A DNA stretch of 59,529 nucleotides, the filler included, from Candidatus Desantisbacteria bacterium CG1_02_49_89 (GTDB taxonomy: Bacteria > Desantisbacteria > UBA1551): NCBI GenBank assembly GCA_001871075.1. It is 6 parts of 6 records of this genome, joined end to end, with 100 filler letters (N's around TTAATTAATTAA, not from the genome) between each part and the next. Parts side by side here need not be neighbours in the genome. Positions count along the whole stretch, not along the records: positions 1 to 9,901 come from MNUP01000039.1; positions 10,002 to 19,556 come from MNUP01000117.1; positions 19,657 to 28,750 come from MNUP01000113.1; positions 28,851 to 41,327 come from MNUP01000017.1; positions 41,428 to 50,168 come from MNUP01000062.1; positions 50,269 to 59,529 come from MNUP01000044.1. One strand, written 5' to 3'. Below, one piece after another: positions 1-59,529 of the stretch (positions are counted from its first letter, which is position 1; every line of letters starts with the position of its first letter). The notes below the pieces were generated by a model, which ran no database searches, had not been told where the DNA came from, and was given only the letters and a program-made list of their open reading frames with translations. The position numbers and the translations under genes are program-made.

Positions 1-93
1 GCAATCTCGATTTTTAGGTCGAGATTGCTTCGTCGTTAACACTCCTCGCAATGACAGCCCAAATGTAAAGATCTGTTAGAGACACCACACTAG
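1..93 (+). mobile_element. MITE family A (IS630-type), right part, cut by window start
   Basis: Near-identical to 41164-41255 and 50284-50376. Ends GAGACACCACACTAG and contains the GCAATCTC...GAGATTGC...CTCGCAATGAC palindrome. Confidence 0.85.
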
Positions 94-99
94 ATAAAA

Positions 100-621
100 T
101 TAATCTACCTTAAATCCTATTTGTTTTTTCGGTTTTTCTTCTACTATCATCATTTGGCGAATCGCATTAAAAATATCAGTTATTTCCTCATCGTGTTTTT
201 CAATCTTTCTTTCCAGTTCCCTTAATTTAAAAGCGAGCTCTTTATGGGTAGAAAGCATTTCTTTTAATTTAACAAACGCACGCATAATAGCAATATTAAC
301 TTGGATCGCCCTCTCGCTGTTTAAAACACTTGAAAGCATTGCAACACCTTGTTCAGTAAAAACATACGGCGGTCTTCTTAAGCCCATTTTAGCTGAAGAA
401 TTGGAGGTCACAAATTGTGACCTCCAATTTTCTAACTCTGTTTTGCTTAATTGAAACATAAAATCTTTGGGGAAACGCTGTTTATTTCGTTTTACCGCCT
501 GGTTAAAAACTTTAGTCGGAACTCCGTAAAGCATTGCTAAATCACGGTCAAATATGACTTTATGTCCGCGGATCATAAATATCTTCTGTTCAATTATTTC
601 CTGGGGGATTATAGCCTTCAT
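100..621 (-). CDS. ORF6N (KilA-N-like) DNA-binding domain protein
   Basis: Motifs IRGHKVIFDRDLAMLYGV, NQAVKRN, RFPKDFMFQL, PYVFTEQGVAMLSSVLNS; C-terminal coiled coil ending IGF. Confidence 0.9.
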   Translation of the reverse strand: MKAIIPQEIIEQKIFMIRGHKVIFDRDLAMLYGVPTKVFNQAVKRNKQRFPKDFMFQLSKTELENWRSQFVTSNSSAKMGLRRPPYVFTEQGVAMLSSVLNSERAIQVNIAIMRAFVKLKEMLSTHKELAFKLRELERKIEKHDEEITDIFNAIRQMMIVEEKPKKQIGFKVD

Positions 622-643
622 AATATTTCCTTCAGTTTCTTTT

Positions 644-1045
644 TTATATTTCGTAAGAGTCTTTTACTTTATAACTCAAGTAGCTTATTATGCCTGCTCC
701 AACAAATATTGAAGTACCAAAAAGAATAAATGGATATAAATTTTGTAGTAAAGGTATATAGGAATAATTATGTCCGGGACCAGCAACAAATAAATCTATC
801 AAAATAGCTACAAAGACTGCTAAAAAAATTAAGGCTATTACTGCAAAAATACGATCAAGCCTTTTAGGAAATTTAAAAAATAAAATTAAAAAGGGAATTG
901 CTAAAAAGAAAATAAAAAATCCTATTGTTGTTATAGCAATAAATATATTAGGAATTTTCAAGCCCAAATCTTTAAACATGATTTTATTAAATAATGCAAA
1001 AATAATAGAAACAATTTCTATTATTATAAATTTAACCTTTTTCAC
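644..1045 (-). CDS. Hypothetical AT-rich membrane protein (about 4 TM)
   Basis: Four hydrophobic stretches, AAGGA RBS upstream of a GTG start; no family recognised. Confidence 0.6.
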   Translation of the reverse strand: MKKVKFIIIEIVSIIFALFNKIMFKDLGLKIPNIFIAITTIGFFIFFLAIPFLILFFKFPKRLDRIFAVIALIFLAVFVAILIDLFVAGPGHNYSYIPLLQNLYPFILFGTSIFVGAGIISYLSYKVKDSYEI

Positions 1046-1130
1046 AATTTTCCTTCTTTTTTTATATGGTAGGCTACAACCTTTAAGTATCTTTCATCTT
1101 GAAAATCACTTGCTTTATTTCCTATTATTG

Positions 1131-1910
1131 TTAAATATGAACTATTTTATGGAGTTTTGAAATAATGTCCGCGGGATTTTCCCTGCCCCACACGTTCCTT
1201 CCGATGCAGATCCCTTTGGCTCCCGCCTTTATGCAGTCTTTTATCATGTCCAGGAACTGCTCATCCGTATCCGCCTTCGGGCCGCCGGCTATCACTATCG
1301 GCAGCGGCGTGCTTGCCCCAACTTCTTTAAAACTTTCAACATCGCCCGTATACTGACATTTAATGCAGTCCGCCCCGAGTTCAGCGGCAAGCCTGCCCGC
1401 GAGCTGCATGTCTCTGGCAGCGTCCTTCCCTTTTTCTTTCGCTTTCCCGAACTGGTGCAGCAGTGTTGACGCGGGGACCATCTCAGCCATAAGCGGCATG
1501 CCGTATCTGAAACAGGCGGTTGCCACCGTTCCTAATTTTTCAAGGTGCTCGTCTTCATTCTCAACCCCTATGAAAATGTTGACAACGACGATATCTGCCC
1601 CGCTCGCGACTGCCTGCTCAAGGTTCGAGATAAGCTTTGTTTTTTCAAGATGAAGGCCCATCCTCGTGTGAGTCCCGTCAAGCCTGAAAACAATTGCCAG
1701 GTTTCCGATCACGTCCTCCACATGGCCCAGCATTCCCGGAGTTATCAGTATCGCGTCCGCTTCGGTTTTTGATATCACCCTGACAAGCTTGTGCAGGTCT
1801 CTCAGGTTCCCGGACGGCTCGTAATACAGCCCGTGGTCCATGGGCACTATGATCGCGTTCCCGCCGTTCTTAAAGATCCTTCTCATCCTAAGCTTTTTTC
1901 CCATATCCAT
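1131..1910 (-). CDS. Class I aldolase, DhnA/LsrF family
   Basis: IIVPMDHG, GMPLMAEM, AAELGADCIK (Schiff-base Lys), IVIAGG, GRNVW. Confidence 0.9.
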   Translation of the reverse strand: MDMGKKLRMRRIFKNGGNAIIVPMDHGLYYEPSGNLRDLHKLVRVISKTEADAILITPGMLGHVEDVIGNLAIVFRLDGTHTRMGLHLEKTKLISNLEQAVASGADIVVVNIFIGVENEDEHLEKLGTVATACFRYGMPLMAEMVPASTLLHQFGKAKEKGKDAARDMQLAGRLAAELGADCIKCQYTGDVESFKEVGASTPLPIVIAGGPKADTDEQFLDMIKDCIKAGAKGICIGRNVWGRENPADIISKLHKIVHI

Positions 1911-2106
1911 AAACTCTCCTTTTGTAAATTACGATTACGGTGATTTTTAACTAATGATTACAGTGATTATTTTAAGTATCAAGAGTCAAGTGTCAAGTAT
2001 CAAGTTTGAAACCAAAATGTCTCTCTGTGCCGTAGCCCGCCACGATTATTGGCGGGCGGAGGTCCCTGCGTTATAGCTCCGGTATTATCTGAGCTGCAGG
2101 GGGAAA

Positions 2107-3666
2107 TTATTTTACAGGATAAAGATACACCGCATCTATGCCCAGGAAATATCCTGTCGTTGAGGTGCCGGCAAGCTTCGATCTCTCGTTAGCGCCCTTG
2201 CACACGAATTTCAGCAGGTGCTCACCTGGTTCCAGCCTGCGCTTACCGAGGCTGATCTCCCTTGCTATCACGGTCGGGCTGTAAAAATCTTTCGAACACA
2301 CGTTCCTGCCGTCAAGATAAATATCGTAAATACCGTAATCCCAGGAAAATGTCATGACGGCCCTAACAATATAATCGCCTGTTTCCTCAACGTCAAAAGG
2401 CAGCTCGACTCTGGCACTCTTGGTATCTGAGATAAAAAGGATCTGGGCTCCACCGCTCCACATGTCCCCATCCTGTTTCATTCTCGCAAAAGGCTTATAG
2501 TTCCCCTTTAGCATATACTTCTCGGCCTCAATTGCAGTATACGCGGGAATTCTTTCTTTTGCCGGAGGCACAGAAGCGAACCGCTTTGCCTTCCCTGCCT
2601 GGTACCAGAAAGCAACGCTTGAGAAATCGTCAGAGCGCTCGTCAAAACCGCTGGTAAATTTTTTCTTTTTCTCGTCCCAGACCGCGCCCTTGTGTTCTAT
2701 TGTCACCTTAAGCGAAGCCCCGAACGCGACCGGGTCAGGTATATGCCAGCGGTAAACCGTTCCCCTGTCCCCCGATTCAAATCCCTCCCAGAAGGTAACT
2801 CCGTAAAAAGGGTTGTTGAATTCCCTGAACCCCCACGCGTCGCAGAAATAATCCTCGCTTCCCGTTCCCCGCAGAGAAGGCTTTTCCTCGCCGTCAATAT
2901 AAAACCTGTCATCGCCTTCGCCGAACCATCCCGGCTGGTTCACCCTTACCGAAAGCACTGTGCCGACGTAGTGGCCTTTGCCCTTCGCGTCAAGGATAAG
3001 GTAATCCTCGCCGCTCCTGCATGGAAATTCCTGGCGGTATTGCGCATGGAAATACGGGACGCTTTCAGCGAGCGCGGGCAGTTTCTGCCAGTCCACGTAC
3101 CAGAAAAGCGCGTCAACCTGCTTATCCGAATCATTGGTCACGGTTATTTTAGCTGATTTCCTGAAAGGCATGGGCCAGTAGCAGTTATACGCCCTTCCTT
3201 CCGAGGAAACAGCCACAGGCGTTGAATTTAGCGTCCTGATGCATCCGTGGCCTACGGCGAAAAAATCTCCCAGAGGGGACTCAACCGCCGGCTCTGTGTC
3301 CCCGTCCCAGTAAATACGCAGGGTCATTGTCCGGGGGTAGTATTTGTCTTTCGCGGAAACAGTGAACCAGATATGCGTGATCCTGCCCGGGCCTTCAAGC
3401 TCCGCTACCTTCAGGGTCTTTCCCTGCGCAATAGGCCTTGCGTCGCCGTTGCCGTTCTTCCAGTTGGGGTCGGCACTTGAGCTGCGCATGGAACGGTATT
3501 CCCTGGGCATATCCAACCCTTCAAGCCCCGTGCCCTGTGCCAGGACAAGCTGCCCGCCCCAAAGGGGCGAGGTCTCGCCCCGATGAAATATCGGGGCGGA
3601 AAAGTTGAAGGTTGAAAGTTGAAAGGTAAAAAGAAGAAATATAATGAAGCATCTTAATTTCATCAT
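2107..3666 (-). CDS. Secreted DUF2961/GH172 glycoside hydrolase with C-terminal CBM-like beta-sandwich
   Basis: GPGRITHIWFT, PLGDFF, NCYWPMPF, WFGEGD, GTGSEDYF, YRWHIPDPV; N-terminal signal peptide containing repeat inserts. Confidence 0.88.
   Translation of the reverse strand: MMKLRCFIIFLLFTFQLSTFNFSAPIFHRGETSPLWGGQLVLAQGTGLEGLDMPREYRSMRSSSADPNWKNGNGDARPIAQGKTLKVAELEGPGRITHIWFTVSAKDKYYPRTMTLRIYWDGDTEPAVESPLGDFFAVGHGCIRTLNSTPVAVSSEGRAYNCYWPMPFRKSAKITVTNDSDKQVDALFWYVDWQKLPALAESVPYFHAQYRQEFPCRSGEDYLILDAKGKGHYVGTVLSVRVNQPGWFGEGDDRFYIDGEEKPSLRGTGSEDYFCDAWGFREFNNPFYGVTFWEGFESGDRGTVYRWHIPDPVAFGASLKVTIEHKGAVWDEKKKKFTSGFDERSDDFSSVAFWYQAGKAKRFASVPPAKERIPAYTAIEAEKYMLKGNYKPFARMKQDGDMWSGGAQILFISDTKSARVELPFDVEETGDYIVRAVMTFSWDYGIYDIYLDGRNVCSKDFYSPTVIAREISLGKRRLEPGEHLLKFVCKGANERSKLAGTSTTGYFLGIDAVYLYPVK
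3551..3600. repeat. Double-hairpin micro-element (GCGAGRYCTCGC core), in frame in the GH172 N-terminus
   Basis: CGCCCC-AAA-GGGGCG AGGTCT CGCCCCGAT-GAAAT-ATCGGGGCG; near-identical to the intergenic copy at 40995-41043. Confidence 0.85.
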
Positions 3667-3881
3667 TTTAACCTGTAGTTTCTCTTGGATATTTTAATCA
3701 GGGCTCCCTCCTTTAAGATTGGCGGGTCTTCGAGAAGCCCTGAGTTACAGATTTCTCTACGCAACCTAAAGGTTGCGGCTACCTTGTTTTTGCGTTGATA
3801 CGTTAATACGGTGCCTGCCCGCTCCGCCACGAATATTGGCGGACTGGGCGGGATACGTTGACACGCTTTAAAGACCAGAAC

Positions 3882-4847
3882 TCATGACTTTATTTTTATA
3901 ATTCTGCCCGTCCTGATCGATTCATTGACCGCGAGCGTGACTTCAAGGGTTTTCATCCCGTCTTCGTAATCGCACCTGATCCCCGAGCGGTCGCCTGTTT
4001 TTACCGCCTCGATGAAAGCCTTATTCTCCTCAAGCCTGGGGTCGTTCGTGGGCTTTATCTCTTTTGTCTCCCCGTTCGTAAGCCTGAACACGCTCATATC
4101 CACAAACATCCTGGCGTGTTTCAGCACGATATCAACACCCATCCCGCCGCCTGCCTTCATCAGGCAGGTTGTCAGGACGTTTCCTGCCGCCCCGCTCTTG
4201 AAATGCAGCATCGCGTTGGACGCGTCATCTATGTCGTTTTCCGGGATATCGGTCTGCAGTCCCCTGTAACCCAGGGCGTAAACGCTGTCAACGTCTCCCA
4301 GAAGGTACCTTGCAAGGTCGTAGATATGCGTTGACTGCTCAACAACCTGCCCTCCTGAATCCTTCATCCTCCTCCACCACGGGGTCGGGACAAACGGGCA
4401 CATATAGAAAGCGTGCATGACTGCGGGCTGCTTGCCCTTGAGGAAATCCTTTGCCTGCCACACTGAGTCAACGTACCTGATCACGTACCCGACGTTCGTC
4501 GCGATGCCTGCCTTCTTTACCGCGGCGCTGATCTCCGCGGCTTTCTTCATTGAAAGCGCCACAGGTTTCTCCACGAAGAAATGTATTTTCTTTTTGCAGG
4601 CTATCAGTTCCTGGTCCGTGTGCGCTGACGGCACCAGACAGATATAGACCGCGTCAAGACTTTCCTTTTCGAACATTAGATGGTGATCCGTATAAACGTT
4701 TGCCCCGCCGCTTTTCTGGCTGAACGCCTTTGCCTTCTCCTCCACGATATCGCATGCCGCGGCCACCTTGACATCGGCTATTGTTAAAAGGCTGTCCAGA
4801 TGGGCATTGGCGATCCCGCCGCAACCGATAAATCCTATTTTAACCAC
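3882..4847 (-). CDS. Gfo/Idh/MocA family NAD(P)-dependent oxidoreductase
   Basis: GFIGCGGIA Rossmann motif, FVEKP, GGQVVEQSTHIYD. Confidence 0.92.
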   Translation of the reverse strand: MVKIGFIGCGGIANAHLDSLLTIADVKVAAACDIVEEKAKAFSQKSGGANVYTDHHLMFEKESLDAVYICLVPSAHTDQELIACKKKIHFFVEKPVALSMKKAAEISAAVKKAGIATNVGYVIRYVDSVWQAKDFLKGKQPAVMHAFYMCPFVPTPWWRRMKDSGGQVVEQSTHIYDLARYLLGDVDSVYALGYRGLQTDIPENDIDDASNAMLHFKSGAAGNVLTTCLMKAGGGMGVDIVLKHARMFVDMSVFRLTNGETKEIKPTNDPRLEENKAFIEAVKTGDRSGIRCDYEDGMKTLEVTLAVNESIRTGRIIKIKS

Positions 4848-4879
4848 GCTTCCCCCTTTTCAAATGCAGTGGCCAGTGT

Positions 4880-4911
4880 CCCGCCCCTTCGGCGGGTCGC
4901 CGTAGTGGCAA
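4880..4911 (-). repeat. 32-nt hairpin micro-element inserted in a CACTGGN heptamer array
   Basis: Reverse complement TTGCCACTACGGCGACCCGCCGAAGGGGCGGG matches 22172-22203 and 54667-54698. Confidence 0.85.
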
Positions 4912-4977
4912 CCAGTGGCCAGTAGTCAGTTAAAAAGTTTTAAACTGGATGCTGGATACTGGTTACTGGATACTGAT

Positions 4978-5829
4978 TTATGGAATGAACTGATTTAGGA
5001 ATTTAAAGCCGAGGCGCAGGCCATCATCAAACCTTTCGCCCCAGAAAACCTGGTCTTCGTGCTCGATTATTACCGGGCCATTATAGCCGATATTACTGAG
5101 TGCCTTGAAAAATTCCTTCCAGTTAAGTTCTCCCCAGCCCGGGATCCTGTACCTCCACCAGCCGCTGCCGTATATTCCGGCCCTGCTCTGCACGTTCCTG
5201 AAGATCTCGGTGTCCTTCGCGTGGACAGAATATATGCGCTTCGAGAATTCGTAAACCGCGGCGATGTAATCGATCTCCTGCCAGTAAAGGTGCGAAGGGT
5301 CAAACTCAAGCCCCACGGCTTCCGACGGGACAGCGTCAAACAGGGCTTTCCAGGTGGCGGGAGTGATGGCAACGCTGCCTATCGTGAGCGGGTAACCCCC
5401 GGCGCAGGGCCAGTTTTCCATGCCGATCTTTATGCCGAACGAACTTGCCGCCTTCGCGTATTCACCGAACACCTCTTTGTAAACGGGCAGGTTACCCTCA
5501 AGATCTTTTGAAGGGTCGCCCAGCGGGCAGGTGGTAACCGCTACCGCGTCCATCTCGCTTGCTGCCTCAAGGACCCTGATGAAATATTTCATGTTCTCCG
5601 TGCGGTTCTTGGCGTCAGCGTCAAGATGCCTGAGAACGCACATCACCGTGCCTACCTCGATCCCGTTCTCCCCAAAAATAGCCCTGACCTCTTTCAACTG
5701 CTCCTTGCTCGTTTTGTTCAGGTCAAGCGAACTACCCGGGCCCATCTGGACCTCAAGGCATTTGAAACCCACCTTTTTAGCGAACTCAACCCTCTCCTCC
5801 GAGTAACCCGTAAGAAACCCAAGCCGCAT
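4978..5829 (-). CDS. Sugar phosphate isomerase/epimerase (xylose isomerase-like TIM barrel)
   Basis: GMENWP, LEFDPSHLYW, SVHAKD, RIPGWG, IIEHED metal-binding motifs. Confidence 0.9.
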   Translation of the reverse strand: MRLGFLTGYSEERVEFAKKVGFKCLEVQMGPGSSLDLNKTSKEQLKEVRAIFGENGIEVGTVMCVLRHLDADAKNRTENMKYFIRVLEAASEMDAVAVTTCPLGDPSKDLEGNLPVYKEVFGEYAKAASSFGIKIGMENWPCAGGYPLTIGSVAITPATWKALFDAVPSEAVGLEFDPSHLYWQEIDYIAAVYEFSKRIYSVHAKDTEIFRNVQSRAGIYGSGWWRYRIPGWGELNWKEFFKALSNIGYNGPVIIEHEDQVFWGERFDDGLRLGFKFLNQFIP

Positions 5830-5992
5830 ATTGCCTCCAATGCGTGTCAGAGTGTCTCCGAAGAGTCCGTATGCTCCGTCCTTTCGGAGTCATCGGACAA
5901 CGTGTCAGAGTGTCAACGCAACTGCAAGGATTTAATTTAAATTAATTCCATGTTTTTGCTCTGACACGCTGATACGCTGATACGTTGACACG

Positions 5993-8437
5993 TTATTTTA
6001 TTGCTTGCTCCAGCATATCGCACTCGGTTGCTCTGGGCGTTTTCTGGTCCATATCTATCATCAGGGTCTTTATTTCGTAAGGCTTAAAACGGACCCTGAA
6101 AGAACGCTTGAACCACGGAAGGCTTACGCGCGCGGTCCCGCCCTTTCCCCTTGTCTCGGTGAACCTCAGGATCACATTTTCCCCTTTTTCCGCTTTTTTA
6201 AAAACAGTTGTTGTCAAACCGGCAGGCGCCACCCTCGCGAACGAAACTTCCTTCGGCAAAAGACCTTCATGCGCGGGCTCTCTTCTCTCAATAAGCGGGT
6301 TGTTGAATTCGAAAGCGGTCTGCGGGATGCCTTTCTTCTGCCAGACGCCCTTGTGAGGGACCAGCGAATACCTGAACCTGTGCTCTCCCTGGTCGGTATA
6401 ACGGTATTCCACGCCGGGTTCCGGCTTCCTGGGGTCATGGAAAGCGAATATGGGCGACCTCAGCACGCTCATCCTGGCCTCGCTGCCGTGGATGCTGAAC
6501 CCGTATTTGCAGTCGTTAACAAGGGCTATGCCGTATTTCATCCTGCCGTTCTTCCTGCTCCTGGCGATTCCGGCTACGTCGATCCATGCCTGCCCCGGTT
6601 CTTCTTCCCCGTTGTTGGGCCTGGTGATCGTCCCGCCGGGAATATCGTAGGTTGTTTTCCCTGATTCAACCGCGAACGGGAATCCAACCTTCAATACCTT
6701 GTGTTTTTCATGCCAGTCCACAATTACCTCGAAATCTATCCTGGGCATCTTTTCGTAAAAGGAAATCTCCTGCTCAAGGGTCGAATTAAGGAACACGCTT
6801 TTTATCCTGATCTTTGCCCGTATCGGGCCCTGCTCAATTATTTCCGGTTTTCCCTGCATGATGAATTTACCCGTGACTTTATCATAAGCGGCGACGCCGT
6901 GGCTCCAGGTATCGCTCATGTCGTCCAGCACAAGCATTTCGTTCCCTTCCCTGCCCGGTAAAAGCATGCTCAGCCCGTTTGTTTTGTCAAAAAGATGCAT
7001 TATGCATCCCGTACGAGGATTAAGCTGCAGGAAGAAATACCTGTTCTCCATGCTGTATTGCGACACGCTGACCGATGGGACACGCCGCTTTTTCCTTCTC
7101 TTTGCCTGGCCGGTCACGCAGTACACGCTGAATCCGGTCGGAGGCACGTCCGCGCTGAAGATCAGCCTTTTTTTAATGCCGCCGAGTTCCCTTTTCTGGA
7201 ATGCCACACTTTTGCCCCCTGGTCCCAGGACGGAAAATCCCTCTCCCTCAATATCAACGCTCGCTGTCTCCTTCCTCTGCCATGAAGCCGGGTTGAAAAA
7301 TATGACGGGCTGTCCCGGGCCGGACGTGTCGGTTTTCTGTGAAATACTTTTAAGCGCCGTATCCAGCATTCCGCTGCCCGCGCTGAAAACCTCGTCGTAA
7401 TCCTTTCTGCAGTCATCGTAGGCTTCGGGAATGCTTGTCCCGCACATCACGTCATGGAACTGGTTGAAAAGAACCTTTTGCCACAGGCCCCTGATCTTTT
7501 CTCCCGGGTAGGGCAATATTTCAAGAAGGTACGCGGCAGAACTAAATTTTTCAGTTGCCTGCAGCAGGTTCTCCGCGTCCCTGTTCGCCTTTTTTATCCA
7601 GGAGACCACTGAATAACAGCCGCGCGCGTGGTGCTGCAGGTCATCCCTTACAACCTTAAATTTTTTTTTGGAATTCTGCCGCGCTGCCGCGAAGAACGCT
7701 TCGGGAGTGCTGAAAATCAACTTAATGCCGGATTTACCGTATTCCTTTATAGCCCTGATCTCTTCCCTTGACGGACCACCGCCGTGGTCACCCACTCCGT
7801 AAAAACACAGATCTTCATTAATGCCCTCGATTTTCTGGCTGCAGATCAAGTCAATTTTACTTTCAAGTTCTTCTTTTTTACCTGAAGTTCCGTATGAAAC
7901 CGGGAGCCTGGCGGTGAGCACACGGCTTTTATCCTGACTTTCCCATAGAAATAATCTGGATTCCAGCTTCTTCTCATTAGGGTCAGGCCGCATGAAAACA
8001 TAGTAATCGAAACCGCTCTTTTTCAGTATCTGTGGAAGACCGCGGTTGTGGCCGAACGAATCCACGTTGTACCCCACCTTCACGTCAACGCCAAATTTCT
8101 CCATGAAATACATTTTACCGTAAAGCCCGTGGCGCGCGAATGATTCGCCCGAAGGTATGTTGCAATCCGGCTGGACCCACCAGCCGTTCACGATATTCCA
8201 CCTGCCCTCTTTTACGTAATGCTTTATCTCCTCGAATAGCTGAGGGTCACTTTCCTCGGCCCACTTGTAAGTGGCTGCCTGACCCGCTGTAAAAACAAAA
8301 TCCGGGAACTCCTTCATGAATTCCACTGCCTGCCTGTAAGTCTTCAGGACTTCATCCCGGCCTTCTGCCCACCTCCACAGCCATACCGGGTCAATGTGCG
8401 CGTTGCCGATCATATGTATCGTGTAGTCATTCATCAT
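5993..8437 (-). CDS. Alpha-mannosidase, glycoside hydrolase family 38
   Basis: GNAHIDPVWLW, NVDSFGH, YGVGDHGGGP, NQFHDVMCGTS. Start moved to ATG 8437 behind a GAGGTG RBS. Confidence 0.93.
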   Translation of the reverse strand: MMNDYTIHMIGNAHIDPVWLWRWAEGRDEVLKTYRQAVEFMKEFPDFVFTAGQAATYKWAEESDPQLFEEIKHYVKEGRWNIVNGWWVQPDCNIPSGESFARHGLYGKMYFMEKFGVDVKVGYNVDSFGHNRGLPQILKKSGFDYYVFMRPDPNEKKLESRLFLWESQDKSRVLTARLPVSYGTSGKKEELESKIDLICSQKIEGINEDLCFYGVGDHGGGPSREEIRAIKEYGKSGIKLIFSTPEAFFAAARQNSKKKFKVVRDDLQHHARGCYSVVSWIKKANRDAENLLQATEKFSSAAYLLEILPYPGEKIRGLWQKVLFNQFHDVMCGTSIPEAYDDCRKDYDEVFSAGSGMLDTALKSISQKTDTSGPGQPVIFFNPASWQRKETASVDIEGEGFSVLGPGGKSVAFQKRELGGIKKRLIFSADVPPTGFSVYCVTGQAKRRKKRRVPSVSVSQYSMENRYFFLQLNPRTGCIMHLFDKTNGLSMLLPGREGNEMLVLDDMSDTWSHGVAAYDKVTGKFIMQGKPEIIEQGPIRAKIRIKSVFLNSTLEQEISFYEKMPRIDFEVIVDWHEKHKVLKVGFPFAVESGKTTYDIPGGTITRPNNGEEEPGQAWIDVAGIARSRKNGRMKYGIALVNDCKYGFSIHGSEARMSVLRSPIFAFHDPRKPEPGVEYRYTDQGEHRFRYSLVPHKGVWQKKGIPQTAFEFNNPLIERREPAHEGLLPKEVSFARVAPAGLTTTVFKKAEKGENVILRFTETRGKGGTARVSLPWFKRSFRVRFKPYEIKTLMIDMDQKTPRATECDMLEQAIK

Positions 8438-8569
8438 CTCACCTCTAACTATTATTTTTAAAATTCCTTGACTCATAGCTCATAATTAATCTCTGTATCT
8501 CAGTGGCTTCATTGAATATAGTCTATCCAGTATAACTCTTATTATATATTATTTATCTAAAAAAGCAAG

Positions 8570-8601
8570 AAAAATAAAACCCGCCAATCTTTATGGCGGG
8601 T
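8570..8601 (-). terminator. Intrinsic terminator after the PorV gene
   Basis: Minus strand ACCCGCCA-TAAAGAT-TGGCGGGT followed by TTTATTTTT. Confidence 0.7.
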
Positions 8602-8643
8602 CAAGACCAAGCACTCCTTCTTCTTTTAGGCTGGTTACAGCTA

Positions 8644-9564
8644 TTAGAACTTGGCGCCTACAGTTACCCTGTGCGTATAACCCAGGTCCCCGTAAGGAAC
8701 AAGGGCGTAATCTATGCCCAAGATGCCGATCTTAAAGCCGGCACCGCAAGTTAGGCCCGCAAGCGCCCCCAGGGTATTGTTTATCGCGCTGTTATACTTG
8801 TAACCTGCCCTTATGGCAAACACAGGATGGACCCAGTATTCAATACCTGCTCCCACAGCCCATATAGAATCAAGGATGGAGTAGTTCAGGTCAGATGATA
8901 GAGTAAGCTTGCTGTCAGCAAACTTATTGGCAATGCCGACCTTCAGGTTCATAGGCAAAGGGCTTGCCTCTGTGATGAACGGGGCTTCGTAGCCCATATT
9001 CTGCAGGGCAAGGCCCATAACCAGGCCTTCCTTGTTCAGCTTGTACTGCAGACCAATATCTGCGGCCACACCAAGCGCTGACTTGTCATCTAACTGCTGG
9101 TTGATGATCTTGACTGTGCCGCCAAGGTTCAGGCGTTCTGAGAGCGTCTTAGCGTATGATACGGCTATCGCCAGGTCATTTGCAGGCACTGACCCAAGCA
9201 GAGCTCCGGCAATATCCCTTCTTTCAATGTCTGTGATATACAGGTAGGTTATACCTGCGCCTATTGTTCCGCCAAGAGCCGGCTGGCAATATGCAAGATA
9301 CTCATACCTGATAGCCTGAAACCATTCTGTATGGGTAAAGGTTACCTGCTTACCTTCTGATAGGGACAGGCCGGATGGGTTCCAGAACAGGGCATTGATA
9401 TCATCTGCAACAGCGACAAAGGCTTCGCCCATTGCAACAGGGCGAGAACCTACACCAAGTTTAAGGAAGGTGGCGCCTGTGGTTCCGGGCCCGGCGGCAA
9501 ATAAGCTCAAAGCTGAAAGTTGAAAGGTGAAAGTTAATGCAATTACAAATATAATCTTTTTCAT
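8644..9564 (-). CDS. PorV/PorQ-family outer-membrane beta-barrel
   Basis: Signal peptide, FLKLGVGSRPVAMGEAFVAVADDINALFWNPSGL, DYALVPYGDLGYTHR, terminal Phe. Confidence 0.88.
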   Translation of the reverse strand: MKKIIFVIALTFTFQLSALSLFAAGPGTTGATFLKLGVGSRPVAMGEAFVAVADDINALFWNPSGLSLSEGKQVTFTHTEWFQAIRYEYLAYCQPALGGTIGAGITYLYITDIERRDIAGALLGSVPANDLAIAVSYAKTLSERLNLGGTVKIINQQLDDKSALGVAADIGLQYKLNKEGLVMGLALQNMGYEAPFITEASPLPMNLKVGIANKFADSKLTLSSDLNYSILDSIWAVGAGIEYWVHPVFAIRAGYKYNSAINNTLGALAGLTCGAGFKIGILGIDYALVPYGDLGYTHRVTVGAKF

Positions 9565-9606
9565 TTTTCCTTCATTTTTAATTTTACATTTTTAATTGAT
9601 GCGGCA

Positions 9607-9901
9607 TCACCGTATGATCATTATCTTGCCGATCTTTCTTTCCTTCGTATCATCTGTCAGGAAGTAGATGTAGACGCCGGAAGCGACTGGCTCATTCCAA
9701 TTGTTTATAACAGTCCAGACGTATGGATCTGTAGTTATGTCTGTCTGCTCAAACACAAGCTCCCCTGCTATGTTGTATATCCTGAGCAGGACGTTCAGGG
9801 TGCTGTAGAGCTTAAAACTGATGGCAGTGTGACCCTGGGACGGCTTGAACGGTACAGGGAATGCGTAAGCATCCTTAATACTCGGCGCTGCCTTGGGCAG
9901 A
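9607..9901 (-). CDS. C-terminal fragment of a protein ending in a T9SS type-A-like/FlgD-Ig sorting domain (not in ORF track)
   Basis: Hand translation: LPKAAPSIKDAYAFPVPFKPSQGHTAISFK...LRIYNIAGELVF...WTVINNWNEPVASGVYIYFL...IGKIMIIR*; truncated by the contig end. Confidence 0.85.
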
Positions 9902-10001
9902 NNNNNNNNNNNNNNNNNNNNNNNNNNNNNNNNNNNNNNNNNNNNTTAATTAATTAANNNNNNNNNNNNNNNNNNNNNNNNNNNNNNNNNNNNNNNNNNN
10001 N
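9902..10001. other. Artificial contig spacer
   Basis: N run containing TTAATTAATTAA (stop codons in all frames). Confidence 0.99.
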
Positions 10002-11124
10002 CCCCAAGATCCTGCAGGGCGGCGTTTCTTTCGCGGATCTGCGCAGTGTGAAGCCCGAGGACCTGCTCGGGAGGGAAATGGTTGAGATCAACAGCGATGA
10101 CGCGAGGAATTTCCTGCAGAACAAGGTGATACTTGTCACGGGAGCGGGTGGTTCTATAGGTTCAGAGATATGCAGGCAGGTTTCGGGTTTCGGTCCCGCC
10201 CGCCTGATAATGCTTGACCATAATGAGAACGATGTTTATTTTATCGAAATTGACCTAAAAAGGAATTATCCCGTCCTGCAGTTCAGGACGGTTATAGGAG
10301 ATATAAAGGACCCGATGCAGCTGGAATCCGTCTTTTCCGAGCTTAAGCCGCAGGTGGTTTTTCACGCCGCCGCTCACAAGCACGTCCCGCTTCTGGAAGA
10401 AAATCCTTCAAGCGCTATCAAGAATAACGTCCTGGGCACCCTTAATCTTGTCCGCGCTTCGGAATTGCACGGGGTGGAGAGTTTTGTGCTGATCTCCACT
10501 GACAAAGCCGTAAATCCTACCAGCGTTATGGGCGCGTCAAAACGCATCGCCGAGATGATAGTCCAGGCAAAATCCAGGGGTAACCGCACTAAATTCATGG
10601 CAGTGCGTTTCGGCAACGTTATTGGTTCCAGCGGAAGCGTTGTCCAGCTTTTCAAGAAGCAGATAGAGGAAGGCGGGCCTGTAACGGTAACTGACCCGGA
10701 TGTAGTAAGGTATTTTATGACCGTGCGTGAGGCGTCCCAGCTTGTGATACAGGCGGGATCGATAGGCAGCGGGGGAGAGATCTTTATCCTGGACATGGGA
10801 GAACAGATGAGAATAGCAGATCTCGCAAGGAATCTGATAACCCTTTCGGGACTTGAGGTAGGCAAAGACATATCCATAAAATTTACGGGCCTAAGGCCAG
10901 GCGAGAAGAAATACGAAGAGCTTTTGCACGATAAAGAACGGGACAGAGCGACAAGGCACCAGAAGATCTTTATTACACAGCCTGAATCAATTGATTCAGA
11001 AAAGTTGTGGAAAGATATTGAGGAGTTTGAGCAGCTCTCGGGCAGGATGGATGATGCGGGGATCGTGAAGAAGATAAAAGAAATGATACCGATATATACG
11101 CCGGACAAGAAGTGGGGGTTGTAG
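10002..11124 (+). CDS. CapD/PglF-type nucleoside-diphosphate sugar epimerase/dehydratase (5' truncated)
   Basis: LVTGAGGSIGSE, HAAAHKHVP, ISTDKAVNP, VRFGNV, GLRPGEK; frame open from the contig start. Confidence 0.92.
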
Positions 11125-11219
11125 CGGTGCGACGTTCCGTCGCACATAAGGAGTAGAGCCTTTAGGCTCGTTAAATAACACGGGGCTAAAGCCCCTACTC
11201 CAAAATCCGACCGCTACAA
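11119..11219. repeat. Nested GTAG-type REP doublets (REPIN-like) between convergent genes
   Basis: Outer TTGTAGCGG...CCGCTACAA; inner GGAGTAGAGCCTTTAGGCTCGT...ACGGGGCTAAAGCCCCTACTCC (11150-11201). Confidence 0.75.
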
Positions 11220-11972
11220 ATGCCTTGCGGCAAATTGTACGGCATTCTTAAATATTTTTAAACCGCCTCCCTCCTCAGGTAGTTTCTCACGCTGCCAGTG
11301 AGGATGCTGGTATCTCGAAAGAAATCTTTCCGGGTGCGGCATCATACCGAAAACATTGCCTTCCTTGTTGCATATTCCCGCAATACCGTCCATTGAGCCG
11401 TTGGGATTCCATGGATAGCCCGCTTCCCTGCCTTTCCCGTCCACGTATTTAAAAACTATCCCGTCGTTTTTTTCTAATTCCTTTAGTGTTTTGGAATCGG
11501 TGACAAATTTTCCCTCGCCGTGAGCGATCGGAAGGTATATCCCTTTGATCCCGCGCGTGAATACGCATTTGTTCCTGTTTACGTTTTTTAAATATACCCA
11601 GCGGTCCTCAAATTTGCCGCTGTCATTAAATGTCAGAGTAGAGTGCGGCAGCAGGCCGGTTTTCACAAGTACCTGGAACCCGTTGCATATTCCGATGACA
11701 AGCTTTCCGCTCTGCACGAACTTCCTGATATCCTGGCGGAGCTTATAGATTAGTTCATTCGCGAGCACCTTTCCGGCTGCTATGTCATCCCCGTAAGAAA
11801 AACCGCCAGGCAGAGCAAGTATCTTGTACGGTTCCAGGTTTTTCCCGCCCTGTATGAGTTCGTTGATATGGACCAGGTCCACGTCAGCGCCCGCTGCCTG
11901 GAACGCAAAAACCGTTTCTCTGTCGCAGTTAGTCCCGGCAGTCCTTAACACGATCACCTTTGCTTTTTTCAT
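11214..11972 (-). CDS. purQ: Phosphoribosylformylglycinamidine synthase glutaminase subunit
   Basis: GTNCD, LPGGFSYGD, GICNGFQ, IAHGEG, MMPHPER. Confidence 0.96.
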   Translation of the reverse strand: MKKAKVIVLRTAGTNCDRETVFAFQAAGADVDLVHINELIQGGKNLEPYKILALPGGFSYGDDIAAGKVLANELIYKLRQDIRKFVQSGKLVIGICNGFQVLVKTGLLPHSTLTFNDSGKFEDRWVYLKNVNRNKCVFTRGIKGIYLPIAHGEGKFVTDSKTLKELEKNDGIVFKYVDGKGREAGYPWNPNGSMDGIAGICNKEGNVFGMMPHPERFLSRYQHPHWQREKLPEEGGGLKIFKNAVQFAARHL

Positions 11973-11986
11973 AATTCCATATTCCT

Positions 11987-12056
11987 GTCATTGCGAACCC
12001 GAAGGGTGAGGCAATCCCGTATTAGATTGCTTCGTCGTTTCACTCCTCGCAATGAC
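11987..12056. repeat. GTCATTGCGA...CTCGCAATGAC palindromic REP-like element
   Basis: Terminal inverted repeat GTCATTGCGA/TCGCAATGAC with internal GCAATC/GATTGC; same core as inside both MITE families. Confidence 0.85.
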
Positions 12057-12059
12057 CTG

Positions 12060-14594
12060 CTACCAGCGTAAAGTTTTCTGCCAGGCTTCCTTTAATTCAT
12101 AGATATCCGCGTTTATAATAAGCTTGCCGTTTAACCCGTAAACCTTGAAGCGTTTATCTTTTTTGACCTTTCCGATTACCGAATAAATCCCCCCGTTCCC
12201 CCCTTTAGAAAGGGGGGTTAGAGGGGATTTATTACCATTCATTATTTTCTCGAATTTTCTGCGGTTTTTCGGCTTTACTTCCGCCAGGAACCTTGAATTT
12301 GATTCTGAAAACAGTATCATATCGTTTCTTAAACTTTGACACGTTGCCTGCCCGCCAACGCTTGCTGGGCGGGACACGTTGACACGTTGACACTGTATTT
12401 CTGCTCCTAATCCTCCCGCAAAGGCCATTTCCGCGGCCGCAACAGCGAGTCCGCCTTCCGAGCAGTCGTGGCAGGAACGCACAATGCCTTCCCGGATCGC
12501 CTTCTGCAGTTTTTTCATCATTACTGCGGCTTTTCCCGGATTGACCTTAGGGACCATCCCCCCGTTTAATCCATTTACGGAATAGTAAATGGAGCCGCCC
12601 AGTTCATCATATGTCTCGCCAAGAAGGTATATCAGGTTACCCGGGGATTTCAGGTCCATTGAAACTACTTTCCCTATGTCCGGGATCACGGAAATGGCGG
12701 ATATGAGCAGGGTGGGCGGTATAGAGATCTTTTTTCCCGAATCCTGATCAAAGTATTCATTATTCAGGCTGTCCTTGCCGGATATGAAAGGCGTTCCGTA
12801 TGCTTTTGCCATGTCATAACATGCCTGCGACGCCCTTACAAGCCCTGCAAGCTGCCCGGGTTTTTCAGGGCTTCCCCAGCAGAAATTATCAAGCAGCGCG
12901 CATTTTTCCAGGCTGCCTCCCGCGCAGATATTGTTCCTGAGGGCTTCATCGATCGCGGACGCAGCCATCCAGTAGGGGTCCAGCTTTCCGTAACTTGGGT
13001 TTATCCCGTTTGATATCACGATCCCGCGGTTAGATCTGAAAAGCGGTTTAATAACGCATGCATCCCCGGGCCCGTCATTTTCTTTACCCTGAAGCGGTTT
13101 GAGCACCGTTCCTGCCTGGACTTCGTGGTCATACTGCCTTATGATCCATTCCTTGCTGGCAACAGTAGGGTGGGAGAGTATCTTTTTAAGTATTTGTTCC
13201 GGGTTCTCCGCTCCGACGCCACGTCGGAGCGAGACCTCGCCCCGACAGAGTCGGGGCGGGCGGGTTTCGGGCGCGTCCCAGACTGCTTTTCTCCTGAATC
13301 TCGGCACTCCGTCGTGCAGGAAGTCCATTTCCAGCTCGCAGACCTTCTCGCCTTTATAGAGCAGGACCAATTTTTTATCGTTTGTGAATTCACCCAGGAC
13401 CGTCGCTTCCACGTTCTCGGCTTTGAATACCGCCATTATTTCATCAAGTTTATGCGGCGGGACAGCGAGCACCATCCTTTCCTGCGCTTCAGAAACCCAG
13501 ATCTCCCAGGGGGTAAGCCCCGCGTATTTGAGAGGCGCTCTTTCAAGATAAACGCGGGCGCCTATATCTTTTCCCATTTCACCCACGGCTGACGAAAATC
13601 CTCCAGCGCCGCAGTCCGTGATCGCGTTATAAAGGTTTTTATCCCTTGCCTGAAGTATGACGTCTGTCGCTTTCTTCTCAACTATAGGATTTCCGATCTG
13701 CACTGCGCTTACCTCGGTGTCCTTGGCAAGCTCAACCGATGAAAATGTCGCGCCGTGTATCCCGTCCCTGCCTGTCCTGCCGCCTACCGCGACGATCAGG
13801 TCGCCGGGTTTCGTTTCCTTGAAACACTTGTCTTTTGGCATTATGCCCACGGTCCCGCAATAGACAAGGGGATTGCACACGAACCCGTTGTCAAAGATCA
13901 CCGCGCCGTTGGCAGTGGGAATTCCCATCCTGTTCCCGTAGTCCCTGACCCCGGCTACAACGCCCTTGCAGATCCTTTTCGGGTGCAGCACTCCCCCGGG
14001 CAGTTTTTCATGGGGGAGATCAGGAAAGCCGAAGCAAAAGATGTCGGTGTTCATAATGGGTTTTGCGCCCAGCCCCACGCCCAGTATATCCCGTATAACC
14101 CCTCCGATACCTGTTCCTGCTCCTCCGTACGGCTCAAGCGCGCTGGGGTGGTTATGCGTTTCTATCTTGAACGCGACCGCGTTGTCCCTGTCAAATTCTA
14201 TGATCCCGGCGTTGTCCTTAAAAACAGATATGCACCATTTTTTATCCAGTTCCTTAGTTGCCTTCATCACTGTCTGTTTCAGCAGATTGTCTATTATCGT
14301 CGTACGTCGTAAGTCGTTCGTCGTACGTCGTTTTTCGGTGGACCGTGGGCCGTGGACTGTGGACTGCTCCTGATATTCAATAATGCCGCGGAACGTCTTA
14401 TGCACGCAGTGCTCGCTCCAGGTCTGTGCAAGGGTTTCGAGCTCAACGTCAGTAGGGTTCCTTGCTGCTTTGCGGAAGTAGTCCATTATCGCATGCATTT
14501 CTTCAAGGTTCAGGGACAGGATGCCTTCCTTGCTTATCCGCGTCAACTCGGTGTCATCCGCGCCCAGTATGTCGATAATCTTAACGTTTTCCAT
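12060..14594 (-). CDS. purL: Phosphoribosylformylglycinamidine synthase subunit PurL (four in-frame repeat inserts)
   Basis: QTWSEHC, KIETHNHPS, TDCGAGG, SEAQERM, ISGKDS, CHDCSEGGL, FSES. Confidence 0.96.
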   Translation of the reverse strand: MENVKIIDILGADDTELTRISKEGILSLNLEEMHAIMDYFRKAARNPTDVELETLAQTWSEHCVHKTFRGIIEYQEQSTVHGPRSTEKRRTTNDLRRTTIIDNLLKQTVMKATKELDKKWCISVFKDNAGIIEFDRDNAVAFKIETHNHPSALEPYGGAGTGIGGVIRDILGVGLGAKPIMNTDIFCFGFPDLPHEKLPGGVLHPKRICKGVVAGVRDYGNRMGIPTANGAVIFDNGFVCNPLVYCGTVGIMPKDKCFKETKPGDLIVAVGGRTGRDGIHGATFSSVELAKDTEVSAVQIGNPIVEKKATDVILQARDKNLYNAITDCGAGGFSSAVGEMGKDIGARVYLERAPLKYAGLTPWEIWVSEAQERMVLAVPPHKLDEIMAVFKAENVEATVLGEFTNDKKLVLLYKGEKVCELEMDFLHDGVPRFRRKAVWDAPETRPPRLCRGEVSLRRGVGAENPEQILKKILSHPTVASKEWIIRQYDHEVQAGTVLKPLQGKENDGPGDACVIKPLFRSNRGIVISNGINPSYGKLDPYWMAASAIDEALRNNICAGGSLEKCALLDNFCWGSPEKPGQLAGLVRASQACYDMAKAYGTPFISGKDSLNNEYFDQDSGKKISIPPTLLISAISVIPDIGKVVSMDLKSPGNLIYLLGETYDELGGSIYYSVNGLNGGMVPKVNPGKAAVMMKKLQKAIREGIVRSCHDCSEGGLAVAAAEMAFAGGLGAEIQCQRVNVSRPASVGGQATCQSLRNDMILFSESNSRFLAEVKPKNRRKFEKIMNGNKSPLTPLSKGGNGGIYSVIGKVKKDKRFKVYGLNGKLIINADIYELKEAWQKTLRW

Positions 14595-14674
14595 TTTAAT
14601 TATGAATTATGAGTTATGAATTATGAATCAACGGCAAGGAATGAATTTTATGTTTCAACTTTGACACTCTGACA

Positions 14675-14729
14675 TCCGCCCCGATCAATATCGGGGCAAG
14701 ACCTCGCCCTGCCTTTGCGCAGGGCGGGC
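14675..14729. repeat. Double-hairpin micro-element
   Basis: TCCGCCCCGAT-CAAT-ATCGGGGC AAGACCT CGCCCTGC-CTTTGC-GCAGGGCG GGC. Confidence 0.8.
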
Positions 14730-14732
14730 TGG

Positions 14733-15224
14733 TCACTGTATCTTGTACTCCTGCACGACTTTGTTCGCGAGCAACCCGCGGCATATCCTTTCCACTTGTT
14801 CGGACGAAAGACCGCCCGAGATCTCGTATTTGAAGCCGGTTTTTACCGTATCTATGCCTTTTATGCCAAGGTCAACAGCTCCTTTTATAACAGTGTCCGC
14901 TACGGCATCTGTCACGCCTTTCTTATACCATACCTCTATTATCCAGCGTGTAGTGGATCCTTCGGTTTTGGAATTTGCCGACGCACGATGAACGATGAAC
15001 GATGAACGATTAATTCTGAACTGCTGGGTTATTTTATCCGCGAGCAGCTCCCCGCAGAGCAGTTTGAGTTCCGGTTCGCCGATGTTCCCTTCAATGCTGT
15101 AAAGCTGGGCGGTCCTGACCTTTTTAACGCCGGAAATGCCCAGGTCTTCGATGTCTTTTTGCACCGCGTGAGCCTGGGCGTTAAAAAATCCGGGTTTGTA
15201 GCATATTTCAACCATCCATTCCAT
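14733..15224 (-). CDS. purS: PurS-like protein with two fused PurS repeats
   Basis: Two homologous halves (VEICYKPG...LLADKITQQF and IEVWYKKG...LLANKVVQEY), directly upstream of purL. Confidence 0.8.
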   Translation of the reverse strand: MEWMVEICYKPGFFNAQAHAVQKDIEDLGISGVKKVRTAQLYSIEGNIGEPELKLLCGELLADKITQQFRINRSSFIVHRASANSKTEGSTTRWIIEVWYKKGVTDAVADTVIKGAVDLGIKGIDTVKTGFKYEISGGLSSEQVERICRGLLANKVVQEYKIQ

Positions 15225-15303
15225 CTTTTCCTCAAAGAATGATTACGGTGATTTTTTTAAAACTGATTACAGTGATATTAAAATAATCACTGTAATCATA
15301 TTT

Positions 15304-16092
15304 CTATAATTTATCTTCACGGAAGGCAGAAAGGTAGTTCGCGCAGTATTGGTCTTGCCCGAGGAGGGTTTCTGCCGCGAAAACAGCGGCCATCATGTCT
15401 TTGTCAGTGGGGTCTATGAGGGCGGCGTCCATGCCTGCGGCAAGGACCATGGTCAGGAATGTGCGGTTAATAAGCTTGCGGTTGGGAAGCCCGAAAGAGA
15501 TATTGCTCAGTCCCATGATGATCTTTACATGGAAGTTTTCCTTTATTTTCCTGATCGATTCCACGACTGTAAGGGCGTTTTTCTCGTTTGTGCTTATGGG
15601 GTGCACAAGGGGATCTATATAAAGGTTTTCCAGGGGTATTCCGGCAGCATCTACTTTGTCGATAATTTCCTTGCATATATTAATTCTATCTTCAACAGTT
15701 TCAGGCATTTCTTTCTCACCCATTGCTAAGGCTACAACCAGGGAATCGTATTTCTTTACAAGCGGCAGTATGTTGTTTAATCTCTTGGTTTCCAGGGTTA
15801 TTGAATTGACTAAAGCCTTGCCTTTATGCGCGGCAAGCCCGGCTTCAATAACTTCATGGCTCGGGCTGTCAATGCACAGGGGAACATCAATGGTTTCCTG
15901 CACGGTTTTGACCAGCCATACCATATCTTCTTTTTCTGTGTTGACGCGCACGCCTGCGTTGACGTCCAAAATTTGCGCGCCGGATTCCACCTGTTTTTTC
16001 GCCTCATCCTTTATGAACGGGGCGTTTCTTTCCTGTATTGCTTCTAGTATCGTTTTCCTGCTCGCGTTGATCCTTTCCCCGACAATAAGCAC
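15304..16092 (-). CDS. Methyltetrahydrofolate:corrinoid methyltransferase (AcsE-like pterin-binding)
   Basis: IVGERINASRK, ILDVNAG, PLCIDSP, LVNSI, YIDPLV, GLSNISFGLPNR. Confidence 0.85.
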   Translation of the reverse strand: MLIVGERINASRKTILEAIQERNAPFIKDEAKKQVESGAQILDVNAGVRVNTEKEDMVWLVKTVQETIDVPLCIDSPSHEVIEAGLAAHKGKALVNSITLETKRLNNILPLVKKYDSLVVALAMGEKEMPETVEDRINICKEIIDKVDAAGIPLENLYIDPLVHPISTNEKNALTVVESIRKIKENFHVKIIMGLSNISFGLPNRKLINRTFLTMVLAAGMDAALIDPTDKDMMAAVFAAETLLGQDQYCANYLSAFREDKL

Positions 16093-16119
16093 AAACCCTC
16101 CATTTTACCACTAAGGCAC

Positions 16120-16173
16120 TCCGCCCCGATGGACATCGGGGCGAGACTTCGCCCACCTGTAAGGATGGGCGAG
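16120..16173. repeat. Double-hairpin micro-element
   Basis: TCCGCCCCGATGGACATCGGGGCGAGACTTCGCCCACCT...GGATGGGCGAG; closely related to 46287-46338. Confidence 0.8.
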
Positions 16174-16368
16174 GAAATCACAAAAATATCTTTACAGGGA
16201 TTCAATGGGATTTAAACTACTATATTTTGCCTCTTGAATCTCTCTAAATCCCTGTGAAAAATCTTAAACAGGGACCTTGCGGGAATTTAAACTGCTGATA
16301 TCTTTTAAGCTTTTTAAGTTCTCTCCCCTAAAAGGGCCTACTTTTGGTAAGTTCCCTGTAAAATTGTT

Positions 16369-17655
16369 TTACTTTTTTTCCCACTTGAGCAGTTCCATCA
16401 CGCCGGACAGGGTACCGCCCTCCCTGATCTCTTTCCTGATGCGGTTTTCTTTTTCAAGCACATCCATAGCCCGGTTCGCTATTTCCACTGCTTTGGACTG
16501 GGGAATGGCAACAACCCCGTCGTCATCCCCGACGATCCAGTCGCCGGGATGGATCCTTAAGCTTCCCGCGGTTACCGGGACATTGATCTCGCCGAATCCT
16601 TTCGGCTCGCCGGCAGCAGGGGACGTAAGTTTTGAGAAAGCAGGGAACTTTAACCTGGCGATCTCGGGAGTGTCCCTGATCGCCCCATCGATCACAACCC
16701 CGGCTATTTTCTTTTTTATGGCGCTTTCGGTCGCAAGTTCGCCCCAGACAGCCGGTCCTGTCCCTCCGCTGTCTATGACTATGACATCGCCTTTTCCAGC
16801 CCTGTCTATTGCCTCCACTGGTTTTGCCCAGTCGCCGGGATAGGTGCGCACTGTCACGGCTTGCCCGATGAGCTTCAGGCCTTTTACGACAGGGCTCATC
16901 TCTTTCAGGTCGCCGGTCCTGTGCATCGCGTCAGAAATGTTTGGGGTTGAGACAAGCTGCAGGATCTTTCTTATGTCTTTGAGGGAAACTCTTTTATAGA
17001 GGGTGGTTTTTATGGATTTCATTTTTGAGATCGCTTTTTTGATCCTGCCCGCGGCTTTTTCTGCGTCAGCCGATTTAGTTATCGCGCCCCCGACAATTAT
17101 TATGTCAGCGCCGGCCTTTATCGCTTTTGCCGCGTTTTCCGAATTAATGCCGCCGGCAACCGCAAGGGGCAGGCTGACGGCTTTGCGAACTTTTTTTACG
17201 ATGGCGAACGGTTCGGAGCCCAGCATCTGCGCGTCTATGGGAACATGGATGCCAATGTAATTGGCTCCGAGTTTCTCTATCCTTGCGGCTCTCCCGGCGG
17301 GGTCCTTGATCTCTATCAGGTCCACAAAGATCTCCGCGCCGTAATTTTTTCCCGCCTCAACGCATTCCCTGATAGTGGCGTCTGACGCGTTGCCCAGGAC
17401 CGCCACGATATCGGCGCCTGCCTTCGCGGCCATTTCTACTTCGGTCCTGCCGGCATCCATTGTTTTCATGTCTGCCACGATCTTGTGCCCGGGGAACCGT
17501 TTCCTGAGTTCCCTTACAGCATTCAGCCCCTCGGCTTTTATAAGCGGGGTGCCTGCTTCGATCCAGTCCGCCCCTCCGGCCGCGGATTCATCAGCGGCTT
17601 TCAGAGCCCTGCGCAGATCCACGAAATCGAGCGCCACCTGCAGTATTTTTTTCAC
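16369..17655 (-). CDS. 3-hexulose-6-phosphate synthase fused to an RraA/HMG-aldolase-like domain
   Basis: LQVALD, IEAGTPLIK, VADMKTMDAG, AVAGGI; C-terminal STPNISDAMHR, AVWGELAT, DGAIRD, GDDDGV. Probable GTG start at 17655 after AAAGGA. Confidence 0.9.
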   Translation of the reverse strand: MKKILQVALDFVDLRRALKAADESAAGGADWIEAGTPLIKAEGLNAVRELRKRFPGHKIVADMKTMDAGRTEVEMAAKAGADIVAVLGNASDATIRECVEAGKNYGAEIFVDLIEIKDPAGRAARIEKLGANYIGIHVPIDAQMLGSEPFAIVKKVRKAVSLPLAVAGGINSENAAKAIKAGADIIIVGGAITKSADAEKAAGRIKKAISKMKSIKTTLYKRVSLKDIRKILQLVSTPNISDAMHRTGDLKEMSPVVKGLKLIGQAVTVRTYPGDWAKPVEAIDRAGKGDVIVIDSGGTGPAVWGELATESAIKKKIAGVVIDGAIRDTPEIARLKFPAFSKLTSPAAGEPKGFGEINVPVTAGSLRIHPGDWIVGDDDGVVAIPQSKAVEIANRAMDVLEKENRIRKEIREGGTLSGVMELLKWEKK

Positions 17656-17779
17656 GTTTCCTTTTATATATGTCGTACGTCGTGCGTCTTGCGTCATGCG
17701 TATAAATCTTCAAAACGTATGACTTACGACATACGACGGTATTTACATTCGACGCACGACTTACGACGTTCGACGGCGG

Positions 17780-19513
17780 TTATTGTTTGTAGATTATAAG
17801 CTCGACACGGCGGTTCTGGGACCTGCCTGATTTGGATGTATTCGGCGCGATAGGATTGTCGGGTCCGTAACCGTTGGAGAATACCTTATCCTCAGGCACG
17901 CCTTTGGAGATCATATATTCTTTCACAGCTCCCGCGACCGCTTCGGAAATAGAGACATTTGCTTTTTTACTGCCGGTAATATCCGTGTATCCGTTTATGT
18001 TCAGGGAATGCCCCTGGTGCTTGATAAGCGCGTTTGCGATTGTATCAAGCGCTTTATACGTAGCGCTTGCCATCGTGCGCCCCTTGAAGTATGTGTCCCT
18101 GCCGAACCGTATCAAAAGTCCTTCCTGGGTATCCTTCATGTAGATCCCTTTTGCCAGGTTTTTCCCGATATCCATTTTCAGGTCCGGGTCCACGTTGGCA
18201 TAGGCTTTTATCTGTTTGAGTTTTTCCTCAAGCTGCGCGGCTTTTTCCTGTTCTGACAGCATACCGAGTTCGCCTTTCTTTATCTGCGCCTGCAGGATCT
18301 CCAGCTCGCTCCTTGTTTTCAAAAGTTCGGCTCTCAGCGCCACTGAGTCCGCGTTGACCTTTGCAAGGTCAAGTTTTGCGATGTCAAGTTCATGCGTCAT
18401 AGTGACGGAATCGGCCCTCAGTTGCTTGTTTTCCGCGTCCAGGACCTGCACGAGTTTATCCTTTGACATTTTTTCCCTTTCCACGGATTGCAGTTGTTCT
18501 TTTTTCCTGGCAAGGGTTTCACTGAAAGACGCGAGCTTCAGAAGTTCTTCGGCCTTTCTGGTTTTTGCCTCAGCTTCGACTTTTTCCTTTTCTTCCGCCG
18601 CTATCTCGGCTTTTGTCTTTCCCCACATGAAGGAGAGGGCTATGTTGTGGTTTTCCGTGACGCTTCCTTCCAGGGGTATTGTATACGCGTAATCAAGCAC
18701 AAAATACTGCAGTTTTATTGAAAATCCGAGGCTGCAGGTTTGGTTGTTTGGTACCGAAGACCAGAATACATTGAGCGGTAATATTGAGTAGCCAACCCTC
18801 AGGCCAAACCGTTCCTCGGCAAGCCATCCTTCAATTCCGGTGCGTATCTGGGGCAGGAACATGCCTGCCTGAAAGGCGCTGAGGTCTATCAGGTCAACCT
18901 GGGCGCCGATCATAACCGTGCTGAATGGCCCTATGCCGACGCCGATCCTGTATAACGGGTTAGATTTCATTTTGCCAACGCTTGACACAAGGTCCTGGGC
19001 TGTAAATCCGAGGCGGAAATACTGCGTTCTCAGCAGAGCGCCAAGGTCGCAGCCGTAACCTACGGATTCTCCGTTGTTCTGGCTTAATCCCTTAAGGTTG
19101 AACCCTACGGAAAATATATCGCCCAGGGGCACCGCCTGCGTGAATATGAATAGGTCTGTGGTTCCTTTTCCGTCTATTCCGTCCCAGCTTAAACCTGATG
19201 CGGAACGGATAACGGTCAGGGCGCCCAGGGGATGGCTGTAAGTAACATATCCCCCCCAGTAACTGAGACCGGAGCTGTGAGATGCGGATATGCCGTATCT
19301 TTCAAAAAATCCGTATCCGGCGGGGTTCCAGTAGAATGCGGATGCGTCATCTGCTATTCCGGTGAAAGCTCCGGAAAAACCTTGTGCCCTGGGACCTACA
19401 TCAATAATGTTCATGGGCAACGTGAATGAGTCTGCGGCAAGCGATGCTGTAGATAGCAGAAGGATAAAAGCGAAGAGCAGTAACAACTTAGGTCCTGCAT
19501 TTGCTCTTTTCAT
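17780..19513 (-). CDS. PorV-like beta-barrel + coiled coil + OmpA-like C-terminal domain fusion
   Basis: GPRAQGFSGAFTGIADDASAFYWNPAG; long E/K/L heptad region; GYTDITGS...GYGPDNPIAPN...NRRVEL. Confidence 0.82.
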   Translation of the reverse strand: MKRANAGPKLLLLFAFILLLSTASLAADSFTLPMNIIDVGPRAQGFSGAFTGIADDASAFYWNPAGYGFFERYGISASHSSGLSYWGGYVTYSHPLGALTVIRSASGLSWDGIDGKGTTDLFIFTQAVPLGDIFSVGFNLKGLSQNNGESVGYGCDLGALLRTQYFRLGFTAQDLVSSVGKMKSNPLYRIGVGIGPFSTVMIGAQVDLIDLSAFQAGMFLPQIRTGIEGWLAEERFGLRVGYSILPLNVFWSSVPNNQTCSLGFSIKLQYFVLDYAYTIPLEGSVTENHNIALSFMWGKTKAEIAAEEKEKVEAEAKTRKAEELLKLASFSETLARKKEQLQSVEREKMSKDKLVQVLDAENKQLRADSVTMTHELDIAKLDLAKVNADSVALRAELLKTRSELEILQAQIKKGELGMLSEQEKAAQLEEKLKQIKAYANVDPDLKMDIGKNLAKGIYMKDTQEGLLIRFGRDTYFKGRTMASATYKALDTIANALIKHQGHSLNINGYTDITGSKKANVSISEAVAGAVKEYMISKGVPEDKVFSNGYGPDNPIAPNTSKSGRSQNRRVELIIYKQ

Positions 19514-19556
19514 CTTGTGCCTCCTGGAAAATTTGTATCAAGGCTAAAGCCTTGAG

Positions 19557-19656
19557 NNNNNNNNNNNNNNNNNNNNNNNNNNNNNNNNNNNNNNNNNNNN
19601 TTAATTAATTAANNNNNNNNNNNNNNNNNNNNNNNNNNNNNNNNNNNNNNNNNNNN
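19557..19656. other. Artificial contig spacer
   Basis: N run containing TTAATTAATTAA. Confidence 0.99.
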
Positions 19657-19858
19657 CGAAGATAAGCAGTGGAAGGGGTTGCAGCTCGCAAAATGGCCCA
19701 GGTGGTTCCTGGATGGTGAGAAAAGCCCCGCAGGTCGCCTGACCTTCTATACCTGGAAACATTACAACAAGAATTCGCCGCTCCTTGAATCCGGCCTGCT
19801 GGGCCCTGTGCGGATCGTTTCTTCTGTCAAAGAAACTATCCGGATGCAGACGGATTAG
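19657..19858 (+). CDS. C-terminal fragment of a GH106/GH2-like glycoside hydrolase (not in ORF track)
   Basis: Hand translation: EDKQWKGLQLAKWPRWFLDGEKSPAGRLTFYTWKHYNKNSPLLESGLLGPVRI...*; SGLLGPV is typical of these C-termini. Confidence 0.7.
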
Positions 19859-19890
19859 ATAATACGGATGCAAACAGATTCCTTGATTTT

Positions 19891-19969
19891 GTCATTGCGA
19901 GCCGAAGCCGCGAGCTGAAACCACGAGCGAAGCGTGGTGGGCAGCGTGGCGGGCAAGCGAAGCAATCTC
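19891..19969 (+). repeat. Half REP element carrying a self-nested hairpin insert
   Basis: GTCATTGCGAGC[CGAAGCCGCGAGC[TGAAACCACGAGCGAAGCGTGGTGGGC]AGCGTGGCGGGC]AAGCGAAGCAATCTC. Confidence 0.8.
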
Positions 19970-20004
19970 AAATTATTGAGACCTTAATCAAATTATGTAT
20001 ATAC

Positions 20005-20032
20005 TTGACAAATCCAAAAATATGTATATAAT
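20005..20032 (+). promoter_or_regulatory. Sigma70 promoter of brnTA overlapped by probable antitoxin operators
   Basis: TTGACA-16-TATAAT; TATGTATATA repeated at 19994 and 20021. Confidence 0.75.
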
Positions 20033-20043
20033 AGAGATATACA

Positions 20044-20340
20044 ATGAAACTGATCCCCGAGCCTGTAAATTTCGACTGGGATAAAGGCAATCTGGCAAAA
20101 AATTGGGATAAGCACAGGGTGACCAACCTCGAGTGCGAGGAAATATTTTATAACGATCCCTTAGTCGTGAAGGCCAGGATAGAAGGGTACACCGAGGAAC
20201 GTTTCTACGCTATAGGCAAAACCGGCAGGGACCGCTTCTTGTTCGTTGTTTTTATCGTAAGAGCTGGAAAGGTCAGGATTATTTCGGCGCGCGACGCAAA
20301 CAAAAAGGAAAAGGTGATATACAATGAAAAAGGCAGATAA
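20044..20340 (+). CDS. brnT: BrnT family toxin (DUF497)
   Basis: FDWDKGNLAKNWDKHRV, EERFYAIG, VRIISARDANKKE. Confidence 0.9.
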   Translation: MKLIPEPVNFDWDKGNLAKNWDKHRVTNLECEEIFYNDPLVVKARIEGYTEERFYAIGKTGRDRFLFVVFIVRAGKVRIISARDANKKEKVIYNEKGR

Positions 20341-20623
20341 GCTGAAGAAGATACAGAAATTCAAGAACGAGGGCGAAGAAGCTGAGTTCTGGTCTTCCCG
20401 CGATTCAACCGAATTTATTGACTGGTCAAAGGCGGAACGCGCCTGCTTCCCTAATCTGCGCCCTTCATCCAGGCATATTTCAATAAGACTGCCTGAAAGC
20501 CTGCTCGCTCTCGTGAAGAGCGTGGCAAACAAAAAAGATGTTCCCTACCAGTCCCTGATAAAAACCTACATTGCCGACAAGGTAAGGGAAGACTTTGCCG
20601 GTTACAGGGCAAAAAAATCCTGA
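20324..20623 (+). CDS. brnA: BrnA/CopG-family antitoxin
   Basis: EEAEFWSSRDS, ISIRLPESLL...VPYQSLIK ribbon-helix-helix; overlaps the toxin stop. Confidence 0.88.
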   Translation: MKKADKLKKIQKFKNEGEEAEFWSSRDSTEFIDWSKAERACFPNLRPSSRHISIRLPESLLALVKSVANKKDVPYQSLIKTYIADKVREDFAGYRAKKS

Positions 20624-20639
20624 AAATCAGGCACAGTAT

Positions 20640-20764
20640 TACTGAGTTTTGCATAATACCTTGATGGCTGTCTTTGCGAGCCGAAGCCGCGAGCGAAGCG
20701 TGGCGGGCAAGCGAAGCAATCTCGTATCTGGATTGCCACACTCACTTCATTCGTTCGCAATGAC
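20640..20764 (+). mobile_element. MITE family B, left end plus palindromic core (partial)
   Basis: TACTGAGTTTTGCATAATACCTTGA matches the left end of 29273-29423; no matching right end seen. Confidence 0.65.
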
Positions 20765-20782
20765 ATTATTGGATTATTCGAT

Positions 20783-21460
20783 ATGGATAAAGTCATATAT
20801 GAATTAAACAGGTGCAACCAGCGCTCTGAAAGGATGCTTTCAGTCATAGACCTTCTGAACGCGGGCGCATGTTCAGCTGACATGGCGGCTTATATAGCCG
20901 AAGGCGTTTTCCGCGGAGCGTCCCTGCTTGTCGGCGCAAAGCCGTCAGGCGGGGGAAAGACCACTGTAATGGCAGCGTTCCTTGCTTTTGTTCCTGCGGA
21001 TACTGTTATTATACCTGTGGAAAGCGCCCAAGATATCGAAGGCCTTTCAGATAGTTCGCGTAATATTTGTTTCTTAAGCCACGAAATAGGTAGCGGTCAT
21101 TTTTACGCGTATGTTTGGGGAGAGGAGGCGCGCCTTTTCTTTTCAAGAGCCGGTTCCTGCCAGATAGCGTCCAACCTTCACGCGGATACACTTGAGCAGG
21201 CAGAAGACATAATCCTGAACCAGAACAGCGTAAAAAAAGAGGATCTTGCAAGGATAAGGTTCCTTGTTTTTCTTGAGCAGGGCAGGAGCGGCAATAAAAA
21301 ATTCTCGCGCGTCTATGAGTCAGGTGCCAATGGGCGTTCGGAGCTGTCAGAGCCGTTGACTCTGAACAAGCGTCAGCAGGAATTCAAGAAGTTTTTGCTG
21401 GACACGCAGAAGAAAGGCATTTATTTAATTGAGGAAGTCCGCTCCGCATTCCTAAAATAG
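20783..21460 (+). CDS. Small stand-alone P-loop ATPase resembling the catalytic domain of VirB11/CpaF secretion ATPases
   Basis: Walker A GAKPSGGGKTT, CFLSHEIG, SNLHADT (His-box-like). Confidence 0.6.
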   Translation: MDKVIYELNRCNQRSERMLSVIDLLNAGACSADMAAYIAEGVFRGASLLVGAKPSGGGKTTVMAAFLAFVPADTVIIPVESAQDIEGLSDSSRNICFLSHEIGSGHFYAYVWGEEARLFFSRAGSCQIASNLHADTLEQAEDIILNQNSVKKEDLARIRFLVFLEQGRSGNKKFSRVYESGANGRSELSEPLTLNKRQQEFKKFLLDTQKKGIYLIEEVRSAFLK

Positions 21461-21506
21461 GGACAGCCCCCATTTTTTATTTGCCTGATAAATAAGGATA
21501 ATAATT

Positions 21507-21959
21507 GTGTCTATAAGATTGCTTACAAAAGATGAAGGAGAAATACTTGGGGAATTCTTCACAAGCCTTTCAGAGAAGACCGTTTACTTTTTTCACCCGC
21601 ACAAGATGACGTATGAAGACGGCAGGGAACAAGCGAAAAAGATAGACAGGGGAGAGATCAGGATCTTCGGGGCTTTTCCGGAAGATGATCCCGGGAAACT
21701 GGCCGGATATATTTTCGCTACGAATGAGCCGGTTGTAAAGCTGGGTTTCTGCGTGCGCGACGAATGCCAGGGCCAGGGCGTAGGCCAGGAACTTTTAAAA
21801 TATGTCATTGATTCCTGCCGCGCTGAAGGAAGGAAGGGCATTTCCCTTGAAGTATTTAAGGACAACCCCCGCGCAATCCATGTTTATGAAAAATCAGGTT
21901 TTAAGATCTGCGGCGAAACCGATGATAAAGTACAGCACAGGATGACACTCAACTTCTGA
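21507..21959 (+). CDS. GNAT family acetyltransferase
   Basis: CQGQGVGQELL, LEVFKDNPRAIHVYEKSGF. Confidence 0.9.
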   Translation: MSIRLLTKDEGEILGEFFTSLSEKTVYFFHPHKMTYEDGREQAKKIDRGEIRIFGAFPEDDPGKLAGYIFATNEPVVKLGFCVRDECQGQGVGQELLKYVIDSCRAEGRKGISLEVFKDNPRAIHVYEKSGFKICGETDDKVQHRMTLNF

Positions 21960-22059
21960 TTTCAAATTTCAAATTGCAAATTTTAAATTGCAAATTTTCA
22001 AACTGTGTCCATCAGTGTTGATCCGTGTCAAAATTGTTTTAGCTCAAAGATGAATTTCA

Positions 22060-22087
22060 TTGACATTTCTGAAATACATGCTATAAT
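22060..22087 (+). promoter_or_regulatory. Sigma70 promoter with extended -10
   Basis: TTGACA-16-TATAAT with TG-N-TATAAT; predicted start at about 22093. Confidence 0.8.
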
Positions 22088-22092
22088 ATATA

Positions 22093-22256
22093 CATTAGTA
22101 AAATAATTAAAGGCAAATCCCGGGCAACCGGGACGCGCAAAGCCAAGGGTCCTTAAAAAATGATTACAGTGTCGCCCCTACGGCGACCCGCCGATGAGGC
22201 GGGATTTTAGCTGAGATTACAGTGATCATATAAGGGGACAGCCGGGCTGCCTGTGG
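22093..22256 (+). ncRNA. c-di-GMP-I (GEMM) riboswitch aptamer with an approximately 75-nt insertion in P3
   Basis: GGCAAA-TCCCGG-GCAA-CCGGGA-CG-CGCAAAGCCAAGGGTCCTTA ... TAAGGGGACAGCCGGGCTGCC matches the GEMM consensus on both sides of the insert. Confidence 0.85.
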
Positions 22257-22285
22257 TTGAACACCACCAGAAAAGTATAATGCGG

Positions 22286-22325
22286 CCCATCCACAGGAAC
22301 AACCTGATCGGATGGGTATTTTTTT
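22286..22325 (+). terminator. Riboswitch expression-platform terminator
   Basis: CCCATCC...GGATGGG plus TATTTTTTT; its CCACAGG (22291-22297) is complementary to the aptamer 3' CCTGTGG (22250-22256). Confidence 0.75.
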
Positions 22326-22369
22326 AACCACGGATTAACACGGATTTTCACGGATACGTACAGAAAAAG

Positions 22370-24991
22370 ATGATGAAACAAAATAGATTGCTAATTGCTG
22401 GGATAATGATGCTGGCGGTCCTTACGCTCTGCGCGGGAGAAGCGGGAGCTATGAGCGCTTTCTCCGTGGGCGGGAACGGTGAGATCTATACCTACAGGGG
22501 ATTGCTGGACCATTTCTTCCAGGAATCCGGATACACGCTTGAAAGCCGGCTTTACCTGGACAGCGAATACGGACAGTGGCTGCAGCTCGCGGAGTTCAAA
22601 ACATTTAACAGTGTTGGTACTTTGGTTAAGTACCAATCATACACCCAGGCCCAGCTCCAATCAGGGCCGATCATAATGTTGACAGACAATGAAGCGGCAA
22701 GCGGCAACTATACCGTTGAGATCCTTATTCACACCCCGCTGAAACCGCTGGGCACGCAGATACTTGACGTTGAGGGCACGATCGAGGGAACCATACAGGG
22801 TTCGGGAAATCCCGCAGGTACCATTATCGGCTGGGGAGTTAATGACTGCCCCGACTTCGCTAAGGGCAGGGAATATCCCGGCTGGTTCACGTACAGGCTG
22901 CGCCTCGGCGGATGCATATGGATAGCGCCCGCGATCCACGTGCGCAACACCAACGAAATTATCTACAGCACTGACGCGCTTGCCGGTTACGGCCTGGACG
23001 GATCATTCTATTATCCGGGCAGGGCTTTCATAGCGCGCTTGAAAGACGTGCTTGAGGACAATCCGGGTTCAACCGCTGACGATCATCCTTTTTCCTACGC
23101 CATTTTCGGCAACGACAAGATAAACGTTCTGCAGTTCACTGGAAATTCCTACACGGACAGTTATAATTCGGACATAGGCCCTTACAGCGTGAGCCGCAGC
23201 AGCTCAGGCGGAAGCATACGCAGCAATTCCTCGATACTCCTGACAGGCAACGTAGTTATAAACGGGGACGCGACACCTGGCCCCGGCGGGCAGGTGGACC
23301 TGAGCAACAACGCCAGGGTCACGGGCTCAACCGCCCCTGCAGGGAATTTCGTGAATTTCCCTCCTGTAAAAGACTTCACTTCAACTGAAAACCTTTCAAT
23401 AGCCGGGAACAGCTCACTCACTCTCAACACAGGGGCTTATTACTATAACTCGGTGAGCGTTACAGGCAATGCCGCGCTTTATATAAACGGAAAGGTCGAG
23501 ATCTACTGCGCGGGTGATTTCATCGCCGCAGGGAACGGGGTGGTGAACAATGACGGCCTGCGCGCAGGGGTCTGCTCAAACCTTTCGGTTTATGTCAGCG
23601 GTTTGAACGCGGAGATCCCGGGTAACGGGAAGTTCTTCGGCACGATTTACGCGCCCAGCGCGACTGTTGAAGTAAAGGGGAACGGCAACCTTTACGGTTC
23701 CATAATCGGCCGCAAGGTCAAGGTCAACGGCAACGCCGCCATACACTGGGACAGAGCACTTTTGAAGAAAGAGGTGCCTGGATGGTGGGACCCATACAGC
23801 AATTCATACGTAACAGCGTGGGAGGACCTGCAGTCAGTTGTAGGCAACGACCGCGACTATGATGACATCAACTACCACATTACGTTCAGCCTTGCGAATC
23901 CTGTTCCGGGCGAAGCGAAGGCGATGGTAACCACTCCGAAGAACGGCCAGACAATTGACGGGAACGCTGTCAGCATCGTCGCAGAATCCAATGAAAAAAC
24001 CTGCTCGGTGCAGTTCCAGTTCAGGGCAAAGGGCAGCGGGCCGTGGTCAGACCTGGGATTCCTTGATAACGCAATACCATATTCGGCGAAGCTTAACGCG
24101 AGTCTGCTCAGTGAGGGAGAATACGAGCTGCGCGCGATGGCTTTTGACAAGAACGGCAACTGCGAACCGGTCCCGGACTACATAACGGTGGCAGTCGCTC
24201 ACGCGGATGCCGACATACAGGAAGGAAATAACGGCGGGGTGGTCTGCAAGAAGCAGAAGGTTACAGCCGCAGAGGACTGCGATGTAACGCTTGCTGACGG
24301 GACAAAGGTATATATACCCTATAATGCACTCAGCGAACCTGCGACTTTAAGCGTGAACGTGATCAGCCAGGACAGCATCCGCGGTTCTTTGCCGAAGAGC
24401 GGGTCAGGCCTCTCGCCCATAGGGGTTTTCAGGAGTTTCTCGCTTTCCAGCGGCGAACAGGCGTTCAAGAGGAACGTGCGCATTTCCATTCCCTATCCTG
24501 ACGTGAACCGGGACGGTAAGGTTGACGGCTGCAATGTCCCGGCGGGAAAGCTGGGTATATTCTGGCTGAACGAGAAGACCGGTAAATGGGAGGAAGTATC
24601 AGCCGGCAAGCTCACAGCATCAGGGCTTGCCCAGGCAGACGCTGCGGACGGGACGCTTGAAGCAAGCGTCAGCCATTTCAGCATTTACGGATTGATGGTA
24701 AAGGGGATGGCAACAGACCTTTCTTCGGTGAAGATCGGACCAAATCCGTTCAAGCCGGCTACTGTTCCAAATATAACTTTTGACGGTATGACGAACGGCG
24801 CAACTGTTAAAATATTTAACCTTGCTGGGGAACTTGTGTTCAGCGCAGAGGACACGGATAATAACGGAATTGTAACATGGGATGGAACGAACGCTGCGGC
24901 GGAAGAGGTAGCGAGCGGCGTTTATTACTACGCGATAACCGACGCGAACGGCAACAAGCCCGCCACCGGCAAGTTCCTTCTGATACGCTAA
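22370..24991 (+). CDS. Large secreted multidomain protein with C-terminal T9SS type-A-like/FlgD-Ig domain
   Basis: Signal peptide; GN-rich beta-solenoid (IYAPSATVEVKGNGNLYGSIIG); WEDL...DRDYDD; Ig-like domain; ZU5-like domain ending SHFS; CTD GPNPFKP...KIFNLAGELV...WDG...VASGVYYY...KFLLIR. Confidence 0.85.
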   Translation: MMKQNRLLIAGIMMLAVLTLCAGEAGAMSAFSVGGNGEIYTYRGLLDHFFQESGYTLESRLYLDSEYGQWLQLAEFKTFNSVGTLVKYQSYTQAQLQSGPIIMLTDNEAASGNYTVEILIHTPLKPLGTQILDVEGTIEGTIQGSGNPAGTIIGWGVNDCPDFAKGREYPGWFTYRLRLGGCIWIAPAIHVRNTNEIIYSTDALAGYGLDGSFYYPGRAFIARLKDVLEDNPGSTADDHPFSYAIFGNDKINVLQFTGNSYTDSYNSDIGPYSVSRSSSGGSIRSNSSILLTGNVVINGDATPGPGGQVDLSNNARVTGSTAPAGNFVNFPPVKDFTSTENLSIAGNSSLTLNTGAYYYNSVSVTGNAALYINGKVEIYCAGDFIAAGNGVVNNDGLRAGVCSNLSVYVSGLNAEIPGNGKFFGTIYAPSATVEVKGNGNLYGSIIGRKVKVNGNAAIHWDRALLKKEVPGWWDPYSNSYVTAWEDLQSVVGNDRDYDDINYHITFSLANPVPGEAKAMVTTPKNGQTIDGNAVSIVAESNEKTCSVQFQFRAKGSGPWSDLGFLDNAIPYSAKLNASLLSEGEYELRAMAFDKNGNCEPVPDYITVAVAHADADIQEGNNGGVVCKKQKVTAAEDCDVTLADGTKVYIPYNALSEPATLSVNVISQDSIRGSLPKSGSGLSPIGVFRSFSLSSGEQAFKRNVRISIPYPDVNRDGKVDGCNVPAGKLGIFWLNEKTGKWEEVSAGKLTASGLAQADAADGTLEASVSHFSIYGLMVKGMATDLSSVKIGPNPFKPATVPNITFDGMTNGATVKIFNLAGELVFSAEDTDNNGIVTWDGTNAAAEEVASGVYYYAITDANGNKPATGKFLLIR

Positions 24992-25070
24992 TAAGTTCAG
25001 CCACGGATATACACGGATTAATTGGTTTTTAAACTGGACACTGGATACTGGACACTGGATACTGAAAAAA

Positions 25071-26342
25071 ATGAACAGAAAAAATTTATTTATCTTTTGG
25101 GCCATAGCATTGCTTGCCTTACACCTTACACCTTACACCTTACACGATTGCTGGGCCGGTTCAGGAAGAACCGGAGCAGCATTCTTAAAGATAGGAATTG
25201 GAGCGCGCCCGGTTGCGATGGGCGAAGCCTACGTCGGTGTGGCTGACGACATCAATTCTCTATACTGGAATCCAGCCGGGCTTTCGCTGCTTACCGGAAA
25301 GCAAGTTACTTTCACGCACAATACCTGGATGCAGGGCGTGAATTATGAGTATCTTGCCTACGGGCAGAGCCTGTGTGATCTCGGTTCCATAGGGTTCAGT
25401 ATTGCGTACCTTGGTGTTGAGCCGATGCAGATTACTAACGCCGCAGGCGTGGCAACAGGCGGCAGCGTGGACGCTTCTGATCTGATGGTAGGTGTCGCGT
25501 ACGCGAAGGCGATCGGTTCGCTTTCGATCGGCGCTACCCTGAAAGTCCTGCAGGAAAGGCTGGCTTACAATTCCGCGGTAGGTATCGGCGCGGACATCGG
25601 AATACTTAAGAAATTCGAGGGAATAGAGAATCTTGCCCTGGGAGTCAATATTCAGAATATCGGAACCCCGCTTGTTTTCATAGACCCTTTAAAGGCAAGC
25701 CTGATGCCGCTAAATATAAAGGCGGGAGGCTCATGCAAGCTCAGTGAAAATATTGTGCTTGCGCTGGATATTAACTACGCCCCGCTGGATGCAAGGTTCA
25801 GCGTTAACATCGGGACGGAGTTGTGGTGCAATAAGGTCCTGGCGCTTAGGTTCGGGTACAGGACTGGGCAGTTATCCGATATTGACGCGCTTGCAGGGAT
25901 TACAGCCGGGTTCGGGTTCAGGTGGGAGGGGTGCGGGATTGACTATGCTTTCGTCCCGTACGGAAACATGGGCCAGACGCACAGGATATCACTGGTTGCT
26001 GAGTTCGGATCTGCGATAAAACTCGCGGAAAACAGCAGGATGCAGATGGCAACTCCGCGTGTGAAAGCGGACGTGAAGGGTAAGAAGGTGCTCCTGTTCT
26101 GGGCTCCAAGCGAGGAAGAAAACGTCGCGGGTTACAAGATATACGTCAGGAAAAGCCTGGAAGAAAATTACAGGTGGATAGGCGTGAAGCCGGTAAGCGA
26201 AGCGCACTATGTTTTTAACGCTGAGCCGGGCACAACATATTATATCGTGGTTACCGCGTTCAGTACAGATTATCCCACCATTGAGACCCCGTTCACGAAC
26301 GAGATAAGCGTCACGCCGGCGGATGTGCTGGCTTTAAAATAA
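25071..26342 (+). CDS. PorV/PorQ-family beta-barrel with C-terminal fibronectin type III domain
   Basis: FLKIGIGARPVAMGEAYVGVADDINSLYWNPAGL, DYAFVPYG; C-terminal LFWAPS...VAGYKIY...PGTTYYIVVTAF. Confidence 0.87.
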   Translation: MNRKNLFIFWAIALLALHLTPYTLHDCWAGSGRTGAAFLKIGIGARPVAMGEAYVGVADDINSLYWNPAGLSLLTGKQVTFTHNTWMQGVNYEYLAYGQSLCDLGSIGFSIAYLGVEPMQITNAAGVATGGSVDASDLMVGVAYAKAIGSLSIGATLKVLQERLAYNSAVGIGADIGILKKFEGIENLALGVNIQNIGTPLVFIDPLKASLMPLNIKAGGSCKLSENIVLALDINYAPLDARFSVNIGTELWCNKVLALRFGYRTGQLSDIDALAGITAGFGFRWEGCGIDYAFVPYGNMGQTHRISLVAEFGSAIKLAENSRMQMATPRVKADVKGKKVLLFWAPSEEENVAGYKIYVRKSLEENYRWIGVKPVSEAHYVFNAEPGTTYYIVVTAFSTDYPTIETPFTNEISVTPADVLALK

Positions 26343-26536
26343 TAATTGTAGAAAGCTGAAGATTATTTACAAGATCCGTAATACTCCGCAAGGTCGAATT
26401 TATTTTAAGCCCTGAGGATTTATGCCCTTCATTAGAAGTGAAAAGGCATTAAGCTATTCTTTCTCAGATGTCCTGACGCATTTATATTCCATAAATGCCT
26501 GGGCAGGGAGAATAGCAGGATTCGTGTAATAAACAC

Positions 26537-26584
26537 AAGGCGCTAAATCCGCCAAAGCATTAGTGGCGGACAAGCGCTTTTTTT
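26537..26584 (+). terminator. Terminator or attenuator just upstream of the rhs gene, with a hairpin micro-element in its loop
   Basis: AAGGCGCT...AGCGCTTT plus T-tract; loop contains TCCGCCA...TGGCGGA. Confidence 0.6.
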
Positions 26585-26597
26585 ATTCAAAACAAGG

Positions 26598-28487
26598 ATG
26601 GGTATGTTTAAAAAACATAAAATATTTTTCTTTTTAATTCTATTTATTACAATTTGCCGAATTCAGAGTTCTGTTTGCCTGGCGCAAGTAATTACGGAAC
26701 CATTTGATTTCACTGTAACTGCTTATCCTGAAATAGCGTATAATGCCAGTCTTTCAACCGTTACGGTCATAGTTGCCAAGCAGTCAGGAGGATTCGTTGA
26801 AGGTTGGCCTGTAAATTTATCCATAGAGGGAGATGCTGTTTTTATACCTTCTTCATCCAAATCAATAACGGTAAATACGGATAAAAATGGCGTTATCAAG
26901 GCAATGCTTTCCCCTCAAAAAGTCGGTTCCTGCAAAGTAAAAGCAGAAATTTTTGGCAGCACATCCGGAATAAAATACATCAACATTTCATTTTTATATA
27001 TGCCCGGAAATCCTACCGGAATCCCCTGTCGGGGAACCCAGAGAACCATAGAAGGTGTAAATACACTGAACGGAAACCTTTGTTTTACTGTCAGAGATTT
27101 TCAAATTTCTGGAAGAGGCCCTGATATTGAATTTTTCAGGACATATAACAGCCAGTCTGATTATATAGGAATATTGGGGAAGGGCTGGGTGTGTAACTAC
27201 GATATACGCATACTCAACCCCAGCGCAGGAGACACGATATATTTTATGGATGAATATGGGGGCATCAAAGGATTTTCTAAAAAAGGATCTATATATGAAC
27301 CTCCTCCCGGAGTCTATCTTAATCTTACGCAATCACAAAGCTACTGGATAGTTACCGATAAATTTGGGACCAAGTATTATTTTGATAATGGTAATTACGG
27401 TTATAACTATCCGTATTCACTTCATTTGGGACGACTTATAAAAATAGTAGATAGGAACAATAACGAATTAGTTCTGACATGGTCATTAGTCTATGTTACA
27501 ATAATTAATGGTATTCAAAAATGGTATATTAAGCTTGATTCGATAAAAAATATGTCTTCCAATCAACAAATTAATTTTTATTACAATTGTTTTGAGATGT
27601 ATAATTTTGATCCTGTATATGGTCGTAATGACCCTTATTATATCGGCGTCGTTTTTAGTATTTATGGATTCTTTGATGGGCGTAGATATGAATATAATTA
27701 TGAATATGGGGGACCTCCGGCAAGTGCCGATGCAGCACCCTATCTTGTAAACAGCTATGTTTCTCAAGGGGTAGCTAAGTATTATGGTTCATATTATAGG
27801 TACGAATCGTATATCTCCCCCTTCGGATATTATAGAAATATCTGCAAACTCATTTATGCAGACGACCCGCGTCGCAGTCCTGGCAGTTCAAGGCTTAGCT
27901 ATAAATACGATGATTTCGGAAGATTGGCGGAAATTCAGAAAGCAGACGGGTTAAATACACCCGTATTGCGTAAATTTGAATATAGGTTTTTTGAAAAAGA
28001 TGGCAAAATGCTGCCCGAAACGCACATCACAGAAAATTTTGATAACGTAAAATCCCATCTTACCATTGACAGATACAACGAAAAAGGATTCCATAGCGAA
28101 ATTGAACTGCCGAATTTTGAAAAAATAACTGCGGTCTGGGACGAGGAAAAACTAAACAAAACACAGATAAACAATAGAGGCATTATAACCGAATATTTTT
28201 ATGATGCAAAAGGAAATGTAATAAAAGAGATAATCCATGGCAGGGGAGAATATAACAAAACAGAAGTAGCTGAAAGGAGTTATAATCAGACATTCGGCGG
28301 CATTGAATGGCTGCGGAACGCAAGAGGCTACAATACCTACTGGACCTATGAAAGTAGTAACGGGAATCTCCTGCAAGTATCAGAGCAGATTGGAGGAAGC
28401 AATAAAGTAACGACCTACGGCTATAATTCATCCGGGGAAAGGATAAGCACCACGGAGGTCGGTATCAATGAAGCTAGTGCATTGTAA
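26598..28487 (+). pseudogene. Sec-signal Rhs/YD-repeat protein (Ig-like + DUF6531 + YD repeats) interrupted by IS630
   Basis: VNTLNGNL...GRGPDIEFFRTYNSQ...LGKGW (DUF6531), YDDFGRL, YFYDAKGN. The stop codon lies inside the IS left end starting at CTAG 28474. Confidence 0.82.
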
Positions 28488-28750
28488 CATTAATTCTTGA
28501 CAAATTGCAATATTTGTGGTATACTATCTCCTAAAGGAGGTAGTAACCATGAAGATAAAAAATCAAGTCAGGCTAAAGCCGAAAGAGCAGGAATTATTAA
28601 AACAGATTATCTGTAAGGGCAGCGGAAAAGCCAGAAAGATAACGCGCTGCCGGATATTATTGCTGGCTGATGAAGGAAAAACCGATCTGCAGATAATGGA
28701 ATCCTTGGATGTTGCCCGCAATACAGTTAAAACAGTCCGTTCCAGATATC
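28475..28750 (+). mobile_element. IS630-family insertion sequence, left end (truncated by contig end)
   Basis: Begins at the TA of CTAG; own promoter TTGACA(28497)-17-TATACT, AAGGAGG RBS and transposase N-terminus. Confidence 0.85.
28549..28750 (+). CDS. IS630-family transposase N-terminal HTH (partial)
   Basis: VRLKPKEQELLKQII...ARKITRCRILLLADEG.TD.QI..SL.V..NTV..VR.RY pattern. Confidence 0.85.
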
Positions 28751-28850
28751 NNNNNNNNNNNNNNNNNNNNNNNNNNNNNNNNNNNNNNNNNNNNTTAATT
28801 AATTAANNNNNNNNNNNNNNNNNNNNNNNNNNNNNNNNNNNNNNNNNNNN
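28751..28850. other. Artificial contig spacer
   Basis: N run containing TTAATTAATTAA. Confidence 0.99.
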
Positions 28851-29247
28851 AATATCCATTCAACCGGCATATGCTCAAACTATGGAGGGAATGAACGGAA
28901 TGGGCGGGGAGCCGGCAAATATTGAACCTATGCCTGAGACGGAAAAAGAATGGGTGCGGCAATCAATGGCATTTGCGGACATCCTGGGAATGCTGGACGC
29001 GTTTAAAGAGCCAGCAGGCGACATGAAAGATGCGGCTATGCCAGAAGACGGTTACGCCGCGGAAGAAGATTCATTCTGGGTTTCGGATTTTATGGATGAA
29101 ATGGGATCTGAAAAAGCTCTTAAAATGGAATCCATGAAGACGAAAGAAACGAAGGAGATGAAATCTGACGAGGAAATGATAATGGAGAAAGAAGAAGATT
29201 TGATGGAACCGGAGGATATGGGAGTAATGGGAGACGGGATGATGTAG
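28851..29247 (+). CDS. Met/Glu-rich low-complexity protein, probably secreted (5' truncated)
   Basis: Frame open from the contig start (ISIQPAYAQT, a likely AYA cleavage site); about 20 Met in the last 121 aa. Confidence 0.65.
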
Positions 29248-29272
29248 GGGCCTTAGCCCCGTTTGACGAACC

Positions 29273-29423
29273 TACTGAATATTGCATAATACCTTGACAG
29301 CTGTCTTTGCGAGCCCCGATGAATATCGGGGCGAAGCAATCTCGTTTTTAACGACGGGATTGCCACGGACTTTGCCCTCGCAATGACATTAAAAAGCGTC
29401 AACCAATTAAGCGAACATCAGTA
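29273..29423 (+). mobile_element. MITE family B (TA-flanked, about 26-bp imperfect TIRs)
   Basis: TACTGAATATTGCATAATACCTTGAC ... GTCAACCAATTAAGCGAACATCAGTA; inverted homolog at 37015-37204. Confidence 0.8.
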
Positions 29424-29442
29424 AAAGTTCTAATTCGCGTTT

Positions 29443-29679
29443 ATGCCGGAAGAGTTTTTATTCTTGTTCGGTCTATTTGTTTTTGCGGGTTGTGCGCCGA
29501 GACACTATATTAAGGTTCCGGACAATGTCCGGAAAGTATCGATTTGCGAAGTAATGGAGAACAGGCAAGATTATGTCAGGAAAGAGGTTATTTTAGAAGG
29601 GAAAGTCGTATCACTTTTTCCAGGATATTTTACGTTACAGTGCCTGCATAATTCTAATTTTAAAATAGACAAAATATAA
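29443..29679 (+). CDS. Small putative lipoprotein (OB-fold-like fragment)
   Basis: Hydrophobic stretch ending in lipobox FAGC; YVRKEVILEGKV resembles OB-fold proteins; may be truncated. Confidence 0.45.
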   Translation: MPEEFLFLFGLFVFAGCAPRHYIKVPDNVRKVSICEVMENRQDYVRKEVILEGKVVSLFPGYFTLQCLHNSNFKIDKI

Positions 29680-29697
29680 TGCGGGAAAAGGGATGGA

Positions 29698-32373
29698 ATG
29701 ACAGCCGATAAAGAACATTCAATGTCAGCGGAAGCGGTGCTTGAAGGCCTGAAGACCCGGGCCTCCGGCCTCACCGAAAAAGAGGCGGCAGACAGGCTGG
29801 CGGAGTTCGGACCCAATGAGCTGAAGGAAAAGAAAAAGGCGTCTTTGCTGAAGCTGTTCTTCTCCCAGTTCAACAATTTCTTTATCTATATCCTGATGGC
29901 CGCGGTAGCAATATCCATGCTGCTTGGCGAATGGCTTGACAGCATCGTGATACTGGTGATCCTCATCCTGAACGCGGTGCTGGGTTTCCTGCAGGAGTTC
30001 AGGGCCGAGAAATCCATAGAGGCGCTGAAAAAACTCTCAGGCCTGAAAGCCAGGGTTGTCAGGGACAATTCGGTTAAGGAGGTCCCTGCCGCAAGCCTTG
30101 TTCCCGGTGACCTGATCCTGGTTGAGGTCGGGGAAAAGATACCGGCTGACGCTAGGATTGTCAGCGGCATGAACCTTGAAGCCCAGGAATCCGCGCTCAC
30201 AGGTGAATCTCTGTCTGTTTCAAAGAACAGCGGGCCGCTCGCCGAGGACACTCCTATCGCTGACAGGAAGAACATGCTGTATTCCGGCACTATAATAACC
30301 GCGGGCCATGCCAGGGCGGTTGTGACAGGCACGGGCATGTCCACGCAGATAGGGAAGATAGCCGGGCTCATCCAGGGCATAGTGATAGAAACAACGCCTT
30401 TGCAGAAAAAATTACAATCCCTTGCGGGATGGCTTGGCTGGGCGATCATTTTCATATCCGCGTTTGTTTCTTTTACAGGGGTGCTGAAAGGCGGGAAACT
30501 GCTGGAGATGATAATTATCGGGGTCAGCCTTGCGGTTGCCGCGATACCCGAAGGCCTGCCAGCGGTTGTGACCATAAGCCTGGCAATAGGCGTGCAGAGG
30601 ATGATAAAGCGCCACGCGCTTGTCAGGCGCCTGCCGCTTGTGGAAACGCTTGGGTGCGCCACCGTGATATGCTCTGACAAGACCGGCACGCTTACCTGCA
30701 ACGAAATGACAGTCAAAAAAATATATTATAACGGCAGGACCATTGACGTGGCAGGGTCCGGGTACAGATCCGAGGGCGAATTCCTTGAGGGCGGAAAGAA
30801 GATCAGCCCAAAGGATCTTGAGCCGCTCCTGCTCGCGGGAGCGCTTAATAACAATTCGGTGCTTAAGGACGAAAAGCTCATAGGCGACCCCACTGAAGGC
30901 GCGCTTCTTGTCAGCGCGAGAAAAGCAGGCATAAACGACGCCGGCATGGCAGACCAGTATCCCAGGACAGGCGAAATAGGATTTGACAGCTCACGCAAGA
31001 TGATGACCACTATCCACGACAACGCGGGCCGCGGGTTTGCCGGGGCGAAAAAGCTTGTTTTTACAAAGGGCGCTGTTGAAATGGTCCTGGATAAATGCAA
31101 ATATATAACCGTGGACGGCAATGCCAGGGAAATGACGGAAGATGACTACGAAGAAATATTCAGGAAGAACCTGGAGCTGGCGGGTTCAGCCCTGCGGGTG
31201 CTGGCATTCGCCTATAAGAAATTGGATAAGGACGCGAAGGACCAGAATGAGATAGAAAAAGACCTGGTATTCATCGGCCTGCAGGCGATGATAGATCCTC
31301 CCCGCCCCGAGGTCCTGAACTCGATAAAGGAGTGCGGGGACGCCGGAATAAAGGTAGTGATGATAACCGGGGATTTTCTTGTTACAGCCCAGGCAATAGC
31401 AGGGGAGATCGGGCTGCAGGGCAAGGCTCTCACCGGGAAAGACCTGGACGCGGGCACAGATCTTGACGCGGTCGTTGAAGGCACTTCGATCTACGCGAGG
31501 GTGAACCCGGAGCACAAGATAAGGATAGTGGAGGCGCTTAAGAAAAAGGGGCACATAGTCGCGATGACAGGGGACGGGGTTAACGACGCGCCCGCACTTA
31601 AAAGGTCCGACATAGGCGTTGCGATGGGCCTGAGCGGCACAGACGTGGCAAGGGAAGCGTCCGGAATGATACTGACGGATGACAACTTTACCTCAATAGT
31701 GAACGCAGTTGAGGAAGGCAGGATAATATACGACAACATAAAGAAGTTCGTTAACTACCTGCTCTCCTGCAACCTGGGGGAAGTGCTTGTCCTGTTCATA
31801 GCCATGCTTATCGGGTTCAGGGATTTAAACGGCTCGATAATCGCGCCCCTTACCGCGATACAGATCCTGTGGATGAACCTTGTAACTGACGGACTGCCCG
31901 CGCTTGCCCTGGCAATGGACCCTTCGGAAAAAGGCATAATGAAGCGCCCGCCCAGAAAACCGGATGAAAGTATCGTGTCAGGCAACATGGTCATGAATAT
32001 CATTGCGATAGGGGCGCTTGTGTGCGCCGGCGTCCTGTTCCTGTTCAACAAGGGGCTGGGATCCTCAGGCGTTGAAGAGGCAAGGACAATGGCGTTCACC
32101 GCGATAGTGGTTTTTGAGATAGTCAGGATAGCCATGATACGCTCGCAGTACAAGACCGGCCTGTTCTCGAACGTGTACCTGGTCCTTGCCGTGGCAAGCT
32201 CCGTGATACTGCAGTTCCTGGTTGTTTACGTCCCTGTCCTGAACAGGATCTTCAAAACCGTGCCGCTCAACCTGAACGAGTGGCTGTGGATAGCGGGCAC
32301 AGGGGCGGTCCTTTACGCCGCGGGCAGCGCCGCCTCCGTTTTGATCAGAAAAGTGACATCAGAACGCGACTAA
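29698..32373 (+). CDS. P2A-type cation (Ca2+) transporting P-type ATPase
   Basis: TGES, AIPEGLP, DKTGTLT, KGAVE, DPPR, MITGD, TGDGVNDAPAL, ILWMNLVTDGLP. Confidence 0.95.
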   Translation: MTADKEHSMSAEAVLEGLKTRASGLTEKEAADRLAEFGPNELKEKKKASLLKLFFSQFNNFFIYILMAAVAISMLLGEWLDSIVILVILILNAVLGFLQEFRAEKSIEALKKLSGLKARVVRDNSVKEVPAASLVPGDLILVEVGEKIPADARIVSGMNLEAQESALTGESLSVSKNSGPLAEDTPIADRKNMLYSGTIITAGHARAVVTGTGMSTQIGKIAGLIQGIVIETTPLQKKLQSLAGWLGWAIIFISAFVSFTGVLKGGKLLEMIIIGVSLAVAAIPEGLPAVVTISLAIGVQRMIKRHALVRRLPLVETLGCATVICSDKTGTLTCNEMTVKKIYYNGRTIDVAGSGYRSEGEFLEGGKKISPKDLEPLLLAGALNNNSVLKDEKLIGDPTEGALLVSARKAGINDAGMADQYPRTGEIGFDSSRKMMTTIHDNAGRGFAGAKKLVFTKGAVEMVLDKCKYITVDGNAREMTEDDYEEIFRKNLELAGSALRVLAFAYKKLDKDAKDQNEIEKDLVFIGLQAMIDPPRPEVLNSIKECGDAGIKVVMITGDFLVTAQAIAGEIGLQGKALTGKDLDAGTDLDAVVEGTSIYARVNPEHKIRIVEALKKKGHIVAMTGDGVNDAPALKRSDIGVAMGLSGTDVAREASGMILTDDNFTSIVNAVEEGRIIYDNIKKFVNYLLSCNLGEVLVLFIAMLIGFRDLNGSIIAPLTAIQILWMNLVTDGLPALALAMDPSEKGIMKRPPRKPDESIVSGNMVMNIIAIGALVCAGVLFLFNKGLGSSGVEEARTMAFTAIVVFEIVRIAMIRSQYKTGLFSNVYLVLAVASSVILQFLVVYVPVLNRIFKTVPLNLNEWLWIAGTGAVLYAAGSAASVLIRKVTSERD

Positions 32374-32540
32374 CTGTAGTCATTAGTTTAAAAGCGTGTC
32401 AACGTGTCAACGTATCAACGTGTCAGAGCAAAAGCAAGGAATTTTATCGTAACTCAGGGCTTTAGCCCTGATATTTTAATCCGTGGATATCCGTGGCTGA
32501 CATTTTGTGTTTTCGCAGTGGATCGCAGGAGCCGAAAAAA

Positions 32541-33665
32541 ATGAAAAAAGCGATTTTGTTTTTTTTGTTGTTTGCCTTACACGTTACACCTTACACGTTA
32601 CACGTTGTCCACGCCCAGGAAGCGGGCTTGCAGAAGCAGGAGCTGGGCAAGACCCACCCGCGCGAGGCGATGTATTACCGGAGGCTTGCCGAAGGCAGCG
32701 TCCAGTGCCAGCTGTGCCCGAGGAACTGCCCTATCCCTCCCGGAGGCACGGGATTCTGCAGGGTCAGGGAGAACGTAAAGGGGACGCTTTACACAAACGC
32801 GTTCTCAAATCCCACCGCGGTGCACATAGACCCGATTGAGAAAAAACCTTTCTTCCATTTCCTGCCCGCGACAGCCTCGTTTTCCATAGCGACAGCCGGC
32901 TGCAACCTGCGCTGCTTATTCTGCCAGAACTGGGAGATATCCCAGAAGAGCCCGAAGGAAACTTATAATTTCTTTCTCACGCCTGAAGCCGCGGCAGGCC
33001 TTGCGAAAAAAGCGGAGTGCGCGTCAGTTGCATACACTTACAGCGAGCCGACGAATTTTTACGAGTACATGCTTGCGTGCGCGATAGAAGTTAAAAAATT
33101 GGGGCTGAAAAACGTCTATCACTCCTGTGGATACATAAACGAGAAACCGCTGAAAGAACTCGTAAAATATCTGGACGCGGCGAACATAGACCTTAAGGGC
33201 TTTTCCGAGGATTATTACAAAGAAATGTCCTCAGCGTCCCTCGCGCCCGTGCTCGAAACCCTGAAGGCGCTTAAGAAGAACGGGGTCTGGGTGGAGATCA
33301 CAAACCTTGTCATTCCCACGAAGAACGATGATCCGGAAATGATCAAGGAGATGTGCGCCTGGGTGGTGAAGAACCTGGGCCCGGACGTTCCCATACACTT
33401 CTCAAGGTTCTACCCGCAGTACCAGCTCAAGAACCTTCCGCCTACCCCGGTTGAAGCCCTTGAAAAAGCCGTGGAGATCGCGAGATCGCAGGGAGTGCTT
33501 TACTGCTATATCGGCAACGTGCCGGGGCATCCGGCTGAGGACTCGTACTGCCACAACTGCGGGAAGCTGCTCATAGACCGGTTCGGATACCAGATAAGCG
33601 CGAACAACATAGTGAACGGCAGGTGCAAGTACTGCAAAGCCCAGATCCCCGGGGTTTGGAAGTAG
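32541..33665 (+). CDS. amrS: AmmeMemoRadiSam system radical SAM enzyme with N-terminal signal peptide
   Basis: VQCQLCPRNC, IDPIEKKPFFHF, GCNLRCLFCQNWEISQ (CxxxCxxC), AYTYSEP, YIGNVPG...CHNC. Start ATG 32541 after GCAGGAG. Confidence 0.9.
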   Translation: MKKAILFFLLFALHVTPYTLHVVHAQEAGLQKQELGKTHPREAMYYRRLAEGSVQCQLCPRNCPIPPGGTGFCRVRENVKGTLYTNAFSNPTAVHIDPIEKKPFFHFLPATASFSIATAGCNLRCLFCQNWEISQKSPKETYNFFLTPEAAAGLAKKAECASVAYTYSEPTNFYEYMLACAIEVKKLGLKNVYHSCGYINEKPLKELVKYLDAANIDLKGFSEDYYKEMSSASLAPVLETLKALKKNGVWVEITNLVIPTKNDDPEMIKEMCAWVVKNLGPDVPIHFSRFYPQYQLKNLPPTPVEALEKAVEIARSQGVLYCYIGNVPGHPAEDSYCHNCGKLLIDRFGYQISANNIVNGRCKYCKAQIPGVWK

Positions 33666-33773
33666 CATAAAAGCCAAATTCAGTTTACATAGTTTATACA
33701 GTTTACAAAGTTTACAGAGTTTTAATCCGTGCTAATCCGTGAGAATCCGTGGTTAAAAGGTAGTTATGCATCA

Positions 33774-34421
33774 ATGAAAAGCGAACTCGGAAAATTATTC
33801 CTGACAGGTCTAACAATGGGGTGGGGGCCGTGCATGGGCGTGTGCCTGCCGGTTATCCTGCCTTATATCGCGGGCGCTGAAAAGGGATGGAAAAAAGGTT
33901 TTCTGGCAAGCCTCGCGTTCTCAGTTTCCAGGTTTACCGCCTACGTTATCCTGGGATTTCTCGCGGGTTTTGCCGCGAAAATGCTTTTAAGGGGATTTTA
34001 CCAGCATAACATAGGTCTTTATATCAATAAGGTCGGCGCGGCAATAATTATCCTGTTCGGCGTATTGATAATCCTTGGAAAAAATTTCCAATCACCGTTC
34101 TGCAGGATCTTACGGGAGCATACGATCGAAAAGGGGATGAGGGGCACGATAATCCTGGGATTTCTCACAGGCCTTTCTCCCTGCGCCCCGCTTATGGGCG
34201 CGCTCGCGATGATAATACTTGAGGCGAAAAACGGCTTGCAGGGTATGGCTTTTGGCGCGGCTTTCGGGCTTGGAACAATGCTTTCTCCGGTCTTGCTGTT
34301 CGGGACACTCGCTGGCGGCGCGTCTTCTTACCTGCTGAAATTTAAAAGGGCGTCGGATATAGCGGGGCGGGCATGCGGAGCGCTCCTGGCGCTGTGGGGC
34401 GTTTTGATCCTTCTGCGATAG
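33774..34421 (+). CDS. DsbD_2/TauE-SafE (CcdA-like) membrane protein
   Basis: GPCMGVC and LSPCAPL Cys motifs, about 6 TM. Confidence 0.8.
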   Translation: MKSELGKLFLTGLTMGWGPCMGVCLPVILPYIAGAEKGWKKGFLASLAFSVSRFTAYVILGFLAGFAAKMLLRGFYQHNIGLYINKVGAAIIILFGVLIILGKNFQSPFCRILREHTIEKGMRGTIILGFLTGLSPCAPLMGALAMIILEAKNGLQGMAFGAAFGLGTMLSPVLLFGTLAGGASSYLLKFKRASDIAGRACGALLALWGVLILLR

Positions 34422-34617
34422 TAGTCATGGGCCATGTGTAAAATCAATTATGAATTATGAGTTATGAATTATGAGTCAAAAGCAAGGTTTCTATTTTAAA
34501 TAACAAAAATCCTTCATTTTTAATTTTACATTTTTAATTTTTAATTGAGTTCTCCGTGCCTCCGTGATTAATTAGTTGTAATTCGTGGGAATCCGTGGAA
34601 ATTCGTGGTTAAAAGGT

Positions 34618-36954
34618 ATGTTACCGATAATCTTTTTCGTCCTGGGAGCGGTTTCAGCGCTGGTGCAGTCCGTTACCATCAGGGAATTCCTTAACGTCTT
34701 TTACGGTAACGAACTTGTGCTGGGCGCTGTGCTGGGCATCTGGCTCTTGTGGGTGGCTGCCGGATCTTTTACTGGAGCGTACCTGGTGAAAAAGATCAAA
34801 GGGCTGTACAGGTTCTTCATAACCCTGGTGACAGTGGGCGCGTTCTTCCCGCTTGTCCAGCTTTTTCTTATCAGGACAGCCAGGTCAGTGCTCGGCGTCC
34901 CGTCGGGCCAGTATATCCCGTTCTTCACAACCGTCCTGTATTCCGCCGCGGTAATGTTCCCTTTCTGTTTCCTGGCAGGCATAGCTTTTCCGCTTGGCGC
35001 CAGGATATACTGCGCGAAGGAAGAATATGAGAACACGGCTGAGGAGATCTCGAAGCTTTACGTGTCCGAATCCCTGGGTTTCCTTGCCGGCGGCGCCGGT
35101 TTTACTTTTTATTTCGCCCTTCATTACCAGGCGTACCTCCTGCTTTCAGCTGCATTCGCCTGTGTCCTGGCTTCAGTCTGGTTCCTGGCAATGAAAAGGA
35201 TAAAATTCGCCTCAAAGCCGGCAGGCGTGGTATTCGCGCTCGCGTGCCTGGGCCTGTCAATTTATTCCCTGGTCGCGTCCGGCGCCCTTGAAAAAGAAAC
35301 CGTGCGCAGGCGCTGGGAATCGCTTAACAGGAGGATAGAGCTTGTCGAGACGGCTGACACGAAATACCAGAACATAGCCGTGGGGAAATTCCTCGGGCAG
35401 TACAGCATGTTCGGCAACGGCAACCTGCTTTTTTCCTTCCCGGATGAATACGAGGACGCGCCGCTCGCGAACTACGTTCTTTTCCAGCACCCGAACCCCA
35501 GAAGCGTGCTTGTCATCGGCGAGGTGCCTGCGGGGGTCCTGGGGTTCATGCTGCTTCACCCGGATATTTCGGTTGACTGCGTTTTTCTGGACAGCAAACT
35601 AATGCAGGCGATGGGCCGCTACGCGGGCGAGGTCCCTGGCATAAAGGACAATAACAGATTGAAATATATCCACGAGGACGGCAGGCATTACGTGAAAGGC
35701 TGTTCCCGCAAATATGACGTGGTTTTTCTGGCTCTTCCGCAACCCTCTACGGCCATGGTTAACAGGTATTACACGCGGGAATTTTTCAGGGAAGCCGCGG
35801 GGATACTCGAGAAGGGCGGGGTATTCGCCTGCTTCGGCGCCAGCACAGCGGACGCGATAACCTGGCAGGTCGGCAACTATTTCAGCTCCGCGTACAGGAC
35901 GCTTTCAAGCGTGTTCGCGGACGTTAAGGTGAGCACGGGATACTCGAATTACTTTTTCTGCGCGCAGGAAACCGGGGTCGTGACCGATGATTATAAGGTC
36001 CTGCAGGAAAGATACTGGTCAAAAAACGTAAGGATGCCGTTCTTTTCAGAAGAGCATTTCCCGTATTTCTTCCCGCCGGACAGGGTGCGGTATATAAACG
36101 ATTTCCTGAAAGAATGGCGCTGGTCCAGGGTAAACACGGACCTCAAGCCTGTTTCGTATTTCTATTCCCTGCTTGAGTGGGACGCGTATTCGGGTTCACG
36201 CATGGGCCCTTTATTGAGAAGGCTCGGGGAATGGTTCAGGGTCGGATGGGCGGTTATGCTCCTGGGCCTTTTCCTTGCCATGCGGTATTTTACCATCCTG
36301 GTACGCAGGAGAACGCCGGCGCAGCAGCAGAGGTTCAGCGCCCTTTTCGCTATATTCGCCTGCGGCTTCGCCGCGATGGGACTGGAGATCATGCTTATAT
36401 TTTTGTTCCAGAACCTTTACGGATACCTTTACCAGATGATAGGTTTCATCACCGCGGTGTTCATGTGCGGGCTTGCCGCGGGAGGGTGGGTCGCGCTCAG
36501 ATCCCTGAAGAAAAACGGGGAAGCGAACCGGCGCAGGCTTGTTTTCGCGTGCTGCGGCATGGCTCTTTTCCCCCTGCTGATCCCGTTTCTGTCATGGATT
36601 TTCGCGTCAGCCGCTTTTTCAAAAATGCCCCAGGGTTTGTCACAGTTCTTTTTCATGGTCCCGGTCTTCCTTATCGGGTTCATCGCGGGCTTTGAATTCC
36701 CGCACGCGTCGTCGGTTTACGGCTCCACGGCGATCGGCAGCGGGAAAACAGCTGGGATGGTCGGCTGGGCGGATAATTTCGGAGGGTTCCTTGGCGCGGC
36801 GCTTTGCGGCACGTTATTGATCCCGGTGCTGGGCATCACCGGCGCCTGCCTGGTTATTTCTCTGTGCAGTATTGCCGCGGTCATCCTGCTTGTTTTCCAG
36901 GTTAAAACGAAAAAGATCGAAGTTATGGTTGTAAATAAAGATCCTGGATCCTAG
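34618..36954 (+). CDS. Multi-TM spermidine-synthase-like protein (MFS-like/SAM-binding fusion)
   Basis: N-terminal TMs (REFLNVFYGNEL), TKYQNIAV, HPNPRSVLVIG, EDGR, NRYYTREFF, NTDLKP, C-terminal TMs (FQNLYGYLY). Confidence 0.82.
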   Translation: MLPIIFFVLGAVSALVQSVTIREFLNVFYGNELVLGAVLGIWLLWVAAGSFTGAYLVKKIKGLYRFFITLVTVGAFFPLVQLFLIRTARSVLGVPSGQYIPFFTTVLYSAAVMFPFCFLAGIAFPLGARIYCAKEEYENTAEEISKLYVSESLGFLAGGAGFTFYFALHYQAYLLLSAAFACVLASVWFLAMKRIKFASKPAGVVFALACLGLSIYSLVASGALEKETVRRRWESLNRRIELVETADTKYQNIAVGKFLGQYSMFGNGNLLFSFPDEYEDAPLANYVLFQHPNPRSVLVIGEVPAGVLGFMLLHPDISVDCVFLDSKLMQAMGRYAGEVPGIKDNNRLKYIHEDGRHYVKGCSRKYDVVFLALPQPSTAMVNRYYTREFFREAAGILEKGGVFACFGASTADAITWQVGNYFSSAYRTLSSVFADVKVSTGYSNYFFCAQETGVVTDDYKVLQERYWSKNVRMPFFSEEHFPYFFPPDRVRYINDFLKEWRWSRVNTDLKPVSYFYSLLEWDAYSGSRMGPLLRRLGEWFRVGWAVMLLGLFLAMRYFTILVRRRTPAQQQRFSALFAIFACGFAAMGLEIMLIFLFQNLYGYLYQMIGFITAVFMCGLAAGGWVALRSLKKNGEANRRRLVFACCGMALFPLLIPFLSWIFASAAFSKMPQGLSQFFFMVPVFLIGFIAGFEFPHASSVYGSTAIGSGKTAGMVGWADNFGGFLGAALCGTLLIPVLGITGACLVISLCSIAAVILLVFQVKTKKIEVMVVNKDPGS

Positions 36955-37014
36955 ATGTTAGATCCTAGATCAAAGATTTTTAAAGATAGATCCTGGATGC
37001 TGGATATTAGATCC

Positions 37015-37204
37015 TACTGATATTCGCTTAATTGGTTGACGGTTTTTGATGTCATTGCGAAGGCGAAGCCTGTGGCAATCCCGTCGTTAAAAACGAGATT
37101 GTTTCGCTTGCCCGCCACGCTTGCCCGCCACGCTTTGCTCGTGGTTTCAGCTCGCGGCTTCGGCTCGCAAAGACAACTGTCAAGGTATTATGCGATTATC
37201 AGTA
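37015..37204 (-). mobile_element. MITE family B with self-nested internal hairpin
   Basis: TACTGATATTCGCTTAATTGGTTGAC ... GTCAAGGTATTATGCGATTATCAGTA, inserted at C-TA-G beside a GATCCTR heptamer array. Confidence 0.8.
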
Positions 37205-37280
37205 GATTAAGGACTTATTTAAATAAACTCCCTCATCCAGGATCAAGGATCCAGGATCCAGCATCTGTATTTAAAAACGA

Positions 37281-37309
37281 TTGACTTTTGTCTTTAAATA
37301 TGATATAAT
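37281..37309 (+). promoter_or_regulatory. Sigma70 promoter for the bioY operon
   Basis: TTGACT-17-TATAAT with extended TG. Confidence 0.7.
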
Positions 37310-37431
37310 ATAGCATCAAACTTAATAGAGTATGTTATGTGGTATTTTAGTTGTTTCAGTTTTTACGATGCACGAAGAACAGCTTGCCCGCCAATCTTGC
37401 TGGGCGGGACGCACGACTTAATGGAGGCCAC

Positions 37432-38043
37432 ATGACCGAGAGAATAATGGATCTGCGCTATGAAGCTTTCGCGTGGAGAGAAAGCAGGGGGATCGCCGGA
37501 AAACTTATGCTGAGCGTTTGTTTCGCCGGGATAACCGGCCTTCTCGCGGGAATACGTATCCCGCTTCCTTTCACGCCTGTGCCGATAACAGGCCAGGTGC
37601 TGGGTGTATTTCTGGGAAGTATATTCCTGGGAAGGAAATACGGCGGTATCAGCCAGATATTTTACGTTTTCCTTGGGCTGTGCGGCATACCGTGGTTTGC
37701 CGGGTGGAAAGCGGTATCGTTCTACCAGTTCCTGTCAAGCCCCACCGCGGGCTATCTTGTCGGGTTCGTGTTCGCGGGTTTTTATCTGGGGGATATAGCG
37801 GATAGGAAAGTAGGTAACCGTTTTTTCCCGCGGCAGATCCTGGCAATGCTGAGCGCCACGCTCATATACTATGCCTGCGGGACCGTGCACCTCGCGCTTT
37901 TAATGAAGCTGGATTTGCAACAGGCGCTCGCGATGGGTGTGCTGCCTTTTATAGCGGTTGATCTTGTTAAGGCGGTCATCGCGGCATCGGTTTCATCAGC
38001 GCTCCTGCCTAAAAAATCATTCACCACCGAATCCGACCGCTGA
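37432..38043 (+). CDS. bioY: Biotin ECF transporter S component
   Basis: IPLPFTPVPITGQ, GIPWFAG, PTAGYLVGF, GVLPFIAVDLVK. Start ATG 37432 after GGAGG. Confidence 0.93.
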   Translation: MTERIMDLRYEAFAWRESRGIAGKLMLSVCFAGITGLLAGIRIPLPFTPVPITGQVLGVFLGSIFLGRKYGGISQIFYVFLGLCGIPWFAGWKAVSFYQFLSSPTAGYLVGFVFAGFYLGDIADRKVGNRFFPRQILAMLSATLIYYACGTVHLALLMKLDLQQALAMGVLPFIAVDLVKAVIAASVSSALLPKKSFTTESDR

Positions 38044-38250
38044 AATCCAAAAGATTTCCACGAAATCCGCGCCTACGCCAAGGCTTCGGCGGGCAGGCAC
38101 GAAAGTATCACGAAAACACGAAAGAAATCACCACTGAGGCACTGAGGCACGGAGAAGTACTTTTGGCTGAAAGCTTGACTCTTGATACTTAAAATAATCA
38201 CTGTAATCATCAGTTAAAATCACCGTAATCATTTTTGAAAGGAGTTAAAA

Positions 38251-38658
38251 ATGGTATCGAGAAGGATAGTGATGAAGTTTCCCCACAGGCTCCTGGACCA
38301 GCCTATCATAAGCAACCTGGTTAAGGATTACAACCTTGAATTCAACATCCTTAAGGCGTCCGTTATGCCCAACGAGGAAGGCCTGCTCGTCCTGGAGCTT
38401 ACCGGGACGGAAAAAGATTATGAAAAGGCTTTGGAATATCTTAAAAAGACCGGCGTGAATTTACAACCTTTGAGCCAGGACATCAAGCGCAACGATAAAC
38501 GCTGCACGCACTGCGGGGCGTGCGTTACTATCTGCCCTGCGGGAGCTCTTGCGCTGGACCAGAAAACAAGGAAGGTCGATTTCCACGACGACAAGTGCAT
38601 CGTGTGCGGGCTGTGCATCAACGCCTGCCCTGTCAGGGCGATGGAGATCCACTTTTAA
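38251..38658 (+). CDS. NIL domain + 2x[4Fe-4S] ferredoxin protein
   Basis: QPIISNLVKDYNLEFNILKA; CTHCGACVTICP and CIVCGLCINACP. Confidence 0.9.
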   Translation: MVSRRIVMKFPHRLLDQPIISNLVKDYNLEFNILKASVMPNEEGLLVLELTGTEKDYEKALEYLKKTGVNLQPLSQDIKRNDKRCTHCGACVTICPAGALALDQKTRKVDFHDDKCIVCGLCINACPVRAMEIHF

Positions 38659-38749
38659 ATACAGTGTCCAGTATCCAGTGGCCAGTGTCCAGCAGAGGAT
38701 TAATCTTGTGAAAATCTTGTGAAATCGCGTGGTTAATTTTAAATTGAAA

Positions 38750-39547
38750 ATGAAACTAAGCCAAAAATATAAAAAATTAATGGATATTCTGGCGGGGATG
38801 AAGAGCGTGCTGGTGGCGTATTCCGGCGGGGTGGACAGCACACTTCTGTTGAAAGCCGCGGGAGAAACGCTCGGAGGAAACGCCCTGGCAGTGATAGCAT
38901 TCTCTTCCACGTATCCGGCTGATGAAATAAAGAAAGCCGCTGCCCTGGCAAAAAAGTCAGGCGTAAAACACGTCATAATAAACACGAGCGAGCTGAAAAA
39001 CCCGGACTTCAGGAAAAATCCCGTGAACAGATGTTACTTTTGCAAGAAAGAACTTTTTTCAAGGCTTAGCGGGATAGCGAAAAAGAACAAACTGAAATTT
39101 GTGGCTGACGGCTCAAATTCCGACGACCTGAAGGATTTCCGCCCCGGAAACAGGGCGAAGAAAGAGCTGGGAGTAAGAAGCCCGCTGCAGGAAGCAGGCC
39201 TTACCAAGAAAGACATACGCGCGCTTTCAAAGAAATTAAAACTGCCTACCTGGGACAAGCCTTCTCTTGCCTGCCTTGCCTCAAGATTCCCTTATGGCAC
39301 ATCCCTGACAGAACCCGGACTTGAAAGAGTGAATAAAGCGGAGAATTTCCTGCGCAAGCTGGGATTCACCCAGGTGCGGGTAAGGCATTACGGGGATACA
39401 GCGAGGATTGAGGTAGAACCTGACAAGATACAGTCCACGGTCCACAGTCGACAGTCCATAGTTAAAAGACTAAAGCGGATGGGGTATAAATACGTGACAG
39501 TGGACCTGGAAGGTTACAGGACAGGCAGCATGAACGAGATCTTTTAA
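38750..39547 (+). CDS. larE: ATP-dependent sulfur transferase LarE (PP-loop)
   Basis: VAYSGGVDS, RCYFCKK, DFRPG, ACLASRFPYG, QVRVRHY, GYRTGSMN. Confidence 0.92.
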   Translation: MKLSQKYKKLMDILAGMKSVLVAYSGGVDSTLLLKAAGETLGGNALAVIAFSSTYPADEIKKAAALAKKSGVKHVIINTSELKNPDFRKNPVNRCYFCKKELFSRLSGIAKKNKLKFVADGSNSDDLKDFRPGNRAKKELGVRSPLQEAGLTKKDIRALSKKLKLPTWDKPSLACLASRFPYGTSLTEPGLERVNKAENFLRKLGFTQVRVRHYGDTARIEVEPDKIQSTVHSRQSIVKRLKRMGYKYVTVDLEGYRTGSMNEIF

Positions 39548-39667
39548 CTCGTAACATCGTGTTTCGTAACATCGTTGTTCGCCAAAATTTTGACGATGTT
39601 ACTATGTTACGATGTTACGAAATAGACTGGCCAAACTGGCCAAACTGGCAAAACAGGCCAAACTAAT

Positions 39668-40843
39668 ATGAAACAAACTCGAAAAATATACCTGGATAAC
39701 GCCGCGACAACTCCCGTGCACGCGGAAGTAGTAAAGGTGATGCAGGCCTGCCTTGCGGATATTTTCGGCAATCCTTCAAGCATTCATTCTTTCGGAAGGG
39801 AAGCCAAAGAAGTGATGGAAAAGGCAAGGGACAGCGTTGCGAGCCTTCTCGGAAGCAGGAACGAGGAGATCGTTTTCACCAGCGGCGGCACAGAATCCGA
39901 TAACTCCGCGATCAAAGGTGTTGCTTTCGCGAACAAGGACAAAGGGAACCATATAATAACGTCCACGGTGGAGCACCACGCTGTGATCGAGACGTGCAGG
40001 TTCCTGGAAACGCAGGGCTTTAAGATAACTTACCTTCCTGTGGACGGCAGCGGGCTTGTGGACCCGGGCAGCGTGAAGAAAGCCGTCACTGACAAGACCG
40101 TGCTCATTTCCATAATGCACGCGAACAACGAGATAGGGACGATCGAGCCGGTTGAAGAGATCGGCAGGATAGCCCGCGAAAAAGGCATATATTTCCATAC
40201 GGATGCCGTGCAGACAGCGGGGCACATCCCAATAAATTTGAAAGAACTTCCGGTTGACCTTCTTTCGGTTTCAGCGCATAAGCTTTACGGCCCAAAGGGG
40301 ATCGGCGCTCTTTATATCCGCAAAGGCGTGAAAATGGCAGCGTTCATTCACGGCGGGGAGCAGGAGCGCAACAGACGCGCCGGCACTGAGAACATCCCCG
40401 GGATAGCAGGGTTCGGAAAAGCGGCTGAAATAGCAAAAAAGGAAATGCAGACCGAAATGAAACGGCAGGCCGCGCTCAGGGATAAAATGATAAGCGGGAT
40501 ACTGAAAAAGATAGAGAAAACCCGGTTGAACGGCCATCCAACCAGGCGCCTGCCGAACAACGTGAGCATGAGCATTGAATACGTTGAGGGAGAATCCATA
40601 CTGCTTAACCTGGACCTGGCAGGCATAGCCGCGTCATCCGGTTCAGCGTGCAGTTCAGGTTCCCTTGAGCCGTCCCACGTCCTTCTTGCAGCCGGGATCC
40701 CGCCTGAAGTCGCGCGCTGCTCGATAAGGTTCACGCTCGGAAGATATACTACAGACGGCGAGATTGAGCAAGTGTTGCAAATCCTGCCCGGAATAATAAT
40801 GAAACTGAGAAAGATGTCGCCGCTGTTTAAAGACAGTCATTAG
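39668..40843 (+). CDS. nifS: Cysteine desulfurase (NifS/IscS type)
   Basis: YLDNAATT, GNPSS, SGGTES, HTDAVQ, SAHKLYGPKG, SSGSACSS. Confidence 0.93.
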   Translation: MKQTRKIYLDNAATTPVHAEVVKVMQACLADIFGNPSSIHSFGREAKEVMEKARDSVASLLGSRNEEIVFTSGGTESDNSAIKGVAFANKDKGNHIITSTVEHHAVIETCRFLETQGFKITYLPVDGSGLVDPGSVKKAVTDKTVLISIMHANNEIGTIEPVEEIGRIAREKGIYFHTDAVQTAGHIPINLKELPVDLLSVSAHKLYGPKGIGALYIRKGVKMAAFIHGGEQERNRRAGTENIPGIAGFGKAAEIAKKEMQTEMKRQAALRDKMISGILKKIEKTRLNGHPTRRLPNNVSMSIEYVEGESILLNLDLAGIAASSGSACSSGSLEPSHVLLAAGIPPEVARCSIRFTLGRYTTDGEIEQVLQILPGIIMKLRKMSPLFKDSH

Positions 40844-40994
40844 CCTGCCCTGAACCCGAATGACATGTCCTTCGATGTCTGAAAGGCGTAGTAGGAAATG
40901 AGTGGTTCGGGGTCATGAGTCATGTGTCATTTGTTCAAAAACGTGTCAAAGTATCAGAGTGTCAAAGTATCAGAGCAAAGACAAGGAATTTTAT

Positions 40995-41043
40995 TGCCCG
41001 CCCCTTTGGGGCGAGGTCTCGCCCCGATGGACATCGGGGCGGA
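40995..41043. repeat. Double-hairpin micro-element (intergenic)
   Basis: TGCCCGCCCCTTTGGGGCGAGGTCTCGCCCCGATGGACATCGGGGCGGA; twin of 3551-3600. Confidence 0.85.
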
Positions 41044-41085
41044 TAACTCAGGGCTTCAGCCCTGATTTGAATAAAATTCCTTCAT

Positions 41086-41255
41086 CTAGTGTGATGTCAC
41101 ATAAATCCCTTGACATTTGATTCTGCTTTGAGTTGTCATTGCGAGCGACCAAAGGGAGCGTGGCAATCTCGATTTTTAGGTCGAGATTGCTTCGTCGTTA
41201 ACACTCCTCGCAATGACAGCCCAAATGTAAAGAACTGTTAGAGACACCACACTAG
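41086..41255 (+). mobile_element. MITE family A, complete copy (166-bp unit, 34-bp imperfect TIRs, CTAG target)
   Basis: CTAGTGTGATGTCACATAAATCCCTTGACATTTG ... CAAATGTAAAGAACTGTTAGAGACACCACACTAG. Confidence 0.88.
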
Positions 41256-41327
41256 TGTGGTGTCACATAAATCCCTTGACATTTGATTCTGCTTTGAGTT
41301 GTCATTGCGAGCGACCAAAGGGAGCGT
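41252..41327 (+). mobile_element. MITE family A, second tandem copy sharing the CTAG (cut by contig end)
   Basis: Repeats 41086-41161 with one mismatch. Confidence 0.85.
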
Positions 41328-41427
41328 NNNNNNNNNNNNNNNNNNNNNNNNNNNNNNNNNNNNNNNNNNNNTTAATTAATTAANNNNNNNNNNNNNNNNN
41401 NNNNNNNNNNNNNNNNNNNNNNNNNNN
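41328..41427. other. Artificial contig spacer
   Basis: N run containing TTAATTAATTAA. Confidence 0.99.
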
Positions 41428-41593
41428 AGAACCTGGAAGGTAGGTCGATTTCCGGAGCAAGAAGTAACCGTGTGTCTTATCCCCAACAAAAAGATTATTG
41501 TGTTAAAAGATGAGCAGAAAATCGGGGAATATCATTTATGAGAAAGTATACTTTTAAGGTTCCCAAAAGTATACTTTTGAATGTTGCGGAACA
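41428..41593 (+). mobile_element. Probable right end of an IS481/IS1202-like element (transposase C-terminus plus end repeats)
   Basis: ORF tail RTWKVGRFPEQEVTVCLIPNKKIIVLKDEQKIGEYHL* (to 41541), then two AAAGTATACTTTT repeats and a terminal ACA at a contig break. Confidence 0.5.
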
Positions 41594-41609
41594 TTTTTTC
41601 CTTTTTTCC

Positions 41610-41638
41610 TTGACAAAATCCTGTTTTAATGCTATAAT
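41610..41638 (+). promoter_or_regulatory. Consensus sigma70 promoter
   Basis: TTGACA-17-TATAAT with extended TG. Confidence 0.8.
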
Positions 41639-41716
41639 ATATCTCACGTTTCTTATATATAGCATATATAACAACTAAAAAGAGGAAGGCTGGCATTACC
41701 TGCCATAATACTACAT

Positions 41717-42853
41717 ATGAAGAAAGCCAATAAACAAACTGAAGAAGAACTCGGACAGCTTACTCTGTTCTGTAAAATAGCGTCTACCATTGCCTCAACC
41801 CTTGAGATCGAGAAGGTGCTTGGCCTTATAACCAGGAGCGTCTGCCAGTTGATAAACACCCAGGCGTGCACCCTCAGGCTTATAAACGAAGAAGGGAACG
41901 AGCTCACGCTCGTTTCATCCCACGGCCTGAGCCTCGAATACCAGAAAAAGGGCCCGGTCATGATAGGCGAGGGCATTGCCGGCTGCGTGCTAAAGACGGG
42001 GAAACCCGAAGCAGTGCTGGACGTGCTCAAAGACCCAAGGTATAAAACGAAGAATTTCGCGAAAAAAGCCAGCCTGAGATCACTTCTGTGCGTGCCTCTT
42101 GTTACGAAGGAAAGGACCATAGGCGTGATAAGCACCTACACGACCAGGCGGCACAGTTTCAGCGAGAAAGAACAGAAAATACTCAGCCTTTTCGCAAGCG
42201 AAGCGGCCATAGCGATAGAGAACGCGAGGCTGATGAACAAGATAAAGGAAGCGTACCTGAACACCCTCAGGTCCCTTGGCGCCATAGTCGACGCGTTCGA
42301 CTGGCACACAGAGCGGCATTCCGAGAACGTAAGGAACTACTCGATCGCGATCGGAAGAGAAATGGGGCTGGAACCGGATGATCTCAAAGCGATAGAATAT
42401 GCGGCATACATACACGACATAGGGAAGGTCGGTATCGACCTGAATATAATAAGGAAACCCGACAAGCTCAACGAGGAAGAGTGGAGGCAGATAATAAAAC
42501 ACCCTCTGCTCGGAGCTAATATAGCCGAAAGGATGGAAGTCCTGGACAACCTTGTGCCGCTCGTCCTGCACCACCACGAAAGGTTCGACGGCAAGGGCTA
42601 CCCGGACGGCCTTAAGAGCGAGGGCATCCCGATAGGCGCCAGGATACTGGCGGTAGCGGATTCATACGAGGCGATGACCGCGGACAGGCCTTACAGGAAG
42701 GCGCTCTCAAAAGAATCCGCGGTTTTAGAAATAAAAAAGAATTCCGGCATACAGTTCGATCCAAAGGTCGTAGGCGCATTTTTAAAAACGGTAAAGAATT
42801 TCAGCAAGCGCGGGTCCGAAGGACAAGAAATAACGGACCCGCAAAAACCCTGA
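41717..42853 (+). CDS. GAF + HD-GYP cyclic dinucleotide phosphodiesterase
   Basis: GAF ([22 protein letters not shown]); [36 protein letters not shown]. Confidence 0.93.
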
Positions 42854-42887
42854 AAAAGGGTTAATAGAACAAGGAGGTAGCAGTAGA

Positions 42888-43097
42888 ATGGCTAAAGCAA
42901 CAGGTAAGGTGAAGTGGTTCAATGAGAAGAAAGGTTATGGTTTCATTGAGCGCGATGACGGTAGTGGAGATGTGTTCGTGCATTACTCAGCGATACAGGG
43001 CGAAGGTTTTAAGAACCTGTCTGAGGGCCAGAAGGTCGAGTTCGACGTAACGGACAGCGATAAGGGACCGCAGGCCAGCAATGTCGTTAAAATTTAG
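42888..43097 (+). CDS. csp: Cold-shock protein
   Basis: [24 protein letters not shown]; strong AAGGAGG RBS. Confidence 0.96.
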
Positions 43098-43158
43098 TGT
43101 TCGTATGTGAAAGAAACTGAATTTGAAAACGACGCTCCGGATAGCATCCGGGGTTTTG

Positions 43159-43199
43159 AAACCCCTCCCCCCTAAAAAGGGGAGGGGTTTTTATTTTTT
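43159..43199 (+). terminator. Intrinsic terminator
   Basis: AAACCCCTCCCC/GGGGAGGGGTTT stem plus T-rich tail. Confidence 0.85.
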
Positions 43200-43315
43200 A
43201 ACACAGATTTGCACTGATATTCACAGATAATAATTTAATTAATTTGGGTAGTTTGAGGATCTACAACTGGCCGCAGTGCTAATCAGTGGAAATCAGTGTC
43301 AAAATATCTTTTTTC

Positions 43316-43376
43316 TTGACATATGGTTGTTTTATGGTATAATAGTTGCAAATAGAAAATATTGCAAAATATGCAT
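43316..43376 (+). promoter_or_regulatory. Sigma70 promoter with putative MarR operator
   Basis: TTGACA-16-TATAAT, followed by two TTGCAA palindromes (43346, 43362) and ATGCAT around the start site. Confidence 0.6.
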
Positions 43377-43389
43377 AAAAGAGGCAAAA

Positions 43390-43848
43390 ATGAACGATGA
43401 TATAGAAGAACTGGTTAACAGGGTGGAAGCGGTTGACATGGAAATGAACGAGAGAAAGCTGCTTTCCCATTACAAAATACCTGAGGAGGTTGTTGAAACA
43501 GACCTCTCTATGAAGCAGTTGATGATCCTTCTTTCGCTTTCCATAAGCGACAATTCCACCATGGGTGAGCTGAGCGAGAAACTCGCCATGAATTTGTCGA
43601 CGCTGACAAGGGCGGTTGACAGGCTTGTGGAGGAAACGTTTGCCATAAGGCAGAACGACCCTGGTGACCGCAGGATCGTGCGGGTGAGCCTTTCTTCAAA
43701 AGCCAAAACCGTGATGGACAAGATAAAAAAGCAGAGAAGGGAACTCGTTGCTTCTTTTATGAAAGGGCTCTCGCCCGAAGACAGGATAAAGTTCGTCAGT
43801 ATGTTTGAAAACCTTATAAGATTGCTGTCCGGCTCCAAGAACAAATAA
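43390..43848 (+). CDS. MarR family transcriptional regulator
   Basis: LSMKQLMIL, MGELSEKL..NLSTLTRAVDRL, DPGDRRIVRVSLS. Start ATG 43390. Confidence 0.92.
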   Translation: MNDDIEELVNRVEAVDMEMNERKLLSHYKIPEEVVETDLSMKQLMILLSLSISDNSTMGELSEKLAMNLSTLTRAVDRLVEETFAIRQNDPGDRRIVRVSLSSKAKTVMDKIKKQRRELVASFMKGLSPEDRIKFVSMFENLIRLLSGSKNK

Positions 43849-43953
43849 CTTCGTTGTTTTCATAATGAAAACATTAAAAAGGAACTTATTTTTAATATTA
43901 AACTCCTTCATTCATAATTCATAACTCATAATTCATAATTGAAAGGAAGACCT

Positions 43954-46215
43954 ATGCTTAAGAAACTCGCGAAGGCAGTGCTGAAATACCCCGTGGTGTT
44001 CCTGGTCATAATAATAGCAATAACCGTATTTTTTCTGCAGTTCTTCCCCCGCCTGCGCATCAATTCGGACATCACCACGATGCTTCCGAGTAATTCAAAA
44101 GCCGTGGAGACAGAAAAAGAGATCGGTGAACGGTTCGGCGGCGCCAACTTCGTGATCGCGATGGTGGAAAGCGATGACATTTTTAACTCCAGGACCCTGC
44201 GCAAGATAGATGCCGTTTCCGCGGAATTCAAAGACCTTGCGGACGTTTCCGAGATCCTGGGCATAACCAGGATGGACGAGATAAAAGGCACGGAAATGGG
44301 CCTTGAGGTTAAACCCATAAGGGAAAAACTGCCGCAGACAAAAGCTGAAATAGAATCTTTCCGAAGGTACCTGCTCGGGGACAAAAGGTACAGGGGCATA
44401 TTCGTTTCGCCTGACAGCAAATACACGGTAGTGATAACCAGGCTGTCGAGCGCCGCGAATGAATCCGAGGTCGCTGAGTCCCTGGAAAAGATAATCGCGA
44501 AATACCAGGGACCGGAAAAAATATACCTTTTAGGCCCGCCTTTTATCACGAGGACCTTGCAGGGTTACCTTATCAAGGACCTTAGGATACTCCTGCCCGT
44601 AGCGGCAGGTCTAATCGTGCTGGTGCTATACTTCAGTTTCGGAACTCTCCCGGGCGTGCTGCTGCCTCTCCTCACAGTAGGGCTAAGCACCATATGGACA
44701 ATGGGGCTTATAGGATGGCTCAACGAACCACTTACATTGATAACCACGATCCTTCCTGTGATACTTTTCAGCGTTGGCACCGCTTACGCCCTGCACATCA
44801 TAGCAAGGTATGACGAGGAGATAATAAACGGACTTGAGAAAAAAGAAGCTCTTGAAAAAGCGATCTCAAGCACAGGAGTGCCCGTGTTCCTCGCCGCGAT
44901 AACCACCGTATTCGGTTTTGTTTCAAACCTGTTCACAAGCCTGCGCCCGATAAAGGTATTCGGGCTTGCTTCAGCGTTCGGAGTGGTGATCTCATTCCTG
45001 CTCGCGCTCATTTTCGTGCCCGTTATCCTGCTATGGTTCCCAAAACCCAGGATCAGGGAAAAAACCGGGAAGACCGAAGAAAGCAGGATAATGGCGGGAT
45101 TCCTGAAAGCGCTTTCCGGAATAGTTGCCAGGCGCAAAACCGCCATCGTAATAGTAATGATGTTACTAATGGCATTCATGGCAAGCGCTATACCGCGCAT
45201 TACGACCGAGAGTAATTTCGTTCAGTATTTCAAGAAAGGGAGCGGCATAAGGACCGCGCACGATATTATGGACGAGCGTTTCGGCGGCACGTTCGGTTTC
45301 GACATTGTGATAAAAGGGGACATCCTTGACCCGGCTGTGATGGGTCAGATAGAAAAGTTCGGGCAGGCGCTGGGAGGCATAGAGAACGTGAACTACCCCC
45401 AGTCCATAGCCGACGTCCTGAAGGACGCCAATAAGGCGCTCAACGAAGGTGACCCGAAATACGAGGTACTGCCGCAGACAAGGGAAGCCGCTGCCCAGAT
45501 AATGCTTCTGATGTCAATGTCCAGCTCTTCATTCCTGAACAATCTGATAACCGCGGATTACAGGGAAGCCCATATAACCGCAAGGGTTTCCAGCGTGCGC
45601 ACCAAACTTCTTAAAAAAGCGATAAAGCAGGTCCAGGAAGCAGCGGCAAAGTGTTTCGAGCCCGGGACAGAGGTTGTAGTGAGCGGCACGCCCCTGATAA
45701 TAGACGAGGTCCAGAAGCTCCTTATCTCCAACCAGTTCTCAAGCCTGATAGCCGCTTTTATAAGCGTTATCCTCATCATCACACTAATATACCGCACACC
45801 CACAAGCGGCGCATTCGCCAGCATGCCGATATTCCTGACGGTTATAATGATACTTGGCATAATGGGGTGGCTGGGTATTCCGCTTGACATGGCTAACACG
45901 ATGTGCGGCAGCATAGCGGTAGGCATAGGCATTGATTATTCCTGCCATTTCTTCGCCAGATACAAGGAGGAACGCAAGAAAGGCGCCACCCGCAGCCAGG
46001 GAGTCGAATCCGCGATAAGGTCAGTGGGCGCGCCTATCTTCTACAACGCGATAGCGGTCGGCCTGGGATTCCTGGTCCTGATGTTCTCGTCATTTGACAT
46101 GCTGGGCATGTTCGGCAAGCTCATAGCCATCGCTATGCTCTTCTCTTCCCTTGGAGCGTTTACCGTGCTGCCGGTCCTGATACTCATAAAGGGAAAGGTG
46201 AAGGGGGAGATCTAA
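43954..46215 (+). CDS. MMPL/RND-family transporter
   Basis: Two repeats of TM1 + periplasmic loop + TM bundle; SVGTAYALH, AAITTVFGF, IAVGIGIDYSCH. Confidence 0.9.
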   Translation: MLKKLAKAVLKYPVVFLVIIIAITVFFLQFFPRLRINSDITTMLPSNSKAVETEKEIGERFGGANFVIAMVESDDIFNSRTLRKIDAVSAEFKDLADVSEILGITRMDEIKGTEMGLEVKPIREKLPQTKAEIESFRRYLLGDKRYRGIFVSPDSKYTVVITRLSSAANESEVAESLEKIIAKYQGPEKIYLLGPPFITRTLQGYLIKDLRILLPVAAGLIVLVLYFSFGTLPGVLLPLLTVGLSTIWTMGLIGWLNEPLTLITTILPVILFSVGTAYALHIIARYDEEIINGLEKKEALEKAISSTGVPVFLAAITTVFGFVSNLFTSLRPIKVFGLASAFGVVISFLLALIFVPVILLWFPKPRIREKTGKTEESRIMAGFLKALSGIVARRKTAIVIVMMLLMAFMASAIPRITTESNFVQYFKKGSGIRTAHDIMDERFGGTFGFDIVIKGDILDPAVMGQIEKFGQALGGIENVNYPQSIADVLKDANKALNEGDPKYEVLPQTREAAAQIMLLMSMSSSSFLNNLITADYREAHITARVSSVRTKLLKKAIKQVQEAAAKCFEPGTEVVVSGTPLIIDEVQKLLISNQFSSLIAAFISVILIITLIYRTPTSGAFASMPIFLTVIMILGIMGWLGIPLDMANTMCGSIAVGIGIDYSCHFFARYKEERKKGATRSQGVESAIRSVGAPIFYNAIAVGLGFLVLMFSSFDMLGMFGKLIAIAMLFSSLGAFTVLPVLILIKGKVKGEI

Positions 46216-46286
46216 CTCCTTAAAACATTGCAAAAGTTAAATTGCAAATTGCAAAATGTAAAAGTTAAAACTTTCCACGAAAGCAC

Positions 46287-46338
46287 TCCGCCCGTCTTTC
46301 AGCGGGCGAGACTTCGCCAACCTAAAAGGATGGGCGAG
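46287..46338. repeat. Double-hairpin micro-element inside a CACGAAA array
   Basis: TCCGCCCG...CGGGCGAGACTTCGCC...GGCGAG, flanked by CCACGAAAGCAC and GAAACCACGAAAACACGAAA. Confidence 0.8.
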
Positions 46339-46474
46339 GAAACCACGAAAACACGAAAAAATTCAGCCACGGATTTCCACGGATTTTAACTCTGTAAACT
46401 GTGTAAACTATATAAACTCTGTAAACTTATTTACTCTGACACCTTGGCACTGTTTAAAATGTGGACTGTCGACC

Positions 46475-46528
46475 GCCCGCCCTGCGCAAAGGCAGGGCGA
46501 GGTCTCGCCCGATCTTAATCGTGGCGGA
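46475..46528. repeat. Double-hairpin micro-element inside a GTGGACT array
   Basis: GCCCGCCCTGCGCAAAGGCAGGGCGAGGTCTCGCCCGAT...ATCGTGGCGGA; inverse relative of 14675-14729. Confidence 0.8.
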
Positions 46529-46560
46529 TGGACTGTGGACTATATTAAATTGGAGGGAAC

Positions 46561-47298
46561 ATGAAAAAAATATATATTGCTATTCTTCTGGCAGGATTAT
46601 TGATGGCAGGCACAGCGGGTTTTTCAAGCGCGATGACCGCGGACGAGGTGCTGGATAAAATGGACCAGACCATGGAGCACAGTAACCAGGTAGCGGTGCT
46701 GTCCATGACCCTGACTGACAAAAAAGGAATAGTCCAGAACAGAGAGATAAAGATGTTCCAAAAAGAAGGCGGGAAAAGGCTGATAAAGTTCCTTAAGCCC
46801 GCTGACGTTAAAGGCACGGGATTCCTGTCGCTTCCGGGGGATGAAATGTATATATATATGCCTGCGCTGGGCAAGGTCAGGCGCATAGCGTCCCACGTGA
46901 AGAACCAGTCGTTCATGGGCACGGATTTTTCCTACGATGATATGGGCGGTGAGCAATACAGCGGGAGCAGTAAGACGACATCCTTTACCGAAGAAGGCGG
47001 GAAGTACCTGATAGAGGTTACCGCGGCAAAAAAAGACGCAACCTATTCAAGGCTTAAGTTAATTATAGACAAAAACACCTTTATCGCGGATAAGATAGAA
47101 TTTTTTGACAAGGCAGGAAGGCCGTTCAAGACAATGACGAACTCAAACGTGGAAAAGATAGGTGACTCCTGGGTATCTAAAGAGATCAAGATGGTAAACG
47201 TCCAGGAAGGCCACACCACAGTGCTTAAAATGACCGATATAAGCTTTGACTCCGAACTGAGCGACGATATTTTCACCCAGCGCAACCTGCAGAAATAA
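46561..47298 (+). CDS. Outer-membrane lipoprotein-sorting (LolA-like) protein
   Basis: FLKPADVKGTGFL, YMPALGKVRRI, SFMGTDFSYDDM, IFTQRNL. Confidence 0.9.
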   Translation: MKKIYIAILLAGLLMAGTAGFSSAMTADEVLDKMDQTMEHSNQVAVLSMTLTDKKGIVQNREIKMFQKEGGKRLIKFLKPADVKGTGFLSLPGDEMYIYMPALGKVRRIASHVKNQSFMGTDFSYDDMGGEQYSGSSKTTSFTEEGGKYLIEVTAAKKDATYSRLKLIIDKNTFIADKIEFFDKAGRPFKTMTNSNVEKIGDSWVSKEIKMVNVQEGHTTVLKMTDISFDSELSDDIFTQRNLQK

Positions 47299-47384
47299 CT
47301 AAGAACAGTCATTTGTCACGAGTTTAAAACCAAAAAGTATTTATCAGTGCTGCAGGATCATTAAAAGGAAATACGGAGGGAGAA

Positions 47385-48617
47385 ATGCCTAAACTCGATC
47401 CTGCCGGATGGTTCGCTAAAATCGGATTTATAACATGCCTCCTTATAACATGTATTATAGCTTCCTTCATTTTCGACAGGAAAGAATACTCGGTGACCGA
47501 TGTGTATGAAGTCGGGCCGGGTAAACCTTATTTTAATATACAGTCAGCGGTCAATGCTTTAATTGAGACACAATGGGGTATGCCCTTTGATACCGAGAAG
47601 AAGATCAAGATATATGCCAAACAGGGCGAGGGATATGACGCCTGTTATAATGAAGCAATAACCATATGGGGATTAAAGCCCACGCAAGACCACAGGCTTA
47701 TTATAGAGGGCGATGGAAACCTGGCAATGATCGCCTCTTCGCAGGATATAAAGTATATTAAAATGCTCCCTGTTAAAGTCTATCCCGGCGCGGCATTCAC
47801 AGTTAAAAGCCCGTTCGTTACCATAAGGAAACTGCGGATAGGGGGCAATGGGTACCCCGTGCATTGCATTGAGGATAAAGGCATATATGTCAGCGAGAAA
47901 GGATTTGTGATAGAGGACTGCACCTGGTATAAGACACATCACTCGCAGGTCTATCTTGCCAGGGGGGCTAACAGCGCGGTAATAAACAGGAACACTTTTT
48001 GCCTTTCAGGCACATCCGCCGTTGAAATCGAACCAGGTGTCAACAACTGCCTGATATGCAATAATACAATGGTCGGGATGCAGCACGGAATAATCTGCAG
48101 GGGGAAAAACCATCGCATATACAATAATACCATCGTAAAGAGCAGCAAATATGTGGCCGGTTCATGCATATATTTTCCCGAAACCACCTGCGGCAATATA
48201 GATATAAAAAATAATATATTTGTCGCGGATTATCCGAGTTCCTGTTTCAGTTCAAACGGGCTGCCCGCAGGCATAAGTTCCGACAATAACCTTTTCTTTT
48301 CCTTTTTAACATCATTTATATACGATGACTGCACCAAGGACCCAAAAGACCGCGTGAAATTGACCGGATGGAAGAAGATCTCGGGTCAGGACACAAATTC
48401 GCTTTACGGCGATCCGATATTCTTTTTTTTCAACGGTTATAAGTGGATACCCCCGTACGGCGACTCTCCGCCATTTTATATTAATACTGACCTGCGCCTG
48501 CGCGAAGGTTCGGCGGCAATAGGCAGGGGAAAAGTGCTATCCGGCATATTTGATACGGATATTCTCGGTAAAAAAAGGAAAAACCTTTGGGACATAGGGG
48601 CTTATGCGCGGCAATAA
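47385..48617 (+). CDS. Membrane-anchored right-handed parallel beta-helix protein
   Basis: VGPGKPYFNIQSAV, repeated NNT/IKNNIF units, LREGSAAIGRG...WDIGAY C-terminal motif. Confidence 0.8.
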   Translation: MPKLDPAGWFAKIGFITCLLITCIIASFIFDRKEYSVTDVYEVGPGKPYFNIQSAVNALIETQWGMPFDTEKKIKIYAKQGEGYDACYNEAITIWGLKPTQDHRLIIEGDGNLAMIASSQDIKYIKMLPVKVYPGAAFTVKSPFVTIRKLRIGGNGYPVHCIEDKGIYVSEKGFVIEDCTWYKTHHSQVYLARGANSAVINRNTFCLSGTSAVEIEPGVNNCLICNNTMVGMQHGIICRGKNHRIYNNTIVKSSKYVAGSCIYFPETTCGNIDIKNNIFVADYPSSCFSSNGLPAGISSDNNLFFSFLTSFIYDDCTKDPKDRVKLTGWKKISGQDTNSLYGDPIFFFFNGYKWIPPYGDSPPFYINTDLRLREGSAAIGRGKVLSGIFDTDILGKKRKNLWDIGAYARQ

Positions 48618-48745
48618 CGATAATAAAAGTTTTTAGCAGGGACCTGGCAGGAACCTAAACTACCCATACTTTTTAGCTTTTTAAGTTCTCTTAAGCCTGC
48701 CCGCCAATCTTGGTGGAGGGTTCCCTGTAAAAAAGGCATTGAATC

Positions 48746-49389
48746 ATGAAAATTACCCTGATTGTTTTTGCTGTATTGGGGTGGTGCGCGGCTGCGCTTG
48801 GGCAGGACGCCGGAACCATCATCGCCGGAGCCAGGCAGAAATACGAAAAGGTGAGCAGTTATTGCTGTTTGATGGAAATACGCGAGGTCCGGGGCCCAAA
48901 AACTGAAGACAGGCTGATGAAGTATTATTTCAAAAAGCCCTGTACCATCAGGATAGAGTCCTTGAGGGAAAAGACGCCGGAGGCGTGGCGCTTTACAGGG
49001 ACCGTTTCGTATGGGGGAGGCAGAGCGGCATACTAAGCGCTTTCAGGATGAAGTTCAAATACACCGACAGGATGGTCGCTTCCGCCAGGGGCGCGACTAT
49101 GGACCAGTCAGGCTGGGGTTATATGCTTGGCCAGATCGAAGGCTTGTCTAAGAAAGGAAGCGGGTTATCCGTATCGGAAGTTACCGGAAAATATTCCTGC
49201 TGGGTACTCAGCGATCTGCGGCAGGAAACAGGTTCTTCAGGCGAGAAATTCTACATAGACAAGGAAACCGGCGTGGTATCAAGGCACGAAACCTTTGAGG
49301 ACGGGATCCTTGTAAGCAGGGGCATATACAGGGAGTTTATTATAAACGGCAGTTTTGACCCAGCGCTTTTTGACGAAAAAAGATTTTAA
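48746..49389 (+). pseudogene. LolA-fold (DUF1571-like) protein split by a frameshift near 48962
   Basis: Joining the two ORFs gives ...FKKPCTIRIES/EGKDAGGVALYRD...YIDKETG...FDPALF. Confidence 0.7.
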
Positions 49390-49444
49390 ACAGCAAAATG
49401 ATTATTTACAGGGATCTTCGAGCGGGATTTAAACTACTTCTTTT

Positions 49445-49494
49445 GGAGTAGACCCTTTAGGGTCGTATAATAACGGGCCTAAATGCCCTACTCC
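49445..49494. repeat. GTAG-type REP doublet
   Basis: GGAGTAGACCCTTTAGGGTCGT...ACGGGCCTAAATGCCCTACTCC, homologous to 11150-11201. Confidence 0.75.
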
Positions 49495-49526
49495 TTGTAG
49501 CATATTTTATAGAAAGGGAGAAAAAG

Positions 49527-50168
49527 ATGAAAAAAATAATTGCAGTTGTGGTTTTGGGCCTGCTTGCGGCGGGAAGCGCGCACGCCCTGGATATAAACGG
49601 GTTCCTGAAAACGGACTGGCGGGTCAAGGCTGACAGCACTGCCGCGCTCACCTGGAACGAAAACGTGGTTAACCTGAAACTGAAATCCGCGGTCGCTTCA
49701 GGAGCAAGCGGGTTCGCGGAACTGGAACTGAAAAACACCGGGTTCCCAACAGCAGGTAACCTGAACGATCTGAGCCTTTACGATAAATCTAAGGCAGCGC
49801 CCTGGACGCTTGAGCTTAAGGAAGGATACGTGGATATCTCGAACCTTTTTGTCGAAGGCTTTGACCTGCGCGCGGGAAAACAGCGCATCACCTGGGGCAC
49901 AGCGGACAGGTTCAACCCCACGGATAACCTGAATCCGCTTGACCTTTCTGACCTGACTGATTTCGGAAGGCGGGTCGCGAACACTTCGCTGAAAGCCACG
50001 TATTACATAGGTAATTTCTACGCGCAGGGTGTTTTCATCCCGGTGTTCACGCCTGGTGTCCTGCCCGCAAATTGGATGTCAATGTACCCGATGCCCTTGA
50101 TGGCGGGTGTCACAATCAGAAATATGGATTTAACAGTTACGATGCCTGAAGACAGACTCGAAAGCTCA
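49527..50168 (+). CDS. Outer-membrane beta-barrel (DUF1302-like), 3' truncated
   Basis: Signal peptide, LKEGYVD, DLRAGKQRITWGTAD.FNPTDNLNP. Confidence 0.75.
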
Positions 50169-50268
50169 NNNNNNNNNNNNNNNNNNNNNNNNNNNNNNNN
50201 NNNNNNNNNNNNTTAATTAATTAANNNNNNNNNNNNNNNNNNNNNNNNNNNNNNNNNNNNNNNNNNNN
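50169..50268. other. Artificial contig spacer
   Basis: N run containing TTAATTAATTAA. Confidence 0.99.
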
Positions 50269-50376
50269 ACCAAAGGGAGCGTGGCAATCTCGATTTTTAG
50301 GTCAAGATTGCTTCGTCGTTAACACTCCTCGCAATGACAGCCCAAATGTAAAGATCTGTTAGAGACAATGCACTAG
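50269..50376 (+). mobile_element. MITE family A, right part; terminus variant matching the IS630 end
   Basis: Ends GAGACAATGCACTAG; the reverse complement begins CTAGTGCATTGT, identical to 28474-28485. Confidence 0.85.
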
Positions 50377-50390
50377 GATCAGGACTTTGT

Positions 50391-51593
50391 TCACTCGTGT
50401 CTCAATGCCTCTATTGGGTCTAATTTCGCTGCTTTGCTTGCCGGATACACTCCGAAAAATATTCCGATGAACAGGGCAAATCCGAAAGCCAGGAGCACTG
50501 ACCACGGCGTGACCGCGGTCGCCACCCATCTGCGAAGCGCGAGCGACCCGCTCCAGCCGATAAGTATCCCTATGATGCCCCCCGTGGCGCTTATGAGGAT
50601 GGATTCTATGAGGAACTGGGTGAGGATATCACTTTCTTTCGCCCCTATCGCCTTCCTTATGCCTATCTCGCGCGTCCTTTCAGCCACAGTCACAAGCATT
50701 ATGTTCATTATCCCGATCCCGCCCACAAGCAGGGATATACCGGCTATGCCGCCAAGCGCGACTGTCAGTATCCCGGTGATCTTCTTCAGAGTTTCAAGCA
50801 CGTCCTTCTGGTCCGTTATGTCAAAATCGTTTTCCGTAAGCCTGCGCAGCAGGATCCTGCGGACTATCCTTTTCGATTCTTCTATCCTGTCCTCGCTGGG
50901 CGCCTTGCATACTATGAAATTGACCTTTGTGGTGCCCAGCAATGCCTGCGCGGCAGTGATAGGTATCACGATCTGGTCATCCTGGTTCTGGCCCATGGTC
51001 GCGCCCTTGCTTTCCAGTATGCCTATGATCTTGAATTTTCCGCCGCTTATGGCAATGTCCTTTCCTATGGGATCCTTGTTGGCAAAGAGCTCTTCCACTA
51101 TTGTCTTGCCTATCACGCAGACCCTTCTGCGGTTGCTGACCATATTTTCGTTGAAGAACTTGCCGTCCGTCACTTTCTGGCTCAGGGCTTCGGCGTATTT
51201 CTCCGTGGTCCCGAATATCGCTGTCATGTATGTTGTATTGCTATATTTCACCACCGCGGACGTGCGCAGGACCGGCACGACCTCAATGCCTATGCCGTTC
51301 TTCGTCTGAATAGCAATTACATCATTATAAGTCATCTTGTTTGACATCATGCCCGGCGGGGTGTGGCTTTTGCCTCCGCCCATGTTCGGCGAAATAAAGA
51401 AAAGGTTCGCGCCAAGGCCCTTTATCTCGTCCGAAACCTGCTCCTTGACCCCCTGGCCTATGGAGACCAGCATTATTATCGACATGACGCCTATGAGCAC
51501 GCCCAGCACGGTGAGCGCAGTCCGGACCTTATTAGCTCTCAGCGCCTCAAACGCGTTGCCCATCCCTAAAAATAGTTTCGCAAAAAAATCCAA
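50391..51593 (-). CDS. MacB/FtsX-family ABC transporter permease
   Basis: ANKVRTALTVLGVLIGV, GGIGIMNIMLVTVAERTREIGIRKAIGA, DPIEALRHE. Confidence 0.93.
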   Translation of the reverse strand: MDFFAKLFLGMGNAFEALRANKVRTALTVLGVLIGVMSIIMLVSIGQGVKEQVSDEIKGLGANLFFISPNMGGGKSHTPPGMMSNKMTYNDVIAIQTKNGIGIEVVPVLRTSAVVKYSNTTYMTAIFGTTEKYAEALSQKVTDGKFFNENMVSNRRRVCVIGKTIVEELFANKDPIGKDIAISGGKFKIIGILESKGATMGQNQDDQIVIPITAAQALLGTTKVNFIVCKAPSEDRIEESKRIVRRILLRRLTENDFDITDQKDVLETLKKITGILTVALGGIAGISLLVGGIGIMNIMLVTVAERTREIGIRKAIGAKESDILTQFLIESILISATGGIIGILIGWSGSLALRRWVATAVTPWSVLLAFGFALFIGIFFGVYPASKAAKLDPIEALRHE

Positions 51594-51672
51594 GTAAGCT
51601 CCTGAGATTAAATTTTATTGATTAATTAGAACCTAATTAGTTTAAATCTAATTAGCAAGCTATCCTATAGAA

Positions 51673-52953
51673 TTAGATGGCAGGCGTAGGAACATCCTTC
51701 CATGCTGTGGATTTCTCAACTTCCTTCATGCTTACGATCTCGCCTGTTTCTACGTTTATATCAATAAACCCGACTGGTTCCCTTGTGGTATTAAAAGAAA
51801 GCAGCCCTTTTCCTGAAATATGCTTTCCACGATTGTTGTCTACCTGCACAAATATAACCCGTCTATACGAACAAACTTTGCAATCCAAATTTTCTTTGTT
51901 AATCCCTATAGGACAATGGTGTCTTCTTGCAAAAACAGGGTCAACATTATGCATTTTGGCCATATGCAGAGCCGGGGATGCTCTTAAATGGCCAAAAGGA
52001 TGTAACACCCATTCAGTAATCATGGATAACGTATGGCTTTGTTTGAAAAGATGGAAATCAGAGCCTGTATTGGCGATCATGCCCTGCATTACATAGTCAG
52101 CCGGCATCAAATAACACAGGTAGTCTTTTTTGCTGTTAAGGAAACCTATCCCTTCCTTGTCCTCACTGATAGAGATATCGTTAAGTACTTTCACGGCATG
52201 GCTGTTGTCTTCAGGAAGGATGGATATAAGAGTGACATTGTTTCTGTTCTCAAAAGGAATCTGATGCAAGGTCACTGTCCTGAGGATAAAACCGGTTCCG
52301 AGGGTCAAAAATATAAAGACCAGCGGAATTAAAAAATACTTTATATCCGTTGCGGGCATTGTCTTTCCAAGAAATTTTTCGATAGAACCCGGGAAAAACA
52401 TACCCGTTTTATTCATATATTCAGCATACGTTTCTCCGTATTGGCCCAACATCCTTCTTTCCTCGTTCTTTGCAAGAAAATAATAAAGTATAAACATCAG
52501 GGATAATGACGCAAGAACAAAGAACCTTGGCCACAATATGGCCATACCTATTCCCCATATCCCTAAAGCCACATATTGTGGATGGCGGATATATGTGTAT
52601 AATCCTCTGACAACTGCCCCGCGCTTGAATATCTTGTTAAAATATACCTGGAAAGCGCAGAAAAAGAAAGTAACGGCGCCTATTATAAAAAACACAGAGC
52701 CTAATATACGGATAGTCCTTAAGAATAGGGTTGGGGGTAAAATCATATGGGGCAGGAAGAACGTTGTAAGCCATCCTGTTATCGCGTATTGATTCAACCA
52801 TTTGAATACCGGGTTAAAAACAGAATAAAAGAAAAATGCAAAAGGACTTATCATTATCATAACCTCTAATGCTATGATGACAAAAAATGCTATGCCTCCA
52901 TATGCTGAAACGCTCTTCAACCATTCAGTTACTTTTGTTTTATTCGTGCTCAT
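51673..52953 (-). CDS. Isoprenylcysteine carboxylmethyltransferase/PEMT-family membrane protein with long C-terminal domain
   Basis: GLYTYIRHPQY, AKNEERRM, YAEYMNKTGMFFP. Start ATG 52953 after AGGAGG. Confidence 0.8.
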   Translation of the reverse strand: MSTNKTKVTEWLKSVSAYGGIAFFVIIALEVMIMISPFAFFFYSVFNPVFKWLNQYAITGWLTTFFLPHMILPPTLFLRTIRILGSVFFIIGAVTFFFCAFQVYFNKIFKRGAVVRGLYTYIRHPQYVALGIWGIGMAILWPRFFVLASLSLMFILYYFLAKNEERRMLGQYGETYAEYMNKTGMFFPGSIEKFLGKTMPATDIKYFLIPLVFIFLTLGTGFILRTVTLHQIPFENRNNVTLISILPEDNSHAVKVLNDISISEDKEGIGFLNSKKDYLCYLMPADYVMQGMIANTGSDFHLFKQSHTLSMITEWVLHPFGHLRASPALHMAKMHNVDPVFARRHHCPIGINKENLDCKVCSYRRVIFVQVDNNRGKHISGKGLLSFNTTREPVGFIDINVETGEIVSMKEVEKSTAWKDVPTPAI

Positions 52954-53015
52954 AAGCTCCTCCTTAAAACTTTTTTTATCAGATGCCAAACGTACTTTGA
53001 TCTTTACAAAGCTCC

Positions 53016-53396
53016 TTAATTACTTTTCCCCGGCATGGTTGTGTTCTTTTTTTTCTTTTCCTGCTCTGCTATTATTTTAATGTATTTCTCCGGGTTCTTT
53101 TTGAATTGTTCAACACAATGAGAACAGCAGAAATTATATATTTTGCCCTTGTACGTATATTTAGTTCCTTTTCCTTTCTCTAATTTCATCCCCATAACCG
53201 GGCAATAATCATTCCCAACCTTAACCAATTTCTGAGTTTTTTCCTTTAATGACATACTATCGGTTTTTGTCCCGGTATTAGTTTCATTATATGAATTTTT
53301 CTTCTGCATACTCCAGCAGTGTGCTCTGCCAATAGTTAGCAGTGCCCCAAACATGAATATCAAAACTAACAAAATAAATAAAATTTTCTTGCGCAT
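53016..53396 (-). CDS. Secreted YHS/TRASH-domain protein
   Basis: CPVMGM...[24 protein letters not shown]. Confidence 0.88.
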
Positions 53397-53423
53397 TTTA
53401 ACCTCCAGGCAAAAGCGGGTTTG

Positions 53424-54638
53424 TCACTCGTAGCGCAACGCTTCGATCGGGTCCATGTCGGCCGCCCTGCGCGCCGGGTAATACCCGAAGAACACGCCGA
53501 TCGCTATCGCGAAGCCGAAAGACAGGAAGATCGAGCCGGGGGAAACAAATATCGCCCATTTTGCCAGCGTTGCTATAAGGATGGACACGATAACACCCAC
53601 GCATATGCCGATTATCCCGCCGAACAGGCTCAGCATCAATGCTTCTATTATGAACTGGAGCAGGACGTCGAACCTTTTCGCGCCCACAGCCATCCTTATG
53701 CCGATCTCCCTCGTGCGCTCTGTGACCGACACGAGCATTATGTTCATTATGCCTATGCCGCCCACAAGAAGCGAAACAGAAGCAACGCTTCCCAGGAGCA
53801 TTGTCATAGTGGTTGCCATTGATGTCGCCGCGGCCATTATGTCGGCCATGTTCATTATCTGGAAATCGTCGTCCTTACCAGCGCCTATGCGGTGGCGCTG
53901 CCTCAGCAGCTCTGTGACCTGCTGCTGGACCAGTGCGATAGCATCGCTGCTTACAGCGGATACCTGTATGTTGTTTAGGAAGGTAACTCCCGTAAGTCTT
54001 TTCATCACGGTGGTGTACGGCGCGAGTATGGTATCGTCCTGGTCCCCGCCGAAACCCGACCCCTTCTTCTCGAGCACGCCGACGATCTTGAACTGCATTT
54101 TATTGACGCGGACGTTTTTGCCGATGGGGTCGGCGCTTCCGAACAGGTTTTCGGCTACCGTTTTGCCGATAATGCATACTTTCGCGGCATCGCGGACCTC
54201 CTGCTCGTTGAACGGCACCCCGCTTTCGACTTTCCAGTCCCTTATCTCAAGGAAATCGATATTGGAGCCCTGGATCCTGGTGTTCCAGTTCTGGTTCCCG
54301 TAGATAACCTGGCTCTGGGTGCTTACCATGGGGGCAACATAAGCTGCGGAAGTTATCTCCTTTTTTATCGCAAGCGCGTCTACTTCTTTGAGCGAGGTCC
54401 TTGAGCCCCAGCCGCCGTGCACGCCGCGTTCATTGGCGCTGCCGGGAAAGATCTGTAGTATGTTATTGCCCAGGCTTGACATCCGGTCCATTATTGCCTT
54501 TTTCGCCCCGGTGCCGACGCTAAGCATGGCTATAACCGCGCCGACGCCTATGATTATGCCCAGCATTGTAAGGATGGAGCGCATTTTGTTCTGGACCAGG
54601 ACTTTGTATGACATTTCAATGGTGCTTATCAGATCCAT
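53424..54638 (-). CDS. MacB/FtsX-family ABC transporter permease
   Basis: NKMRSILTMLGIIIGV, GGIGIMNIMLVSVTERTREIG, DPIEALRYE. Confidence 0.94.
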   Translation of the reverse strand: MDLISTIEMSYKVLVQNKMRSILTMLGIIIGVGAVIAMLSVGTGAKKAIMDRMSSLGNNILQIFPGSANERGVHGGWGSRTSLKEVDALAIKKEITSAAYVAPMVSTQSQVIYGNQNWNTRIQGSNIDFLEIRDWKVESGVPFNEQEVRDAAKVCIIGKTVAENLFGSADPIGKNVRVNKMQFKIVGVLEKKGSGFGGDQDDTILAPYTTVMKRLTGVTFLNNIQVSAVSSDAIALVQQQVTELLRQRHRIGAGKDDDFQIMNMADIMAAATSMATTMTMLLGSVASVSLLVGGIGIMNIMLVSVTERTREIGIRMAVGAKRFDVLLQFIIEALMLSLFGGIIGICVGVIVSILIATLAKWAIFVSPGSIFLSFGFAIAIGVFFGYYPARRAADMDPIEALRYE

Positions 54639-54666
54639 TGCTTTTCCTCTGAGAATGATTACGGTG

Positions 54667-54698
54667 TCGCCCCTACGGCGACCCGCCGAAGTGGCGGG
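54667..54698 (+). repeat. 32-nt hairpin micro-element in a GATTACRGTG repeat
   Basis: TCGCCCCTACGGCGACCCGCCGAAGTGGCGGG; same element and same host repeat as inside the riboswitch. Confidence 0.87.
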
Positions 54699-54823
54699 AT
54701 TTTTAACCGCGATTACGGTGATTATTTAAAAGAGGAATCTTGGCTTTTACAAATGACTAATGACTGCTTTTTTTAGTTATAGCTGTTGACTACTCACTAC
54801 CCACTATTCACTAATCACTGTAT

Positions 54824-56143
54824 TTACCGCCTGACCCGCATTCCGGGCCCGCCCATGCCGAAAGGCGCCGCTGTTCCGGTGCCTGAGCCTTTGCCGTTAG
54901 CGTTGATCCCAATTACTGCCTGTGTGCCTTCCGCGATTTCCTGCGATTCCACTTCGGTTGACACCCCGTCTGTTATGCCGGTTTTTACCCTGACAGACCT
55001 TATCGTTTTTCCGTCAAAGACCCATAAGGTGCCGAAATTTCCCGCGGGTTTTTTCTGTTCCTGCCGGCTCGCTCCCCGCTGTCCTTCGGGACCCGCAAGT
55101 GCTCGCTGTTTTTCTCCGCCTGCCATCTTCGACGTTCTTTCCCTGCCTGCCGCCTTCGGTTTTTCCGTTACGGTATCTACGACGGGTTTTTCTCTGTTAT
55201 TGTTTTTTTGCGCGATCTGCTGCAGCACGTCCGCGGACGGCTTGAACCGCAGGGCTGTGTTGGCAACTTTAAAGATATCGTTCCTGCGGTCAGTTACTAT
55301 GCTGATGTTCGCGGTCATTCCCGGCTTTAAAAGCAATTCGTCGTTGCTCACGCCTATTACGACCGTGTAGGTCACGACCCTTTGCACTATTTCAGGCGCG
55401 ATGCGGACCTGGCTTACTCTTCCGCTGAAATTTTCCTCTGGGAAGGCGTCCACCGTGAAAACAGCTTCCTGCCCTTTCTTTATCCGGCCAATGTCCCCTT
55501 CGTCTATGTTCGCCTCTATCTGCATTTCGCTGAGGTCCTGGGCTATCGTGAAAAGGGTCGGCGCTGAAAAGGAAGCCGCTACTGTCTGGCCGGGATTCAT
55601 ATTCCTGTTCACCACTATGCCGCTGATCGGCGAGGTTATGGTGGTATTTTTAAGGTCTGTCATCGCCAGATCGTATGACGCCTGCGCCTGCTTCATCTGC
55701 GCGAGCGCGTTCTGGTATGTTGTTTCAGCCGCGTCCTTGTCGCTGCGGGCAATAAGGTTCTTGGCGAACAACTCAGTGTTCCTGTCAAGCGTGCGCTTGG
55801 AGTCGTCAACCGCTATCCTCGCCTTCGTAAGGTTCGCGTCCGCCTGGTCAAGCTTTGCCTTGAACGGCGCGGGGTCTATCTGGGCTATGAGCTGCCCTTT
55901 CTTGACCTCGGAATTGAAATCCACGAGAATGTCCTGTATTATTCCCGAGACCTGGCTTCCCACGTCAACGGATGTCACCGCGTTCACGGTGCCCGTAGCC
56001 GAGATCATGGAAGTAATGCTGCCGCGCTCCACTTTTACTGTTTTGTAGGACAGGCCCGCGGGTTTTCTTGTAAAAATAATCAGCGCAACAACAACCGCTG
56101 CCGCGGCCGCGAACCACCATATTTTTACCTTTATTTTTCTCAC
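54824..56143 (-). CDS. Periplasmic adaptor (MacA-like membrane fusion protein)
   Basis: VDVGSQVSG, VDFNSEVKKGQLIA, SPISGIV, LLKPGMTAN. Confidence 0.92.
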   Translation of the reverse strand: MRKIKVKIWWFAAAAAVVVALIIFTRKPAGLSYKTVKVERGSITSMISATGTVNAVTSVDVGSQVSGIIQDILVDFNSEVKKGQLIAQIDPAPFKAKLDQADANLTKARIAVDDSKRTLDRNTELFAKNLIARSDKDAAETTYQNALAQMKQAQASYDLAMTDLKNTTITSPISGIVVNRNMNPGQTVAASFSAPTLFTIAQDLSEMQIEANIDEGDIGRIKKGQEAVFTVDAFPEENFSGRVSQVRIAPEIVQRVVTYTVVIGVSNDELLLKPGMTANISIVTDRRNDIFKVANTALRFKPSADVLQQIAQKNNNREKPVVDTVTEKPKAAGRERTSKMAGGEKQRALAGPEGQRGASRQEQKKPAGNFGTLWVFDGKTIRSVRVKTGITDGVSTEVESQEIAEGTQAVIGINANGKGSGTGTAAPFGMGGPGMRVRR

Positions 56144-56222
56144 TTTTTATCTCCATTATATTTTATTTATTCCTTATTTTTCCTCTCCCTTGGACGGGAG
56201 AGGATTGAGGTGAGGGTTATTT

Positions 56223-57551
56223 CTACGGTATATAAAAGGCGTCCAGCAATCCTGCTGATTTCCTGAGGCTTGCCACGCTTTCCGCGTAATCGTAAAGCGA
56301 GTTGATATGGTTTGTTTTCGCGCCTGTCAGCGTTGTCTGCGCGTCAGCCAGCTCTATCATCGAGCCGATGCCCGACAGGTACCTGCCCTGCGCGAGTGAG
56401 AAATTCTCTTCCGCGTTCCTCAGGCCTTCAGCTGCCGCATCTATGCTTTCCTTTTTTTCCTGCATTGTCAGGTAAGCCTGCTCAACTTCCAGCCGCACGG
56501 AAAGCTCAAGGCTCTTTTTTCTTTCCAGCGCTATACTCAGGTTCTCGCGCGCGGTGTTAAGCCCTGAAATGTTTGAAAAACCCGTGAAAAGCGGGATGGA
56601 TATCCCAACTCCCGCGTTCCAGGACGAGCCTTCCGGGTGAAAATCATACTCCGCTTTTGCCTGGATGCCTGACCCGTCTTCCAGGAACATCCTTCTCACT
56701 GAGGATGACAGGTTGATCCTGGCTGATCTTATCGAAGATTCCATTTCAAGCACATCAGGCCTGGATCTGAACGCGCGCTCAAGGCAGTATTCCAGGCCTA
56801 TGTCAAAAGCAGTCGTGTCGACCGTGTTTTCAACCTCGAAATCAGCCTGTTTCATCCCTATCGCGTTACCGAGTTTGAGTTTCGCGATCTTGAGCTTGTT
56901 CACGGCGCTGATAAGCGAGAGCCTGTCATTCGCCTTCTGGACCTCCGCCTTCGTGACGTCGATCCTGGACTTAATACCTGCCTGGTAAAAATCCTTTGCC
57001 TGCGAAAGATGCTCTTCTGACTGCCGCAAAGATTCGGAATCCATTTCTGCCAGGCGTTTTGTTTTTAAGTATTCGTAATACTGCTGCGTAACGCTGAGTA
57101 TGATCTCCCGTATTTTATCCTGCAGAAACAGGTCGCCGGAGTTCCTGTCCTCAACATCCAGGCGTAACGAGTCGATCGTTTTACCGAAATCCCAGATGTT
57201 CTGGGTTAATGAAATTTTCGCCGAATAATCATCCGCCGCCGAAGCAGACAGGTTGTCCTGCCAGACGCTGTATGAAGCTGAGGCTTTTGCCTGCGGGAAA
57301 AGGGAAGAAATGGTCTTTGTCAGGCTGTTCCTTGAGATATTAAGGTTTGATCTCGCTATTTTAAGGTCAGGCTGGGATTCCAGCGCCATGCTGATGCATC
57401 TGCCAAGGCTGAAAACGCCGGTTTCCGCCTGCGCGTCCGCCGCAGGTGCTGCCGCGAATGCGAAGCACGGCACCAAGAATGCCGCTATAACCGCTAATGC
57501 AGCAAATATTTTCAATGCCCCCAATATTTTTAATGCAGTTAATGTTTTCAA
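56223..57551 (-). CDS. TolC-family outer-membrane efflux protein
   Basis: Signal peptide, [35 protein letters not shown]. Confidence 0.9.
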
Positions 57552-57570
57552 TGTCTTTGATATCCTTATT

Positions 57571-58260
57571 TTATTTCTTCCCTGAAAGGTCCACTTCCTC
57601 CGTAACTTCTCCGTCTTTTAATATTATTATCCTGCGCGCGTTCTCGCCCACGTTCCTGTCGTGCGTGACCATTATAACGGTGTGGCCTTCCTCGTTGAGC
57701 TTTCTGAGGATCCCTATTATTTCCACGCCTGACTTGCTGTCAAGGTTGCCTGTGGGTTCGTCAGCGAGTATAATAGCCGGGCTGTTTATGAGCGCCCTTG
57801 CTATCGCGACCCTCTGCTGCTGGCCTCCGGAAAGCTCGCTGGGCTTGTGGTTCATCCGGTCTTCCAGGTTTACCATTTTCATCGCGTTTATCGCTTTTTC
57901 CCGCCTTTTTTCCTTCGGGATGTTCGCGTAAAGTAAAGGCAGTTCAACGTTGCCCAGCGCGTTCATCCTCGGAAGAAGGTTGAAGCTTTGAAACACAAAG
58001 CCTATCTTTTTGTTCCTCAGTTCCGCGAGCTCGTCTTTTTCCATATGGCTGGTCTCAATGCCGTCTATGGTGATAGTGCCGGATGAAGGCCTGTCAAGGC
58101 ACCCTATAAGGTGCATCAGCGTGGATTTGCCTGAGCCTGAAGCGCCCATTATGGCAACGAACTCACCTTTTTCTATGTTTATGTTTATTCCCTTGAGCGC
58201 GGGAACTTCTATCTTGCCCAGGTGGTATATTTTTGCTAAATCTTTAGTGCTTATGATCAT
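57571..58260 (-). CDS. ABC transporter ATP-binding protein (MacB/LolD type)
   Basis: [30 protein letters not shown]. Confidence 0.96.
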
Positions 58261-58308
58261 CTTTACCCCTCTTTTACCATTTAACCTTTTTAACCTTTTT
58301 AACTTGTT

Positions 58309-58842
58309 TTATCGGCTGCGCGGCGGCGGGGGTCCTGGTTTGTGCGGATGCGGCCCTGTGTCCGAGAAAAAAGGCATTGCTGCAAGCCCCATCTCCATCC
58401 TGTTAAATATCCTGTTGAACCTTTTAGCCTGTTCGGGTTTCAGGCAGCTTCTTGTTTTTATGATGCTGTCAACCGAGGCGTTCTCGATCTGCGCCTGCAG
58501 ACCCGATATTTCAAGGATGATCTTCTGTTTTTTTGCCTCATCCACCTTGCCTTCCTTTATCATTCTGAACAGCTCTTTCCTGAGTTCGTGGGATCTCCCG
58601 GCAAGCGGCGCGATCGTTTTTTGGGATTCTTCGTGGATGCGCAGTATTTCCTTTTTCTGTTCCCCTGAGATCCCCATTTTCCTGCATAGCATGTCCAAAG
58701 GTGCCCTCTTCATGGCGAATCCCGGGCCGCCCGCGCGGAACATTTTCCTTACCGCCGCGTGCCTGAATATCACCGCGGAAGCTACCCCGATGTTCAGGGC
58801 AAGCGAAATTATCAATACTGCGGTCATGATCCTGGATCTCAT
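58309..58842 (-). CDS. Periplasmic heavy-metal-sensor/Spy-CpxP-like protein
   Basis: ISLALNIG anchor, GISGEQKKEI and LKPEQ (LTxxQ-like) motifs, His/Pro tail. Confidence 0.8.
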   Translation of the reverse strand: MRSRIMTAVLIISLALNIGVASAVIFRHAAVRKMFRAGGPGFAMKRAPLDMLCRKMGISGEQKKEILRIHEESQKTIAPLAGRSHELRKELFRMIKEGKVDEAKKQKIILEISGLQAQIENASVDSIIKTRSCLKPEQAKRFNRIFNRMEMGLAAMPFFSDTGPHPHKPGPPPPRSR

Positions 58843-59313
58843 TTAAGCACCTCCGAGATATTCGCTGTAAAGACTGCCGAAAGAGTTTTCAGGCAGCGCT
58901 TCCAGCGTTTGCAGGTTCAGGGTTGATTCGGTTTCCTTTGAAAAAGCTGATTCGTCGTTCGCCTGGGTCCAGTAGGTGTTGCCCAGCAGAACTCCGGCCA
59001 GCAGGGAAAAGCCTATTATAAGGAAAGAAAATGCCGCGCCTGCGAAAGCTGTCCTGAAACCAAGCCTGAAGATGCCGGGAACGGTTTCGGCGCCTTCGGC
59101 AGAGATCTTTGCTTTTATTTTATTGAAAAAATAAGGCGGGGTTTCGAGAACTTCAGGAACTGCTAGTTCCTTCAGTATAGCGGATGTGAATTCAATTTCT
59201 TCCCTGCATTCCGGGCATGAGTCAAGATGCGCGTTCAGCTCTTCCAGACGGTCAGCGCCCAGCTCGTTATCCGCTTTCAAAGAAATGAGTTTTTTCGCGC
59301 TCTTGCAGTCCAT
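58843..59313 (-). CDS. zf-HC2 anti-sigma factor
   Basis: MDC...HLDSCPEC plus one TM. Confidence 0.9.
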   Translation of the reverse strand: MDCKSAKKLISLKADNELGADRLEELNAHLDSCPECREEIEFTSAILKELAVPEVLETPPYFFNKIKAKISAEGAETVPGIFRLGFRTAFAGAAFSFLIIGFSLLAGVLLGNTYWTQANDESAFSKETESTLNLQTLEALPENSFGSLYSEYLGGA

Positions 59314-59366
59314 CTTCGATGCCTCCTGATATATTAGACAGGCGTAAAGCTTAAAAACTTGCTGCC

Positions 59367-59529
59367 TTAGAGCATGCCTTTTTCTCTGTAAGGAAGCAGC
59401 ACTGTCCTCAGCTTGCGCTTCGCCTTGAAAAGCAGGGATTCAACGGCCGGGATCGAAACCTTCATTATACCGGATATTTCTGAGTAGGAACGGCCCTCAT
59501 ACCTGGAAAGGATTAAGGCCGTTTTCTGG
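59367..59529 (-). CDS. ECF sigma factor, region 4 (partial, not in ORF track)
   Basis: Hand translation: QKTALILSRYEGRSYSEISGIMKVSIPAVESLLFKAKRKLR...*; directly upstream of the anti-sigma gene. Confidence 0.88.
   Translation of the reverse strand, partial: QKTALILSRYEGRSYSEISGIMKVSIPAVESLLFKAKRKLRTVLLPYREKGML

Follow-up and report, generated by a model that had tools for sequence, protein, structure and literature searches.

The window analysed here is 59,529 nt of DNA joined from six records of the Candidatus Desantisbacteria bacterium CG1_02_49_89 assembly (GCA_001871075.1). It contains copies of two very short hairpin modules, which we call F1 and F2, together with unfilled versions of one kind of site that F1 occupies. 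F1 is a 32-nt double hairpin, TCGCC-N5-GGCGA-CCCGCC-N5-GGCGGG. The first-pass annotation had placed it at three positions, one of them inverted, and all three coordinates hold, the third with a single mismatch. The F1 copies in the window, the surrounding features and the unfilled target sites are as follows (^ marks the point of insertion):

22102-22254, + strand: c-di-GMP-I riboswitch aptamer, whose second hairpin contains a GATTAC pair in its apical loop
22172-22203, + strand: exact copy of F1, splitting a GATTACAGTG^ATTTT pair (pair span 22162-22224)
54667-54698, + strand: exact copy of F1, splitting a GATTACGGTG^ATTTT pair (pair span 54657-54720)
4880-4911, - strand: F1 with one stem mismatch (TTGCC for TCGCC), within a CCAGTGG/CCAGTGT heptamer array
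1933-1965, + strand: empty GATTACGGTG^ATTTT (GATTACRGTG) pair, an unfilled target
15241-15274, + strand: empty GATTACGGTG^ATTTT (GATTACRGTG) pair, an unfilled target
38199-38230, - strand: third empty GATTACRGTG pair, missed in the first-pass annotation

Across the 2.48-Mb genome F1 occurs in 35 exact copies, compared with none in a reversed control, and 14 additional copies with 1-3 mismatches bring the total to 49 (the control gives 0 even at up to 4 mismatches). As DNA, the copy at 22172-22203 is predicted to fold into two adjoining hairpins (-12.9 kcal/mol, z -4.2), and the fold of the copy at 54667-54698 has the same energy (-12.9 kcal/mol, z -3.4). There are two levels of nesting at 22102-22254, with F1 inside a GATTAC pair that is itself inside the riboswitch loop. 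The inverted copy at 4880-4911 has the same orientation relative to its array strand as other copies in CTGG^ACACTGG. With a crude ORF mask (86% of the genome), which is not a gene-level measure, the modules are depleted in ORFs, and 15/35 F1 copies fall inside them.

The hairpins of F1 have been kept through compensatory changes. In a set of 33 sequences, mostly chosen via the protein described below and with windows selected by likeness to the consensus (12 of the 42 distinct windows were left out), 98.9% of cells pair, compared with 30-54% in slid controls; three pairs are changed on both sides (9 cells), a result reached by 0/500 shuffles. The two halves were also considered as a single long 13-bp hairpin, a structure rejected because the loops are complementary in 0/35 copies here (4.2 expected from shuffles) and in 16/105 copies in other genomes (17.9 in shuffles). 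The ends of F1 are not inverted repeats of each other and no target is duplicated, so that F1 differs from a MITE on both counts.

Insertion of F1 is precise, in one orientation and free of duplication. Genome-wide, G precedes 34 of the 35 exact copies and A follows all 35. On the 5' side of the target, information amounts to 1.8-2.0 bits at position -1 and nowhere else exceeds 0.9 bits, and the boundary is ambiguous by one base, G^...^A being equivalent to ^G...G^GA. When exactly 32 nt are removed, the resulting 8+8 junction is found elsewhere in the genome for 11/35 copies, whereas six cuts shifted by 1-2 nt each restore 0/35. For 12 copies embedded in arrays, the array phase is kept only by removing exactly 32 nt (mean junction periodicity 0.32-0.68 on the 32-nt diagonal, with 0.56-0.68 for zero or leftward shifts, and 0.13-0.41 off the diagonal). 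Filled and empty sites can be compared directly in the GATTACRGTG pairs of the genome, of which 136 are spaced 21-23 nt (empty) and five are spaced 53-55 nt; of the latter, four contain F1 and the fifth a different hairpin of 32 nt.

Much of the first-pass description thus survives genome-wide counting. It had proposed oriented insertion at a G^A step without target-site duplication, with both filled and empty forms in view, and its two empty pairs near 1933 and 15241 are confirmed, with the pair at 38199-38230 as a third. The flanking profile that it suggested collecting for all genome copies is non-random and follows the G/A rule. It had also pointed to simple repeats as the places of insertion, and most F1 and F2 sites are indeed in simple repeats or hairpin tips, the preferred ones being 7-8-nt tandem arrays, the tips of hairpin repeats, D-loop-like pieces of tRNA copies and a riboswitch loop. 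The F1 and F2 sites very probably arose through genuine insertion of a mobile module.

Exact filled and empty forms could likewise result without dedicated machinery, from a few ancient insertions spread by composite copying and by gene conversion between look-alike arrays; arrays with like units are scattered across the genome and offer the homology. The caveat that one ancestral composite had been copied whole, already raised in the first pass, applies to subsets of the copies: about nine share a ...CACAG^F1^AGACTACC context that has no empty form, and two lie in a duplicated segment of contig 117. It does not apply to the whole family, since the 35 exact copies have 32 distinct 8+8 contexts. 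These represent at least 15 different sequence contexts, including non-repeat DNA as well as arrays whose units are unrelated (CACGGAGA, GGACACT, TTTGACC, GATTACRGTG and others), with the G/A rule and the orientation constant over all of them. Copying without dedicated machinery is an improbable explanation.

Positions 700-9901 of the window were compared with assembled contigs from groundwater and aquifer samples, and three of these samples (X6, X12 and X20) carry the filled form both from 3825 onward and at 4880-4902. The other samples gave no empty allele, although contigs cannot show absence. One array-like joint links 3804 to 3852 with 8 other letters between, its shorter side being only 20 letters; a look-alike array elsewhere is its most likely source, and it does not establish an empty allele.

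F2 is a 27-nt module with a single hairpin, present in 31 genome copies compared with 0 in the control. It and other hairpins of the CCGCC type are found in the window as follows:

12347-12373, + strand: F2, 27 nt, inside a TTGACACG octamer array; its removal restores the array phase
37383-37408, + strand: 26-nt core of F2 within a GACGCAC-type array; excision points to 37381-37407 as the probable unit
3814-3852, + strand: long form of F2, its loop replaced by a 21-nt CCGCC-ACGAATATT-GGCGG hairpin (3823-3843)
2037-2055, no strand assigned: CCGCC-N9-GGCGG hairpin, again of this stem family, at the tip of a larger repeat in which it is nested
8581-8599 and 26549-26569: further CCGCC-type hairpins, matched by stem family

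All 31 F2 copies are preceded by G and 24 are followed by A. For this 26-27-nt relative of F1 the first-pass coordinates are correct, but the boundaries needed revision: excision of a 27-nt unit restores 14/31 copies (other cuts 0-4), and that unit begins 2 nt earlier and ends 1 nt earlier than first described, placing the insertion just before GA. The long form at 3814-3852, previously listed as an insertion too, is a loop replacement and no clean insertion. It folds into one stacked hairpin (-13.1 kcal/mol, z -4.0), and the same nested F2/CCGCC composite occurs three times in the genome. The CCGCC...GGCGG stem itself occurs 288 times in the 2.48 Mb, and CCGCC-type hairpins are located within 150 nt of tRNAs in 19 cases, compared with about 2.1 expected. 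Nested hairpins of this type (F3-type) are probably the same kind of copied module as F1 and F2.

Outside this genome F1 is found at more than 100 loci, mostly in Patescibacteria. A search of the 60 nearest genomes, a set with a single member of the same order, did not find it, and a collection of viral contigs gave 0 matches and thus no hint of a phage vector in that collection. A limited literature search found no description of an F1-like element in Patescibacteria.

In these other genomes F1 is physically linked to a gene for a GIY-YIG nuclease, a single-domain protein of 81-92 aa. Starting from the motif, a same-strand GIY-YIG domain begins 4-41 nt downstream of F1 at 18 of the 105 non-high-GC loci; it is upstream on the same strand at 2/105 and on the other strand at none. 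Solo copies are common as well: 85/105 are without a GIY-YIG ORF within 300 nt and have many differing contexts, which again argues against composite copying. Starting from the protein, we took the best 80 metagenome relatives of the F1-linked ORF, 76 of them with enough upstream DNA. F1 (up to 3 mismatches, ending 0-80 nt before the domain) is upstream in 51/76, and it lies within 250 nt after the domain in 16/76 and on both sides in 12/76. A complete tRNA is just downstream on the same strand in 69/80 relatives, and tRNA-Gln makes up 65 of 72 such tRNAs.

One complete cassette consists of a tRNA 5' piece ending ..GGTAG^F1^GACA, the ORF, tRNA-Gln, a second ..GGTAG^F1^GACAG and the rest of the split tRNA. 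The tRNA sequences flanking F1 are spare pieces beside complete tRNAs; the alternative that F1 is an intron-like insert in working tRNAs was discarded, as excision yields a tRNA across the junction at 0/109 loci. Among the cassette-borne copies in Patescibacteria the left flank is GGTAG^ in 33/51 and the right flank ^GACA in 33/51. With flanks so often alike, the cassette copies of F1 could go back to a single old composite passed on together with the cassette, which is a point for composite copying.

This genome has seven GIY-YIG ORFs of 82-114 aa matching Pfam PF01541, two of which, on contigs 81 and 74, are 43-52% identical to the F1-linked clade. Several adjoin tRNAs, with a broken tRNA copy that contains hairpins of the F2 or F3 type. 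F1 lies within 5 kb of a GIY-YIG ORF in 0/35 cases here, and the linkage is therefore one seen solely in other genomes. For the F1-linked ORF the nearest solved relatives are UPF0213 proteins (PDB 1ywl and 1zg2) and Slx1, and NCBIfam gives nothing beyond a weak group-I-intron-endonuclease match for the GIY-YIG ORF.

In all 18 downstream cases F1 precedes the GIY-YIG gene as part of its 5' leader and is on the coding strand. This position and the compensatory changes in the stems would also suit immobile hairpins that arose or were kept by selection as functional sites, whether RNA stabilisers, terminators or protein-binding sites; passages of PMC11893778 describe Ssn motifs as modulating transformation in Neisseria. 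Such sites, however, would not explain why an identical 32 nt interrupts unrelated arrays in phase, why exact empty forms exist or why one copy is within a riboswitch loop. Further, no Rfam family matches F1 and no T-run follows its hairpins, and a function acquired after insertion may exist but would leave the origin unexplained. We regard immobile functional sites as very improbable.

Oriented, duplication-free insertion beside a fixed base had been likened in the first-pass annotation to single-strand (HUH) transposition. F1 and F2 would then be miniature derivatives of IS200/IS605 or REP elements, peeled off as a single strand by a Y1 (HUH) transposase and pasted 3' of a short target, and the two side-by-side hairpins of F1 do resemble a left and a right end. 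Just one 5' target base is fixed, which may speak against this, the targets of IS200/IS605 being 4-5 nt. The recommended search for Y1 transposases produced candidates, with ten PF01797 matches in the genome (one IS200-like and about eight RAYT/TIRYT-like), but a tie to F1 is not supported. All the Y1 genes with judged flanks have differing hairpins of their own, nine here and eight in five Patescibacteria genomes, the tenth match here being cut by a contig end. The IS200-like gene (contig 83) has CCCCGCGG...CCGCGGGG hairpins on its flanks, which do not resemble F1 and F2. A Y1-like ORF is found within 300 nt at 0/109 F1 loci in other genomes (positive control 9/9). RAYT-like genes are present in 5/5 F1-rich Patescibacteria genomes, but this co-occurrence is uninformative because Y1 genes are also present in 61/101 genomes of one Patescibacteria class, in which F1 occurs in 4/201.

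REP and REPIN sequences are described as short GC-rich hairpins, often paired and nested in palindromes, and REP/IS200-type elements are thought to move single-stranded and without duplication, according to passages of Bertels and Rainey (2011, PMC3116915) and PMC3733652. In the latter (Di Nocera 2013), GTAG is given as the REP tag cut by RAYT. The resemblance lies in the short, GC-rich, nested hairpins and in the Y1 genes of this genome. GTAG precedes 39/106 F1 copies in other genomes but 0/35 here, and F1 and F2 flank no Y1 gene. Further, the two stems of F1 differ and its loops are never complementary (0/35), so it can form no long hairpin of the REPIN type. Transposition by a Y1 enzyme is thus an unlikely source of the modules.

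On balance we favour, by a modest degree, F1 and F2 as tiny gene-less hairpin modules that are copied to new sites, their spread on single-stranded DNA being aided by GIY-YIG nucleases. The F1 copies in this genome are most likely solo, non-autonomous recognition or terminal hairpins of an Ssn-like single-strand nuclease cassette. They behave much as Nostoc SDR and REP/SRM repeats do, while belonging to none of these groups. For the GIY-YIG nuclease to be the enzyme behind the insertions, we would put the chance at slightly below even. Each insertion adds just the module (32 or 27 nt), in one orientation, at a ...G^A... step, and the preferred target is DNA that readily folds or turns single-stranded. 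A putative nuclease, of which this genome encodes seven, would recognise or cut F1 in single-stranded DNA, and the paste step would use the nuclease plus host replication or repair. GIY-YIG nucleases are not, to our knowledge, able to join DNA, so this step is without a known enzyme. In many Patescibacteria of like habitat, the GIY-YIG gene is lodged beside tRNA-Gln with F1 in front and sometimes on both sides.

The nuclease Ssn is a single-domain GIY-YIG enzyme described as cutting single-stranded DNA beside its own flanking hairpin repeats (passages of Chenal et al. 2025, Nat Commun 16:2388, PMC11893778). As portrayed there, it shares with the F1-linked system a protein of about 90 aa, a gene bordered by copies of a hairpin repeat that is both abundant and oriented, with the IS-like order motif-gene-motif, and many solo motif copies scattered in the genome. 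The junction G followed by the TC of F1 also gives an xGTC tag, which is HGTC in 23/35 copies here and 101/106 elsewhere. The Ssn motif is one that flanks its gene, as F1 does in other genomes but in 0/35 cases within 5 kb here. F1 was rejected as a published Ssn-related motif (SRM): the degenerate search sequence, as given in passages of PMC11893778, fits 0/35 F1 copies, and it is not enriched in the genome (10 matches compared with 20 in the reversed control). There are other differences. F1 is a double hairpin, its linked protein is closest among solved structures to UPF0213 proteins, and its clade is tied to tRNA-Gln, whereas PMC11893778 has 0 occurrences of tRNA; the passages of that paper considered here discuss motif accumulation without filled or empty insertion sites.

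Homing GIY-YIG genes resemble the F1 cassette in a different way, a small gene being lodged at a tRNA gene with a spare tRNA piece left beside it. Free-standing GIY-YIG homing endonuclease genes, such as the Seg genes of phage T4, occur beside tRNA genes. The F1-linked proteins, however, are without the DNA-binding extension that homing enzymes have, and the F1 cassettes carry a conserved hairpin module that also has many solo copies.

The modules bear on how the smallest bacterial repeats (REP, SDR, NTS/SRM) get copied. Filled and empty sites that correspond exactly, a target rule of one base and an unvarying orientation make the insertion event directly readable, F1 can be linked at the sequence level with one particular small nuclease gene in hundreds of environmental genomes, and the question can now be taken to the bench with a 32-nt oligonucleotide and a 90-aa protein. 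That such modules settle inside regulatory repeats, inside tRNA copies and in the loop of a riboswitch matters for annotating uncultured genomes and for judging how such inserts affect gene control. A broader and rather doubtful proposal is that single-domain GIY-YIG single-strand nucleases and host repair mobilise modules of up to 32 nt, with the hairpin-nuclease-tRNA cassette as the full element and with exchange across phyla. If true, miniature elements would have a third means of spreading, in addition to the DDE and HUH enzymes. The cassette would split tRNA-Gln genes yet supply a spare copy, and exchange would take place among groundwater bacteria, namely Patescibacteria and this candidate phylum. 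The spread of the Nostoc SDR and of CGTC-type repeats could also be accounted for.

The SDR4-6 repeats of Nostoc punctiforme and other Nostocaceae are reportedly gene-less hairpin modules of 21-27 nt, said to nest inside one another as well as inside tandem heptamer repeats. We know of no transposase identified for SDR and of no linked nuclease gene reported for them. F2 (26-27 nt, 31 copies) is similar in size, and F1 (32 nt, 49 copies) is slightly above the SDR range; both are nested precisely, and without duplication, in tandem heptamers and other repeats. F1 differs in being a 32-nt double hairpin with a linked nuclease gene (in other genomes), and the N. punctiforme plasmid pNPUN01 (354 kb) has a single occurrence of the CCGCC...GGCGG stem, compared with 288 in the 2.48-Mb genome. 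The host is not a cyanobacterium, given its T9SS genes, its small number of HIP1 sites (only 85) and its nearest genomes (one same-order relative among 60). It is by the stem count in pNPUN01 and the host phylum, rather than by SDR sequences, that F1 and F2 are set apart from the SDR families. According to a citing paper (PMC5861425), SDR were found nowhere outside Nostocaceae. In a passage of PMC4390886, SDR5 is located between bases 3 and 4 of GCGATCGC, likewise at a G^A step.

F1, a 32-nt double-hairpin module (TCGCC-N5-GGCGA-CCCGCC-N5-GGCGGG), and F2, its 27-nt single-hairpin relative (CYTGCCCGCC-N7-8-CTGGGCGGG), are both dispersed through the source genome. As single-stranded DNA, F1 is predicted to fold as a pair of neighbouring hairpins (-12.9 kcal/mol, z -3.4 to -4.2). 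Thirty-five exact copies are present, versus none for the reversed pattern, and 14 additional copies have one to three stem mismatches (control 0 at up to four mismatches). Collecting the flanks of the exact copies, as proposed in the first-pass annotation, gives G before 34 of 35 and A after all 35; with identical contexts collapsed, 32 distinct 8+8 contexts are left. Most copies are hosted by tandem arrays whose 7-8-nt units are unrelated to one another (CACGGAGA, GGACACT, TTTGACC, CTTGATA, GATTACRGTG), in which F1 orientation is constant relative to the G/A strand. F2 has 31 copies (control 0), with G before every one and A after 24. The coordinates of the first-pass annotation were all correct when the window was re-checked; the long F2 form that it lists at 3814-3852 has a 21-nt hairpin in place of its loop, a replacement rather than a simple split, and this hairpin belongs to a third (CCGCC...GGCGG) family that also caps many larger hairpin repeats.

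The insert is exactly the F1 module, in fixed orientation and with no target duplication, as had been proposed. This follows from three tests. Among 12 copies clearly embedded in arrays, array phase is preserved only when precisely 32 nt are taken out. Exact excision yields a 16-mer found elsewhere in the genome for 11 of the 35 copies, versus 0/35 for every one of six cuts displaced by 1-2 nt. Finally, the filled and empty GATTACRGTG sites described earlier recur genome-wide: 136 pairs have the empty spacing of 21-23 nt and five are spaced at 53-55 nt, four of these holding F1 at the same G|A. The fifth holds another 32-nt hairpin, of ACCCT...AGGGT type, at that step (contig 21, about 10590, minus strand), and thus the site accepts more than one module family. 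For F2, the excision test moves the 5' boundary two bases and the 3' boundary one base leftward, giving a 27-nt unit placed immediately before GA, and excision restores 14 of 31 copies; the F1 boundary carries the same one-base ambiguity.

GATTACRGTG itself occurs 350 times in the genome (control 1), mostly as the direct pairs 21-23 nt apart; it could be a module of promoter or operator type, or else a further mobile unit. Three of the window's pairs, at 1933, 15241 and 54657, lie about 10-25 nt upstream of opposite-strand start codons. Features of the window concerned are:

1933-1965, GATTACRGTG pair
15241-15274, GATTACRGTG pair
38199-38230, GATTACRGTG pair
22102-22254, plus strand, c-di-GMP-I riboswitch aptamer (48.9 bits, gathering score 35)
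22370-24991, 873-aa ORF downstream of the aptamer, C-terminal end resembling PorZ

A nested repeat (GATTAC pair plus F1) enlarges the loop of the aptamer's second hairpin by about 75 nt.

The hairpin structure of F1 is under constraint. We aligned 30 upstream modules chosen by their proteins (see below) with three window copies, leaving out 12 of 42 distinct windows that were too divergent or had nested inserts; 98.9% of cells pair, in windows whose selection by consensus likeness favors structure. Three pairs change on both sides (nine cells), one of them being CG in 27 modules, UA in four and AU in two. None of 500 shuffles reaches the observed level; in slid controls, pairing is 30-54%. Both loops take their pentamers from one pool, in opposite orientations, and are complementary in 0 of the 35 genomic copies, versus 4.2 expected; F1 is therefore two small hairpins, and a single long hairpin was rejected.

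F1 is not private to this genome. With one genome scanned for each prokaryote species, sampled in listing order like the metagenomes so that counts are lower bounds, exact F1 is found in at least 109 stretches. Four of the 109 listed are high in G+C and chance-like; the other 105 are mostly from Patescibacteria metagenome-assembled genomes (MAGs), with local G+C of 25-61%. G precedes 103 of these 105 copies, and the next base is A in 50, G in 31, T in 18 and C in six. The distribution is patchy: five small genomes have 3-14 copies each, only four of 201 genomes sampled from one class have any, and none was found in the 60 genomes nearest to the source or in a viral contig collection.

Alongside this precise, oriented insertion and hairpin constraint there is linkage to a gene. 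At 18 of the 105 listed loci, a GIY-YIG domain starts 4-41 nt downstream of F1 on the same strand; two loci have the domain upstream instead, again on the F1 strand, and none has it on the opposite strand. The linked ORFs encode 81-92 aa, with a median mutual identity of 61% and 43-52% identity to two ORFs of the source genome; their nearest solved relatives are UPF0213 proteins. Starting instead from the protein, we took the best 80 of at least 569 metagenome relatives, 76 having sufficient upstream DNA. F1 (up to three mismatches) ends 0-80 nt before the domain at 51 of the 76, lies within 250 nt after it at 16 and is on both sides at 12. Of the 51 upstream copies, 34 are preceded by a D-loop-like ..TAAYGGNAG and 33 are followed by GACA. 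A complete tRNA lies just downstream on the same strand at 69 of the 80 loci, and 65 of 72 tRNAs downstream of the ORFs are tRNA-Gln. One locus has the whole cassette: a spare tRNA front (..GGTAG|F1|GACA), the ORF, a complete tRNA-Gln, ..GGTAG|F1|GACAG and the remainder of the split tRNA. Removing F1 gives a tRNA across the junction at 0 of 109 listed loci; F1 thus sits in spare tRNA pieces, and insertion into working tRNAs is ruled out. The cassette-borne F1 copies may be one inherited composite.

This 81-92-aa clade, from groundwater Patescibacteria (metagenome loci L136-L215, with L134 and L133) and with a spare 5' piece of the downstream tRNA in front of it, has the look of a selfish cassette that seeks out tRNA-Gln and leaves the tRNA intact. 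In some cassettes (L150, L157, L139, L142; L193, L213) F1 has an extra hairpin in one loop or is doubled in tandem, and at two loci it is inverted in the D-loop piece.

The source genome has seven small GIY-YIG ORFs, likewise lodged at tRNAs. In one example, a broken tRNA-Cys copy, whose D-loop holds an F2-like module and which has a third-family hairpin past the anticodon, is followed by the ORF and an intact tRNA-Cys. CCGCC-type hairpins number 19 near tRNAs versus 2.1 expected, about 9-fold. No F1 lies within 5 kb of a GIY-YIG ORF here, and so all F1 copies in this genome are solo.

Chenal et al. (2025; PMC11893778) showed that Ssn proteins, single-domain GIY-YIG nucleases of about 94 aa, cut single-stranded DNA but neither duplex DNA nor RNA, and do so beside an abundant, oriented hairpin repeat; copies of this repeat flank the nuclease gene in an IS-like motif-gene-motif layout, and homologues differ in specificity. 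Since F1 and its linked ORF share this layout, and the junction G plus the TC of F1 reproduces the xGTC tag, F1 and F2 most likely represent the hairpin motif of Ssn-like cassettes, present as solo copies. However, none of the 35 genomic F1 copies matches the published search sequence for the Ssn-related motif, which is not enriched in this genome (10 matches versus 20 in the control). Two observations given above also count against this reading: the nearest solved relatives of the linked ORFs are UPF0213 proteins, and the F1 copies of the cassettes may all descend from one composite. The modules would use single-stranded DNA to spread, entering G/A steps in sequences prone to fold or slip, with the nuclease presumably taking part. 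No GIY-YIG enzyme is known to join DNA, and the joining would therefore fall to host replication or repair.

A TGTC-tagged hairpin, GTCATTGCGR...GCAAY, forms 120 units with tips of variable length in the source genome, nine having a CCGCC...GGCGG tip hairpin, and copies flank the contig 55 GIY-YIG ORF. It is the genome's more classical Ssn-motif-like family, and it too does not fit the published search sequence.

The first-pass annotation had instead likened the insertion to transposition by HUH (Y1) enzymes, and this link is not supported. At none of the 109 listed loci is there a Y1-like ORF within 300 nt of F1, although the same profile finds 9/9 controls. The suggested search for candidate transposases does give ten matches to PF01797 in the source genome (one IS200-like, the rest RAYT/TIRYT-like), on the following contigs:

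Y1_Tnp matches: contigs 83, 13, 100, 38, 80, 114, 23, 111 and 51

Every Y1 gene examined has hairpins or REP arrays of its own on both sides, and none is bracketed by F1 or F2. The IS200-like gene has hairpin ends reading CCCCGCGG, four others of about 230 aa lie between inverted GGGAC-type repeats (TIRtron-like), and the RAYTs of contigs 23 (two in tandem) and 111 (one) have arrays of their own REPs on both sides. Eight RAYT-like genes in five F1-bearing Patescibacteria genomes likewise have their own hairpins rather than F1 or F2. In the class where four of 201 genomes have F1, 61 of 101 have Y1 genes.

Among known repeats, the small dispersed repeats (SDRs) of Nostoc are closest in behavior: they are nested in heptamer arrays and precisely inserted. 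The F1/F2 stem family is, however, essentially absent from a 354-kb Nostoc punctiforme plasmid. PMC4390886 places SDR5 at the G|A step within GCG|ATCGC, and PMC5861425 reports SDRs in Nostocaceae only. F1 and F2 also resemble REP/REPIN and CGTC-type repeats (PMC3116915, PMC3733652), yet fail their defining tests. Outside the supplements of the Ssn paper, whose motifs per genome might be relevant here, the literature searched gave no description of the F1/F2 module, of its G/A rule beyond cyanobacteria or of the hairpin-nuclease-tRNA-Gln cassette.

The source genome is a draft MAG of 2.48 Mb in 150 contigs (48.9% G+C, 93.5% completeness), six of which, with N spacers between, make up the 59.5-kb window. 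Type IX secretion parts are among its genes, the 60 nearest genomes searched include a single member of the same order, and its DNA is present in groundwater and aquifer metagenome runs. The sequence at 1-60 of the window recurs at 23 places in the genome, mostly contig ends, and a 173-aa ORF at 100-621 (minus strand) has an ORF6N domain; the region 1-621 (minus strand) is a multi-copy element at which the assembly breaks.

Follow-up and report, generated by a model that had tools for sequence, protein, structure and literature searches.

In a genome of Candidatus Desantisbacteria, two genes that encode proteins ending in a C-terminal sorting domain (CTD) like those of type A cargo in type 9 secretion systems (T9SS) are each followed directly by a gene for an outer-membrane β-barrel of the PorV/PorQ family. 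We consider it fairly probable that each such cargo is provided with a CTD-binding carrier or anchor barrel of its own, the two genes forming one unit. A sequence-only reading of the same DNA had described these pairs on two contigs and proposed that the barrels are dedicated to their cargoes. The pairs hold up, with gaps of 42 and 79 nt and with the cutoffs of the family models NF033709 and TIGR04183 passed, and the proposal fits the adjacency enrichment, the diverse passengers, the several paralogs per MAG and the predicted CTD:barrel interface described below.

The window, which here means the whole analysed stretch of 59,529 nucleotides including filler, is made up of six contigs (positions 1-9901, 10002-19556, 19657-28750, 28851-41327, 41428-50168, and 50269-59529). 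They are joined by N44-TTAATTAATTAA-N44 spacers, an N run starting at 9902, and the features discussed here are thus spread over three unlinked contigs. The ORF set of the window, obtained by crude longest-ORF calling, contains 54 ORFs. The organism had been thought not to belong to the Bacteroidota, and judged by its nearest named relatives it does appear to lie outside Bacteroidota/FCB: these are Ca. Desantisbacteria (86-87% identity) and then Elusimicrobiota (about 40-43%). NCBI classes the organism under candidate phyla, and one paper places it as a sibling of Elusimicrobia within the PVC group.

The first pair is found on the minus strand at 8644-9901. Only the last 97 residues of its cargo are present (9607-9901), the 3' end of a gene that is cut by the contig end at 9901, and these residues make up a complete type A-like CTD. 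It obtains 27.9 bits with TIGR04183 (cutoff 23) and 29.1 bits with Pfam CHU_C (cutoff 27), while Por_Secre_tail of Pfam gives 19.6 bits, which is under its cutoff of 27; its highest score, 38.2 bits, is with the C-terminal part of the PorZ model. The barrel gene (8644-9564) starts 42 nt downstream on the same strand and encodes 306 amino acids, which score 201.9 bits with NF033709 (cutoff 90). With the equivalog models the scores are 100.5 bits for PorV (NF033710), 138.5 for PorQ (NF033711) and 77.7 for PorV2 (NF052325).

The second pair, at 22370-26342 on the plus strand, has a complete cargo gene (22370-24991) encoding a secreted protein of 873 amino acids, the N-terminus of which looks like a signal peptide when judged by eye. 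It contains a DUF7305 domain at residues 346-464 (Pfam, 64.1 bits) and a CTD at about residues 782-873 (nucleotides ~24713-24988), where the local CTD profile matches. This CTD scores 26.7 bits with TIGR04183 (cutoff 23), 36.2 bits with CHU_C (cutoff 27), 65.7 bits with the C-terminus of the PorZ model, and 21.2 bits with Por_Secre_tail, again under the cutoff of 27. A search of the ESM Atlas with the 873-residue protein as query gave no usable match, and no TPS domain was detected on it using Pfam and NCBIfam. The barrel gene (25071-26342) follows after 79 nt on the same strand. Its product of 423 amino acids has the PorV/PorQ-family barrel at about residues 34-312 (NF033709 192.3 bits, cutoff 90) and a C-terminal fn3 domain at residues 332-400, with a Pfam fn3 score of 22.6 bits that is under the cutoff of 25. 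The equivalog scores are 78.3 (PorV NF033710), 117.6 (PorQ NF033711), and 74.0 bits (PorV2 NF052325). When the surroundings of the pair were scanned for promoters and terminators, the stretch separating its genes had no terminator-like site; the scan says little, as zero sites were returned from the entire region against about two expected.

The two CTDs are 40% identical to each other (E 2e-12) and the two barrels 47% (E 2e-82). The TIGR04183 matches sit at the extreme C-terminus of both cargo proteins, which according to the local CTD profile are the only two CTD-bearing proteins among the 54 ORFs, and each of their genes immediately precedes one of the window's two family-level barrels, of which there are no others. 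Neither CTD matched the type B sorting domain TIGR04131 at E<=0.01. When the CTD profile is compared with PDB, the best matches are the CTDs of PorZ (5m11, E 2.5e-16) and PorU (6za2, E 2.8e-9). Both barrels belong to the NF033709 family (cutoff 90), while neither reaches the equivalog cutoff for PorV (250 bits), PorQ (220 bits), or PorV2 (325 bits); the PorQ model outscores the PorV model for both (138.5 vs 100.5 and 117.6 vs 78.3). The barrel profile finds PorV as its only match among the PDB sequences (E 3.6e-30).

Structure prediction is consistent with these assignments. The AF2 model of the first barrel (pLDDT 82.5) has its best PDB matches in PorV, 8gl6_F (E 5e-15, TMq 0.77) and 6h3i_F (TMq 0.75), with TodX, FadL, and TbuX ranked just after, and family model and predicted fold thus both support a PorV-like barrel. 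A CTD:PorV interface, which the earlier reading had left to complex prediction, was predicted for the cognate first pair: residues 24-306 of the barrel combined with the 97-residue CTD scored 0.93, 0.93, and 0.92, and the best of three controls 0.00, although the high score may reflect memory of or likeness to known structures, given that PorV-CTD complexes have already been solved (8gl6 and related entries). The pLDDT of the partner in the predicted complex is 92 and the contact agreement at least 98%; of 157 solved complexes, 116 attain the mark used for such predictions, and of 215 mismatched pairs, two do. Among the CTD residues, those of the predicted interface show the higher conservation (2.31 vs 1.48 bits, p 3e-5), which may partly be owed to the fold core, while those of the barrel are level with the remaining barrel residues (2.78 vs 2.73 bits, p 0.30). 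Binding between CTD and barrel is a model prediction.

The sequence-only reading had called for a count of CTD-PorV adjacency, and this was done for the best 80 loci of 501 relatives. The upstream ORF could be scored in 74 of these loci, and a match of the T9SS-CTD type (E<=0.01) is found in 42 of them, 28 reaching the TIGR04183 cutoff. The local CTD profile detects the same 42 of 74 upstream ORFs, while among the 622 other ORFs it detects 24, which gives an odds ratio of 32.7 (Fisher p 3e-30). This control rate, which becomes 24/462 when only ORFs of at least 150 amino acids are included, is approximate, since the ORFs of the loci were called by the crude longest-ORF method and the profile was derived from the upstream neighbours themselves. 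Among the 24 CTD-positive other ORFs, four are followed by a further barrel paralog, and four are additional CTD genes immediately preceding a CTD-barrel pair. The remaining 32 of the 74 upstream neighbours have no CTD. An upstream CTD is present in 22 of 29 loci labelled Elusimicrobiota, but in only four of 14 labelled FCB; the MAGs behind the latter label that carry the same barrel family are from Gemmatimonadota, Ignavibacteria, Eiseniibacteriota, and one Bacteroidetes. Upstream proteins of FCB-type loci were considered as PorU or PorZ, and this was rejected when six full-length scans gave no family at E<=1e-8.

The passengers are diverse. Scanning 40 of the 42 upstream proteins revealed S8 subtilase, GH113, and M6 peptidase domains, PQQ, NHL, and Kelch propellers, as well as F5/8C, CarboxypepD_reg arrays, and Big_5, and the cargoes are up to 2640 amino acids long. 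TIGR04131 gave weak matches in two of the related loci (18.9 and 16.9 bits, under the cutoff of 35). Several barrel paralogs are found per MAG. The 27 longer barrels carry extensions with TPR (five), fn3 (two), OmpA, LysM, and CarboxypepD_reg (one each), and a LysM protein is encoded just downstream of the barrel in six loci. No third gene is conserved, as an all-against-all BLAST of all locus ORFs gave no neighbour family in more than eight of the 80 loci.

We propose that the product of the upstream gene is a surface protein exported by Sec, the last ~90 residues of which would fold as a T9SS type A-like CTD β-sandwich, while the downstream gene would encode that protein's own outer-membrane barrel, of the 14-strand type found in the PorV/PorQ family. 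The conserved face of the CTD would be gripped by the N-terminal segment and the extracellular loops of the barrel, which would therefore be a dedicated carrier and probably also the lasting membrane anchor of its neighbour's product. This differs from a single shuttle common to all cargo, and the anchoring may be likened to that of PorQ-PorZ, PorV-PorU, and the PorP-like barrels with type B cargo in Bacteroidota. The parts of the barrel proteins that extend into the periplasm (fn3, OmpA in the third protein described below, and TPR, LysM, and OmpA in the relatives) could link the whole to peptidoglycan or to partners in the periplasm. The two genes of a pair are presumably co-transcribed. A separate translocon would be needed, and it is probably encoded outside the window.

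On our best reading, the closest precedents would be PorQ-PorZ and, for type B cargo, the carriers resembling PorP. In the attachment complex of the Porphyromonas gingivalis T9SS, PorZ and PorU are held at the surface by PorQ and PorV according to a passage of PMC5562754, and CTDs of the PorZ/PorU type are kept after secretion (PMC11285876, in part). The resemblance would lie in a PorV/PorQ-family barrel holding a secreted protein with an unremoved type A CTD; in addition, the window CTDs match those of PorZ and PorU best and the window barrels favour the PorQ model. However, the window cargoes differ from PorZ and PorU, whose models they match through the C-terminus only, the barrels fall short of the PorQ (220) and PorV (250) equivalog cutoffs, and here the passengers are diverse, the barrel and cargo genes adjacent and multi-copy, and the lineage outside FCB. 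The type B CTD proteins with PorP/SprF-like barrels (SprB-SprF; PG1035-PorP-PorE) would share the use of one anchoring barrel per cargo. In Flavobacterium the sprF-like genes adjoin their cargo genes, and PorP is linked to the periplasm through PorE, with which the OmpA, LysM, and TPR modules fused to or adjoining the present barrels may be compared. Sections of PMC9143113 and PMC10994853 describe a dedicated PorP/SprF-like barrel as the anchor of each type B cargo. That barrel family is a different one, however, and none of the three barrels of the window matched PorP/SprF at E<=0.01 in Pfam or NCBIfam; the window CTDs moreover pass the type A model TIGR04183 and lack a TIGR04131 match, even though CHU_C is passed. 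The PorV of Flavobacterium johnsoniae (6H3I, 8GL6), the shared carrier of type A cargo, has the same fold, and a similar grip on the CTD by extracellular loops is predicted here. It differs in that the identity is about 20%, that the window barrels fall below the PorV equivalog cutoff, that they come in multiple copies each beside one cargo gene while PorV is one shared protein, and that no SprA partner is seen for them within the window.

The barrels might instead be extra PorV paralogs of a canonical T9SS, in a genome that encodes SprA, motor and ring proteins of the GldKLMN type, and the PorU sortase. They would then be interchangeable shuttles from which PorU takes over the cargo, to remove its CTD and attach lipid, and adjacency would mean co-expression only. 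Both CTDs and barrels do belong to T9SS families, the same barrel family occurs in FCB-labelled MAGs, where a T9SS is expected, and in the known mechanism the CTD binds the loops of PorV inside SprA (a passage of PMC10994853). Yet we find this explanation unlikely. T9SS genes are stated, in the introduction of a review (PMC11285876), to be absent outside the FCB group, neither barrel reaches the equivalog cutoffs, and adjacency is more frequent in the Elusimicrobiota-labelled loci than in the FCB-labelled ones. Weakly against it is also the lack of any T9SS core gene in the 57 kb and 54 ORFs of the window or among 20 neighbour proteins of related loci (15 large or recurrent ones and five cluster representatives), in which NCBIfam models detected no SprA, PorU, PorZ, or GldK/L/M/N; these neighbours are choice-of-anchor B proteins, a TonB-dependent receptor, a LysM protein, and response regulators.

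The earlier suggestion of a minimal or two-partner-like system, where the barrel alone moves its neighbour's product across the outer membrane without other T9SS parts, fares worse and seems highly improbable. The strict two-gene cassette with no further conserved neighbour would suit it, as would a lineage outside the phyla reported to have T9SS. The barrels, however, have the PorV/FadL fold, an N-terminal segment lying within the barrel or above it, no POTRA, Omp85, or ShlB match was obtained for them in Pfam or NCBIfam, and the two-partner transporter CdiB (6wil) ranks only 24th in the structure search (TMq 0.42). Part of PMC10994853 describes the Flavobacterium PorV as a carrier and not a pore, and the cargoes are large; the barrel is unlikely to be the export channel. 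A role of the barrels in taking up hydrophobic small molecules, as FadL-type importers beside unrelated CTD genes, is hardly credible, as the weak Pfam matches to Toluene_X and UPF0164 and the nearness of FadL, TodX, and TbuX in the structure search are set against the enriched adjacency, the wide margins by which the PorV/PorQ family model is passed, PorV as the sole sequence-level PDB match, and the predicted CTD interface.

Returning to dedicated carriers, the CTD tag and a PorV/PorQ-type barrel here occur together as a repeated one-cargo-one-barrel cassette in a Desantisbacteria-like genome, while species without T9SS are stated in the same review (PMC11285876) to have no CTD proteins either. 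This raises the questions of whether type 9 secretion extends beyond FCB or the tag-carrier pair works without the known translocon, and whether dedicated carriers are earlier than the shared PorV shuttle. A self-standing surface-display module, common to many Elusimicrobiota, Desantisbacteria, and nearby candidate phyla without SprA, GldKLMN, and PorU, is conceivable, if doubtful; the T9SS tag and carrier would in that case occur independently of the translocon and motor of Bacteroidota, and a different route out through the outer membrane would be in use. With the cassette as a simple guide, surface proteins of uncultured phyla (proteases, glycosidases, adhesin-like proteins) can also be predicted. 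Since public records already auto-name such barrels "PorV/PorQ family protein", the novelty lies in the arrangement and its taxonomic spread and not in the parts. In the literature searched we found nothing on either, and searches for literature linking T9SS, PorV, or CTD models to Elusimicrobia, Elusimicrobiota, Omnitrophota, or Desantisbacteria gave only reference-list or unrelated mentions.

A third protein of 577 amino acids (17780-19513, minus strand) had been taken for another PorV paralog. It is predicted to have a PorV-like barrel fold, but it is only a distant PorV/FadL-like relative, with an NF033709 score of 56.4 bits (cutoff 90) and with a helix and an OmpA domain fused to the barrel. 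The barrel spans about residues 73-297 (local barrel profile 63.5 bits, E 1e-18) and is followed by a helix of ~150 residues (301-452) and the peptidoglycan-binding OmpA domain (458-576; Pfam OmpA 54.7 bits). The contig ends 43 nt from the start codon, and any upstream partner gene thus lies beyond the contig end. An identical 577-residue protein is encoded on a 77-kb contig of a longer assembly. In the AF2 model (pLDDT 73.9) the OmpA part matches 6jfw_A, while the best PDB match of the barrel is PorV 8gl6_F (E 2e-10, TMt 0.54).

In each of two pairs, a gene ending in a T9SS-type C-terminal sorting domain (CTD) is followed by a barrel gene. Pair 1 consists of an upstream gene (9607-9900, minus strand) that is cut by the contig end so that only its last 97 residues are present, and, 42 nt downstream of it, a gene for a barrel of 306 amino acids (barrel 1; 8644-9564, minus strand). 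Pair 2 consists of a gene for an 873-amino acid cargo protein (22370-24991, plus strand) and, 79 nt downstream, a gene for a 423-amino acid barrel (barrel 2; 25071-26342, plus strand). The two CTDs are 40% identical (E 2e-12), and the downstream proteins are 47% identical across the barrel (E 2e-82). The genes within each pair may be co-transcribed, the sole pointers being the short gaps and the lack of a terminator-like site. The window comprises six contigs (1-9901, 10002-19556, 19657-28750, 28851-41327, 41428-50168, and 50269-59529), and the spacers between them (9902-10001, 19557-19656, 28751-28850, 41328-41427, and 50169-50268) each read 44 N, TTAATTAATTAA, and 44 N. The region of interest spans the end of contig 1, the whole of contig 2 and most of contig 3, and since its three barrel genes are found on separate contigs, linkage or a common neighbourhood across contigs is not demonstrated.

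The sequence-only reading that two contigs each carry a CTD gene followed by a PorV-family barrel proved to be real. Both CTDs pass the NCBIfam type A model TIGR04183 (27.9 bits for pair 1 and 26.7 bits for pair 2, cutoff 23), with the C-terminus of the PorZ model as their best NCBIfam alignment, and both pass Pfam CHU_C (29.1 and 36.2 bits, cutoff 27). Neither reaches the cutoff of Pfam Por_Secre_tail, and the NCBIfam type B model TIGR04131 does not match them. Judged by these models, the CTDs appear to be type-A-like. Barrels 1 and 2 score 201.9 and 192.3 bits on the PorV/PorQ family model NF033709, a wide margin over the cutoff of 90; both miss the equivalog cutoffs of PorV, PorQ, and PorV2, and for both the PorQ model outscores the PorV model. 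The C-terminus of barrel 2 has an fn3-like domain slightly below the Pfam cutoff (22.6 bits). The 873-amino acid cargo contains a DUF7305 region (Pfam) and an N-terminus that by eye looks like a signal peptide; searching the Atlas with it yielded no lead.

Among named proteins, barrel 1 is closest to two from one Candidatus Desantisbacteria MAG (86-87% identity), which has at least two close barrel copies, and next to Elusimicrobiota entries named "PorV/PorQ family protein" (~40-43%). NCBI files Desantisbacteria under candidate phyla, outside the FCB group, in agreement with the earlier view that the organism is not Bacteroidota-like. No T9SS core genes are found among the other genes of the window (57 kb of a draft genome), and a literature search, with subscription journals and closed supplements outside its scope, found no paper linking T9SS parts to Elusimicrobia, Elusimicrobiota, Omnitrophota, or Desantisbacteria.

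Counting how often a CTD gene adjoins a PorV-like barrel had been set beforehand as a check. The two window barrels, aligned with 16 hand-picked matches, served as query for a search in which a single genome represented each GTDB species. Of the 501 confirmed relatives, the 80 best loci were analysed. Of these, 30 bear the name of Elusimicrobiota or one of its classes, one that of Desantisbacteria, and 16 an FCB-type label, the rest being other candidate phyla or unlabelled. ORFs were called by a simple longest-ORF script, giving 74 scorable upstream ORFs, as no upstream ORF was visible in five loci and in another it extended past the locus boundary. A T9SS-CTD-type match (NCBIfam, last 130 residues, E<=0.01) was found in 42 of the 74, and 28 of those 42 reached the TIGR04183 cutoff. 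A local profile made from these 28 CTDs and the two window CTDs, and thus circular for the upstream matches, recovered the same 42/74 vs 24/622 other ORFs (odds ratio 32.7, Fisher p 3e-30), a control rate that is approximate since the ORF set is crude; with other ORFs of >=150 amino acids only, it is 24/462. The adjacency is thus enriched. Of the 24 matches among the other ORFs, four stand before a further barrel paralog, and another four are additional CTD genes immediately upstream of a CTD-barrel pair. By a hand tally of locus titles, a CTD neighbour is found in 22/29 Elusimicrobiota loci, 4/14 FCB, 4/10 other candidate phyla, and 12/21 of the rest; several MAGs account for two or more of the loci, or have two barrels inside one locus. 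Three loci (L002, L003, and L056) from MAGs labelled Clostridia or unlabelled have a Crp/Fnr-type regulator upstream of the barrel, and in L002 and L056 a CTD protein is instead downstream; "Clostridia" is an odd label for MAGs with an outer-membrane barrel.

The upstream cargoes are diverse. A Pfam scan of 40 of the 42 upstream CTD proteins, two short fragments being excluded, showed two S8 subtilases, a GH113 glycosidase, an M6 peptidase, PQQ, NHL, and Kelch propellers, F5/8 type C, CarboxypepD_reg arrays, Big_5, and fn3. None of the upstream proteins is PorU, PorZ, or SprA. No other neighbour family occurs in more than eight of the 80 loci. The conserved element is therefore the CTD beside the barrel, and not any given passenger or third component. 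Some of the 27 longer barrels in the loci carry periplasmic add-ons (TPR in five, fn3 in two, OmpA, LysM, and CarboxypepD_reg in one each), and a LysM protein is encoded directly downstream of the barrel in six loci. A conserved three-gene cassette marks one sub-lineage (L017, L030, L032, L043, L062, and one more locus), whose MAGs, if they bear a label, are assigned to Elusimicrobia or Elusimicrobiales; in this cassette a ~700-amino acid CTD protein with SBBP or delta-60 repeats is followed by a ~385-amino acid barrel and an overlapping ~200-amino acid protein with a LysM-type match at its C-terminus.

The structural model of barrel 1 (pLDDT 82.5, pTM 0.79) best matches PorV of solved translocon complexes (8gl6_F, TMq 0.77; 6h3i_F, TMq 0.75), with TodX, TbuX, and FadL ranking after it, and among PDB sequences the barrel profile finds PorV only. 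The best hits of the CTD profile are the CTDs of PorZ (E 2.5e-16) and PorU (2.8e-9), after which come those of two Flavobacterium substrates. Complex prediction for barrel 1 residues 24-306 and its neighbour's 97-residue CTD, with an alignment supplied for each, gave scores of 0.93, 0.93, and 0.92, the best of three controls scoring 0.00, although the score may reflect likeness to known structures alone because PorV-CTD complexes are already solved. The partner pLDDT was 92 and the contact agreement >=98%; the benchmark mark was reached by 116/157 solved complexes and 2/215 mismatched pairs. A CTD-PorV interface, whose absence would have spoken against the sequence-only reading, is thus predicted, and the model backs, but does not prove, binding. 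The predicted interface involves the N-terminal segment 24-36 and loop regions of the barrel, and the conserved Pro-rich, AGELV, ASGVY, and C-terminal strands of the CTD. On the CTD it is more conserved than the rest (2.31 vs 1.48 bits, p 3e-5), while on the barrel it is not (2.78 vs 2.73 bits, p 0.30).

In Flavobacterium, PorV loops reaching into the SprA pore are described as binding the CTD, the cargo exiting bound to PorV, while type B cargo is described as using other carrier proteins that later serve as its anchors (PMC10994853). Such cargo is reported to be bound by PorP-like barrels, PorP also binding periplasmic PorE (PMC9143113). In Porphyromonas, PorZ is reported to be anchored by PorQ and PorU by PorV (PMC5562754), and the CTDs of PorZ and PorU to stay uncleaved (PMC11285876). 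The window pairs unite these traits: their barrel is of the PorV/PorQ type, their CTD most closely resembles those of PorZ and PorU, and, as for type B cargo, there is one barrel per cargo. Each barrel would then carry and anchor its neighbouring cargo, a dedicated role that is moderately favoured because PorQ/PorV-like and type-B-like features are combined and periplasmic add-ons occur. The suggestion of a minimal or two-partner-like system, where the barrel is the channel for its own cargo, found no support and is rated as improbable, since a barrel of the PorV/FadL type that lacks POTRA domains makes an unlikely channel. The idea of cargo-dedicated PorV-like barrels outside Bacteroidota is on the other hand well supported by genomics and modelling, through the adjacency, the diverse cargo, and the complex model.

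The 577-amino acid protein proposed as a third PorV paralog (17780-19513, minus strand) is PorV-like in its barrel, for which PorV is again the best PDB match (8gl6_F, E 2e-10), but it is a distant, OmpA-fused relative scoring 56.4 bits on NF033709, under the cutoff of 90. In its model (pLDDT 73.9), a barrel (73-297) is followed by a single long helical stretch (301-452) and then by an OmpA-like domain (458-576) that is clear in sequence and matches 6jfw_A. Close relatives are few (61, 49, and 42% identity). Only 43 nt separate the start codon from the contig end, and a possible upstream CTD gene would be outside the view. An identical protein is on record from a 77,313-base contig; this genome, or one very close to it, thus has a longer assembly, which could bring the missing upstream gene into view.

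The remaining window genes fit an anaerobe, among them radical SAM enzymes, a methyl-THF:corrinoid methyltransferase-type gene (15304-16092) and, adjoining it, a gene for a 442-amino acid fusion of hexulose-6-phosphate synthase and an RraA-like domain (16369-17697; NF005442 616 bits, cutoff 593). A PurS gene (14733-15224) encodes 163 amino acids, about twice the usual length, with two stretches matching the PurS model. Directly after pair 2, the region 26598-28750 encodes a 629-amino acid protein with Big_1, DUF6531, and RHS/YD repeats, and, beyond it, a fragment of an IS630-type transposase that is cut off by the contig end at 28750; the GC content here is ~0.39-0.41 vs ~0.5 elsewhere, and this may be a truncated RHS-type locus beside an insertion sequence. 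A 789-amino acid protein (34585-36954) contains regions resembling spermidine synthase and weakly matches the family of fused MFS/spermidine synthases (NF037959 45.8 bits, cutoff 40).
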